64,000 nucleotides of DNA from Eledone cirrhosa (lineage: Eukaryota): positions 134,664,001 to 134,728,000 of the forward strand of contig OZ024744.1 in the NCBI GenBank assembly GCA_964016885.1. Direction: 5' to 3'. Positions within the stretch are counted from its first letter, which is position 1. Each line of letters opens with the position of its first letter. The position numbers and the translations under genes were made by a program. The notes beneath the pieces were generated by a model. That model made no database searches. It was not told where the DNA came from and saw nothing but the letters and a program-made list of their open reading frames with translations. Shown here piece after piece: positions 1 to 64,000 of the stretch.

Positions 1-891
1 GTTAAGTTAAGTTGGGGATAAGTTAAGTTGGGGATAATTTAAGTTGGGGTTAAGTTAAGTTGGGGTTAAGTTAAGTTGGGGTTAAGTTAAGTTGGGGATA
101 AGTTAAGTTGGTGTTAAGTTAAGTTGGGGTTAAGTTAAGTTGGGGTTAAGTTAAGTTGGGGCTAAGTTAAGTTGGGGCTGAGTTAAGTTGGGGTTAAGTT
201 AAGTTGGGGTTAAGTTAAGTTGGGATTAATTTAAGTTGGGGTTTATTTGAGTTGGGGTTAAGTTAAGTTGGGGTTCAGTTAAGTTGGGGTTAAGTTAAGT
301 TGGGGTTAAGATGGGGTTAAATTAAGTTGGGGTTAAGTTAAGTTGGGGTTAAGTTAAGTTGGGGTTAAGTTAAGTTGGGGTTAAGTTAAGTCGGGGTTAA
401 GTTAAGTCGGGGTTAAATTAAGTTAGGGTTCAGTTAAGTTGGGGTTAAGTTAAGTTGGGGTCGAGTTAAGTTGGGGTTGAGTTAAATTGGGGTTGAGTTA
501 AGTTGGGGTTGAGTTAAGTTGGTGTTGAGTTAAGTTGGGGTTAAGTTAAGTTGGGATTAAGTTAAGTTGCAGTTAAGTTAAGTTGAGGTTAAGTTAAGGT
601 GCGGTTAAGTTAAGTTGGGGTTAAGTTAAGTTGGGGCTAAGTTAAGTTGGGGCTAAGTTAAGTTGGGGCTAAGTTAAGTTGGGGTTAAGTTACGTTGGGG
701 TTAAGTTAAGTCGGGGTTAAGTTAAGTTGGGGTTAAGTTAAGTTGGGGTTAATTTAAGTTGGGTTTAAGTTAAGTTGGGGTCAAGTTAAGTTGGGGTTAA
801 GTTAAGTTGGTTAGTTAAGTTGAGTTTAAGTTAAGTTGGGGTTAATTTAAGTTGGGGTTAAGTTAAGTTGGGGTTAAGTTAAGTTGGGGTT

Positions 892-1091
892 AACCCCAAC
901 TTAAGTTAACCGTAACTTAACTTAATACCAACTTCACTCAACCCCAACGTAACTCAACCCCAACTTAACTTAACCCCAACTTCACTCAACCCCAACTTAA
1001 CTTAACCCCAACTTCACTCAATCCCAACTTAAGTCAACCCCAACTTAACTTAACCCCAACTTGACTTAACCCCAACTTAACTTAAGCCCAA
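892..1091 (-). repeat. Inverted monomer block 1 (type A, 200 bp, one monomer shorter than standard)
   Basis: AACCCCAACTTAACTT units between GGGGTT|AACCCC and GCCCAAAGTCGGGG. It lacks the TTAGCCCC monomer. Confidence 0.95.
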
Positions 1092-4000
1092 AGTCGGGGT
1101 TAAGTTAAGTTGGCGTTAAGTTAAGTTAGGCTTAACTTAAGTTGGGGGTAAGTTAAGTTGGGGGTAAGTTAAGTTGGGGTTAAGTGAAGTTGCGGTTAAG
1201 TTGGGGTTAAGTTAAGTTAGGGTTAAGTTAAGTTGGCGTTCAGTTAAGTTGGGGTTAATTAAGTGGTGGTTATGTTAAGTTGGGGTTAATTTAAATTGGG
1301 GTGAAGTTAACTTTGTGGTTAAGTTAAGTTGGGGTTAAGTTAAGTTGGGGTTAAGTTGGGGTTGAGTTAAGTTGGGGTTGAGTGAAGTTGGGGTTAAGTT
1401 AAGTTGGGGTAAAGTTAAGTTGGGGTTAAGTTAAGTCGGGGTTAAGTTAAGTTGTGGTTGAGTTAAGTTGGGGTTAATTTAAGTTGGGGCTAAGTTAATT
1501 TGTGGTTAAGTTAAGTTGGGGTTAAGTTAAGTTGGGGTTAAGTTAAGTTGGGGTTAAGTTAAGTTGCAGTTAAGTTAAGTTGAGGTTAAGTTAAGTTGGG
1601 GTTAAGTTAAGTTGGGGTTAAGTTAAGTTGGGGTTCAGTTAAGTTGGGGTTAAGTTAAGTTGGGGTTAAGATGGGGTTAAATTAAGTTGGGGTTAAGTTA
1701 AGTTGGGGTTAAGTTAAGTTGGGGTTAAGTTAAGTTGGGGTTAATTTAAGTCGGGGTTAAGTTAAGTCGGGGTTAAGTTAAGTTAGGGTTCAGTTAAGTT
1801 GGGGTTAAGTTAAGTTGGGGTTGAGTTAAGTTGGGGTTGAGTTAAATTGGGGTTGAGTTAAGTTGGGGTTGAGTTAAGTTGGTGTTGAGTTAAGTTGGGG
1901 TTAAGTTAAGTTGGGGTTAAGTTAAGTTGGGGATAAGTTAAGTTGGGGATAATTTAAGTTGGGGTTAATTTAAGTTGGGTTTAAGTTAAGTTGGGGTTAA
2001 GTTAAGTTGGGGATAAGTTAAGTTGGGGTTAAGTTAAGTTGGGGTTAAGTTAAGTTGGGGTTAAGTTAAGTTGGGGCTAAGTTAAGTTGGGGCTGAGTTA
2101 AGTTGGGGTTAAGTTAAGTTGGGGTTAAGTTAAGTTGGGGTTAATTTAAGTTGGGGTTTATTTAAGTTGGGGTTAAGTTAAGTTGGGGTTCAGTTAAGTT
2201 GGGGTTAAGTTAAGTTGGGGTTAAGATGGGGTTAAATTAAGTTGGGGTTAAGTTAAGTTTGAGTTTAAGTTAAGTTGGGGTTAAGTTAAGTTGGGGTTAA
2301 GTTAAGTTGGGGTTAAGTTAAGTTGGTTAGTTAAGTTGAGTTTAAGTTAAGTTGGGGTTAATTTAAGTTGGGGTTAAGTTAAGCTGGGGTTAAGTTAAGT
2401 TGGGGTTAAGTTAAGTTGGGGTTAATTTAAGTTGGGGTTAATTTAAGTCGGGGTTAAGTTAAGTTGTGGTTGAGTTAAGTTGGGGTTAATTTAAGTTGGG
2501 GCTAAGTTAATTTGTGGTTAAGTTAAGTTGGGGTTAAGTTAAGTTGGGGTTAAGTTAAGTTGGGGTTGAGTTAAGTTGGGGTTGAGTTAATTTGGGGTTA
2601 AGTTAAGTTGGGATTAAGTTAAGTTGGGTTTAAGTTAAGTTGGGGTTAAATTAAGTTGGGGTTAAATTAAGTTGGGGTTAAGTGAAGTTGGGGGTAAGTT
2701 AAGTTGGGGGCAAGTTAAGTTGGGGTTAATTTAAGTTGGGGTTAAATTAAGTTGGGGTTACGTTAAGTTGGTGTTAAGTTAAGTTGGGGTTAATTTAAGT
2801 TGGGGTTGAGTTAAGTTGGGGTTCAGTTAAGTTGGGGATAAGTTAAGTTGGGGTTAAGTTAAGTTGGGGTTAATTAAGTTGGGGTTAAGTTAAGTTGGGG
2901 TTAATTTAAGTTGGGGCTAAGTTAAGTTGGGGCTGAGTTAAGTTGGGGCTGAGTTAAGTTGGGGTTAAGTTAAGTTGGGGTTGAGTTAAGTTGGGGTTAA
3001 GTTAAGTTGGGGTCAAGTTAAGTTGGGGTTAAGTTGGGGTTAAGTTAAGTTAGGTTTAAGTTAAGTTGGGGTTAAGTTAAGTTGGTGTTAAGTTAAGTTG
3101 GGGTTAAGTTAAGTTGGGGTTAAGTTAAGTTGGGGTTAAGTTAATTTGTGGTTTAGTTAAGTTGGGGTTAAGTTAAGTTGGGGTTAAGTTAAGTTGGGGT
3201 TCCGTTAAGTCGGGGTTAAGTTAAGTTTGGGTTAAGTTAAGTTGGAGTTAAGTTAAGTTGGGGTTAAGTTAAGTTGGGGTTAAATTAAGTTGGGGTTAAG
3301 TTAAGTTGGGGTTAAGTTAAGTTGAGGTTAAGTTAAGTTGGGGTTAAATTAAGTTGGGGTTAAGTTAAGTTGGGGTTAAGTTAAGTTGGGGTTAAGTTAA
3401 GTTGGGGATAAGTTAAGTTGGGGATAATTTAAGTTGGGGTTAAGTTAAGTTGGGGTTAAGTTAAGTTGGGGTTAAGTTAAGTTGGGGATAAGTTAAGTTG
3501 GGGTTAAGTTAAGTTGGGGTTAAGTTAAGTTGGGGTTAAGTTAAGTTGGGGCTAAGTTAAGTTGGGGCTGAGTTAAGTTGGGGTTAAGTTAAGTTGGGGT
3601 TAAGTTAAGTTGGGGTTAATTTAAGTTGGGGTTTATTTAAGTTGGGGTTAAGTTAAGTTGGGGTTCAGTTAAGTTGGGGTTAAGTTAAGTTGGGGTTAAG
3701 ATGGGGTTAAATTAAGTTGGGGTTAAGTTAAGTTGGGGTTAAGTTAAGTTGGGGTTAAGTTAAGTTGGGGTTAAGTTAAGTCGGGGTTAAGTTAAGTCGG
3801 GGTTAAGTTAAGTTAGGGTTCAGTTAAGTTGGGGTTAAGTTAAGTTGGGGTTGAGTTAAGTTGGGGTTGAGTTAAATTGGGGTTGAGTTAAGTTGGGGTT
3901 GAGTTAAGTTGGTGTTGAGTTAAGTTGGGGTTAAGTTAAGTTGGGGTTAAGTTAAGTTGCAGTTAAGTTAAGTTGAGGTTAAGTTAAGGTGCGGTTGAGT

Positions 4001-4356
4001 TAAGTTGGGGTTAAGTTAAGTTGGGGCTAAGTTAAGTTGGGGCTAAGTTAAGTTGGGGCTAAGTTAAGTTGGGGTTAAGTTACGTTGGGGTTAAGTTAAG
4101 TCGGGGTTAAGTTAAGTTGGGGTTAAGTTAAGTTGGGGTTAATTTAAGTTGGGGTTAAGTTAAGTTGGGGTTAAGTTAAGTTGGGGTTAAGTTAAGTTGG
4201 GGTTAAGTTGGGTTTAAGTTAAGTTGGGTTTAAGTTAAGTTGGGGTCAAGTTAAGTTGGGGTTAAGTTAAGTTGGTTAGTTAAGTTGAGTTTAAGTTAAG
4301 TTGGGGTTAATTTAAGTTGGGGTTAAGTTAAGTTGGGGTTAAGTTAAGTTGGGGTT

Positions 4357-4572
4357 AACCCCAACTTAAGTTAACCCTAACTTAACTTAATACCAACTTC
4401 ACTCAACCCCAACGTAACTCAACCCCAACTTAACTTAACCCCAACTTCACTCAACCCCAACTTAACTTAACCCCAACTTCACTCAATCCCAACTTAAGTC
4501 AACCCCAACTTAACTTAACCCCAACTTGACTTAACCCCAACTTAACTTAGCCCCAACTTAACTTAAGCCCAA
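4357..4572 (-). repeat. Inverted block 2 (type A, 216 bp)
   Basis: Same junctions, with type-A marks CTTAAGTTAACC, TAATACCAAC and TCAATCCC. Confidence 0.95.
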
Positions 4573-7500
4573 AGTCGGGGTTAAGTTAAGTTGGCGTTAA
4601 GTTAAGTTAGGCTTAACTTAAGTTGGGGGTAAGTTAAGTTGGGGGTAAGTTAAGTTGGGGTTAAGTTAAGTTGCGGTTAAGTTGGGGTTAAGTTAAGTTA
4701 GGGTTAAGTTAAGTTGGCGTTCAGTTAAGTTGGGGTTAATTAAGTGGTGGTTATGTTAAGTTGGGGTTAAGTTAAGTTGGGGTTAAGTTAAGTTGGGGTT
4801 GAGTTAAGTTGGGGTTGAGTTAATTTGGGGTTAAGTTAAGTTGGGATTAAGTTAAGTTGGGTTTAAGTTAAGTTGGGGTTAAATTAAGTTGGGGTTAAAT
4901 TAAGTTGGGGTTAAGTGAAGTTGGGGGTAAGTTAAGTTGGGGGCAAGTTAAGTTGGGGTTAATTTAAGTTGGGGTTAAATTAAGTTGGGGTTACGTTAAG
5001 TTGGTGTTAAGTTAAGTTGGGGTTAATTTAAGTTGGGGTTGAGTTAAGTTGGGGTTCAGTTAAGTTGGGGATAAGTTAAGTTGGGGTTAAGTTAAGTTGG
5101 GGTTAATTAAGTTGGGGTTAAGTTAAGTTGGGGTTAATTTAAGTTGGGGCTAAGTTAAGTTGGGGCTGAGTTAAGTTGGGGCTGAGTTAAGTTGGGGTTA
5201 AGTTAAGTTGGGGTTGAGTTAAGTTGGGGTTAAGTTAAGTTGGGGTCAAGTTAAGTTGGGGTTAAGTTGGGGTTAAGTTAAGTTAGGTTTAAGTTAAGTT
5301 GGGGTTAAGTTAAGTTGGGGTTAAGTTAAGTTGGGGTTAAGTTAAGTTGGGGTTAAGTTAAGTTGGGGTTAAGTTAATTTGTGGTTTAGTTAAGTTGGGG
5401 TTAGTTAAGTTGGGGTTAAGTTAAGTTGGGGTTAAGTTAAGTCGGGGTTAAGTTAAGTTTGGGTTAAGTTAAGTTGGAGTTAAGTTAAGTTGGGGTTAAG
5501 TTAAGTTGGGGTTAAATTAAGTTGGGGTTAAGTTAAGTTGGGGTTAAGTTAAGTTGAGGTTAAGTTAAGTTGGGGTTAAATTAAGTTGGGGTTAAGTTAA
5601 GTTGGGGTTAAGTTAAGTTGGGGTTAAGTTAAGTTGGGGATAAGTTAAGTTGGGGATAATTTAAGTTGGGGTTAAGTTAAGTTGGGGTTAAGTTAAGTTG
5701 GGGTTAAGTTAAGTTGGGGATAAGTTAAGTTGGCGTTAAGTTAAGTTGGGGTTAAGTTAAGTTGGGGTTAAGTTAAGTTGGGGCTAAGTTAAGTTGGGGC
5801 TGAGTTAAGTTGGGGTTAAGTTAAGTTGGGGTTAAGTTAAGTTGGGGTTAATTTAAGTTGGGGTTTATTTAAGTTGTGGTTAAGTTAAGTTGTGGTTCAG
5901 TTAAGTTGGGGTTAAGTTAAGTTGGGGTTAAGATGGGGTTAAATTAAGTTGGGGTTAAGTTAAGTTGGGGTTAAGTTAAGTTGGGGTTAAGTTAAGTTGG
6001 GGTTAAGTTAAGTCGGGGTTAAGTTAAGTTGGGGTTGAGTTAAGTTGGGGTTAAGTTAATTTGTGGTTAAGTTAAGTTGGGGTTAAGTTAAGTTGGGGTT
6101 GAGTTAAGTTGGGGCTGAGTTAATTTGGGGTTAAGTTAAGTTGGGGTTAAGTTGGGTTTAAGTTAAGTTGGGGTTAAATTAAGTTGGGGTTAAATTAAGT
6201 TGGGGTTAAGTGAAGTTGGGGGTAAGTTAAGTTGGGGGCAAGTTAAGTTGGGGTTAATTTAAGTTGGGGTTAAATTAAGTTGGGGTTACGTTAAGTTGGT
6301 GTTAAGTTAAGTTGGGGTTAATTTAAGTTGGGGTTGAGTTAAGTTGGGGTTCAGTTAAGTTGGGGATAAGTTAAGTTGGGGTTAAGTTAAGTTGGGGTTA
6401 ATTAAGTTGGGGTTAAGTTAAGTTAGGGTTAATTTAAGTTGGGGCTAAGTTAAGTTGGGGCTGAGTTAAGTTGGGGCTGAGTTAAGTTGGGGTTAAGTTA
6501 AGTTGGGGTTGAGTTAAGTTGGGGTTAAGTTAAGTTGGGGTCAAGTTAAGTTGGGGTTAAGTTGGGGTTAAGTTAAGTTAGGTTTAAGTTAAGTTGGGGT
6601 TAAGTTAAGTTGGGGTTAAGTTAAGTTGGGGTTAAGTTAAGTTGGGGTTAAGTTAAGTTGGGGTTAAGTTAATTTGTGGTTTAGTTAAGTTGGGGTTAAG
6701 TTAAGTTGGGGTTAAGTTAAGTTGGGGTTAAGTTAAGTCGGGGTTAAGTTAAGTTTGGGTTAAGTTAAGTTGGAGTTAAGTTAAGTTGGGGTTAAGTTAA
6801 GTTGGGGTTAAATTAAGTTGGGGTTAAGTTAAGTTGGGGTTAAGTTAAGTTGAGGTTAAGTTAAGTTGGGGTTAAATTAAGTTGGGGTTAATTTAAGTTG
6901 GGGTTAAGTTAAGTTGGGGTTAAGTTAAGTTGGGGATAAGTTAAGTTGGGGATAATTTAAGTTGGGGTTAAGTTAAGTTGGGGTTAAGTTAAGTTGGGGC
7001 TAAGTTAAGTTGGGGCTGAGTTAAGTTGGGGTTAAGTTAAGTTGGGGTTAAGTTAAGTTGGGGTTAATTTAAGTTGGGGTTTATTTAAGTTGGGGTTAAG
7101 TTAAGTTGGGGTTCAGTTAAGTTGGGGTTAAGTTAAGTTGGGGTTAAGATGGGGTTAAATTAAGTTGGGGTTAAGTTAAGTTGGGGTTAAGTTAAGTTGG
7201 GGTTAAGTTAAGTTGGGGTTAAGTTAAGTCGGGGTTAAGTTAAGTCGGGGTTAAGTTAAGTTAGGGTTCAGTTAAGTTGGGGTTAAGTTAAGTTGGGGTT
7301 GAGTTAAGTTGGGGTTGAGTTAAATTGGGGTTGAGTTAAGTTGGGGTTGAGTTAAGTTGGTGTTGAATTAAGTTGGGGTTAAGTTAAGTTGGGGTTAAGT
7401 TAAGTTGCAGTTAAGTTAAGTTGAGGTTAAGTTAAGGTGCGGTTAAGTTAAGTTGGGGTTAAGTTAAGTTGGGGCTAAGTTAAGTTGGGGCTAAGTTAAG

Positions 7501-7804
7501 TTGGGGCTAAGTTAAGTTGGGGTTAAGTTACGTTGGGGTTAAGTTAAGTCGGGGTTAAGTTAAGTTGGGGTTAAGTTAAGTTGGGGTTAATTTAAGTTGG
7601 GGTTAAGTTAAGTTGGGGTTAAGTTAAGTTGGGGTTAAGTTAAGTTGGGGTTAAGTTGGGTTTAAGTTAAGTTGGGTTTAAGTTAAGTTGGGGTCAAGTT
7701 AAGTTGGGGTTAAGTTAAGTTGGTTAGTTAAGTTGAGTTTAAGTTAAGTTGGGGTTAATTTAAGTTGGGGTTAAGTTAAGTTGGGGTTAAGTTAAGTTGG
7801 GGTT

Positions 7805-7972
7805 AACCCCAACTTAAGTTAACCCCAACTTAACTTAACCCCAACTTCACTCAACCCCAACTTAACTTAACCCCAACTTCACTCAATCCCAACTTAAGTC
7901 AACCCCAACTTAACTTAACCCCAACTTGACTTAACCCCAACTTAACTTAGCCCCAACTTAACTTAAGCCCAA
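7805..7972 (-). repeat. Inverted block 3 (type A, 168 bp, three monomers deleted)
   Basis: Same junctions. It lacks the TAATACC and CGTAACTC monomers. Confidence 0.95.
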
Positions 7973-9861
7973 AGTCGGGGTTAAGTTAAGTTGGCGTTAA
8001 GTTAAGTTAGGCTTAAATTAAGTTGGGGGTAAGTTAAGTTGGGGGTAAGTTAAGTTGGGGTTAAGTTAAGTTGCGGTTAAGTTGGGGTTAAGTTAAGTTA
8101 GGGTTAAGTTAAGTTGGCGTTCAGTTAAGTTGGGGTTAATTAAGTGGTGGTTATGTTAAGTTGGGGTTAAGTTAAGTTGGGGTTAAGTTAAGTTGGGGTT
8201 GAGTTAAGTTGGGGTTGAGTTAATTTGGGGTTAAGTTAAGTTGGGATTAAGTTAAGTTGGGTTTAAGTTAAGTTGGGGTTAAATTAAGTTGGGGTTAAAT
8301 TAAGTTGGGGTTAAGTGAAGTTGGGGGTAAGTTAAGTTGGGGGCAAGTTAAGTTGGGGTTAATTTAAGTTGGGGTTAAATTAAGTTGGGGTTACGTTAAG
8401 TTGGTGTTAAGTTAAGTTGGGGTTAATTTAAGTTGGGGTTGAGTTAAGTTGGGGTTCAGTTAAGTTGGGGATAAGTTAAGTTGGGGTTAAGTTAAGTTGG
8501 GGTTAATTAAGTTGGGGTTAAGTTAAGTTGGGGTTAATTTAAGTTGGGGCTAAGTTAAGTTGGGGCTGAGTTAAGTTGGGGCTGAGTTAAGTTGGGGTTA
8601 AGTTAAGTTGGGGTTGAGTTAAGTTGGGGTTAAGTTAAGTTGGGGTCAAGTTAAGTTGGGGTTAAGTTGGGGTTAAGTTAAGTTAGGTTTAAGTTAAGTT
8701 GGGGTTAAGTTAAGTTGGGGTTAAGTTAAGTTGGGGTTAAGTTAAGTTGGGGTTAAGTTAAGTTGGGGTTAAGTTAATTTGTGGTTTAGTTAAGTTGGGG
8801 TTAAGTTAAGTTGGGGTTAAGTTAAGTTGGGGTTAAGTTAAGTCGGGGTTAAGTTAAGTTTGGGTTAAGTTAAGTTGGAGTTAAGTTAAGTTGGGGTTAA
8901 GTTAAGTTGGGGTTAAATTAAGTTGGGGTTAAGTTAAGTTGGGGTTAAGTTAAGTTGAGGTTAAGTTAAGTTGGGGTTAAATTAAGTTGGGGTTAAGTTA
9001 AGTTGGGGTTAAGTTAAGTTGGGGTTAAGTTAAGTTGGGGATAAGTTAAGTTGGGGATAATTTAAGTTGGGGTTAAGTTAAGTTGGGGTTAAGTTAAGTT
9101 GGGGTTAAGTTAAGTTGGGGATAAGTTAAGTTGGGGTTAAGTTAAGTTGGGGTTAAGTTAAGTTGGGGTTAAGTTAAGTTGGGGCTAAGTTAAGTTGGGG
9201 CTGAGTTAAGTTGGGGTTAAGTTAAGTTGGGGTTAAGTTAAGTTGGGGTTAATTTAAGTTGGGGTTTATTTAAGTTGGGGTTAAGTTAAGTTGGGGTTCA
9301 GTTAAGTTGGGGTTAAGTTAAGTTGGGGTTAAGATGGGGTTAAATTAAGTTGGGGTTAAGTTAAGTTGGGGTTAAGTTAAGTTGGGGTTAAGTTAAGTTG
9401 GGGTTAAGTTAAGTCGGGGTTAAGTTAAGTCGGGGTTAAGTTAAGTTAGGGTTCAGTTAAGTTGGGGTTAAGTTAAGTTGGGGTTGAGTTAAGTTGGGGT
9501 TGAGTTAAATTGGGGTTGAGTTAAGTTGGGGTTGAGTTAAGTTGGTGTTGAGTTAAGTTGGGGTTAAGTTAAGTTGGGGTTAAGTTAAGTTGCAGTTAAG
9601 TTAAGTTGAGGTTAAGTTAAGGTGCGGTTAAGTTAAGTTGGGGTTAAGTTAAGTTGGGGCTAAGTTAAGTTGGGGCTAAGTTAAGTTGGGGTTAAGTTAA
9701 GTTGGGGTTAAGTTGGGTTTAAGTTAAGTTGGGTTTAAGTTAAGTTGGGGTCAAGTTAAGTTGGGGTTAAGTTAAGTTGGTTAGTTAAGTTGAGTTTAAG
9801 TTAAGTTGGGGTTAATTTAAGTTGGGGTTAAGTTAAGTTGGGGTTAAGTTAAGTTGGGGTT

Positions 9862-10077
9862 AACCCCAACTTAAGTTAACCCTAACTTAACTTAATACCA
9901 ACTTCACTCAACCCCAACGTAACTCAACCCCAACTTAACTTAACCCCAACTTCACTCAACCCCAACTTAACTTAACCCCAACTTCACTCAATCCCAACTT
10001 AAGTCAACCCCAACTTAACTTAACCCCAACTTGACTTAACCCCAACTTAACTTAGCCCCAACTTAACTTAAGCCCAA
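9862..10077 (-). repeat. Inverted block 4 (type A, 216 bp)
   Basis: Same junctions and marks as block 2. Confidence 0.95.
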
Positions 10078-12094
10078 AGTCGGGGTTAAGTTAAGTTGGC
10101 GTTAAGTTAAGTTAGGCTTAACTTAAGTTGGGGGTAAGTTAAGTTGGGGGTAAGTTAAGTTGGGGTTAAGTTAAGTTGCGGTTAAGTTGGGGTTAAGTTA
10201 AGTTAGGGTTAAGTTAAGTTGGCGTTCAGTTAAGTTGGGGTTAATTAAGTGGTGGTTATGTTAAGTTGGGGTTAAGTTAAGTTGGGGTTAAGTTAAGTTG
10301 GGGTTGAGTTAAGTTGGGGTTGAGTTAATTTGGGGTTAAGTTAAGTTGGGATTAAGTTAAGTTGGGTTTAAGTTAAGTTGGGGTTAAATTAAGTTGGGGT
10401 TAAATTAAGTTGGGGTTAAGTGAAGTTGGGGGTAAGTTAAGTTGGGGGCAAGTTAAGTTGGGGTTAATTTAAGTTGGGGTTAAATTAAGTTGGGGTTACG
10501 TTAAGTTGGTGTTAAGTTAAGTTGGGGTTAATTTAAGTTGGGGTTGAGTTAAGTTGGGGTTCAGTTAAGTTGGGGATAAGTTAAGTTGGGGTTAAGTTAA
10601 GTTGGGGTTAATTAAGTTGGGGTTAAGTTAAGTTGGGGTTAATTTAAGTTGGGGCTAAGTTAAGTTGGGGCTGAGTTAAGTTGGGGCTGAGTTAAGTTGG
10701 GGTTAAGTTAAGTTGGGGTTGAGTTAAGTTGGGGTTAAGTTAAGTTGGGGTCAAGTTAAGTTGGGGTTAAGTTGGGGTTAAGTTAAGTTAGGTTTAAGTT
10801 AAGTTGGGGTTAAGTTAAGTTGGGGTTAAGTTAAGTTGGGGTTAAGTTAAGTTGGGGTTAAGTTAAGTTGGGGTTAAGTTAATTTGTGGTTTAGTTAAGT
10901 TGGGGTTAAGTTAAGTTGGGGTTAAGTTAAGTTGGGGTTAAGTTAAGTCGGGGTTAAGTTAAGTTTGGGTTAATTTAAGTTGGAGTTAAGTTAAGTTGGG
11001 GTTAAGTTAAGTTGGGGTTAAATTAAGTTGGGGTTAAGTTAAGTTGGGGTTAAGTTAAGTTGAGGTTAAGTTAAGTTGGGGTTAAATTAAGTTGGGGTTA
11101 AGTTAAGTTGGGGTTAAGTTAAGTTGGGGTTAAGTTAAGTTGGGGATAAGTTAAGTTGGGGATAATTTAAGTTGGGGTTAAGTTAAGTTGGGGTTAAGTT
11201 AAGTTGGGGTTAAGTTAAGTTGGGGATAAGTTAAGTTGGGGTTAAGTTAAGTTGGGGTTAAGTTAAGTTGGGGTTAAGTTAAGTTGGGGCTAAGTTAAGT
11301 TGGGGCTGAGTTAAGTTGGGGTTAAGTTAAGTTGGGGTTAAGTTAAGTTGGGGTTAATTTAAGTTGGGGTTTATTTAAGTTGGGGTTAAGTTAAGTTGGG
11401 GTTCAGTTAAGTTGGGGTTAAGTTAAGTTGGGGTTAAGATGGGGTTAAATTAAGTTGGGGTTAAGTTAAGTTGGGGTTAAGTTAAGTTGGGGTTAAGTTA
11501 AGTTGGGGTTAAGTTAAGTCGGGGTTAAGTTAAGTCGGGGTTAAGTTAAGTTAGGGTTCAGTTAAGTTGGGGTTAAGTTAAGTTGGGGTTGAGTTAAGTT
11601 GGGGTTGAGTTAAATTGGGGTTGAGTTAAGTTGGGGTTGAGTTAAGTTGGTGTTGAGTTAAGTTGGGGTTAAGTTAAGTTGGGGTTAAGTTAAGTTGCAG
11701 TTAAGTTAAGTTGAGGTTAAGTTAAGGTGCGGTTAAGTTAAGTTGGGGTTAAGTTAAGTTGGGGCTAAGTTAAGTTGGGGCTAAGTTAAGTTGGGGCTAA
11801 GTTAAGTTGGGGTTAAGTTACGTTGGGGTTAAGTTAAGTCGGGGTTAAGTTAAGTTGGGGTTAAGTTAAGTTGGGGTTAATTTAAGTTGGGGTTAAGTTA
11901 AGTTGGGGTTAAGTTAAGTTGGGGTTAAGTTAAGTTGGGGTTAAGTTGGGTTTAAGTTAAGTTGGGTTTAAGTTAAGTTGGGGTCAAGTTAAGTTGGGGT
12001 TAAGTTAAGTTGGTTAGTTAAGTTGAGTTTAAGTTAAGTTGGGGTTAATTTAAGTTGGGGTTAAGTTAAGTTGGGGTTAAGTTAAGTTGGGGTT

Positions 12095-12310
12095 AACCCC
12101 AACTTAAGTTAACCCTAACTTAACTTAATACCAACTTCACTCAACCCCAACGTAACTCAACCCCAACTTAACTTAACCCCAACTTCACTCAACCCCAACT
12201 TAACTTAACCCCAACTTCACTCAATCCCAACTTAAGTCAACCCCAACTTAACTTAACCCCAACTTGACTTAACCCCAACTTATCTTAGCCCCAACTTAAC
12301 TTAAGCCCAA
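12095..12310 (-). repeat. Inverted block 5 (type A, 216 bp)
   Basis: Same junctions, with a private TATCTTAG variant. Confidence 0.95.
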
Positions 12311-13522
12311 AGTCGGGGTTAAGTTAAGTTGGCGTTAAGTTAAGTTAGGCTTAACTTAAGTTGGGGGTAAGTTAAGTTGGGGGTAAGTTAAGTTGGGGTT
12401 AAGTTAAGTTGGCGTTCAGTTAAGTTGGGGTTAATTAAGTGGTGGTTATGTTAAGTTGGGGTTAATTTAAATTGGGGTGAAGTTAACTTTGTGGTTAAGT
12501 TAAGTTGGGGTTAAGTTAAGTTGGGGTTAAGTTGGGGTTGAGTTAAGTTGGGGTTGAGTGAAGTTGGGGTTAAGTTAATTTGGGGTAAAGTTAAGTTGGG
12601 GTTAAGTTAAGTCGGGGTTAAGTTAAGTTGTGGTTGAGTTAAGTTGGGGTTAATTTAAGTTGGGGCTAAGTTAATTTGTGGTTAAGTTAAGTTGGGGTTA
12701 AGTTAAGTTGGGGTTAAGTTAAGTTGGGGTTAAGTTAAGTTGCAGTTAAGTTAAGTTGAGGTTAAGTTAAGTTGGGGTTAAGTTAAGTTAGGGTTAAGTT
12801 AAGTTGGGGTTCAGTTAAGTTGGGGTTAAGTTAAGTTGGGGTTAAGATGGGGTTAAATTAAGTTGGGGTTAAGTTAAGTTGGATATAGTTAAGTTGGGGT
12901 TAAGTTAAGTTGGGGTTAATTTAAGTCGGGGTTAAGTTAAGTCGGGGTTAAGTTAAGTTAGGGTTCAGTTAAGTTGGGGTTAAGTTAAGTTGGGGTTGAG
13001 TTAAGTTGGGGTTGAGTTAAATTGGGGTTGAGTTAAGTTGGGGTTGAGTTAAGTTGGTGTTGAGTTAAGTTGGGGTTAAGTTAAGTTGGGGTTAAGTTAA
13101 GTTGCAGTTAAGTTAAGTTGAGGTTAAGTTAAGGTGCGGTTAAGTTAAGTTGGGGTTAAGTTAAGTTGGGGCTAAGTTAAGTTGGGGCTAAGTTAAGTTG
13201 GAGCTAAGTTAAGTTGGGGTTAAGTTACGTTGGGGTTAAGTTAAGTCGGGGTTAAGTTAAGTTGGGGTTAAGTTAAGTTGGGGTTAATTTAAGTTGGGGT
13301 TAAGTTAAGTTGGGGTTAAGTTTAGTTGGGGTTAAGTTAAGTTGGGGTTAAGTTAAGTTGGGTTTAAGTTAAGTTGGGGTTAAGTTAAGTTGGGGTCAAG
13401 TTAAGTTGGGGTTAAGTTAAGTTGGTTAGTTAAGTTGAGTTTAAGTTAAGTTGGGGTTAATTTAAGTTGGGGTTAAGTTAAGTTGGGGTTAAGTTAAGTT
13501 GGGGTTAAGTTAAGTTGGGGTT

Positions 13523-13738
13523 AACCCCAACTTAACTTAACCCCAACTTAACTTAACCCCAACTTCACTCAACCCCAACGTAACTCAACCCCAACTTAAC
13601 TTAACCCCAACTTCACTCAACCCCAACTTAACTTAACCCCAACTTCACTCAACCCCAACTTAAGTCAACCCCAACTTAACTTAACCCCAACTTGACTTAA
13701 CCCCAACTTAACTTAGCCCCAACTTAACTTAAGCCCAA
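13523..13738 (-). repeat. Inverted block 6 (type B, 216 bp)
   Basis: First two monomers are canonical and the exit is followed by GGGGTTGAG. It forms a perfect 86-bp palindrome at 13480-13565. Confidence 0.95.
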
Positions 13739-16700
13739 AGTCGGGGTTGAGTTATGTTGGCGTTAAGTTAAGTTAGGCTTAACTTAAGTTGGGGGTAAGT
13801 TAAGTTGGGGGTAAGTTAAGTTGGGGTTAAGTTAAGTTGCGGTTAAGTTGGGGTTAAGTTAAGTTAGGGTTAAGTTAAGTTGGCGTTGAGTTAAGTTGGG
13901 GTTAATTAAGTGGTGGTTATGTTAAGTTGGGGTTAATTTAAATTGGGGTGAAGTTAACTTTGTGGTTAAGTTAAGTTGGGGTTAAGTTAAGTTGGGGTTA
14001 AGTTGGGGTTGAGTTAAGTTGGGGTTGAGTGAAGTTGGGGTTAAGTTAAGTTGGGGTAAAGTTAAGTTGGGGTTAAGTTAAGTCGGGGTTAAGTTAAGTT
14101 GTGGTTGAGTTAAGTTGGGGTTAATTTAAGTTGGGGCTAAGTTAATTTGTGGTTAAGTTAAGTTGGGGTTAAGTTAAGTTGGGGTTAAGTTAAGTTGGGG
14201 TTAAGTTAAGTTGCAGTTAAGTTAAGTTGAGGTTAAGTTAAGTTGGGGTTAAGTTAAGTTGGGGTTAAGTTAAGTTGGGGCTAAGTTAAGTTGGGGCTAA
14301 GTTAAGTTGGGGCTAAGTTAAGTTGGGGTTAAGTTAAGTTGGGGTTAAGTTAAGTTGGGGTTAAGTTAAGTTGGGGTTAAGTTAAGTTGGTGTTAAGTTA
14401 AGTTGGGGCTAAGTTAAGTTGGGGCTGAGTTAAGTTGGGGCTGAGTTAAGTTGGGGTTAAGTTAAGTTGGGGTTGAGTTAAGTTGGGGTTAAGTTAAGTT
14501 GGGGTCAAGTTAAGTTGGGGTTAAGTTGGGGTTAATTTAAGTTAGGTTTAAGTTAAGTTGGGGTTAAGTTAAGTTGGGGTTAAGTTAAGTTGGGGTTAAG
14601 TTAAGTTGGGGTTAAGTTAAGTTGGGGTTAAGTTAATTTGTGGTTAAGTTAAGTTGGGGTTAAGTTAAGTTGGGGTTAAGTTAAGTTGGGGTTAAGTTAA
14701 GTCGGGGTTAAGTTAAGTTGGGGTTAAGTTAAGTTGGGGTTAATTTAAGTTGGGGTTAAGTTAAGTTGGGGTTAAGTTAAGTTGGGGTTAAGTTAAGTTG
14801 GGGATAATTTAAGTTGGGGTTAAGTTAACTTTGGGTTTAAGTTAAGTTGGGGTTAAGTTAAGTTGGGGTTAAGTGAAGTTGGGGTTAAGTTAATTTGTGG
14901 TTAAGTTAAGTTGGGGTTAAGTTAAGTTGGGGTTGAGTTAAGTTGGGGCTGAGTTAATTTGGGGTTAAGTTAAGTTGGGGTTAAGTTAAGTTGGGTTTAA
15001 GTTAAGTTGGGGTTAAATTAAGTTGGGGTTAAATTAAGTTGGGGTTAAGTTAAGTTGGGGTTAATTAAGTTGGGGTTAAGTTAAGTTGGGGTTAAGTTAA
15101 GTTGGGGTTAATTTAAGTTGGGGTTGAGTTAAGTTGGGGTTAAGTTAAGTTGGGGTTATATTAAGTTGGGGTTAAGTTAAGTTGGGGTTCAGTTAAGTTG
15201 GGGTTAAGTTAAGTTGGGGTTAAGTTAAGTTGAGGTTAAGTTAAGTTGGGGTTAATTTAAGTTGGTGTTAAGTTAAGTTGGGGCTAAGTTAAGTTGGGGC
15301 TGAGTTAAGTTGGGGCTGAGTTAAGTTGGGGCTAAGTTAAGTTGGGGTTGAGTTAAGTTGGGGTTAAGTTGGGGTTAAGTTAAGTTAGGTTTAAGTTAAG
15401 TTGGGGTTAAGTTAAGTTGGGGTTAAGTTAAGTTGGGGTTAAGTTAAGTTGGGGTTAAGTTAAGTTGGGGTTGAGTTAATTTGTGGTTAAGTTAAGTTGT
15501 GGTTAAGTTAAGTTGGGGTTAAGTTAAGTTGGGGTTAAGTTAAGTCGGGGTTAAGTTAAGTTGGGGTTAAGTTAAGTTGGGGTTAATTTAAGTTGGGGTT
15601 AAGTTAAGTTGGGGTTAAGTTAAGTTGGGGTTAAGTTAAGTCGGGGTTAAGTTAAGTTGGGGTTAAGTTAAGTTGGGGTTAATTTAAGTTGGGGTTAAGT
15701 TAAGTTGGGGTTAAGTTAAGTTGGGGTTAAGTTAAGTTGGGGTTAAGTTAAGTTGGGGATAATTTAAGTTGGGGTTAAGTTAAGTTTGAGTTTAAGTTAA
15801 GTTGGGGTTAAGTTAAGTTGGGGTTAAGTTAAGTTGGGGTTAATTTAAGTTGGTTAGTTAAGTTGAGTTTAAGTTAAGTTGGGGTTAATTTAAGTTGGGG
15901 TTAAGTTAAGCTGGGGTTAAGTTAAGTTGGGGTTAAGTTAAGTTGGGGTTAATTTAAGTTGGGGTTAATTTAAGTCGGGGTTAAGTTAAGTTGTGGTTGA
16001 GTTAAGTTTGGGTTAATTTAAGTTGGGGCTAAGTTAATTTGTGGTTAAGTTAGTTTGGGTAAGTTAAGTTGGGGTTAAGTTAAGTTGGGGTTGAGTTAAG
16101 TTGGGGTTGAGTTAATTTGGGGTTAAGTTAAGTTGGGGTTAAGTTAAGTTGGGTTTAAGTTAAATTGGGGTTAAATTAAGTTGGGGTTAAATTAAGTTGG
16201 GGTTAAGTTAAGTTGGGGGTAAGTTAAGTTGGGGGCAAGTTAAGTTGGGGTTAATTTAATTTGGGGTTAAATTAAGTTGGGGTTACGTTAAGTTGGTGTT
16301 AAGTTAAGTTGGGGTTAATTTAAGTTGGGGTTGAGTTAAGTTGGGGATAAGTTAAGTTGGGGTTAAGTTAAGTTGGGGTTAATTAAGTTGGGGTTAAGTT
16401 AAGTTGGGGTTAAGTTAAGTTGGGGCTAAGTTAAGTTGGGGCTGAGTTAAGTTGGGGCTGAGTTAAGTTGGGGTTAAGTTAAGTTGGGGTTGAGTTAAGT
16501 TGGGGTTAAGTTAAGTTGGGGTCAAGTTAAGTTGGGGTTAAGTTGGGGTTAAGTTAAGTTAGGTTTAAGTTAAGTTGGGGTTAAGTTAAGTTGGGGTTAA
16601 GTTAAGTTGGGGTTAAGTTAAGTTGGGGTTAAGTTAAGTTGGGGTTAAGTTAATTTGTGGTTTATTTAAGTTGGGGTTAATTTAAGTTGGGGTTAAGTTA

Positions 16701-17369
16701 AGTTGGGTTTAAGTTAAGTTGGGGTTAAGTTAAGTTGGGGATAAGTTAAGTTGGGGTTAAGTTAAGTTGGGGTTAAGTTAAGTTGGGGTTAAGTTAAGTT
16801 GGGGCTAAGTTAAGTTGGGGCTGAGTTAAGTTGGGGTTAAGTTAAGTTGGGGTTAAGTTAAGTTGGGGTTTATTTAAGTTGGGGTTAAGTTAAGTTGGGG
16901 TTCAGTTAAGTTGGGGTTAAGTTAAGTTGGGGTTAAGTTAAGTTGGGGTTAAGATGGGGTTAAATTAAGTTGGGGTTAAGTTAAGTTTGAGTTTAAGTTA
17001 AGTTGGGGTTAAGTTAAGTTGGGGTTAAGTTAAGTTGGGATTAAGTTAAGTTGGTTAGTTAAGTTGAGTTTAAGTTAAGTTGGGGTTAATTTAAGTTGGG
17101 GTTAAGTTAAGCTGGGGTTAAGTTAAGTTGGGGTTAAGTTAAGTTGGGGTTAATTTAAGTTGGGGTTAATTTAAGTCGGGGTTAAGTTAAGTTGTGGTTG
17201 AGTTAAGTTGGGGTTAATTTAAGTTGGGGCTAAGTTAATTTGTGGTTAAGTTAAGTTGGGGTTAAGTTAAGTTGGGGTTAAGTTAAGTTGGGGTTGAGTT
17301 AAGTTGGGGTTGAGTTAATTTGGGGTTAAGTTGGGGTTAAGTTAAGTTGGGTTTAAGTTAAGTTGGGGT

Positions 17370-18990
17370 TAAATTAAGTTGGGGTTAAATTAAGTTGGGG
17401 TTAAGTTAAGTTGGGGGTAAGTTAAGTTGGGGGCAAGTTAAGTTGGGGTTAATTTAAGTTGGGGTTAAATTAAGTTGGGGTTACGTTAAGTTGGTGTTAA
17501 GTTAAGTTGGGGTTAATTTAAGTTGGGGTTGAGTTAAGTTGGGGTTCAGTTAAGTTGGGGATAAGTTAAGTTGGGGTTAAGTTAAGTTGGGGTTAATTAA
17601 GTTGGGGTTAAGTTAAGTTGGGGTTAAGTTAAGTTGGGGCTAAGTTAAGTTGGGGCTGAGTTAAGTTGGGGCTGAGTTAAGTTGGGGTTAAGTTAAGTTG
17701 GGGTTGAGTTAAGTTGGGGTTAATTTAAGTTGGGGTCAAGTTAAGTTGGGGTTAAGTTGGGGTTAAGTTAAGTTAGGTTTAAGTTAAGTTGGGGTTAAGT
17801 TAAGTTGGGGTTAAGTTAATTTGTGGTTTAGTTAAGTTTGGGTTAAGTTAAGTTGGGGTTAAGTTAAGTTGGGGTTACGTTAAGTCGTGGTTAAGTTAAG
17901 TTGGGGTTAAGTTAAGTTGGAGTTAAGTTAAGTTGGGGTTAAGTTAAGTTGGGGTTAAGTTAAGTTGGGGTTAAGTTAAGTTGGGGTTAAGTTAAGTTGA
18001 GGTTAAGTTAAGTTGGGGTTAAATTAAGTTGGGGTTAAGTTAAGTTGGGGTTAAGTTAAGTTGGGGATAAGTTAAGTTGGGGATAATTTAAGTTGGGTTT
18101 AAGTTAAGTTGGGGTTAAGTTAAGTTGGGGTTAAGTTAATTTGTGGTTAAGTTAAGTTGGGGTTAAGTTAAGTTGGGGTTAAGTTAAGTTGGGGTTGAGT
18201 TAAGTTGGGGTTGAGTTAATTTGGGGTTAAATTAAGTTGGGGTTAAATTAAGTTGGGGTTAAGTTAAGTTGGGGGTAAGTTAAGTTGGGGGCAAGTTAAG
18301 TTGGGGTTAATTTAAGTTGGGGTTAAATTAAGTTGGGGTTACGTTAAGTTGGTGTTAAGTTAAGTTGGGGTTAATTTAAGTTGGGGTTGAGTTAAGTTGG
18401 GGTTCAGTTAAGTTGGGGATAAGTTAAGTTGGAGTTAAGTTAAGTTGGGGTTAATTAAGTTGGGGTTAAGTTAAGTTGGGGTTAAGTTAAGTTGGGGCTA
18501 AGTTAAGTTGGGGCTGAGTTAAGTTGGGGCTGAGTTAAGTTGGGGTTAAGTTAAGTTGGGGTTGAGTTAAGTTGGGGTTAATTTAAGTTGGGGTCAAGTT
18601 AAGTTGGGGTTAAGTTGGGGTTAAGTTAAGTTAGGTTTAAGTTAAGTTGGGGTTAAGTTAAGTTGGGGTTAAGTTAATTTGTGGTTTAGTTGAGTTTGGG
18701 TTAAGTTAAGTTGGGGTTAAGTTAAGTTGGGGTTAAGTTAAGTCGTGGTTAAGTTAAGTTGGGGTTAAGTTAAGTTGGAGTTAAGTTAAGTTGGGGTTAA
18801 GTTAAGTTGGGGTTAAGTTAAGTTGGGGTTAAGTTAAGTTGGGGTTAAGTTAAGTTGAGGTTAAGTTAAGTTGGGGTTAAATTAAGTTGGGGTTAAGTTA
18901 AGTTGGGGTTAAGTTAAGTTGGGGATAAGTTAAGTTGGGGATAATTTAAGTTGGGTTTAAGTTAAGTTGGGGTTAAGTTAAGTTGGGGTT
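17370..18990 (+). repeat. About 858-bp local tandem duplication without an inversion
   Basis: GGGGGCAAG (C at 17434 and 18292) and the rare TCGTGG (C at 17886 and 18744) are both offset by 858 bp. Confidence 0.8.
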
Positions 18991-19874
18991 AAGTTAAGTT
19001 GGGGATAAGTTAAGTTGGGGTTAAGTTAAGTTGGGGTTAAGTTAAGTTGGGGTTAAGTTAAGTTGGGGCTAAGTTAAGTTGGGGCTGAGTTAAGTTGGGG
19101 TTAAGTTAAGTTGGGGGTTAAGTTAAGTTGGGGTTAATTTAAGTTGGGGTTTATTTAAGTTGGGGTTAAGTTAAGTTGGGGTTCAGTTAAGTTGGGGTTA
19201 AGTTAAGTTGGGGTTAAGATGGGGTTAAATTAAGTTGGGGTTAAGTTAAGTTGGGGTTAAGTTAAGTTGGGGTTAAGTTAAGTTGGGGTTAAGTTAAGTC
19301 GGGGTTAAGTTAAGTCGGGGTTAAGTTAAGTTAGGGTTCAGTTAAGTTGGGGTTAAGTTAAGTTGGGGTTGAGTTAAGTTGGGGTTGAGTTAAATTGGGG
19401 TTGATTTAAGTTGGGGTTGAGTTAAGTTGGTGTTGAGTTAAGTTGGGGTTAAGTTAAGTTGGGGTTAAGTTAAGTTGCAGTTAAGTTAAGTTGAGGTTAA
19501 GTTAAGGTGCGGTTAAGTTAAGTTGGGGTTGAGTTAAGTTGGGGCTAAGTTAAGTTGGGGCTAAGTTAAGTTGGGGCTAAGTTAAGTTGGGGTTAAGTTA
19601 CGTTGGGGTTAAGTTAAGTCGGGGTTAAGTTAAGTTGGGGTTAAGTTAAGTTGGGGTTAATTTAAGTTGGGGTTAAGTTAAGTTGGGGTTAAGTTAAGTT
19701 GGGGTTAAGTTAAGTTGGGGTTAAGTTGGGTTTAAGTTAAGTTGGGGTTAAGTTAAGTTGGGGTCAAGTTAAGTTGGGGTTAAGTTAAGTTGGTTAGTTA
19801 AGTTGAGTTTAAGTTAAGTTGGGGTTAATTTAAGTTGGGGTTAAGTTAAGTTGGGGTTAAGTTAAGTTGGGGTT

Positions 19875-20090
19875 AACCCCAACTTAAGTTAACCCCAACT
19901 TAACTTAATACCAACTTCACTCAACCCCAACGTAACTCAACCCCAACTTAACTTAACCCCAACTTCACTCAACCCCAACTTAACTTAACCCCAACTTCAC
20001 TCAATCCCAACTTAAGTCAACCCCAACTTAACTTAACCCCAACTTGACTTAACCCCAACTTAACTTAGCCCCAACTTAACTTAAGCCCAA
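19875..20090 (-). repeat. Inverted block 7 (type A, 216 bp)
   Basis: Same junctions and type-A marks. Confidence 0.95.
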
Positions 20091-21346
20091 AGTCGGGGTT
20101 AAGTTAAGTTGGCGTTAAGTTAAGTTAGGCTTAACTTAAGTTGGGGGTAAGTTAAGTTGGGGGTAAGTTAAGTTGGGGTTAAGTTAAGTTGCGGTTAAGT
20201 TGGGGTTAAGTTAAGTTAGGGTTAAGTTAAGTTGGCGTTGAGTTAAGTTGGGGTTAATTAAGTGGTGGTTATGTTAAGTTGGGGTTAATTTAAATTGGGG
20301 TGAAGTTAACTTTGTGGTTAAGTTAAGTTGGGGTTAAGTTGGGGTTGAGTTAAGTTGGGGTTGAGTGAAGTTGGGGTTAAGTTAAGTTGGGGTAAAGTTA
20401 AGTTGGGGTTAAGTTAAGTCGGGGTTAAGTTAAGTTGTGGTTGAGTTAAGTTGGGGTTAATTTAAGTTGGGGCTAAGTTAATTTGTGGTTAAGTTAAGTT
20501 GGGGTTAAGTTAAGTTGGGGTTAAGTTAAGTTGGGGTTAAGTTAAGTTGCAGTTAAGTTAAGTTGAGGTTAAGTTAAGTTGGGGTTAAGTTAAGTTGGGG
20601 TTAAGTTAAGTTGGGGTTCAGTTAAGTTGGGGTTAAGTTAAGTTGGGGTTAAGATGGGGTTAAATTAAGTTGGGGTTAAGTTAAGTTGGGGTTAAGTTAA
20701 GTTGGGGTTAAGTTAAGTTGGGGTTAATTTAAGTCGGGGTTAAGTTAAGTCGGGGTTAAGTTAAGTTAGGGTTCAGTTAAGTTGGGGTTAAGTTAAGTTG
20801 GGGTTGAGTTAAGTTGGGGTTGAGTTAAATTGGGGTTGAGTTAAGTTGGGGTTGAGTTAAGTTGGTGTTGAGTTAAGTTGGGGTTAAGTTAAGTTGGGGT
20901 TAAGTTAAGTTGCAGTTAAGTTAAGTTGAGGTTAAGTTAAGGTGCGGTTAAGTTAAGTTGGGGTTAAGTTAAGTTGGGGCTAAGTTAAGTTGGGGCTAAG
21001 TTAAGTTGGGGCTAAGTTAAGTTGGGGTTAAGTTACGTTGGGGTTAAGTTAAGTCGGGGTTAAGTTAAGTTGGGGTTAAGTTAAGTTGGGGTTAATTTAA
21101 GTTGGGGTTAAGTTAAGTTGGGGTTAAGTTTAGTTGGGGTTAAGTTAAGTTGGGGTTAAGTTAAGTTGGGTTTAAGTTAAGTTGGGGTTAAGTTAAGTTG
21201 GGGTCAAGTTAAGTTGGGGTTAAGTTAAGTTGGTTAGTTAAGTTGAGTTTAAGTTAAGTTTGGGTTAATTTAAGTTGGGGTTAAGTTAAGTTGGGGTTAA
21301 GTTAAGTCGGGGTTAAGTTAAGTTGTGGTTAAGTTAAGTTGGGGTT

Positions 21347-21562
21347 AACCCCAACTTAACTTAACCCCAACTTAACTTAACCCCAACTTCACTCAACCCC
21401 AACGTAACTCAACCCCAACTTAACTTAACCCCAACTTCACTCAACCCCAACTTAACTTAACCCCAACTTCACTCAACCCAAACTTAAGTCAACCCCAACT
21501 TAACTTAACCCCAACTTGACTTATCCCCAACTTAACTTAGCCCCAACTTAACTTAAGCCCAA
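21347..21562 (-). repeat. Inverted block 8 (type B1, 216 bp)
   Basis: Type-B start with the TTGACTTATCCCC mark. Confidence 0.95.
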
Positions 21563-24477
21563 AGTCGGGGTTGAGTTAAGTTGGCGTTAAGTTAAGTTAG
21601 GCTTAACTTAAGTTGGGGGTAAGTTAAGTTGGGGGTAAGTTAAGTTGGGGTTAAGTTAAGTTGCGGTTAAGTTGGGGTTAAGTTAAGTTAGGGTTAAGTT
21701 AAGTTGGCGTTGAGTTAAGTTGGGGTTAATTAAGTGGTGGTTATGTTAAGTTGGGGTTAATTTAAATTGGGGTGAAGTTAACTTTGTGGTTAAGTTAAGT
21801 TGGGGTTAAGTTAAGTTGGGGTTAAGTTGGGGTTGAGTTAAGTTGGGTTGAGTGAAGTTGGGGTTAAGTTAAGTTGGGGTAAAGTTAAGTTGGGGTTAAG
21901 TTAAGTCGGGGTTAAGTTAAGTTGTGGTTGAGTTAAGTTGGGGTTAATTTAAGTTGGGGCTAAGTTAATTTGTGGTTAAGTTAAGTTGGGGTTAAGTTAA
22001 GTTGGGGTTAAGTTAAGTTGGGGTTAAGTTAAGTTGCAGTTAAGTTAAGTTGAGGTTAAGTTAAGTTGGGGTTAAGTTAAGTTGGGGTTAAGTTAAGTTG
22101 GGGCTAAGTTAAGTTGGGGCTAAGTTAAGTTGGGGCTAAGTTAAGTTGGGGTTAAGTTAAGTTGGGGTTAAGTTAAGTTGGGGTTAAGTTAAGTTGGGGT
22201 TAAGTTAAGTTGGTGTTAAGTTAAGTTGGGGCTAAGTTAAGTTGGGGCTGAGTTAAGTTGGGGCTGAGTTAAGTTGGGGTTAAGTTAAGTTGGGGTTGAG
22301 TTAAGTTGGGGTTAAGTTAAGTTGGGGTCAAGTTAAGTTGGGGTTAAGTTGGGGTTAATTTAAGTTAGGTTTAAGTTAAGTTGGGGTTAAGTTAAGTTGG
22401 GGTTAAGTTAAGTTGGGGTTAAGTTAAGTTGGGGTTAAGTTAAGTTGGGGTTAAGTTAATTTGTGGTTAAGTTAAGTTGGGGTTAAGTTAAGTTGGGGTT
22501 AAGTTAAGTTGGGGTTAAGTTAAGTCGGGGTTAAGTTAAGTTGGGGTTAAGTTAAGTTGGGGTTAATTTAAGTTGGGGTTAAGTTAAGTTGGGGTTAATT
22601 TAAGTTGGGGTTAAGTTAAGCTGGGGTTAAGTTAAGTTGGGGTTAAGTTAAGTTGGGGTTAATTTAAGTTGGGGTTAATTTAAGTCGGGGTTAAGTTAAG
22701 TTGTGGTTGAGTTAAGTTGGGGTTAATTTAAGTTGGGGCTAAGTTAATTTGTGGTTAAGTTAAGTTGGGGTTAAGTTAAGTTGGGGTTAAGTTAAGTTGG
22801 GGTTGAGTTAAGTTGGGGTTGAGTTAATTTGGGGTTAAGTTAAGTTGGGGTTAAGTTAAGTTGGGTTTAAGTTAAGTTGGGGTTAAATTAAGTTGGGGTT
22901 AAATTAAGTTGGGGTTAAGTTAAGTTGGGGGTAAGTTAAGTTGGGGGCAAGTTAAGTTGGGGTTAATTTAAGTTGGGGTTAAATTAAGTTGGGGTTACGT
23001 TAAGTTGGTGTTAAGTTAAGTTGGGGTTAATTTAAGTTGGGGTTGAGTTAAGTTGGGGTTCAGTTAAGTTGGGGATAAGTTAAGTTGGGGTTAAGTTAAG
23101 TTGGGGTTAATTAAGTTGGGGTTAAGTTAAGTTGGGGTTAAGTTAAGTTGGGGCTAAGTTAAGTTGGGGCTGAGTTAAGTTGGGGCTGAGTTAAGTTGGG
23201 GTTAAGTTAAGTTGGGGTTGAGTTAAGTTGGGGTTAAGTTAAGTTGGGGTCAAGTTAAGTTGGGGTTAAGTTGGGGTTAAGTTAAGTTAGGTTTAAGTTA
23301 AGTTGGGGTTAAGTTAAGTTGGGGTTAAGTTAATTTGTGGTTTAGTTAAGTTTGGGTTAAGTTAAGTTGGGGTTAAGTTAAGTTGGGGTTAAGTTAAGTC
23401 GTGGTTAAGTTAAGTTGGGGTTAAGTTAAGTTGGAGTTAAGTTAAGTTGGGGTTAAGTTAAGTTGGGGTTAAGTTAAGTTGGGGTTAAGTTAAGTTGGGG
23501 TTAAGTTAAGTTGAGGTTAAGTTAAGTTGGGGTTAAATTAAGTTGGGGTTAAGTTAAGTTGGGGTTAAGTTAAGTTGGGGATAAGTTAAGTTGGGGATAA
23601 TTTAAGTTGGGGTTAAGTTAAGTTGGGGTTAAGTTAAGTTGGGGTTAAGTTAAGTTGGGGATAAGTTAAGTTGGGGTTAAGTTAAGTTGGGGTTAAGTTA
23701 AGTTGGGGTTAAGTTAAGTTGGGGCTGAGTTAAGTTGGGGTTAAGTTAAGTTGGGGGTTAAGTTAAGTTGGGGTTAATTTAAGTTGGGGTTTATTTAAGT
23801 TGGGGTTAAGTTAAGTTGGGGTTCAGTTAAGTTGGGGTTAAGTTAAGTTGGGGTTAAGATGGGGTTAAATTAAGTTGGGGTTAAGTTAAGTTGGGGTTAA
23901 GTTAAGTTGGGGTTAAGTTAAGTTGGGGTTAAGTTAAGTCGGGGTTAAGTTAAGTCGGGGTTAAGTTAAGTTAGGGTTCAGTTAAGTTGGGGTTAAGTTA
24001 AGTTGGGGTTGAGTTAAGTTGGGGTTGAGTTAAATTGGGGTTGAGTTAAGTTGGGGTTGAGTTAAGTTGGTGTTGAGTTAAGTTGGGGTTAAGTTAAGTT
24101 GGGGTTAAGTTAAGTTGCAGTTAAGTTAAGTTGAGGTTAAGTTAAGGTGCGGTTAAGTTAAGTTGGGGTTAAGTTAAGTTGGGGTTAAGTTGGGGTTAAG
24201 TTACGTTGGGGTTAAGTTAAGTCGGGGTTAAGTTAAGTTGGGGTTAAGTTAAGTTGGGGTTAATTTAAGTTGGGGTTAAGTTAAGTTGGGGTTAAGTTAA
24301 GTTGGGGTTAAGTTAAGTTGGGGTTAAGTTGGGTTTAAGTTAAGTTGGGGTTAAGTTAAGTTGGGGTCAAGTTAAGTTGGGGTTAAGTTAAGTTGGTTAG
24401 TTAAGTTGAGTTTAAGTTAAGTTGGGGTTAATTTAAGTTGGGGTTAAGTTAAGTTGGGGTTAAGTTAAGTTGGGGTT

Positions 24478-24693
24478 AACCCCAACTTAAGTTAACCCCC
24501 ACTTGACTTAATACCAACTTCACTCAACCCCAACGTAACTCAACCCCAACTTAACTTAACCCCAACTTCACTCAACCCCAACTTAAATTAACCCCAACTT
24601 CACTCAATCCCAACTTAAGTCAACCCCAATTTAACTTAACCCCAACTTGACTTAACCCCAACTTAACTTAGCCCCAACTTAACTTAAGCCCAA
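24478..24693 (-). repeat. Inverted block 9 (type A, 216 bp, extra private SNPs)
   Basis: Type-A marks plus CCCCCACTTGAC, TAAATTA and CCCCAATTT. Confidence 0.95.
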
Positions 24694-25933
24694 AGTCGGG
24701 GTTAAGTTAAGTTGGCGTTAAGTTAAGTTAGGCTTAACTTAAGTTGGGGGTAAGTTAAGTTGGGGGTAAGTTAAGTTGGGGTTAAGTTAAGTTGCGGTTA
24801 AGTTGGGGTTAAGTTAAGTTAGGGTTAAGTTAAGTTGGCGTTGAGTTAAGTTGGGGTTAATTAAGTGGTGGTTATGTTAAGTTGGGGTTAATTTAAATTG
24901 GGGTGAAGTTAACTTTGTGGTTAAGTTAAGTTGGGGTTAAGTTGGGGTTGAGTTAAGTTGGGGTTGAGTGAAGTTGGGGTTAAGTTAAGTTGGGGTAAAG
25001 TTAAGTTGGGGTTAAGTTAAGTCGGGGTTAAGTTAAGTTGCAGTTAAGTTAAGTTGAGGTTAAGTTAAGTTGGGGTTAAGTTAAGTTGGGGCTAAGTTAA
25101 TTTGTGGTTAAGTTAAGTTGGGGTTAAGTTAAGTTGGGGTTAAGTTAAGTTGGGGTTAAGTTAAGTTGCAGTTAAGTTAAGTTGAGGTTAAGTTAAGTTG
25201 GGGTTAAGTTAAGTTGTGGTTAAGTTAAGTTGGGGTTCAGTTAAGTTGGGGTTAAGTTAAGTTGGGGTTAAGATGGGGTTAAATTAAGTTGGGGTTAAGT
25301 TAAGTTGGGGTTAAGTTAAGTTCGGGTTAAGTTAAGTTGGGGTTAATTTAAGTCGGGGTTAAGTTAAGTCGGGGTTAAGTTAAGTTAGGGTTCAGTTAAG
25401 TTGGGGTTAAGTTAAGTTGGGGTTGAGTTAAGTTGGGGTTGAGTTAAATTGGGGTTGAGTTAAGTTGGGGTTGAGTTAAGTTGGTGTTGAGTTAAGTTGG
25501 GGTTAAGTTAAGTTGGGGTTAAGTTAAGTTGCAGTTAAGTTAAGTTGAGGTTAAGTTAAGGTGCGGTTAAGTTAAGTTGGGGTTAAGTTAAGTTGGGGCT
25601 AAGTTAAGTTGGGGCTAAGTTAAGTTGGGGCTAAGTTAAGTTGGGGTTAAGTTACGTTGGGGTTAAGTTAAGTCGGGGTTAAGTTAAGTTGGGGTTAAGT
25701 TAAGTTGGGGTTAAGTTTAGTTGGGGTTAAGTTAAGTTGGGGTTAAGTTAAGTTGGGTTTAAGTTAAGTTGGGGTTAAGTTAAGTTTGGGTCAAGTTAAG
25801 TTGGGGTTAAGTTAAGTTGGTTAGTTAAGTTGAGTTTAAGTTAAGTTGGGGTTAATTTAAGTTGGGGTTAAGTTAAGTTGGGGTTAAGTTAAGTTGGGGT
25901 TAAGTTAAGTTGGGGTTAAGTTAAGTTGGGGTT

Positions 25934-26149
25934 AACCCCAACTTAACTTAACCCCAACTTAACTTAACCCCAACTTCACTCAACCCCAACGTAACTCAAC
26001 CCCAACTTAACTTAACCCCAACTTCACTCAACCCCAACTTAACTTAACCCCAACTTCACTCAACCCCAACTTAAGTCAACCCCAACTTAACTTAACCCCA
26101 ACTTGACTTATCCCCAACTTAACTTAGCCCCAACTTAACTTAAGCCCAA
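25934..26149 (-). repeat. Inverted block 10 (type B1, 216 bp)
   Basis: TTATCCCC mark, followed downstream by GGCGTTAAATT. Confidence 0.95.
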
Positions 26150-29100
26150 AGTCGGGGTTGAGTTAAGTTGGCGTTAAATTAAGTTAGGCTTAACTTAAGT
26201 TGGGGGTAAGTTAAGTTGGGGGTAAGTTAAGTTGGGGTTAAGTTAAGTTGCGGTTAAGTTGGGGTTAAGTTAAGTTAGGGTTAAGTTAAGTTGGCGTTGA
26301 GTTAAGTTGGGGTTAATTAAGTGGTGGTTATGTTAAGTTGGGGTTAATTTAAATTGGGGTGAAGTTAACTTTGTGGTTAAGTTAAGTTGGGGTTAAGTTA
26401 AGTTGGGGTTAAGTTGGTGTTGAGTTAAGTTGGGGTTGAGTGAAGTTGGGGTTAAGTTAAGTTGGGGTAAAGTTAAGTTGGGGTTAAGTTAAGTCGGGGT
26501 TAAGTTAAGTTGTGGTTGAGTTAAGTTGGGGTTAATTTAAGTTGGGGCTAAGTTAATTTGTGGTTAAGTTAAGTTGGGGCTAAGTTAAGTTGGGGCTAAG
26601 TTAAGTTGGGGCTAAGTTAAGTTGGGGTTAAGTTAAGTTGGGGTTAAGTTAAGTTGGGGTTAAGTTAAGTTGGTGTTAAGTTAAGTTGGGGCTAAGTTAA
26701 GTTGGGGCTGAGTTAAGTTGGGGCTGAGTTAAGTTTGGGTTAAGTTAAGTTGGGGTTGAGTTAAGTTGGGGTTAAGTTAAGTTGGGGTCAAGTTAAGTTG
26801 GGGTTAAGTTGGGGTTAATTTAAGTTAGGTTTAAGTTAAGTTGGGGTTAAGTTAAGTTGGGGTTAAGTTAAGTTGGGGTTAAGTTAAGTTGGGGTTAAGT
26901 TAAGTTGGGGTTAAGTTAATTTGTGGTTAAGTTAAGTTGGGGTTAAGTTAAGTTGGGGTTAAGTTAAGTTGGGGTTAAGTTAAGTCGGGGTTAAGTTAAG
27001 TTGGGGTTAAGTTAAGTTGGGGTTAATTTAAGTTGGGGTTAAGTTAAGTTGGGGTTAAGTTAAGTTGGGGTTAAGTTAAGTTGGGGATAATTTAAGTTGG
27101 GGTTAAGTTAAGTTTGGGTTTAAGTTAAGTTGGGGTTAAGTTAAGTTGGGGTTAAGTTAAGTTGGGGTTAAGTTAATTTGTGGTTAAGTTAAGTTGGGGT
27201 TAAGTTAAGTTGGGGTTGAGTTAAGTTGGGGCTGAGTTAATTTGGGGTTAAGTTAAGTTGGGGTTAAGTTGGGTTTAAGTTAAGTTGGGGTTAAATTAAG
27301 TTGGGGTTAAATTAAGTTGGGGTTAAGTTAAGTTGGGGGTAAGTTAAGTTGGGGGCAAGTTAAGTTGGGGTTAATTTAAGTTGGGGTTAAATTAAGTTGG
27401 GGTTACGTTAAGTTGGTGTTAAGTTAAGTTGGGGTTAATTTAAGTTGGGGTTAATTAAGTTGGGGTTAAGTTAAGTTGGGGTTAAGTTAAGTTGGGGTTA
27501 ATTTAAGTTGGGGTTGAGTTAAGTTGGGGTTAAGTTAAGTTGGGGTTATATTAAGTTGGGGTTAAGTTAAGTTGGGGTTCAGTTAAGTTGGGGTTAAGTT
27601 AAGTTGGGGTTAAGTTAAGTTGAGGTTAAGTTAAGTTGGGGTTAAGTTAAGTTGGTGTTAAGTTAAGTTGGGGCTAAGTTAAGTTGGGGCTGAGTTAAGT
27701 TGGGGCTGAGTTAAGTTGGGGCTAAGTTAAGTTGGGATTGAGTTAAGTTGGGGTTAATTTGGGGTTAAGTTAAGTTAGGTTTAAGTTAAGTTGGGGTTAA
27801 GTTAAGTTGGGGTTAAGTTAAGTTGGGGTTAAGTTAAGTTGGGGTTAAGTTAAGTTGGAGTTAAGTTAAGTTGGGGTTGAGTTAATTTGTGGTTAAGTTA
27901 AGTTGTGGTTAAGTTAAGTTGGGGTTAAGTTAAGTTGGGGTTAAGTTAAGTCGGTGTTAAGTTAAGTTGGGGTTAAGTTAAGTTGGGGTTAATTTAAGTT
28001 GGGGTTAAGTTAAGTTGGGGTTAAGTTAAGTTGGGGTTAAGTTAAGTCGGGGTTAAGTTAAGTTGGGGTTAAGTTAAGTTGGGGTTAATTTAAGTTGGGG
28101 TTAAGTTAAGTTGGGGTTAAGTTAAGTTGGGGTTAAGTTAAGTTGGGGTTAAGTTAAGTTGGGGATAATTTAAGTTGGGGTTAAGTTAAGTTTGAGTTTA
28201 AGTTAAGTTGGGGTTAAGTTAAGTTGGGGTTAAGTTAAGTTGGGGTTAATTTAAGTTGGTTAGTTAAGTTGAGTTTAAGTTAAGTTGGGGTTAATTTAAG
28301 TTGGGGTTAAGTTAAGCTGGGGTTAAGTTAAGTTGGGGTTAAGTTAAGTTGGGGTTAATTTAAGTTGGGGTTAATTTAAGTCGGGGTTAAGTTAAGTTGT
28401 GGTTGAGTTAAGTTTGGGTTAATTTAAGTTGGGGCTAAGTTAATTTGTGGTTAAGTTAAGTTTGGGTTAAGTTAAGTTGGGGTTAAGTTAAGTTGGGGTT
28501 GAGTTAAGTTGGGGTTGAGTTAATTTGGGGTTAAATTAAGTTGGCGTTAAGTTAAGTTGGGTTTAAGTTAAGTTGGGGTTAAATTAAGTTGGGGTTAAAT
28601 TAAGTTGGGGTTAAGTTAAGTTGGGGGTAAGTTAAGTTGGGGGCAAGTTAAGTTGGGGTTAATTTAAGTTGGGGTTAAATTAAGTTGGGGTTACGTTAAG
28701 TTGGTGTTAAGTTAAGTTGGGGTTAATTTAAGTTGGGGTTGAGTTAAGTTGGGGTTCAGTTAAGTTGGGGATAAGTTAAGTTGGGGTTAAGTTAAGTTGG
28801 GGTTAATTAAGTTGGGGTTGAGTTAAGTTGGGGTTGAGTTAAATTGGGGTTGAGTTAAGTTGGGGTTGAGTTAAGTTGGTGTTGAGTTAAGTTGGGGTTA
28901 AGTTAAGTTGGGGTTAAGTTAAGTTGCAGTTAAGTTAAGTTGAGGTTAAGATAAGGTGCGGTTAAGTTAAGTTGAGGTTAAGTTAAGTTGGGGCTAAGTT
29001 AAGTTGGGGCTAAGTTAAGTTGGGGCTAAGTTAAGTTGGGGTTAAGTTACGTTGGGGTTAAGTTAAGTCGGGGTTAAGTTAAGTTGGGGTTAAGTTAAGT

Positions 29101-29360
29101 TGGGGTTAATTTAAGTTGGGGTTAAGTTAAGTTGGGTTTAAGTTTAGTAGGGGTTAAGTTAAGTTGGGGTTAAGTTAAGTTGGGTTTAAGTTAAGTTGGG
29201 GTTAAGTTAAGTTGGGGTCAAGTTAAGTTGGGGTTAAGTTAAGTTGGTTAGTTAAGTTGAGTTTAAGTTAAGTTGGGGTTAATTTAAGTTGGGGTTAAGT
29301 TAAGTTGGGGTTAAGTTAAGTTGGAGTTAAGTTAAGTTGGGGTTAAGTTAAGTTGGGGTT

Positions 29361-29575
29361 AACCCCAACTTAACTTAACCCCAACTTAACTTAACCCCAA
29401 CTTCACTCAACCCAACGTAACTCAACGCCAACTTAACTTAACCCCAACTTCACTCAACCCCAACTTAACTTAACCCCAACTTCACTCAACCCCAACTTAA
29501 GTCAACCCCAACTTAACTTAACCCCAACTTGACTTAACCCCAACTTAACTTAGCCCCAACTTAACTTAAGCCCAA
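29361..29575 (-). repeat. Inverted block 11 (type B2, 215 bp)
   Basis: 1-bp deletion (CAACCCAACGTA) and AACGCCAAC mark. Confidence 0.95.
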
Positions 29576-31717
29576 AGTCGGGGTTGAGTTAAGTTGGCGT
29601 TAAGTTAGGCTTAACTTAAGTTGGGGGTAAGTTAAGTTGGGGGTAAGTTAAGTTGGGGTTAAGTTAAGTTGCGGTTAAGTTGGGGTTAAGTTAAGATAGG
29701 GTTAAGTTAAGTTGGCGTTGAGTTAAGTTGGGGTTAATTAAGTGGTGGTTATGTTAAGTTGGGGTTAATTTAAATTGGGGTGAAGTTAACTTTGTGGTTA
29801 AGTTAAGTTGGGGTTAAGTTAAGTTGGGGTTAAGTTGGGGTTGAGTTAAGTTGGGGTTGAGTGAAGTTGGGGTTAAGTTAAGTTGGGGTAAAGTTAAGTT
29901 GGGGTTAAGTTAAGTCGGGGTTAAGTTAAGTTGTGGTTGAGTTAAGTTGGGGTTAATTTAAGTTGGGGCTAAGTTAATTTGTGGTTAAGTTAAGTTGGGG
30001 TTAAGTTAAGTTGGGGTTAAGTTAAGTTGGGGTTAAGTTAAGTTGCAGTTAAGTTAAGTTGAGGTTAAGTTAAGTTGGGGCTAAGTTAAGTTGGGGCTAA
30101 GTTAAGTTGGGGCTAAGTTAAGTTGGGGTTAAGTTAAGTTGGGGTTAAGTTAAGTTGGGGTTAAGTTAAGTTGGGGTTAAGTTAAGTTGGTGTTAAGTTA
30201 AGTTGGGGCTAAGTTAAGTTGGGGTTAAGTTAAGTTGGGGTTAAGTTAAGTTGGGGTTAAGTTAATTTGTGGTTAAGTTAAGTTGGGGTTAAGTTAAGTT
30301 GGGGTTAAGTTAAGTTGGGGTTAAGTTAAGTCGGGGTTAAGTTAAGTTGGGGTTAAGTTAAGTTGGGGTTAATTTAAGTTGGGGTTAAGTTAAGTTGGGG
30401 TTAAGTTAAGTTGGGGTTAAGTTAAGTTGGGGATAATTTAAGTTGGGGTTAAGTTAAGTTTGGGTTTAAGTTAAGTTGGGGTTAAGTTAAGTTGGGGTTA
30501 AGTTAAGTTGGGGTTAAGTTAATTTGTGGTTAAGTTAAGTTGGGGTTAAGTTAAGTTGGGGTTGAGTTAAGTTGGGGCTGAGTTAATTTGGGGTTAAGTT
30601 AAGTTGGGGTTAAGTTAAGTTGGGTTTAAGTTAAGTTGGGGTTAAATTAAGTTGGGGTTAAATTAAGTTGGGGTTAAGTTAAGTTGGGGGTAAGTTAAGT
30701 TGGGGGCAAGTTAAGTTGGGGTTAAGTTAAGTTGGGGTTAAATTAAGTTGGGGTTACGTTAAGTTGGTGTTAAGTTAAGTTGGGGTTAATTTAAGTTGGG
30801 GCTAATTAAGTTGGGGTTAAGTTAAGTTGGGGTTAAGTTAAGTCGGGGTTAATTTAAGTTGGGGTTGAGTTAAGTTGGGGTTAAGTTAAGTTGGGGTTAT
30901 ATTAAGTTGGGGTTAAGTTAAGTTGGGGTTCAGTTAAGTTGGGGTTAAGTTAAGTTGGGGTTAAGTTAAGTTGAGGTTAAGTTAAGTTGGGGTTAAGTTA
31001 AGTTGGTGTTAAGTTAAGTTGGGGCTAAGTTAAGTTGGGGCTGATTTAAGTTGGGGCTGAGTTAAGTTGGGGCTAAGTTAAGTTGGGGTTGAGTTAAGTT
31101 GGGGTTAAGTTGGGGTTAAGTTAAGTTAGGTTTAAGTTAAGTTGGGGTTAAGTTAAGTTGGGGTTAAGTTAAGTTGGGGTTAAGTTAAGTTGGGGTTAAG
31201 TTAAGTTGGGGTTAAGTTAAGTTGGGGTTGAGTTAATTTGGGGCTGAGTTAAGTTGGGGTTGAGTTAAGTTGGTGTTGAGTTAAGTTGGGGTTAAGTTAA
31301 GTTGGGGTTAAGTTAAGTTGCAGTTAAGTTAAGTTGAGGTTAAGTTAAGGTGCGGTTAAGTTAAGTTAGGGTTAAGTTAAGTTGGGGCTAAGTTAAGTTG
31401 GGGCTAAGTTAAGTTGGGGCTAAGTTAAGTTGGGGTTAAGTTACGTTGGGGTTAAGTTAAGTCGGGGTTAAGTTAAGTTGGGGTTAAGTTAAGTTGGGGT
31501 TAATTTAAGTTGGGGTTAAGTTAAGTTGGGGTTAAGTTAAGTTGGGGTTAAGTTAAGTTGGGGTTAAGTTGGGTTTAAGTTAAGTTGGGGTTAAGTTAAG
31601 TTGGGGTCAAGTTAAGTTGGGGTTAAGTTAAGTTGGTTAGTTAAGTTGAGTTTAAGTTAAGTTGGGGTTAATTTAAGTTGGGGTTAAGTTAAGTTGGGGT
31701 TAAGTTAAGTTGGGGTT

Positions 31718-31805
31718 AACCCCAACTTAAGTTAACCCCAACTTAACTTAATACCAACTTCACTCAACCCCAACGTAACTCAACCCCAACTTAACTTAAG
31801 CCAAA
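31718..31805 (-). repeat. Inverted block 12 (short type A, 88 bp, eight monomers deleted)
   Basis: Type-A start with exit variant GCCAAAAGTC. Confidence 0.95.
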
Positions 31806-32207
31806 AGTCGGGGTTAAGTTAAGTTGGCGTTAAGTTAAATTAGGCTTAACTTAAGTTGGGGGTAAGTTAAGTTGGGGGTAAGTTAAGTTGGGGTTAAGTT
31901 AAGTTGCGGTTAAGTTGGGGTTAAGTTAAGTTAGGGTTAAGTTAAGTTGGCGTTGAGTTAAGTTGGGGTTAATTAAGTGGTGGTTATGTTAAGTTGGGGT
32001 TAATTTAAATTGGGGTGAAGTTAACTTTGTGGTTAAGTTAAGTTGGGGTTAAGTTAAGTTGGTTAGTTAAGTTGAGTTTAAGTTAAGTTGGGGTTAATTT
32101 AAGTTGGGGTTAAGTTAAGTTGGGGTTAAGTTAAGTTGGGGTTAAGTTAAGTTGGGGTTAAGTTAAGTTGGGGTTAAGTTAAGTTGGGGTTAAGTTAAGT
32201 TGGGGTT

Positions 32208-32423
32208 AACCCCAACTTAACTTAACCCCAACTTAACTTAACCCCAACTTCACTCAACCCCAACGTAACTCAACCCCAACTTAACTTAACCCCAACTTCA
32301 CTCAACCCCAACTTAACTTAACCCCAACTTCACTCAACCCCAACTTAAGTCAACCCCAACTTAACTTAACCCCAACTTGACTTATCCCCAACTTAACTTA
32401 GCCCCAACTTAACTTAAGCCCAA
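32208..32423 (-). repeat. Inverted block 13 (type B1, 216 bp)
   Basis: TTATCCCC mark. Confidence 0.95.
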
Positions 32424-33715
32424 AGTCGGGGTTGAGTTAAGTTGGCGTTAAGTTAAGTTAGGCTTAACTTAAGTTGGGGGTAAGTTAAGTTGGGGGTAAG
32501 TTAAGTTGGGGTTAAGTTAAGTTGCGGTTAAGTTGGGGTTAAGTTAAGTTAGGGTTAAGTTAAGTTGGCGTTGAGTTAAGTTGGGGTTAATTAAGTGGTG
32601 GTTATGTTAAGTTGGGGTTAATTTAAATTGGGGTGAAGTTAACTTTGTGGTTAAGTTAAGTTGGGGTTAAGTTAAGTTGGGGTTAAGTTGGGGTTGAGTT
32701 AAGTTGGGGTTGAGTGAAGTTGGGGTTAAGTTAAGTTGGGGTAAAGTTAAGTTGGGGTTAAGTTAAGTCGGGGTTAAGTTAAGTTGTGGTCGAGTTAAGT
32801 TGGGGTTAATTTAAGTTGGGGCTAAGTTAATTTGTGGTTAAGTTAAGTTGGGGTTAAGTTAAGTTGGGGTTAAGTTAAGTTGGGGTTAAGTTAAGTTGCA
32901 GTTAAGTTAAGTTGAGGTTAAGTTAAGTTGGGGTTAAGTTAAGTTGGGGTTAAGTTAAGTTGGGGCTAAGTTAAGTTGGGGCTAAGTTAAGTTGCGGCTA
33001 AGTTAAGTTGGGGTTAAGTTAAGTTGGGGTTAAGTTAAGTTGTGGTTAAGTTAAGTTGGTGTTAAGTTAAGTTGGGGTTAATTTAAGTTGGGGTTGAGTT
33101 AAGTTGGGGTTCAGTTAAGTTGGGGATAAGTTAAGTTGGGGTTAAGTTAAGTTGGGGTTAATTAAGTTGGGGTTGAGTTAAGTTGGGGTTGAGTTAAATT
33201 GGGGTTGAGTTAAGTTGGGGTTGAGTTAAGTTGGTGTTGAGTTAAGTTGGGGTTAAGTTAAGTTGGGGTTAAGTTAAGTTGCAGTTAAGTTAAGTTGAGG
33301 TTAAGTTAAGGTGCGGTTAAGTTAAGTTGAGGTTAAGTTAAGTTGGGGCTAAGTTAAGTTGGGGCTAAGTTAAGTTGGGGCTAAGTTAAGTTGGGGTTAA
33401 GTTACGTTGGGGTTAAGTTAAGTCGGGGTTAAGTTAAGTTGGGGTTAAGTTAAGTTGGGGTTAATTTAAGTTGGGGTTAAGTTAAGTTGGGGTTAAGTTT
33501 AGTAGGGGTTAAGTTAAGTTGGGGTTAAGTTAAGTTGGGTTTAAGTTAAGTTGGGGTTAAGTTAAGTTGGGGTCAAGTTAAGTTGGGGTTAAGTTAAGTT
33601 GGTTAGTTAAGTTGAGTTTAAGTTAAGTTGGGGTTAATTTAAGTTGGGGTTAAGTTAAGTTGGGGTTAAGTTAAGTTGGAGTTAAGTTAAGTTGGGGTTA
33701 AGTTAAGTTGGGGTT

Positions 33716-33930
33716 AACCCCAACTTAACTTAACCCCAACTTAACTTAACCCCAACTTCACTCAACCCAACGTAACTCAACCCCAACTTAACTTAACCCC
33801 AACTTCACTCAACCCCAACTTAACTTAACCCCAACTTCACTCAACCCCAACTTAAGTCAACCCCAACTTAACTTAACCCCAACTTGACTTAACCCCAACT
33901 TAACTTAGCCCCAACTTAACTTAAGCCCAA
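33716..33930 (-). repeat. Inverted block 14 (type B2, 215 bp)
   Basis: 1-bp deletion mark, without AACGCC. Confidence 0.95.
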
Positions 33931-34995
33931 AGTCGGGGTTGAGTTAAGTTGGCGTTAAGTTAGGCTTAACTTAAGTTGGGGGTAAGTTAAGTTGGGGGTA
34001 AGTTAAGTTGGGGTTAAGTTAAGTTGCGGTTAAGTTGGGGTTAAGTTAAGATAGGGTTAAGTTAAGTTGGCGTTGAGTTAAGTTGGGGTTAAGTTAAATT
34101 GGGGTGAAGTTAACTTTGTGGTTAAGTTAAGTTGGGGTTAAGTTAAGTTGGGGTTAAGTTGGGGTTGAGTTAAGTTGGGGTTGAGTGAAGTTGGGGTTAA
34201 GTTAAGTTGGGGTAAAGTTAAGTTGGGGTTAAGTTAAGTCGGGGTTAAGTTAAGTTGTGGTTGAGTTAAGTTGGGGTTAATTTAAGTTGGGGCTAAGTTA
34301 ATTTGTGGTTAAGTTAAGTTGGGGTTAAGTTAAGTTGGGGTTAAGTTAAGTTGGGGTTAAGTTAAGTTGCAGTTAAGTTAAGTTGAGGTTAAGTTAAGTT
34401 GGGGTTAAGTTAAGTTGGGGTTAAGTTAAGTTGGGGCTAAGTTAAGTTGGGGCTAAGTTAAGTTGGGGCTAAGTTAAGTTGGGGTTAAGTTAAGTTGGGG
34501 TTAAGTTAAGTTGGGGTTAAGTTAAGTTGGGGTTAAGTTAAGTTGGTGTTAAGTTAAGTTGGGGCTAAGTTAAGTTGGGGTTAAGTTAAGTTGGGGTTAA
34601 GTTAAGTTGGGGTTAAGTTAATTTGTGGTTAAGTTAAGTTGGGGTTAAGTTAAGTTGGGGTTAAGTTAAGTTGGGGTTAAGTTAAGTCGGGGTTAAGTTA
34701 AGTTGGGGTTAAGTTAAGTTGGGGTTAATTTAAGTTGGGGTTAAGTTAAGTTGGGGTTAAGTTAAGTTGGGGTTAAGTTAAGTTGGGGATAATTTAAGTT
34801 GGGGTTAAGTTAAGTTGGGTTTAAGTTAAGTTGGGGTTAAGTTAAGTTTGGGTCAAGTTAAGTTGGGGTTAAGTTAAGTTGGTTAGTTAAGTTGAGTTTA
34901 AGTTAAGTTGGGGTTAATTTAAGTTGGGGTTAAGTTAAGTTGGGGTTAAGTTAAGTTGGGGTTAAGTTAAGTTGGGGTTAAGTTAAGTTGGGGTT

Positions 34996-35206
34996 AACCC
35001 CAACTTAACTTAACCCCAACTTAACTTAACCCCAACTTCACTCAACCCCAACGTAACTCAACCCCAACTTAACCCCAACTTCACTCAACCCCAACTTAAC
35101 TTAACCCCAACTTCACTCAACCCCAACTTAAGTCAACCCCAACTTAACTTAACCCCAACTTGACTTATCCCCAACTTAACTTAGCCCCAACTTAACTTAA
35201 GCCCAA
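34996..35206 (-). repeat. Inverted block 15 (type B1, 211 bp, 5-bp slippage deletion)
   Basis: Copy of block 10 with one AACTT lost. Confidence 0.95.
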
Positions 35207-38200
35207 AGTCGGGGTTGAGTTAAGTTGGCGTTAAATTAAGTTAGGCTTAACTTAAGTTGGGGGTAAGTTAAGTTGGGGGTAAGTTAAGTTGGGGTTAAGT
35301 TAAGTTGCGGTTAAGTTGGGGTTAAGTTAAGTTAGGGTTAAGTTAAGTTGGCGTTGAGTTAAGTTGGGGTTAATTAAGTGGTGGTTATGTTAAGTTGGGG
35401 TTAATTTAAATTGGGGTGAAGTTAACTTTGTGGTTAAGTTAAGTTGGGGTTAAGTTAAGTTGGGGTTAAGTTGGTGTTGAGTTAAGTTGGGGTTGAGTGA
35501 AGTTGGGGTTAAGTTAAGTTGGGGTAAAGTTAAGTTGGGGTTAAGTTAAGTCGGGGTTAAGTTAAGTTGTGGTTGAGTTAAGTTGGGGTTAATTTAAGTT
35601 GGGGCTAAGTTAATTTGTGGTTAAGTTAAGTTGGGGCTAAGTTAAGTTGGGGCTAAGTTAAGTTGGGGCTAAGTTAAGTTGGGGTTAAGTTAAGTTGGGG
35701 TTAAGTTAAGTTGGGGTTAAGTTAAGTTGGTGTTAAGTTAAGTTGGGGCTAAGTTAAGTTGGGGCTGAGTTAAGTTGGGGCTGAGTTAAGTTTGGGTTAA
35801 GTTAAGTTGGGGTTGAGTTAAGTTGGGGTTAAGTTAAGTTGGGGTCAAGTTAAGTTGGGGTTAAGTTGGGGTTAATTTAAGTTAGGTTTAAGTTAAGTTG
35901 GGGTTAAGTTAAGTTGGGGTTAAGTTAAGTTGGGGTTAAGTTAAGTTGGGGTTAAGTTAAGTTGGGGTTAAGTTAATTTGTGGTTAAGTTAAGTTGGGGT
36001 TAAGTTAAGTTGGGGTTAAGTTAAGTTGGGGTTAAGTTAAGTCGGGGTTAAGTTAAGTTGGGGTTAAGTTAAGTTGGGGTTAATTTAAGTTGGGGTTAAG
36101 TTAAGTTGGGGTTAAGTTAAGTTGGGGTTAAGTTAAGTTGGGGATAATTTAAGTTGGGGTTAAGTTAAGTTTGGGTTTAAGTTAAGTTGGGGTTAAGTTA
36201 AGTTGGGGTTAAGTTAAGTTGGGGTTAAGTTAATTTGTGGTTAAGTTAAGTTGGGGTTAAGTTAAGTTGGGGTTGAGTTAAGTTGGGGCTGAGTTAATTT
36301 GGGGTTAAGTTAAGTTGGGGTTAAGTTGGGTTTAAGTTAAGTTGGGGTTAAATTAAGTTGGGGTTAAATTAAGTTGGGGTTAAGTTAAGTTGGGGGTAAG
36401 TTAAGTTGGGGGCAAGTTAAGTTGGGGTTAATTTAAGTTGGGGTTAAATTAAGTTGGGGTTACGTTAAGTTGGTGTTAAGTTAAGTTGGGGTTAATTTAA
36501 GTTGGGGTTAATTAAGTTGGGGTTAAGTTAAGTTGGGGTTAAGTTAAGTTGGGGTTAATTTAAGTTGGGGTTGAGTTAAGTTGGGGTTAAGTTAAGTTGG
36601 GGTTATATTAAGTTGGGGTTAAGTTAAGTTGGGGTTCAGTTAAGTTGGGGTTAAGTTAAGTTGGGGTTAAGTTAAGTTGAGGTTAAGTTAAGTTGGGGTT
36701 AAGTTAAGTTGGTGTTAAGTTAAGTTGGGGCTAAGTTAAGTTGGGGCTGAGTTAAGTTGGGGCTGAGTTAAGTTGGGGCTAAGTTAAGTTGGGGTTGAGT
36801 TAAGTTGGGGTTAATTTGGGGTTAAGTTAAGTTAGGTTTAAGTTAAGTTGGGGTTAAGTTAAGTTGGGGTTAAGTTAAGTTGGGGTTAAGTTAAGTTGGG
36901 GTTAAGTTAAGTTGGAGTTAAGTTAAGTTGGGGTTGAGTTAATTTGTGGTTAAGTTAAGTTGTGGTTAAGTTAAGTTGGGGTTAAGTTAAGTTGGGGTTA
37001 AGTTAAGTCGGTGTTAAGTTAAGTTGGGGTTAAGTTAAGTTGGGGTTAATTTAAGTTGGGGTTAAGTTAAGTTGGGGTTAAGTTAAGTTGGGGTTAAGTT
37101 AAGTCGGGGTTAAGTTAAGTTGGGGTTAAGTTAAGTTGGGGTTAATTTAAGTTGGGGTTAAGTTAAGTTGGGGTTAAGTTAAGTTGGGGTTAAGTTAAGT
37201 TGGGGTTAAGTTAAGTTGGGGATAATTTAAGTTGGGGTTAAGTTAAGTTTGAGTTTAAGTTAAGTTGGGGTTAAGTTAAGTTGGGGTTAAGTTAAGTTGG
37301 GGTTAATTTAAGTTGGTTAGTTAAGTTGAGTTTAAGTTAAGTTGGGGTTAATTTAAGTTGGGGTTAAGTTAAGCTGGGGTTAAGTTAAGTTGGGGTTAAG
37401 TTAAGTTGGGGTTAATTTAAGTTGGGGTTAATTTAAGTCGGGGTTAAGTTAAGTTGTGGTTGAGTTAAGTTTGGGTTAATTTAAGTTGGGGCTAAGTTAA
37501 TTTGTGGTTAAGTTAAGTTTGGGTTAAGTTAAGTTGGGGTTAAGTTAAGTTGGGGTTGAGTTAAGTTGGGGTTGAGTTAATTTGGGGTTAAATTAAGTTG
37601 GCGTTAAGTTAAGTTGGGTTTAAGTTAAGTTGGGGTTAAATTAAGTTGGGGTTAAATTAAGTTGGGGTTAAGTTAAGTTGGGGGTAAGTTAAGTTGGGGG
37701 CAAGTTAAGTTGGGGTTAATTTAAGTTGGGGTTAAATTAAGTTGGGGTTACGTTAAGTTGGTGTTAAGTTAAGTTGGGGTTAATTTAAGTTGGGGTTGAG
37801 TTAAGTTGGGGTTCAGTTAAGTTGGGGATAAGTTAAGTTGGGGTTAAGTTAAGTTGGGGTTAATTAAGTTGGGGTTGAGTTAAGTTGGGGTTGAGTTAAA
37901 TTGGGGTTGAGTTAAGTTGGGGTTGAGTTAAGTTGGTGTTGAGTTAAGTTGGGGTTAAGTTAAGTTGGGGTTAAGTTAAGTTGCAGTTAAGTTAAGTTGA
38001 GGTTAAGTTAAGGTGCGGTTAAGTTAAGTTGAGGTTAAGTTAAGTTGGGGCTAAGTTAAGTTGGGGCTAAGTTAAGTTGGGGCTAAGTTAAGTTGGGGTT
38101 AAGTTACGTTGGGGTTAAGTTAAGTCGGGGTTAAGTTAAGTTGGGGTTAAGTTAAGTTGGGGTTAATTTAAGTTGGGGTTAAGTTAAGTTGGGTTTAAGT

Positions 38201-38417
38201 TTAGTAGGGGTTAAGTTAAGTTGGGGTTAAGTTAAGTTGGGTTTAAGTTAAGTTGGGGTTAAGTTAAGTTGGGGTCAAGTTAAGTTGGGGTTAAGTTAAG
38301 TTGGTTAGTTAAGTTGAGTTTAAGTTAAGTTGGGGTTAATTTAAGTTGGGGTTAAGTTAAGTTGGGGTTAAGTTAAGTTGGAGTTAAGTTAAGTTGGGGT
38401 TAAGTTAAGTTGGGGTT

Positions 38418-38632
38418 AACCCCAACTTAACTTAACCCCAACTTAACTTAACCCCAACTTCACTCAACCCAACGTAACTCAACGCCAACTTAACTTAACC
38501 CCAACTTCACTCAACCCCAACTTAACTTAACCCCAACTTCACTCAACCCCAACTTAAGTCAACCCCAACTTAACTTAACCCCAACTTGACTTAACCCCAA
38601 CTTAACTTAGCCCCAACTTAACTTAAGCCCAA
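38418..38632 (-). repeat. Inverted block 16 (type B2, 215 bp)
   Basis: Same marks as block 11. Confidence 0.95.
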
Positions 38633-40774
38633 AGTCGGGGTTGAGTTAAGTTGGCGTTAAGTTAGGCTTAACTTAAGTTGGGGGTAAGTTAAGTTGGGGG
38701 TAAGTTAAGTTGGGGTTAAGTTAAGTTGCGGTTAAGTTGGGGTTAAGTTAAGATAGGGTTAAGTTAAGTTGGCGTTGAGTTAAGTTGGGGTTAATTAAGT
38801 GGTGGTTATGTTAAGTTGGGGTTAATTTAAATTGGGGTGAAGTTAACTTTGTGGTTAAGTTAAGTTGGGGTTAAGTTAAGTTGGGGTTAAGTTGGGGTTG
38901 AGTTAAGTTGGGGTTGAGTGAAGTTGGGGTTAAGTTAAGTTGGGGTAAAGTTAAGTTGGGGTTAAGTTAAGTCGGGGTTAAGTTAAGTTGTGGTTGAGTT
39001 AAGTTGGGGTTAATTTAAGTTGGGGCTAAGTTAATTTGTGGTTAAGTTAAGTTGGGGTTAAGTTAAGTTGGGGTTAAGTTAAGTTGGGGTTAAGTTAAGT
39101 TGCAGTTAAGTTAAGTTGAGGTTAAGTTAAGTTGGGGCTAAGTTAAGTTGGGGCTAAGTTAAGTTGGGGCTAAGTTAAGTTGGGGTTAAGTTAAGTTGGG
39201 GTTAAGTTAAGTTGGGGTTAAGTTAAGTTGGGGTTAAGTTAAGTTGGTGTTAAGTTAAGTTGGGGCTAAGTTAATTTGGGGTTAAGTTAAGTTGGGGTTA
39301 AGTTAAGTTGGGGTTAAGTTAATTTGTGGTTAAGTTAAGTTGGGGTTAAGTTAAGTTGGGGTTAAGTTAAGTTGGGGTTAAGTTAAGTCGGGGTTAAGTT
39401 AAGTTGGGGTTAAGTTAAGTTGGGGTTAATTTAAGTTGGGGTTAAGTTAAGTTGGGGTTAAGTTAAGTTGGGGTTAAGTTAAGTTGGGGATAATTTAAGT
39501 TGGGGTTAAGTTAAGTTTGGGTTTAAGTTAAGTTGGGGTTAAGTTAAGTTGGGGTTAAGTTAAGTTGGGGTTAAGTTAATTTGTGGTTAAGTTAAGTTGG
39601 GGTTAAGTTAAGTTGGGGTTGAGTTAAGTTGGGGCTGAGTTAATTTGGGGTTAAGTTAAGTTGGGGTTAAGTTAAGTTGGGTTTAAGTTAAGTTGGGGTT
39701 AAATTAAGTTGGGGTTAAATTAAGTTGGGGTTAAGTTAAGTTGGGGGTAAGTTAAGTTGGGGGCAAGTTAAGTTGGGGTTAAGTTAAGTTGGGGTTAAAT
39801 TAAGTTGGGGTTACGTTAAGTTGGTGTTAAGTTAAGTTGGGGTTAATTTAAGTTGGGGCTAATTAAGTTGGGGTTAAGTTAAGTTGGGGTTAAGTTAAGT
39901 TGGGGTTAATTTAAGTTGGGGTTGAGTTAAGTTGGGGTTAAGTTAAGTTGGGGTTATATTAAGTTGGGGTTAAGTTAAGTTGGGGTTCAGTTAAGTTGGG
40001 GTTAAGTTAAGTTGGGGTTAAGTTAAGTTGAGGTTAAGTTAAGTTGGGGTTAAGTTAAGTTGGTGTTAAGTTAAGTTGGGGCTAAGTTAAGTTGGGGCTG
40101 AGTTAAGTTGGGGCTGAGTTAAGTTGGGGCTAAGTTAAGTTGGGGTTGAGTTAAGTTGGGGTTAAGTTGGGGTTAAGTTAAGTTAGGTTTAAGTTAAGTT
40201 GGGGTTAAGTTAAGTTGGGGTTAAGTTAAGTTGGGGTTAAGTTAAGTTGGGGTTAAGTTAAGTTGGGGTTAAGTTAAGTTGGGGTTGAGTTAATTTGGGG
40301 CTGAGTTAAGTTGGGGTTGAGTTAAGTTGGTGTTGAGTTAAGTTGGGGTTAAGTTAAGTTGGGGTTAAGTTAAGTTGCAGTTAAGTTAAGTTGAGGTTAA
40401 GTTAAGGTGCGGTTAAGTTAAGTTGGGGTTAAGTTAAGTTGGGGCTAAGTTAAGTTGGGGCTAAGTTAAGTTGGGGCTAAGTTAAGTTGGGGTTAAGTTA
40501 CGTTGGGGTTAAGTTAAGTCGGGGTTAAGTTAAGTTGGGGTTAAGTTAAGTTGGGGTTAATTTAAGTTGGGGTTAAGTTAAGTTGGGGTTAAGTTAAGTT
40601 GGGGTTAAGTTAAGTTGGGGTTAAGTTGGGTTTAAGTTAAGTTGGGGTTAAGTTAAGTTGGGGTCAAGTTAAGTTGGGGTTAAGTTAAGTTGGTTAGTTA
40701 AGTTGAGTTTAAGTTAAGTTGGGGTTAATTTAAGTTGGGGTTAAGTTAAGTTGGGGTTAAGTTAAGTTGGGGTT

Positions 40775-40862
40775 AACCCCAACTTAAGTTAACCCCAACT
40801 TAACTTAATACCAACTTCACTCAACCCCAACGTAACTCAACCCCAACTTAACTTAAGCCAAA
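40775..40862 (-). repeat. Inverted block 17 (short type A, 88 bp)
   Basis: Same marks as block 12. Confidence 0.95.
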
Positions 40863-41248
40863 AGTCGGGGTTAAGTTAAGTTGGCGTTAAGTTAAATTAG
40901 GCTTAACTTAAGTTGGGGGTAAGTTAAGTTGGGGGTAAGTTAAGTTGGGGTTAAGTTAAGTTGCGGTTAAGTTGGGGTTAAGTTAAGTTAGGGTTAAGTT
41001 AAGTTGGCGTTGAGTTAAGTTGGGGTTAATTAAGTGGTGGTTATGTTAAGTTGGGGTTAATTTAAATTGGGGTGAAGTTAACTTTGTGGTTAAGTTAAGT
41101 TGGGGTTAAGTTAAGTTGGTTAGTTAAGTTGAGTTTAAGTTAAGTTGGGGTTAATTTAAGTTGGGGTTAAGTTAAGTTGGGGTTAAGTTAAGTTGGGGTT
41201 AAGTTAAGTTGGGGTTAAGTTAAGTTGGGGTTAAGTTAAGTTGGGGTT

Positions 41249-41464
41249 AACCCCAACTTAACTTAACCCCAACTTAACTTAACCCCAACTTCACTCAACC
41301 CCAACGTAACTCAACCCCAACTTAACTTAACCCCAACTTCACTCAACCCCAACTTAACTTAACCCCAACTTCACTCAACCCCAACTTAAGTCAACCCCAA
41401 CTTAACTTAACCCCAACTTGACTTATCCCCAACTTAACTTAGCCCCAACTTAACTTAAGCCCAA
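41249..41464 (-). repeat. Inverted block 18 (type B1, 216 bp)
   Basis: Same marks as block 13. Confidence 0.95.
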
Positions 41465-42756
41465 AGTCGGGGTTGAGTTAAGTTGGCGTTAAGTTAAGTT
41501 AGGCTTAACTTAAGTTGGGGGTAAGTTAAGTTGGGGGTAAGTTAAGTTGGGGTTAAGTTAAGTTGCGGTTAAGTTGGGGTTAAGTTAAGTTAGGGTTAAG
41601 TTAAGTTGGCGTTGAGTTAAGTTGGGGTTAATTAAGTGGTGGTTATGTTAAGTTGGGGTTAATTTAAATTGGGGTGAAGTTAACTTTGTGGTTAAGTTAA
41701 GTTGGGGTTAAGTTAAGTTGGGGTTAAGTTGGGGTTGAGTTAAGTTGGGGTTGAGTGAAGTTGGGGTTAAGTTAAGTTGGGGTAAAGTTAAGTTGGGGTT
41801 AAGTTAAGTCGGGGTTAAGTTAAGTTGTGGTTGAGTTAAGTTGGGGTTAATTTAAGTTGGGGCTAAGTTAATTTGTGGTTAAGTTAAGTTGGGGTTAAGT
41901 TAAGTTGGGGTTAAGTTAAGTTGGGGTTAAGTTAAGTTGCAGTTAAGTTAAGTTGAGGTTAAGTTAAGTTGGGGTTAAGTTAAGTTGGGGTTAAGTTAAG
42001 TTGGGGCTAAGTTAAGTTGGGGCTAAGTTAAGTTGCGGCTAAGTTAAGTTGGGGTTAAGTTAAGTTGGGGTTAAGTTAAGTTGTGGTTAAGTTAAGTTGG
42101 TGTTAAGTTAAGTTGGGGTTAATTTAAGTTGGGGTTGAGTTAAGTTGGGGTTCAGTTAAGTTGGGGATAAGTTAAGTTGGGGTTAAGTTAAGTTGGGGTT
42201 AATTAAGTTGGGGTTGAGTTAAGTTGGGGTTGAGTTAAATTGGGGTTGAGTTAAGTTGGGGTTGAGTTAAGTTGGTGTTGAGTTAAGTTGGGGTTAAGTT
42301 AAGTTGGGGTTAAGTTAAGTTGCAGTTAAGTTAAGTTGAGGTTAAGTTAAGGTGCGGTTAAGTTAAGTTGAGGTTAAGTTAAGTTGGGGCTAAGTTAAGT
42401 TGGGGCTAAGTTAAGTTGGGGCTAAGTTAAGTTGGGGTTAAGTTACGTTGGGGTTAAGTTAAGTCGGGGTTAAGTTAAGTTGGGGTTAAGTTAAGTTGGG
42501 GTTAATTTAAGTTGGGGTTAAGTTAAGTTGGGGTTAAGTTTAGTAGGGGTTAAGTTAAGTTGGGGTTAAGTTAAGTTGGGTTTAAGTTAAGTTGGGGTTA
42601 AGTTAAGTTGGGGTCAAGTTAAGTTGGGGTTAAGTTAAGTTGGTTAGTTAAGTTGAGTTTAAGTTAAGTTGGGGTTAATTTAAGTTGGGGTTAAGTTAAG
42701 TTGGGGTTAAGTTAAGTTGGAGTTAAGTTAAGTTGGGGTTAAGTTAAGTTGGGGTT

Positions 42757-42971
42757 AACCCCAACTTAACTTAACCCCAACTTAACTTAACCCCAACTTC
42801 ACTCAACCCAACGTAACTCAACCCCAACTTAACTTAACCCCAACTTCACTCAACCCCAACTTAACTTAACCCCAACTTCACTCAACCCCAACTTAAGTCA
42901 ACCCCAACTTAACTTAACCCCAACTTGACTTAACCCCAACTTAACTTAGCCCCAACTTAACTTAAGCCCAA
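42757..42971 (-). repeat. Inverted block 19 (type B2, 215 bp)
   Basis: Same marks as block 14. Confidence 0.95.
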
Positions 42972-45114
42972 AGTCGGGGTTGAGTTAAGTTGGCGTTAAG
43001 TTAGGCTTAACTTAAGTTGGGGGTAAGTTAAGTTGGGGGTAAGTTAAGTTGGGGTTAAGTTAAGTTGCGGTTAAGTTGGGGTTAAGTTAAGATAGGGTTA
43101 AGTTAAGTTGGCGTTGAGTTAAGTTGGGGTTAAGTTAAATTGGGGTGAAGTTAACTTTGTGGTTAAGTTAAGTTGGGGTTAAGTTAAGTTGGGGTTAAGT
43201 TGGGGTTGAGTTAAGTTGGGGTTGAGTGAAGTTGGGGTTAAGTTAAGTTGGGGTAAAGTTAAGTTGGGGTTAAGTTAAGTCGGGGTTAAGTTAAGTTGTG
43301 GTTGAGTTAAGTTGGGGTTAATTTAAGTTGGGGCTAAGTTAATTTGTGGTTAAGTTAAGTTGGGGTTAAGTTAAGTTGGGGTTAAGTTAAGTTGGGGTTA
43401 AGTTAAGTTGCAGTTAAGTTAAGTTGAGGTTAAGTTAAGTTGGGGTTAAGTTAAGTTGGGGTTAAGTTAAGTTGGGGCTAAGTTAAGTTGGGGCTAAGTT
43501 AAGTTGGGGCTAAGTTAAGTTGGGGTTAAGTTAAGTTGGGGTTAAGTTAAGTTGGGGTTAAGTTAAGTTGGGGTTAAGTTAAGTTGGTGTTAAGTTAAGT
43601 TGGGGCTAAGTTAAGTTGGGGTTAAGTTAAGTTGGGGTTAAGTTAAGTTGGGGTTAAGTTAATTTGTGGTTAAGTTAAGTTGGGGTTAAGTTAAGTTGGG
43701 GTTAAGTTAAGTTGGGGTTAAGTTAAGTCGGGGTTAAGTTAAGTTGGGGTTAAGTTAAGTTGGGGTTAATTTAAGTTGGGGTTAAGTTAAGTTGGGGTTA
43801 AGTTAAGTTGGGGTTAAGTTAAGTTGGGGATAATTTAAGTTGGGGTTAAGTTAAGTTTGGGTTTAAGTTAAGTTGGGGTTAAGTTAAGTTGGGGTTAAGT
43901 TAAGTTGGGGTTAAGTTAATTTGTGGTTAAGTTAAGTTGGGGTTAAGTTAAGTTGGGGTTGAGTTAAGTTGGGGCTGAGTTAATTTGGGGTTAAGTTAAG
44001 TTGGAGTTAAGTTAAGTTGGGTTTAAGTTAAGTTGGGGTTAAATTAAGTTGGGGTTAAATTAAGTTGGGGTTAAGTTAAGTTGGGGGTAAGTTAAGTTGG
44101 GGGCAAGTTAAGTTGGGGTTAATTTAAGTTGGGGTTAAATTAAGTTGGGGTTACGTTAAGTTGGTGTTAAGTTAAGTTGGGGTTAATTTAAGTTGGGGCT
44201 AATTAAGTTGGGGTTAAGTTAAGTTGGGGTTAAGTTAAGTTGGGGTTAATTTAAGTTGGGGTTGAGTTAAGTTGGGGTTAAGTTAAGTTGGGGTTATATT
44301 AAGTTGGGGTTAAGTTAAGTTGGGGTTCAGTTAAGTTGGGGTTAAGTTAAGTTGGGGTTAAATTAAGTTGAGGTTAAGTTAAGTTGGGGTTAAGTTAAGT
44401 TGGTGTTAAGTTAAGTTGGGGCTAAGTTAAGTTGGGGCTGAGTTAAGTTGGGGCTGAGTTAAGTTGGGGCTAAGTTAAGTTGGGGTTGAGTTAAGTTGGG
44501 GTTAAGTTGGGGTTAAGTTAAGTTAGGTTTAAGTTAAGTTGGGGTTAAGTTAAGTTGGGGTTAAGTTAAGTTGGGGTTAAGTTAAGTTGGGGTTAAGTTA
44601 AGTTGGGGTTAAGTTAAGTTGGGGTTGAGTTAATTTGGGGCTGAGTTAAGTTGGGGTTGAGTTAAGTTGGTGTTGAGTTAAGTTGGGGTTAAGTTAAGTT
44701 GGGGTTAAGTTAAGTTGCAGTTAAGTTAAGTTGAGGTTAAGTTAAGGTGCGGTTAAGTTAAGTTGGGGTTAAGTTAAGTTGGGGCTAAGTTAAGTTGGGG
44801 CTAAGTTAAGTTGGGGCTAAGTTAAGTTGGGGTTAAGTTACGTTGGGGTTAAGTTAAGTCGGGGTTAAGTTAAGTTGGGGTTAAGTTAAGTTGGGGTTAA
44901 TTTAAGTTGGGGTTAAGTTAAGTTGGGGTTAAGTTAAGTTGGGGTTAAGTTAAGTTGGGGTTAAGTTGGGTTTAAGTTAAGTTGGGGTTAAGTTAAGTTG
45001 GGGTCAAGTTAAGTTGGGGTTAAGTTAAGTTGGTTAGTTAAGTTGAGTTTAAGTTAAGTTGGGGTTAATTTAAGTTGGGGTTAAGTTAAGTTGGGGTTAA
45101 GTTAAGTTGGGGTT

Positions 45115-45202
45115 AACCGCAACTTAAGTTAACCCCAACTTAACTTAATACCAACTTCACTCAACCCCAACGTAACTCAACCCCAACTTAACTTAAGCCA
45201 AA
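45115..45202 (-). repeat. Inverted block 20 (short type A, 88 bp, AACCGC at entry)
   Basis: Short A block with a C>G change in the first C-run. Confidence 0.95.
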
Positions 45203-45711
45203 AGTCGGGGTTAAGTTAAGTTGGCGTTAAGTTAAGTTAGGCTTAACTTAAGTTGGGGGTAAGTTAAGTTGGGGGTAAGTTAAGTTGGGGTTAAGTTAAG
45301 TTGCGGTTAAGTTGGGGTTAAGTTAAGTTAGGGTTAAGTTAAGTTGGCGTTGAGTTAAGTTGGGGTTAATTAAGTGGTGGTTATGTTAAGTTGGGGTTAA
45401 TTTAAATTGGGGTGAAGTTAACTTTGTGGTTAAGTTAAGTTGGGGTTAAGTTAAGTTGGGGTTAAGTTGGGGTTGAGTTAAGTTGGGGTTGAGTGAAGTT
45501 GGGGTTAAGTTAAGTTGGGGTAAAGTTAAGTTGGGGTTAAGTTAAGTTGGGGTTAAGTTAAGTTGGGGTCAAGTTAAGTTGGGGTTAAGTTAAGTTGGTT
45601 AGTTAAGTTGAGTTTAAGTTAAGTTGGGGTTAATTTAAGTTGGGGTTAAGTTAAGTTGGGGTTAAGTTAAGTTGGGGTTAAGTTAAGTTGGGGTTAAGTT
45701 AAGTTGGGGTT

Positions 45712-45927
45712 AACCCCAACTTAACTTAACCTCAACTTAACTTAACCCCAACTTCACTCAACCCCAACGTAACTCAACCCCAACTTAACTTAACCCCAAC
45801 TTCACTCAACCCCAACTTAACTTAACCCCAACTTCACTCAACCCCAACTTAAGTCAACCCCAACTTAACTTAACCCCAACTTGACTTATCCCCAACTTAA
45901 CTTAGCCCCAACTTAACTTAAGCCCAA
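45712..45927 (-). repeat. Inverted block 21 (type B1, 216 bp, AACCTC variant)
   Basis: TTATCCCC mark and a C>T change in the second monomer. Confidence 0.95.
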
Positions 45928-47422
45928 AGTCGGGGTTGAGTTAAGTTGGCGTTAAGTTAAGTTAGGCTTAACTTAAGTTGGGGGTAAGTTAAGTTGGGGG
46001 TAAGTTAAGTTGGGGTTAAGTTAAGTTGCGGTTAAGTTGGGGTTAAGTTAAGTTAGGGTTAAGTTAAGTTGGCGTTGAGTTAAGTTGGGGTTAATTAAGT
46101 GGTGGTTATGTTAAGTTGGGGTTAATTTAAATTGGGGTGAAGTTAACTTTGTGGTTAAGTTAAGTTGGGGTTAAGTTAAGTTGGGGTTAAGTTGGGGTTG
46201 AGTTAAGTTGGGGTTGAGTGAAGTTGGGGTTAAGTTAAGTTGGGGTAAAGTTAAGTTGGGGTTAAGTTAAGTCGGGGTTAAGTTAAGTTGTGGTTGAGTT
46301 AAGTTGGGGTTAATTTAAGTTGGGGCTAAGTTAATTTGTGGTTAAGTTAAGTTGGGGTTAAGTTAAGTTGGGGTTAAGTTAAGTTGGGGTTAAGTTAAGT
46401 TGCAGTTAAGTTAAGTTGAGGTTAAGTTAAGTTGGGGTTAAGTTAAGTTGGGGTTAAGTTAAGTTGGGGCTAAGTTAAGTTGGGGCTAAGTTAAGTTGCG
46501 GCTAAGTTAAGTTGGGGTTAAGTTAAGTTGGGGTTAAGTTAAGTTGTGGTTAAGTTAAGTTGGTGTTAAGTTAAGTTGGGGCTAAGTTAAGTTGGGGCTG
46601 AGTTAAGTTGGGGCTGAGTTAAGTTGGGGTTAAGTTAAGTTGGGGTTGAGTTAAGTTGGGGTTAAGTTAAGTTGGGGTCAAGTTAAGTTGGGGTTAAGTT
46701 GGGGTTAATTTAAGTTAGGTTTAAGTTAAGTTGGGGTTAAGTTAAGTTGGGGTTAAGTTAAGTTGGGGTTAAGTTAAGTTGGGGTTAAGTTAAGTTGGGG
46801 TTAAGTTAATTTGTGGTTAAGTTAAGTTGGGGTTAAGTTAAGTTGGGGTTAAGTTAAGTTGGGGTTAATTAAGTTGGGGTTGAGTTAAGTTGGGGTTGAG
46901 TTAAATTGGGGTTGAGTTAAGTTGGGGTTGAGTTAAGTTGGTGTTGAGTTAAGTTGGGGTTAAGTTAAGTTGGGGTTAAGTTAAGTTGCAGTTAAGTTAA
47001 GTTGAGGTTAAGTTAAGGTGCGGTTAAGTTAAGTTGAGGTTAAGTTAAGTTGGGGCTAAGTTAAGTTGGGGCTAAGTTAAGTTGGGGCTAAGTTAAGTTG
47101 GGGTTAAGTTACGTTGGGGTTAAGTTAAGTCGGGGTTAAGTTAAGTTGGGGTTAAGTTAAGTTGGGGTTAATTTAAGTTGGGGTTAAGTTAAGTTGGGTT
47201 TAAGTTTAGTAGGGGTTAAGTTAAGTTGGGGTTAAGTTAAGTTGGGTTTAAGTTAAGTTGGGGTTAAGTTAAGTTGGGGTCAAGTTAAGTTGGGGTTAAG
47301 TTAAGTTGGTTAGTTAAGTTGAGTTTAAGTTAAGTTGGGGTTAATTTAAGTTGGGGTTAAGTTAAGTTGGGGTTAAGTTAAGTTGGAGTTAAGTTAAGTT
47401 GGGGTTAAGTTAAGTTGGGGTT

Positions 47423-47637
47423 AACCCCAACTTAACTTAACCCCAACTTAACTTAACCCCAACTTCACTCAACCCAACGTAACTCAACGCCAACTTAACT
47501 TAACCCCAACTTCACTCAACCCCAACTTAACTTAACCCCAACTTCACTCAACCCCAACTTAAGTCAACCCCAACTTAACTTAACCCCAACTTGACTTAAC
47601 CCCAACTTAACTTAGCCCCAACTTAACTTAAGCCCAA
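47423..47637 (-). repeat. Inverted block 22 (type B2, 215 bp)
   Basis: Same marks as block 16, offset +9005. Confidence 0.95.
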
Positions 47638-49779
47638 AGTCGGGGTTGAGTTAAGTTGGCGTTAAGTTAGGCTTAACTTAAGTTGGGGGTAAGTTAAGTT
47701 GGGGGTAAGTTAAGTTGGGGTTAAGTTAAGTTGCGGTTAAGTTGGGGTTAAGTTAAGATAGGGTTAAGTTAAGTTGGCGTTGAGTTAAGTTGGGGTTAAT
47801 TAAGTGGTGGTTATGTTAAGTTGGGGTTAATTTAAATTGGGGTGAAGTTAACTTTGTGGTTAAGTTAAGTTGGGGTTAAGTTAAGTTGGGGTTAAGTTGG
47901 GGTTGAGTTAAGTTGGGGTTGAGTGAAGTTGGGGTTAAGTTAAGTTGGGGTAAAGTTAAGTTGGGGTTAAGTTAAGTCGGGGTTAAGTTAAGTTGTGGTT
48001 GAGTTAAGTTGGGGTTAATTTAAGTTGGGGCTAAGTTAATTTGTGGTTAAGTTAAGTTGGGGTTAAGTTAAGTTGGGGTTAAGTTAAGTTGGGGTTAAGT
48101 TAAGTTGCAGTTAAGTTAAGTTGAGGTTAAGTTAAGTTGGGGCTAAGTTAAGTTGGGGCTAAGTTAAGTTGGGGCTAAGTTAAGTTGGGGTTAAGTTAAG
48201 TTGGGGTTAAGTTAAGTTGGGGTTAAGTTAAGTTGGGGTTAAGTTAAGTTGGTGTTAAGTTAAGTTGGGGCTAAGTTAATTTGGGGTTAAGTTAAGTTGG
48301 GGTTAAGTTAAGTTGGGGTTAAGTTAATTTGTGGTTAAGTTAAGTTGGGGTTAAGTTAAGTTGGGGTTAAGTTAAGTTGGGGTTAAGTTAAGTCGGGGTT
48401 AAGTTAAGTTGGGGTTAAGTTAAGTTGGGGTTAATTTAAGTTGGGGTTAAGTTAAGTTGGGGTTAAGTTAAGTTGGGGTTAAGTTAAGTTGGGGATAATT
48501 TAAGTTGGGGTTAAGTTAAGTTTGGGTTTAAGTTAAGTTGGGGTTAAGTTAAGTTGGGGTTAAGTTAAGTTGGGGTTAAGTTAATTTGTGGTTAAGTTAA
48601 GTTGGGGTTAAGTTAAGTTGGGGTTGAGTTAAGTTGGGGCTGAGTTAATTTGGGGTTAAGTTAAGTTGGGGTTAAGTTAAGTTGGGTTTAAGTTAAGTTG
48701 GGGTTAAATTAAGTTGGGGTTAAATTAAGTTGGGGTTAAGTTAAGTTGGGGGTAAGTTAAGTTGGGGGCAAGTTAAGTTGGGGTTAAGTTAAGTTGGGGT
48801 TAAATTAAGTTGGGGTTACGTTAAGTTGGTGTTAAGTTAAGTTGGGGTTAATTTAAGTTGGGGCTAATTAAGTTGGGGTTAAGTTAAGTTGGGGTTAAGT
48901 TAAGTTGGGGTTAATTTAAGTTGGGGTTGAGTTAAGTTGGGGTTAAGTTAAGTTGGGGTTATATTAAGTTGGGGTTAAGTTAAGTTGGGGTTCAGTTAAG
49001 TTGGGGTTAAGTTAAGTTGGGGTTAAGTTAAGTTGAGGTTAAGTTAAGTTGGGGTTAAGTTAAGTTGGTGTTAAGTTAAGTTGGGGCTAAGTTAAGTTGG
49101 GGCTGAGTTAAGTTGGGGCTGAGTTAAGTTGGGGCTAAGTTAAGTTGGGGTTGAGTTAAGTTGGGGTTAAGTTGGGGTTAAGTTAAGTTAGGTTTAAGTT
49201 AAGTTGGGGTTAAGTTAAGTTGGGGTTAAGTTAAGTTGGGGTTAAGTTAAGTTGGGGTTAAGTTAAGTTGGGGTTAAGTTAAGTTGGGGTTGAGTTAATT
49301 TGGGGCTGAGTTAAGTTGGGGTTGAGTTAAGTTGGTGTTGAGTTAAGTTGGGGTTAAGTTAAGTTGGGGTTAAGTTAAGTTGCAGTTAAGTTAAGTTGAG
49401 GTTAAGTTAAGGTGCGGTTAAGTTAAGTTGGGGTTAAGTTAAGTTGGGGCTAAGTTAAGTTGGGGCTAAGTTAAGTTGGGGCTAAGTTAAGTTGGGGTTA
49501 AGTTACGTTGGGGTTAAGTTAAGTCGGGGTTAAGTTAAGTTGGGGTTAAGTTAAGTTGGGGTTAATTTAAGTTGGGGTTAAGTTAAGTTGGGGTTAAGTT
49601 AAGTTGGGGTTAAGTTAAGTTGGGGTTAAGTTGGGTTTAAGTTAAGTTGGGGTTAAGTTAAGTTGGGGTCAAGTTAAGTTGGGGTTAAGTTAAGTTGGTT
49701 AGTTAAGTTGAGTTTAAGTTAAGTTGGGGTTAATTTAAGTTGGGGTTAAGTTAAGTTGGGGTTAAGTTAAGTTGGGGTT

Positions 49780-49867
49780 AACCCCAACTTAAGTTAACCC
49801 CAACTTAACTTAATACCAACTTCACTCAACCCCAACGTAACTCAACCCCAACTTAACTTAAGCCAAA
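49780..49867 (-). repeat. Inverted block 23 (short type A, 88 bp)
   Basis: Same marks as block 17, offset +9005. Confidence 0.95.
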
Positions 49868-50253
49868 AGTCGGGGTTAAGTTAAGTTGGCGTTAAGTTAA
49901 ATTAGGCTTAACTTAAGTTGGGGGTAAGTTAAGTTGGGGGTAAGTTAAGTTGGGGTTAAGTTAAGTTGCGGTTAAGTTGGGGTTAAGTTAAGTTAGGGTT
50001 AAGTTAAGTTGGCGTTGAGTTAAGTTGGGGTTAATTAAGTGGTGGTTATGTTAAGTTGGGGTTAATTTAAATTGGGGTGAAGTTAACTTTGTGGTTAAGT
50101 TAAGTTGGGGTTAAGTTAAGTTGGTTAGTTAAGTTGAGTTTAAGTTAAGTTGGGGTTAATTTAAGTTGGGGTTAAGTTAAGTTGGGGTTAAGTTAAGTTG
50201 GGGTTAAGTTAAGTTGGGGTTAAGTTAAGTTGGGGTTAAGTTAAGTTGGGGTT

Positions 50254-50469
50254 AACCCCAACTTAACTTAACCCCAACTTAACTTAACCCCAACTTCACT
50301 CAACCCCAACGTAACTCAACCCCAACTTAACTTAACCCCAACTTCACTCAACCCCAACTTAACTTAACCCCAACTTCACTCAACCCCAACTTAAGTCAAC
50401 CCCAACTTAACTTAACCCCAACTTGACTTATCCCCAACTTAACTTAGCCCCAACTTAACTTAAGCCCAA
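50254..50469 (-). repeat. Inverted block 24 (type B1, 216 bp)
   Basis: Same marks as block 18, offset +9005. Confidence 0.95.
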
Positions 50470-51761
50470 AGTCGGGGTTGAGTTAAGTTGGCGTTAAGTT
50501 AAGTTAGGCTTAACTTAAGTTGGGGGTAAGTTAAGTTGGGGGTAAGTTAAGTTGGGGTTAAGTTAAGTTGCGGTTAAGTTGGGGTTAAGTTAAGTTAGGG
50601 TTAAGTTAAGTTGGCGTTGAGTTAAGTTGGGGTTAATTAAGTGGTGGTTATGTTAAGTTGGGGTTAATTTAAATTGGGGTGAAGTTAACTTTGTGGTTAA
50701 GTTAAGTTGGGGTTAAGTTAAGTTGGGGTTAAGTTGGGGTTGAGTTAAGTTGGGGTTGAGTGAAGTTGGGGTTAAGTTAAGTTGGGGTAAAGTTAAGTTG
50801 GGGTTAAGTTAAGTCGGGGTTAAGTTAAGTTGTGGTTGAGTTAAGTTGGGGTTAATTTAAGTTGGGGCTAAGTTAATTTGTGGTTAAGTTAAGTTGGGGT
50901 TAAGTTAAGTTGGGGTTAAGTTAAGTTGGGGTTAAGTTAAGTTGCAGTTAAGTTAAGTTGAGGTTAAGTTAAGTTGGGGTTAAGTTAAGTTGGGGTTAAG
51001 TTAAGTTGGGGCTAAGTTAAGTTGGGGCTAAGTTAAGTTGCGGCTAAGTTAAGTTGGGGTTAAGTTAAGTTGGGGTTAAGTTAAGTTGTGGTTAAGTTAA
51101 GTTGGTGTTAAGTTAAGTTGGGGTTAATTTAAGTTGGGGTTGAGTTAAGTTGGGGTTCAGTTAAGTTGGGGATAAGTTAAGTTGGGGTTAAGTTAAGTTG
51201 GGGTTAATTAAGTTGGGGTTGAGTTAAGTTGGGGTTGAGTTAAATTGGGGTTGAGTTAAGTTGGGGTTGAGTTAAGTTGGTGTTGAGTTAAGTTGGGGTT
51301 AAGTTAAGTTGGGGTTAAGTTAAGTTGCAGTTAAGTTAAGTTGAGGTTAAGTTAAGGTGCGGTTAAGTTAAGTTGAGGTTAAGTTAAGTTGGGGCTAAGT
51401 TAAGTTGGGGCTAAGTTAAGTTGGGGCTAAGTTAAGTTGGGGTTAAGTTACGTTGGGGTTAAGTTAAGTCGGGGTTAAGTTAAGTTGGGGTTAAGTTAAG
51501 TTGGGGTTAATTTAAGTTGGGGTTAAGTTAAGTTGGGGTTAAGTTTAGTAGGGGTTAAGTTAAGTTGGGGTTAAGTTAAGTTGGGTTTAAGTTAAGTTGG
51601 GGTTAAGTTAAGTTGGGGTCAAGTTAAGTTGGGGTTAAGTTAAGTTGGTTAGTTAAGTTGAGTTTAAGTTAAGTTGGGGTTAATTTAAGTTGGGGTTAAG
51701 TTAAGTTGGGGTTAAGTTAAGTTGGAGTTAAGTTAAGTTGGGGTTAAGTTAAGTTGGGGTT

Positions 51762-51976
51762 AACCCCAACTTAACTTAACCCCAACTTAACTTAACCCCA
51801 ACTTCACTCAACCCAACGTAACTCAACCCCAACTTAACTTAACCCCAACTTCACTCAACCCCAACTTAACTTAACCCCAACTTCACTCAACCCCAACTTA
51901 AGTCAACCCCAACTTAACTTAACCCCAACTTGACTTAACCCCAACTTAACTTAGCCCCAACTTAACTTAAGCCCAA
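51762..51976 (-). repeat. Inverted block 25 (type B2, 215 bp)
   Basis: Same marks as block 19, offset +9005. Confidence 0.95.
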
Positions 51977-54119
51977 AGTCGGGGTTGAGTTAAGTTGGCG
52001 TTAAGTTAGGCTTAACTTAAGTTGGGGGTAAGTTAAGTTGGGGGTAAGTTAAGTTGGGGTTAAGTTAAGTTGCGGTTAAGTTGGGGTTAAGTTAAGATAG
52101 GGTTAAGTTAAGTTGGCGTTGAGTTAAGTTGGGGTTAAGTTAAATTGGGGTGAAGTTAACTTTGTGGTTAAGTTAAGTTGGGGTTAAGTTAAGTTGGGGT
52201 TAAGTTGGGGTTGAGTTAAGTTGGGGTTGAGTGAAGTTGGGGTTAAGTTAAGTTGGGGTAAAGTTAAGTTGGGGTTAAGTTAAGTCGGGGTTAAGTTAAG
52301 TTGTGGTTGAGTTAAGTTGGGGTTAATTTAAGTTGGGGCTAAGTTAATTTGTGGTTAAGTTAAGTTGGGGTTAAGTTAAGTTGGGGTTAAGTTAAGTTGG
52401 GGTTAAGTTAAGTTGCAGTTAAGTTAAGTTGAGGTTAAGTTAAGTTGGGGTTAAGTTAAGTTGGGGTTAAGTTAAGTTGGGGCTAAGTTAAGTTGGGGCT
52501 AAGTTAAGTTGGGGCTAAGTTAAGTTGGGGTTAAGTTAAGTTGGGGTTAAGTTAAGTTGGGGTTAAGTTAAGTTGGGGTTAAGTTAAGTTGGTGTTAAGT
52601 TAAGTTGGGGCTAAGTTAAGTTGGGGTTAAGTTAAGTTGGGGTTAAGTTAAGTTGGGGTTAAGTTAATTTGTGGTTAAGTTAAGTTGGGGTTAAGTTAAG
52701 TTGGGGTTAAGTTAAGTTGGGGTTAAGTTAAGTCGGGGTTAAGTTAAGTTGGGGTTAAGTTAAGTTGGGGTTAATTTAAGTTGGGGTTAAGTTAAGTTGG
52801 GGTTAAGTTAAGTTGGGGTTAAGTTAAGTTGGGGATAATTTAAGTTGGGGTTAAGTTAAGTTTGGGTTTAAGTTAAGTTGGGGTTAAGTTAAGTTGGGGT
52901 TAAGTTAAGTTGGGGTTAAGTTAATTTGTGGTTAAGTTAAGTTGGGGTTAAGTTAAGTTGGGGTTGAGTTAAGTTGGGGCTGAGTTAATTTGGGGTTAAG
53001 TTAAGTTGGAGTTAAGTTAAGTTGGGTTTAAGTTAAGTTGGGGTTAAATTAAGTTGGGGTTAAATTAAGTTGGGGTTAAGTTAAGTTGGGGGTAAGTTAA
53101 GTTGGGGGCAAGTTAAGTTGGGGTTAATTTAAGTTGGGGTTAAATTAAGTTGGGGTTACGTTAAGTTGGTGTTAAGTTAAGTTGGGGTTAATTTAAGTTG
53201 GGGCTAATTAAGTTGGGGTTAAGTTAAGTTGGGGTTAAGTTAAGTTGGGGTTAATTTAAGTTGGGGTTGAGTTAAGTTGGGGTTAAGTTAAGTTGGGGTT
53301 ATATTAAGTTGGGGTTAAGTTAAGTTGGGGTTCAGTTAAGTTGGGGTTAAGTTAAGTTGGGGTTAAATTAAGTTGAGGTTAAGTTAAGTTGGGGTTAAGT
53401 TAAGTTGGTGTTAAGTTAAGTTGGGGCTAAGTTAAGTTGGGGCTGAGTTAAGTTGGGGCTGAGTTAAGTTGGGGCTAAGTTAAGTTGGGGTTGAGCTAAG
53501 TTGGGGTTAAGTTGGGGTTAAGTTAAGTTAGGTTTAAGTTAAGTTGGGGTTAAGTTAAGTTGGGGTTAAGTTAAGTTGGGGTTAAGTTAAGTTGGGGTTA
53601 AGTTAAGTTGGGGTTAAGTTAAGTTGGGGTTGAGTTAATTTGGGGCTGAGTTAAGTTGGGGTTGAGTTAAGTTGGTGTTGAGTTAAGTTGGGGTTAAGTT
53701 AAGTTGGGGTTAAGTTAAGTTGCAGTTAAGTTAAGTTGAGGTTAAGTTAAGGTGCGGTTAAGTTAAGTTGGGGTTAAGTTAAGTTGGGGCTAAGTTAAGT
53801 TGGGGCTAAGTTAAGTTGGGGCTAAGTTAAGTTGGGGTTAAGTTACGTTGGGGTTAAGTTAAGTCGGGGTTAAGTTAAGTTGGGGTTAAGTTAAGTTGGG
53901 GTTAATTTAAGTTGGGGTTAAGTTAAGTTGGGGTTAAGTTAAGTTGGGGTTAAGTTAAGTTGGGGTTAAGTTGGGTTTAAGTTAAGTTGGGGTTAAGTTA
54001 AGTTGGGGTCAAGTTAAGTTGGGGTTAAGTTAAGTTGGTTAGTTAAGTTGAGTTTAAGTTAAGTTGGGGTTAATTTAAGTTGGGGTTAAGTTAAGTTGGG
54101 GTTAAGTTAAGTTGGGGTT

Positions 54120-54207
54120 AACCGCAACTTAAGTTAACCCCAACTTAACTTAATACCAACTTCACTCAACCCCAACGTAACTCAACCCCAACTTAACTTA
54201 AGCCAAA
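54120..54207 (-). repeat. Inverted block 26 (short type A, 88 bp, AACCGC)
   Basis: Same marks as block 20, offset +9005. Confidence 0.95.
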
Positions 54208-54716
54208 AGTCGGGGTTAAGTTAAGTTGGCGTTAAGTTAAGTTAGGCTTAACTTAAGTTGGGGGTAAGTTAAGTTGGGGGTAAGTTAAGTTGGGGTTAAG
54301 TTAAGTTGCGGTTAAGTTGGGGTTAAGTTAAGTTAGGGTTAAGTTAAGTTGGCGTTGAGTTAAGTTGGGGTTAATTAAGTGGTGGTTATGTTAAGTTGGG
54401 GTTAATTTAAATTGGGGTGAAGTTAACTTTGTGGTTAAGTTAAGTTGGGGTTAAGTTAAGTTGGGGTTAAGTTGGGGTTGAGTTAAGTTGGGGTTGAGTG
54501 AAGTTGGGGTTAAGTTAAGTTGGGGTAAAGTTAAGTTGGGGTTAAGTTAAGTTGGGGTTAAGTTAAGTTGGGGTCAAGTTAAGTTGGGGTTAAGTTAAGT
54601 TGGTTAGTTAAGTTGAGTTTAAGTTAAGTTGGGGTTAATTTAAGTTGGGGTTAAGTTAAGTTGGGGTTAAGTTAAGTTGGGGTTAAGTTAAGTTGGGGTT
54701 AAGTTAAGTTGGGGTT

Positions 54717-54932
54717 AACCCCAACTTAACTTAACCTCAACTTAACTTAACCCCAACTTCACTCAACCCCAACGTAACTCAACCCCAACTTAACTTAACC
54801 CCAACTTCACTCAACCCCAACTTAACTTAACCCCAACTTCACTCAACCCCAACTTAAGTCAACCCCAACTTAACTTAACCCCAACTTGACTTATCCCCAA
54901 CTTAACTTAGCCCCAACTTAACTTAAGCCCAA
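54717..54932 (-). repeat. Inverted block 27 (type B1, 216 bp, AACCTC)
   Basis: Same marks as block 21, offset +9005. Confidence 0.95.
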
Positions 54933-57245
54933 AGTCGGGGTTGAGTTAAGTTGGCGTTAAGTTAAGTTAGGCTTAACTTAAGTTGGGGGTAAGTTAAGTT
55001 GGGGGTAAGTTAAGTTGGGGTTAAGTTAAGTTGCGGTTAAGTTGGGGTTAAGTTAAGTTAGGGTTAAGTTAAGTTGGCGTTGAGTTAAGTTGGGGTTAAT
55101 TAAGTGGTGGTTATGTTAAGTTGGGGTTAATTTAAATTGGGGTGAAGTTAACTTTGTGGTTAAGTTAAGTTGGGGTTAAGTTAAGTTGGGGTTAAGTTGG
55201 GGTTGAGTTAAGTTGGGGTTGAGTGAAGTTGGGGTTAAGTTAAGTTGGGGTAAAGTTAAGTTGGGGTTAAGTTAAGTCGGGGTTAAGTTAAGTTGTGGTT
55301 GAGTTAAGTTGGGGTTAATTTAAGTTGGGGCTAAGTTAATTTGTGGTTAAGTTAAGTTGGGGTTAAGTTAAGTTGGGGTTAAGTTAAGTTGGGGTTAAGT
55401 TAAGTTGCAGTTAAGTTAAGTTGAGGTTAAGTTAAGTTGGGGTTAAGTTAAGTTGGGGTTAAGTTAAGTTGGGGCTAAGTTAAGTTGGGGCTAAGTTAAG
55501 TTGCGGCTAAGTTAAGTTGGGGTTAAGTTAAGTTGGGGTTAAGTTAAGTTGTGGTTAAGTTAAGTTGGTGTTAAGTTAAGTTGGGGCTAAGTTAAGTTGG
55601 GGCTGAGTTAAGTTGGGGCTGAGTTAAGTTGGGGTTAAGTTAAGTTGGGGTTGAGTTAAGTTGGGGTTAAGTTAAGTTGGGGTCAAGTTAAGTTGGGGTT
55701 AAGTTGGGGTTAATTTAAGTTAGGTTTAAGTTAAGTTGGGGTTAAGTTAAGTTGGGGTTAAGTTAAGTTGGGGTTAAGTTAAGTTGGGGTTAAGTTAAGT
55801 TGGGGTTAAGTTAATTTGTGGTTAAGTTAAGTTGGGGTTAAGTTAAGTTGGGGTTAAGTTAAGTTGGGGTTAAGTTAAGTCGGGGTTAAGTTAAGTTGGG
55901 GTTAAGTTAAGTTGGGGTTAATTTAAGTTGGGGTTAAGTTAAGTTGGGGGTAAGTTAAGTTGGGGTTAAGTTAAGTTGGGGATAATTTAAGTTGGGGTTA
56001 AGTTAAGTTTGGGTTTAAGTTAAGTTGGGGTTAAGTTAAGTTGGGGTTAAGTTAAGTTGGGGTTAAGTTAATTTGTGGTTAAGTTAATTTGGGGTTAAGT
56101 TAAGTTGGGGTTGAGTTAAGTTGGGGCTGAGTTAATTTGGGGTTAAGTTGAGTTGGGGTTAAGTTGGGTTTAAGTTAAGTTGGGGTTAAATTAAGTTGGG
56201 GTTAAATTAAGTTGGGGTTAAGTTAAGTTGGGGGTAAGTTAAGTTGGGGGCAAGTTAAGTTGGGGTTAATTTAAGTTGGGGTTAAATTAAGTTGGGGTTA
56301 CGTTAAGTTGGTGTTAAGTTAAGTTGGGGTTAATTTAAGTTGGGGTTAATTAAGTTGGGGTTAAGTTAAGTTGGGGTTAAGTTAAGTTGGGGTTAATTTA
56401 AGTTGGGGTTGAGTTAAGTTGGGGTTAAGTTAAGTTGGGGTTATATTAAGTTGGGGTTAAGTTAAGTTGGGGTTCAGTTAAGTTGGGGTTAAGTTAAGTT
56501 GGGGTTAAGTTAAGTTGAGGTTAAGTTAAGTTGGGGTTAAGTTAAGTTGGTGTTAAGTTAAGTTGGGGCTAAGTTAAGTTGGGGCTGAGTTAAGTTGGGG
56601 CTGAGTTAAGTTGGGGCTAAGTTAAGTTGGGGTTGAGTTAAGTTGGGGTTAATTTGGGGTTAAGTTAAGTTGGGGTTAAGTTAAGTTGGGGTTAAGTTAA
56701 GTTGTGGTTAAGTTAAGTTGGGGTTAAGTTAAGTTGGGGTTAAGTTAAGTTGGGGTTGAGTTAATTTGTGGTTAAGTTAAGTTGTGGTTAAGTTAAGTTG
56801 GGGTTAAGTTAAGTTGGGGTTAAGTTAAGTCGGTGTTAAGTTAAGTTGGGGTTAAGTTAAGTTGGGGTTAATTTAAGTTGGGGTTAAGTTAAGTTGGGGT
56901 TAAGTTAAGTTGGGGTTAAGTTAAGTTGGGGTTAAGTTAAGTTGGGGTTAAGTTAAGTTGGGGTTAATTTAAGTTGGGGTTAAGTTAAGTTGGGGTTAAG
57001 TTAAGTTGGGGTTAAGTTAAGTTGGGGTTAAGTTAAGTTGGGGATAATTTAAGTTGGTTAGTTAAGTTGAGTTTAAGTTAAGTTGGGGTTAATTTAAGTT
57101 GGGGTTAAGTTAAGCTGGGGTTAAGTTGGGGTTAAGTTAAGTTGGGGTTAATTTAAGTTTGGGTTAATTTAAGTTGGGGTTAAGTTAAGTTGGGGTTAAG
57201 TTAAGTTGGGGTTAAGTTAAGTTGGGGTTAAGTTAAGTTGGGGTT

Positions 57246-57461
57246 AACCCCAACTTAACTTAACCCCAACTTAACTTAACCCCAACTTCACTCAACCCCA
57301 ACGTAACTCAACCCCAACTTAACTTAACCCCAACTTCACTCAACCCCAACTTAACTTAACCCCAACTTCACTCAACCCCAACTTAAGTCAACCCCAACTT
57401 AACTTAACCCCAACTTGACTTATCCCCAACTTAACTTAGCCCCAACTTAACTTAAGCCCAA
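57246..57461 (-). repeat. Inverted block 28 (type B1, 216 bp)
   Basis: Same marks as block 10, including downstream GGCGTTAAATT. Confidence 0.95.
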
Positions 57462-60400
57462 AGTCGGGGTTGAGTTAAGTTGGCGTTAAATTAAGTTAGG
57501 CTTAACTTAAGTTGGGGGTAAGTTAAGTTGGGGGTAAGTTAAGTTGGGGTTAAGTTAAGTTGCGGTTAAGTTGGGGTTAAGTTAAGTTAGGGTTAAGTTA
57601 AGTTGGCGTTGAGTTAAGTTGGGGTTAATTAAGTGGTGGTTATGTTAAGTTGGGGTTAATTTAAATTGGGGTGAAGTTAACTTTGTGGTTAAGTTAAGTT
57701 GGGGTTAAGTTAAGTTGGGGTTAAGTTGGTGTTGAGTTAAGTTGGGGTTGAGTGAAGTTGGGGTTAAGTTAAGTTGGGGTAAAGTTAAGTTGGGGTTAAG
57801 TTAAGTCGGGGTTAAGTTAAGTTGTGGTTGAGTTAAGTTGGGGTTAATTTAAGTTGGGGCTAAGTTAATTTGTGGTTAAGTTAAGTTGGGGCTAAGTTAA
57901 GTTGGGGCTAAGTTAAGTTGGGGCTAAGTTAAGTTGGGGTTAAGTTAAGTTGGGGTTAAGTTAAGTTGGGGTTAAGTTAAGTTGGTGTTAAGTTAAGTTG
58001 GGGCTAAGTTAAGTTGGGGCTGAGTTAAGTTAGGGCTGAGTTAAGTTTGGGTTAAGTTAAGTTGGGGTTGAGTTAAGTTGGGGTTAAGTTAAGTTGGGGT
58101 CAAGTTAAGTTGGGGTTAAGTTGGGGTTAATTTAAGTTAGGTTTAAGTTAAGTTGGGGTTAAGTTAAGTTGGGGTTAAGTTAAGTTGGGGTTAAGTTAAG
58201 TTGGGGTTAAGTTAAGTTGGGGTTAAGTTAATTTGTGGTTAAGTTAAGTTGGGGTTAAGTTAAGTTGGGGTTAAGTTAAGTTGGGGTTAAGTTAAGTCGG
58301 GGTTAAGTTAAGTTGGGGTTAAGTTAAGTTGGGGTTAATTTAAGTTGGGGTTAAGTTAAGTTGGGGTTAAGTTAAGTTGGGGTTAAGTTAAGTTGGGGAT
58401 AATTTAAGTTGGGGTTAAGTTAAGTTTGGGTTTAAGTTAAGTTGGGGTTAAGTTAAGTTGGGGTTAAGTTAAGTTGGGGTTAAGTTAATTTGTGGTTAAG
58501 TTAAGTTGGGGTTAAGTTAAGTTGGGGTTGAGTTAAGTTGGGGCTGAGTTAATTTGGGGTTAAGTTAAGTTGGGGTTAAGTTGGGTTTAAGTTAAGTTGG
58601 GGTTAAATTAAGTTGGGGTTAAATTAAGTTGGGGTTAAGTTAAGTTGGGGGTAAGTTAAGTTGGGGGCAAGTTAAGTTGGGGTTAATTTAAGTTGGGGTT
58701 AAATTAAGTTGGGGTTACGTTAAGTTGGTGTTAAGTTAAGTTGGGGTTAATTTAAGTTGGGGTTAATTAAGTTGGGGTTAAGTTAAGTTGGGGTTAAGTT
58801 AAGTTGGGGTTAATTTAAGTTGGGGTTGAGTTAAGTTGGGGTTAAGTTAAGTTGGGGTTATATTAAGTTGGGGTTAAGTTAAGTTGGGGTTCAGTTAAGT
58901 TGGGGTTAAGTTAAGTTGGGGTTAAGTTAAGTTGAGGTTAAGTTAAGTTGGGGTTAAGTTAAGTTGGTGTTAAGTTAAGTTGGGGCTAAGTTAAGTTGGG
59001 GCTGAGTTAAGTTGGGGCTGAGTTAAGTTGGGGCTAAGTTAAGTTGGGGTTGAGTTAAGTTGGGGTTAATTTGGGGTTAAGTTAAGTTAGGTTTAAGTTA
59101 AGTTGGGGTTAAGTTAAGTTGGGGTTAAGTTAAGTTGGGGTTAAGTTAAGTTGGGGTTAAGTTAAGTTGGAGTTAAGTTAAGTTGGGGTTGAGTTAATTT
59201 GTGGTTAAGTTAAGTTGTGGTTAAGTTAAGTTGGGGTTAAGTTAAGTTGGGGTTAAGTTAAGTCGGTGTTAAGTTAAGTTGGGGTTAAGTTAAGTTGGGG
59301 TTAATTTAAGTTGGGGTTAAGTTAAGTTGGGGTTAAGTTAAGTCGGGGTTAAGTTAAGTTGGGGTTAAGTTAAGTTGGGGTTAATTTAAGTTGGGGTTAA
59401 GTTAAGTTGGGGTTAAGTTAAGTTGGGGTTAAGTTAAGTTGGGGTTAAGTTAAGTTGGGGATAATTTAAGTTGGGGTTAAGTTAAGTTTGAGTTTAAGTT
59501 AAGTTGGGGTTAAGTTAAGTTGGGGTTAAGTTAAGTTGGGGTTAATTTAAGTTGGTTAGTTAAGTTGAGTTTAAGTTAAGTTGGGGTTAATTTAAGTTGG
59601 GGTTAAGTTAAGCTGGGGTTAAGTTAAGTTGGGGTTAAGTTAAGTTGGGGTTAATTTAAGTTGGGGTTAATTTAAGTCGGGGTTAAGTTAAGTTGTGGTT
59701 GAGTTAAGTTTGGGTTAATTTAAGTTGGGGCTAAGTTAATTTGTGGTTAAGTTAAGTTTGGGTTAAGTTAAGTTGGGGTTAAGTTAAGTTGGGGTTGAGT
59801 TAAGTTGGGGTTGAGTTAATTTGGGGTTAAATTAAGTTGGCGTTAAGTTAAGTTGGGTTTAAGTTAAGTTGGGGTTAAATTAAGTTGGGGTTAAATTAAG
59901 TTGGGGTTAAGTTAAGTTGGGGGTAAGTTAAGTTGGGGGCAAGTTAAGTTGGGGTTAATTTAAGTTGGGGTTAAATTAAGTTGGGGTTACGTTAAGTTGG
60001 TGTTAAGTTAAGTTGGGGTTAATTTAAGTTGGGGTTGAGTTAAGTTGGGGTTCAGTTAAGTTGGGGATAAGTTAAGTTGGGGTTAAGTTAAGTTGGGGTT
60101 AATTAAGTTGGGGTTGAGTTAAGTTGGGGTTGAGTTAAATTGGGGTTGAGTTAAGTTGGGGTTGAGTTAAGTTGGTGTTGAGTTAAGTTGGGGTTAAGTT
60201 AAGTTGGGGTTAAGTTAAGTTGCAGTTAAGTTAAGTTGAGGTTAAGTTAAGGTGCGGTTAAGTTAAGTTGAGGTTAAGTTAAGTTGGGGCTAAGTTAAGT
60301 TGGGGCTAAGTTAAGTTGGGGCTAAGTTAAGTTGGGGTTAAGTTACGTTGGGGTTAAGTTAAGTCGGGGTTAAGTTAAGTTGGGGTTAAGTTAAGTTGGG

Positions 60401-60656
60401 GTTAATTTAAGTTGGGGTTAAGTTATGTTGGGTTTAAGTTTAGTAGGGGTTAAGTTAAGTTGGGGTTAAGTTAAGTTGGGTTTAAGTTAAGTTGGGGTTA
60501 AGTTAAGTTGGGGTCAAGTTAAGTTGGGGTTAAGTTAAGTTGGTTAGTTAAGTTGAGTTTAAGTTAAGTTGGGGTTAATTTAAGTTGGGGTTAAGTTAAG
60601 TTGGGGTTAAGTTAAGTTGGAGTTAAGTTAAGTTGGGGTTAAGTTAAGTTGGGGTT

Positions 60657-60871
60657 AACCCCAACTTAACTTAACCCCAACTTAACTTAACCCCAACTTC
60701 ACTCAACCCAACGTAACTCAACGCCAACTTAACTTAACCCCAACTTCACTCAACCCCAACTTAACTTAACCCCAACTTCACTCAACCCCAACTTAAGTCA
60801 ACCCCAACTTAACTTAACCCCAACTTGACTTAACCCCAACTTAACTTAGCCCCAACTTAACTTAAGCCCAA
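60657..60871 (-). repeat. Inverted block 29 (type B2, 215 bp)
   Basis: Same marks as blocks 11 and 16. The downstream flank switches to the block-28 haplotype. Confidence 0.95.
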
Positions 60872-63800
60872 AGTCGGGGTTGAGTTAAGTTGGCGTTAAG
60901 TTAGGCTTAACTTAAGTTGGGGGTAAGTTAAGTTGGGGGTAAGTTAAGTTGGGGTTAAGTTAAGTTGCGGTTAAGTTGGGGTTAAGTTAAGTTAGGGTTA
61001 AGTTAAGTTGGCGTTGAGTTAAGTTGGGGTTAATTAAGTGGTGGTTATGTTAAGTTGGGGTTAATTTAAATTGGGGTGAAGTTAACTTTGTGGTTAAGTT
61101 AAGTTGGGGTTAAGTTAAGTTGGGGTTAAGTTGGTGTTGAGTTAAGTTGGGGTTGAGTGAAGTTGGGGTTAAGTTAAGTTGGGGTAAAGTTAAGTTGGGG
61201 TTAAGTTAAGTCGGGGTTAAGTTAAGTTGTGGTTGAGTTAAGTTGGGGTTAATTTAAGTTGGGGCTAAGTTAATTTGTGGTTAAGTTAAGTTGGGGCTAA
61301 GTTAAGTTGGGGCTAAGTTAAGTTGGGGCTAAGTTAAGTTGGGGTTAAGTTAAGTTGGGGTTAAGTTAAGTTGGGGTTAAGTTAAGTTGGTGTTAAGTTA
61401 AGTTGGGGCTAAGTTAAGTTGGGGCTGAGTTAAGTTAGGGCTGAGTTAAGTTTGGGTTAAGTTAAGTTGGGGTTGAGTTAAGTTGGGGTTAAGTTAAGTT
61501 GGGGTCAAGTTAAGTTGGGGTTAAGTTGGGGTTAATTTAAGTTAGGTTTAAGTTAAGTTGGGGTTAAGTTAAGTTGGGGTTAAGTTAAGTTGGGGTTAAG
61601 TTAAGTTGGGGTTAAGTTAAGTTGGGGTTAAGTTAATTTGTGGTTAAGTTAAGTTGGGGTTAAGTTAAGTTGGGGTTAAGTTAAGTTGGGGTTAAGTTAA
61701 GTCGGGGTTAAGTTAAGTTGGGGTTAAGTTAAGTTGGGGTTAATTTAAGTTGGGGTTAAGTTAAGTTGGGGTTAAGTTAAGTTGGGGTTAAGTTAAGTTG
61801 GGGATAATTTAAGTTGGGGTTAAGTTAAGTTTGGGTTTAAGTTAAGTTGGGGTTAAGTTAAGTTGGGGTTAAGTTAAGTTGGGGTTAAGTTAATTTGTGG
61901 TTAAGTTAAGTTGGGGTTAAGTTAAGTTGGGGTTGAGTTAAGTTGGGGCTGAGTTAATTTGGGGTTAAGTTAAGTTGGGGTTAAGTTGGGTTTAAGTTAA
62001 GTTGGGGTTAAATTAAGTTGGGGTTAAATTAAGTTGGGGTTAAGTTAAGTTGGGGGTAAGTTAAGTTGGGGGCAAGTTAAGTTGGGGTTAATTTAAGTTG
62101 GGGTTAAATTAAGTTGGGGTTACGTTAAGTTGGTGTTAAGTTAAGTTGGGGTTAATTTAAGTTGGGGTTAATTAAGTTGGGGTTAAGTTAAGTTGGGGTT
62201 AAGTTAAGTTGGGGTTAATTTAAGTTGGGGTTGAGTTAAGTTGGGGTTAAGTTAAGTTGGGGTTATATTAAGTTGGGGTTAAGTTAAGTTGGGGTTCAGT
62301 TAAGTTGGGGTTAAGTTAAGTTGGGGTTAAGTTAAGTTGAGGTTAAGTTAAGTTGGGGTTAAGTTAAGTTGGTGTTAAGTTAAGTTGGGGCTAAGTTAAG
62401 TTGGGGCTGAGTTAAGTTGGGGCTGAGTTAAGTTGGGGCTAAGTTAAGTTGGGGTTGAGTTAAGTTGGGGTTAATTTGGGGTTAAGTTAAGTTAGGTTTA
62501 AGTTAAGTTGGGGTTAAGTTAAGTTGGGGTTAAGTTAAGTTGGGGTTAAGTTAAGTTGGGGTTAAGTTAAGTTGGAGTTAAGTTAAGTTGGGGTTGAGTT
62601 AATTTGTGGTTAAGTTAAGTTGTGGTTAAGTTAAGTTGGGGTTAAGTTAAGTTGGGGTTAAGTTAAGTCGGTGTTAAGTTAAGTTGGGGTTAAGTTAAGT
62701 TGGGGTTAAGTTAAGTCGGGGTTAAGTTAAGTTGGGGTTAAGTTAAGTTGGGGTTAATTTAAGTTGGGGTTAAGTTAAGTTGGGGGTAAGTTAAGTTGGG
62801 GTTAAGTTAAGTTGGGGATAATTTAAGTTGGGGTTAAGTTAAGTTTGGGTTTAAGTTAAGTTGGGGTTAAGTTAAGTTGGGGTTAAGTTAAGTTGGGGTT
62901 AAGTTAATTTGTGGTTAAGTTAATTTGGGGTTAAGTTAAGTTGGGGTTGAGTTAAGTTGGGGCTGAGTTAATTTGGGGTTAAGTTGAGTTGGGGTTAAGT
63001 TGGGTTTAAGTTAAGTTGGGGTTAAATTAAGTTGGGGTTAAATTAAGTTGGGGTTAAGTTAAGTTGGGGGTAAGTTAAGTTGGGGGCAAGTTAAGTTGGG
63101 GTTAATTTAAGTTGGGGTTAAATTAAGTTGGGGTTACGTTAAGTTGGTGTTAAGTTAAGTTGGGGTTAATTTAAGTTGGGGTTAATTAAGTTGGGGTTAA
63201 GTTAAGTTGGGGTTAAGTTAAGTTGGGGTTAATTTAAGTTGGGGTTGAGTTAAGTTGGGGTTAAGTTAAGTTGGGGTTATATTAAGTTGGGGTTAAGTTA
63301 AGTTGGGGTTCAGTTAAGTTGGGGTTAAGTTAAGTTGGGGTTAAGTTAAGTTGAGGTTAAGTTAAGTTGGGGTTAAGTTAAGTTGGTGTTAAGTTAAGTT
63401 GGGGCTAAGTTAAGTTGGGGCTGAGTTAAGTTGGGGCTGAGTTAAGTTGGGGCTAAGTTAAGTTGGGGTTGAGTTAAGTTGGGGTTAATTTGGGGTTAAG
63501 TTAAGTTGGGGTTAAGTTAAGTTGGGGTTAAGTTAAGTTGTGGTTAAGTTAAGTTGGGGTTAAGTTAAGTTGGGGTTAAGTTAAGTTGGGGTTGAGTTAA
63601 TTTGTGGTTAAGTTAAGTTGTGGTTAAGTTAAGTTGGGGTTAAGTTAAGTTGGGGTTAAGTTAAGTCGGTGTTAAGTTAAGTTGGGGTTAAGTTAAGTTG
63701 GGGTTAATTTAAGTTGGGGTTAAGTTAAGTTGGGGTTAAGTTAAGTTGGGGTTAAGTTAAGTTGGGGTTAAGTTAAGTTGGGGTTAAGTTAAGTTGGGGT

Positions 63801-64000
63801 TAATTTAAGTTGGGGTTAAGTTAAGTTGGGGTTAAGTTAAGTTGGGGTTAAGTTAAGTTGGGGTTAAGTTAAGTTGGGGATAATTTAAGTTGGTTAGTTA
63901 AGTTGAGTTTAAGTTAAGTTGGGGTTAATTTAAGTTGGGGTTAAGTTAAGCTGGGGTTAAGTTGGGGTTAAGTTAAGTTGGGGTTAATTTAAGTTTGGGT

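What the first reader, a model, noticed from the sequence alone, without database searches (positions are those of the whole stretch)
892..60871. Satellite punctuated by 29 clonal inverted blocks: a built-in periodic hairpin/cruciform module
Seen: every 0.5-6.4 kb the G-rich array flips to the C-rich orientation for a short block and flips back. The entry (GGGGTT|AACCCC), exit (AACTTAAGCC[C/A]AAAGTCGGGG) and internal variant order (CTTCACTC, CGTAACTC, TAAGTC, TTGACTT, TTAGCCCC) are shared, so all blocks come from one ancestral event. Established: long palindromes are usually unstable, and satellites usually keep one orientation over long stretches. Inference: retention and amplification at this density may reflect function. 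A one-strand transcript would fold into roughly 200-bp imperfect hairpins, a Dicer-type endo-siRNA source targeting both strands of the array. Alternatively the DNA dyads could extrude cruciforms that mark chromatin or start recombination. Neutral hitch-hiking inside duplicated units is the null model.
Basis: partly seen in the sequence, partly recalled or inferred. Interest (0 to 1): 0.75.

Follow-up and report, generated by a model that had tools for sequence, protein, structure and literature searches.

The report
One old satellite inversion, copied passively
Twenty-nine short back-to-front patches in a 16-letter DNA repeat are real and share the same two junctions; they are likely copies of one old inversion carried along passively as the repeat duplicated itself, which likely folds back now and then as a copying side effect rather than working as a built-in hairpin module.

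Summary
Observation confirmed: 29 inverted blocks (81-209 bp, spaced 474-6352 bp) with shared junctions in a 16-bp satellite. The window lies in a ~8.4-Mb array near one end of a chromosome-scale contig of a mollusc, probably a cephalopod; the entry junction has 773 exact genome matches. Function is not supported. The block is part of a higher-order repeat and has passenger-like copy number (29 vs median 23). The window holds only 15 distinct blocks, many inside recent ~9-kb duplications. Length runs 81-428 bp along the array. The family is absent from 16 of 16 samples outside one zone and 8 of 8 on another chromosome. Perfect palindrome arms are only 4-43 bp, and blocks whose palindrome was destroyed amplified too. 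A toy neutral model gives such density. Molluscs reportedly lack DICER2/siAGO. Real side effects: two flank tracts copied from a block at mirror position, and two larger orientation switches ending inside a block. Closest known: conserved inversion sites of Tribolium satellites. The scan reported this block family before in other windows of the same array. Ordinary; low interest.

The parts
1..64000 (+). 16-bp satellite array, G-rich strand on +, with a ragged 1-3.5 kb higher-order pattern of unit variants; part of a ~8.4-Mb array (G000:C28 ~127.0-135.3 Mb)
   Evidence: TRF period 16, 4043 copies, 87% matches; unit tokens; array bounds
892..1084 (-). inverted block 1 (193 bp; perfect arm 13 bp)
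4357..4565 (-). inverted block 2 (209 bp; arm 13)
7805..7965 (-). inverted block 3 (161 bp; arm 13)
9862..10070 (-). inverted block 4 (209 bp, identical to block 2)
12095..12303 (-). inverted block 5 (209 bp; arm 13)
13523..13731 (-). inverted block 6 (209 bp; arm 43)
19875..20083 (-). inverted block 7 (209 bp; arm 13); its exit junction was laid on sequencing runs
21347..21555 (-). inverted block 8 (209 bp; arm 20)
24478..24686 (-). inverted block 9 (209 bp; arm 13)
25934..26142 (-). inverted block 10 (209 bp; arm 43)
29361..29568 (-). inverted block 11 (208 bp; arm 35)
31718..31798 (-). inverted block 12 (81 bp, internal deletion of 8 units)
32208..32416 (-). inverted block 13 (209 bp; arm 43)
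33716..33923 (-). inverted block 14 (208 bp; arm 35)
34996..35199 (-). inverted block 15 (204 bp; arm 43)
38418..38625 (-). inverted block 16 (208 bp; same lineage as block 11, 9057 bp on)
40775..40855 (-). inverted block 17 (81 bp)
41249..41457 (-). inverted block 18 (209 bp; arm 43)
42757..42964 (-). inverted block 19 (208 bp; arm 35)
45115..45195 (-). inverted block 20 (81 bp; arm 4)
45712..45920 (-). inverted block 21 (209 bp; arm 20)
47423..47630 (-). inverted block 22 (208 bp; copy of block 16, 9005 bp on)
49780..49860 (-). inverted block 23 (81 bp; copy of block 17)
50254..50462 (-). inverted block 24 (209 bp; copy of block 18)
51762..51969 (-). inverted block 25 (208 bp; copy of block 19)
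54120..54200 (-). inverted block 26 (81 bp; same sequence as block 20, 9005 bp on)
54717..54925 (-). inverted block 27 (209 bp; same sequence as block 21, 9005 bp on)
57246..57454 (-). inverted block 28 (209 bp; arm 43)
60657..60864 (-). inverted block 29 (208 bp; arm 35)
37829..53495 (+). recent ~9-kb tandem duplication: 6662 bp identical at offset 9005, carrying four blocks per copy inside the identical stretch
20084..20300 (+). exit junction and shared downstream flank (example); about 13 variant units common to most blocks, showing that block plus flanks travel as one unit

Best explanation
The 29 blocks are descendants of what was likely one old short inversion in a 16-bp satellite, likely made by a replication template switch at the unit's self-complementary TTAA word, and likely multiplied as a passenger by ordinary tandem duplications of the higher-order repeat it sits in. 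Shown: shared junctions and variant order, shared flanks, nested recent duplications, hundreds of copies confined to part of one array, lengths of 81-428 bp. Inferred: the ancestor was at least ~430 bp and copied a forward segment still recognisable in the higher-order unit; unit-wise deletions shortened it; blocks stay uniform inside because only other blocks offer same-orientation partners. Side effects (inferred from four events): a block occasionally templates its own flank by fold-back, and occasionally serves as the entry point of a larger orientation switch. No function of the hairpin is needed.
For: Copy number 29 against 12-40 (median 23; 5 of 28 at or above 29) for forward passenger variants chosen at 12-45 copies; flank sharing ranks 15th of 29; within-window divergence 2.0% in block vs 1.9% in the downstream flank. 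15 distinct of 29, 6662 bp identical at offset 9005. Along C28, 22 of 29 samples in the 130.24-135.05 Mb zone hold blocks (mean 2.2 per 10 kb; the window, 4.5, is a local peak) and 0 of 16 outside hold this family; passenger markers have means 0.1-5.9 and one is in 29 of 29. 0 blocks in 8 of 8 samples of the same satellite on C3. Perfect arm median 14 bp in 92 blocks. 13 blocks at 132.65-132.79 Mb in which a foreign AT-rich repeat replaced the entry side were amplified as well. Neutral toy model: 64-kb windows with 29 or more blocks arise in all 4 settings when the block survives; 9-21% of markers equal or exceed the block in dense windows (observed 18%). Source homology: 71-bp exact matches between long blocks and a forward motif. 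Fold-back tracts: 103 bp, 3 bp from mirror (L063) and 120 bp, 32 bp from mirror (L060/L059). Switches inside blocks at 132,857,192 and 133,355,371.
Against: The block and its direct neighbours are at the top among markers likely single per unit in this window. Across distant lineages blocks differ less than their flank (4.6% vs 7.4%, 600 pairs of 76), which insulation explains but weak constraint would too. The innermost 16 bp on each side of the entry carry fewer distinct variants (5 and 5 vs 7-15 in six outer bins), biased by how centres were found. Spacing CV 0.59 is below the toy model's 0.71-1.05, and the block was lost or nearly lost in many simulated runs. The toy model's parameters are mine. 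The origin by template switch rests on microhomology only; the ancestral state is not preserved.
Confidence: 0.8

Rival explanations
1. Self-promoting passenger: the fold-back junction stalls or breaks forks and so starts local duplications, raising its own copy number without benefit to the host.
For: Four secondary events touch blocks: two mirror-position conversion tracts and two larger orientation switches that end inside a block. Block and neighbours top the single-copy markers in this window.
Against: No general arm homogenisation: 50 shared mirror variants vs null 51.2 +/- 7.9. Block density is 0 in 7 of 29 zone samples where linked markers persist. Flank sharing is mid-rank. Arms are short.
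Confidence: 0.1
2. Functional DNA dyad: blocks extrude cruciforms or hairpins that mark (peri)centromeric or heterochromatic chromatin and are kept by selection.
For: Entry arms can fold in silico (-46 to -59 kcal/mol for 120 nt, DNA parameters). Tribolium authors propose such a role for conserved inversion sites, while calling it untested (PMC13081366). Slight variant deficit at the centre.
Against: Same satellite without this family over ~3.3 Mb of the C28 array and on C3; arms broken independently in several lineages; palindrome-less blocks amplified. Whether this array is a centromere is unknown.
Confidence: 0.05
3. Hairpin-RNA source: a read-through transcript folds and yields Dicer-type siRNAs against both strands of the array.
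For: Predicted duplexes with 1-6 helices of 21 bp or more in each of 20 block contexts; block-free controls have none above 12 bp.
Against: Host is a mollusc; DICER2 and siAGO were not found in Mollusca (PMC11114477), though its authors allow that DICER1 might make some endo-siRNA. One Dicer dimerisation-domain exon in the genome (1 of 7 candidates; lower bound). Folding follows from any inversion and shows no selection. In a cephalopod ADAR editing would be the likelier fate of such RNA (recalled, untested).
Confidence: 0.03
4. Sequencing or assembly artefact (fold-back reads, repeat expansion).
For: Assembly gaps lie in the array (132,793,543; near 124.69 Mb), and near-identical 9-kb copies could be over-expanded.
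Against: Lineage-structured variants along megabases; junction contig in run X1 with 0 differences at depth 1464.5; no N in the window.
Confidence: 0.02

Closest known systems
Conserved inversion sites / macro-dyad symmetries of Tribolium madens TmSat1 and TmSat2 (PMC13081366; abstract, passages and Discussion part 1 of 2 read)
   Same: A satellite array changes orientation at thousands of near-identical junctions of one or few origins (INV_1a 2044 copies, INV_1b 3486); authors raise hairpin/cruciform function but state it is untested and may reflect spread mechanisms.
   Different: There the arms are kilobases long, roughly symmetric, on all chromosomes and shared in pattern by congeners. Here the inverted part is a short one-sided cassette (81-428 bp, 8% of the window) in a 16-bp satellite, seen only in part of one chromosome's array.
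Short-range template switching between inverted repeats (PMC5453318, PMC8604942, PMC8794818; search listing and start of abstract only)
   Same: Creates short inverted copies at microhomology and later homogenises inverted-repeat arms; matches the TTAA junction and the two mirror-position tracts.
   Different: Described for single events in mostly unique sequence; here the product was multiplied hundreds-fold inside a satellite.
Higher-order repeat evolution of satellites by unequal exchange and segmental duplication (recalled, general knowledge)
   Same: Nested duplications and deletions of 0.1-9 kb carry variants as passengers; regional lineages.
   Different: One passenger is an inversion, so it adds opposite-orientation homology to the array.
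Unstable long palindromes such as human PATRRs (PMC7999016; passages read)
   Same: Spacer-less centre at the entry junction.
   Different: PATRRs are near-perfect over about 200-600 bp; here perfect arms are 4-43 bp and the rest is broken by mismatches and register shifts.

Membership tests
Satellite with amplified conserved inversion sites (Tribolium type) | Orientation changes inside one satellite array | tested here: met
   29 blocks in the window; family along C28
Satellite with amplified conserved inversion sites (Tribolium type) | Junctions near-identical across hundreds of copies | tested here: met
   29 of 29 in window; 773 exact entry and 322 exact exit matches
Tribolium macro-dyad symmetry in the strict sense | Kilobase-scale, roughly equal direct and inverted subarrays | tested here: not met
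   Blocks 81-428 bp, 8.4% of window
Tribolium macro-dyad symmetry in the strict sense | Present in the arrays of all chromosomes | tested here: not met
   0 of 8 C3 samples hold blocks; first listed entry junctions all on C28; the satellite was seen on C2, C3 and C28 only, other contigs not surveyed
Hairpin-RNA / endo-siRNA locus | Transcript able to form a long duplex | tested here: met
   In silico only: helices of 21-48 bp
Hairpin-RNA / endo-siRNA locus | Transcription and 21-22 nt siRNA duplexes | not testable with these tools
   No RNA run could be laid
Hairpin-RNA / endo-siRNA locus | DICER2 and siRNA-class Argonaute in the host | tested here: inconclusive
   One Dicer-domain exon found (lower bound); Argonautes not searched; reported absent in Mollusca (PMC11114477)
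Unstable long palindrome (PATRR type) | Near-perfect arms of hundreds of bp | tested here: not met
   Perfect arm 4-43 bp in window, median 14 in 92 blocks
Template-switch product | Microhomology at the switch and an identifiable nearby template | tested here: inconclusive
   TTAA at the entry is read from the sequence; forward homolog of the block interior exists but no exact ancestral template; block-specific words have 0 forward matches in 539 kb sampled
Centromeric satellite | CENP-A binding | not testable with these tools
   No chromatin data

The most novel reading that the evidence does not exclude
The cassette is a self-promoting or host-used fold-back element: it pairs with its flanks in the germline, starts duplications and larger inversions of the array, and so has driven its own spread to hundreds of copies, possibly also giving dyad or double-stranded-RNA marks that shape this chromosome end.
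Probability: 0.12. Interest if true: 0.6.

Novelty: new member of a known kind. Interest (0 to 1): 0.2.

Why it matters
As it stands it is a clean natural tracer of satellite turnover: one dated-by-descent marker that records duplications, deletions, conversions and later inversions over megabases, and a caution that conserved, abundant inversion junctions need no function. If the bolder reading held, it would show an inversion biasing its own amplification, which would bear on the open question of whether dyads in satellites are selected.

Tried and rejected
No RNA holder listed for window:19700-21700; this says nothing on expression. RAD-seq runs of three other samples (X9-X11) hold the satellite (583-768 reads laid per run and call) but junction-spanning reads could not be separated from plain satellite reads, so presence of the blocks in other individuals is open. 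Run X4 (organism B) holds the satellite; 0 contigs laid on the 50-base junction, which is no proof of absence. General arm homogenisation: rejected, 50 vs 51.2 +/- 7.9. Fold-back duplication of the present upstream flank as origin: rejected, ungapped identity to the mirror flank 0.41-0.86 and block-specific variants absent from it. Palindrome erosion or protection at the centre: inconclusive. A long exact pattern meant to reveal arrays on other contigs gave 6 matches, all on C28, and was uninformative. Rfam on three loci outside the window: 0 matches. Papers: six rotations of the unit, 0 papers; octopus + satellite DNA + Z chromosome, 2 unrelated; cephalopod + satellite + centromer + tandem repeat + telomer, 9 papers, none on this repeat by title or abstract start; strand-switch search gave mainly human centromere papers, not read. 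No supplements were read; those of PMC13081366 may hold more on short inverted subarrays. Earlier-finding look-ups 'near' and by words returned nothing.
Full report
Setting. The window is one 16-bp satellite (period 16, 4043 copies, 87% matches), G-rich on the + strand. It lies at G000:C28:134,664,001-134,728,000, on a 136.5-Mb contig of a 3.0-Gb genome with a TTAGGG telomere on C10. The mitochondrial COX1 frame is open under table 5, there are 39 molluscan haemocyanin domain matches, and the best single-unit matches among solved structures are 4yd9_C (659 bits) and 1js8_A (650) ahead of 8tnv_A (460). That these are squid, octopus and gastropod proteins is recalled, so 'cephalopod' is an inference; 'mollusc' is firm. 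Sampling puts the array between about 127.0 and 135.3 Mb.

Observation. Segmentation gives exactly 29 inverted blocks from 892 to 60864. Entry and exit junctions are in 29 of 29, internal variants in 23-29 of 29. Spacing is 474-6352 bp, CV 0.59. Genome-wide there are 773 forward and 690 reverse exact entry matches, with 0 for the reversed control; the first 100 listed are all on C28, and since listings run by contig number none on C1-C27 is inferred, later contigs unseen. A contig of run X1 crosses the exit junction unchanged at depth 1464.5.

Anatomy. Written as unit variants, every inter-block stretch starts with the same run of about 13 variant units and nearly every one ends with the same short run: the block is one piece of a ragged higher-order unit. 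The 29 blocks are 15 distinct sequences, and 6662 bp are identical at offset 9005, with further exact repeats at 9041, 9057 and 3405. So many of the 29 come from a few recent multi-kilobase duplications. Along the array the family runs 81-428 bp, in regional lineages. The long forms contain a motif also found in forward orientation (71-bp exact matches), which suggests an ancestor of at least ~430 bp copied from a forward segment, later shortened unit by unit. The entry joins the two orientations at the self-complementary TTAA word of the unit (sequence); origin by template switch is inferred from that.

Is the density special? In the window, 28 forward variants (two or more changes or a length change; only those with 12-45 copies were taken; some are linked to the block) have median 23 copies, 5 of 28 reach 29 or more; the block ranks 15th of 29 in flank sharing; divergence is 2.0% in blocks, 1.9% in the 200 bp downstream, 3.9% in the 110 bp upstream. 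In the zone 130.24-135.05 Mb, 22 of 29 samples hold blocks, mean 2.2 per 10 kb against 4.5 in this window; passenger markers have similar means and one is in 29 of 29 samples; 0 of 16 samples outside the zone hold this family, one holds an unrelated 231-bp inversion. The same satellite on C3 has no block in 8 of 8 samples. Thirteen blocks whose entry side was replaced by a foreign AT-rich repeat were amplified as well. A toy model of neutral duplication and deletion (4 settings, 12 runs each, my parameters) yields 64-kb windows with 29 or more blocks in every setting when the block survives, though it was lost or rare in many runs and spacing CV was 0.71-1.05. Against my reading: the block and its neighbours top the probably single-copy markers here; across distant lineages blocks differ less than flanks (4.6% vs 7.4%), and the innermost 16 bp each side of the entry show fewer variants (5 and 5 vs 7-15). 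Insulation from forward units and ascertainment explain these, but weak constraint is not excluded.

Hairpin and cruciform. A one-strand RNA would fold: 20 distinct block contexts give helices up to 21-48 bp, controls 12 at most. This follows from any inversion in a satellite. Perfect arms at the entry are 4-43 bp in the window, median 14 in 92 blocks, broken differently in different lineages, far below the near-perfect 200-600 bp of unstable PATRRs (PMC7999016, passages). So survival needs no special explanation. For the siRNA idea, DICER2 and siAGO were not found in Mollusca (PMC11114477, abstract and passages; the authors allow a DICER1 route), and one Dicer-domain exon was found here (lower bound).

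Side effects. Shared variants at mirror positions are no commoner than chance (50 vs 51.2 +/- 7.9; 83 distinct blocks). But among 13 long exact block-to-forward matches in 96 blocks, two forward sites lie at the mirror of their own block: 103 bp, 3 bp off (L063; a sister copy in L065 lacks it) and 120 bp, 32 bp off (L060, with a copy in L059; sister copies lack it). These are best read as rare fold-back copying from block to flank. Following leads from earlier notes, I checked two larger switches: a 2049-bp forward insert at 132,857,192 starts at a block's exit junction, and the reversed domain ends at 133,355,371 inside a block, with no gap nearby. Its other edge is an assembly gap at 132,793,543, so its size (~560 kb) depends on scaffolding. 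Blocks thus likely supply opposite-orientation homology for later inversions. Four events are too few to show that they drive their own spread.

Comparison. The nearest described case is Tribolium madens, whose satellites change orientation at thousands of conserved sites, with function proposed but untested (PMC13081366; abstract, passages, Discussion part 1). This case works alike in junction amplification but fails the strict macro-dyad features (arm size, all chromosomes). Template-switch papers were seen as listings only. Searches for this repeat found nothing. Earlier AI notes on other windows of this array reached the same passive reading; they are not independent support.

Verdict. Real, clonal, ordinary: one old inversion hitch-hiking in a higher-order repeat (0.8), with occasional fold-back by-products. 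New member of a known kind; interest 0.2.

Noticed in passing
G000:C3 184.765-185.31 Mb (L093-L097, L136-L138): A second array of the same 16-bp satellite (at least 0.54 Mb) in the middle of a 379-Mb contig, starting directly after a degenerate interstitial telomere tract; possibly an old chromosome fusion site.
   Followed up: partly
G000:C2 209.2-209.75 Mb (L089-L092): A composite ~520-bp tandem repeat made of about 15 units of the 16-mer plus ~270 bp of other sequence, mid-contig; L089 has no Rfam match.
   Followed up: partly
G000:C28 124.56-124.69 Mb (L082-L088): A small reversed piece of the array with blocks of the 132-Mb lineages, ending at an assembly gap and bordered by a related satellite mixed with telomere repeats; the related satellite also borders the main array at 135.35 Mb (L133). 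May be a translocated or mis-scaffolded piece.
   Followed up: partly
L003:2061-2291 (G000:C28 129.602 Mb): An independent 231-bp inversion with other junctions; it holds a 46-bp exact mirror copy of its upstream flank.
   Followed up: partly
G000:C28 132.65-132.79 Mb (L067, L102-L115): A foreign AT-rich repeat of 0.7-8.4 kb, no ORF of 120 aa in the longest copy, replaces the entry side of 13 blocks and was amplified with them.
   Followed up: partly
G000:C26 21.93-22.02 Mb (L080, L081) and C1 173.7-173.9 Mb: Haemocyanin genes: an inverted pair with matching domain scores on C26 and three same-strand copies on C1.
   Followed up: no
G000:C2 345.137 Mb (L078, L079), 115.2, 163.8 and 206.2 Mb: Nuclear copies of mitochondrial COX1, one of them split in two close pieces with high scores.
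   Followed up: no
G000:C28 90-126.9 Mb and 135.5-136.5 Mb (L037-L051, L015-L021): Many different unrelated tandem repeats fill the sampled stretches on both sides of the array; no telomere repeat at the contig's ends.
   Followed up: no
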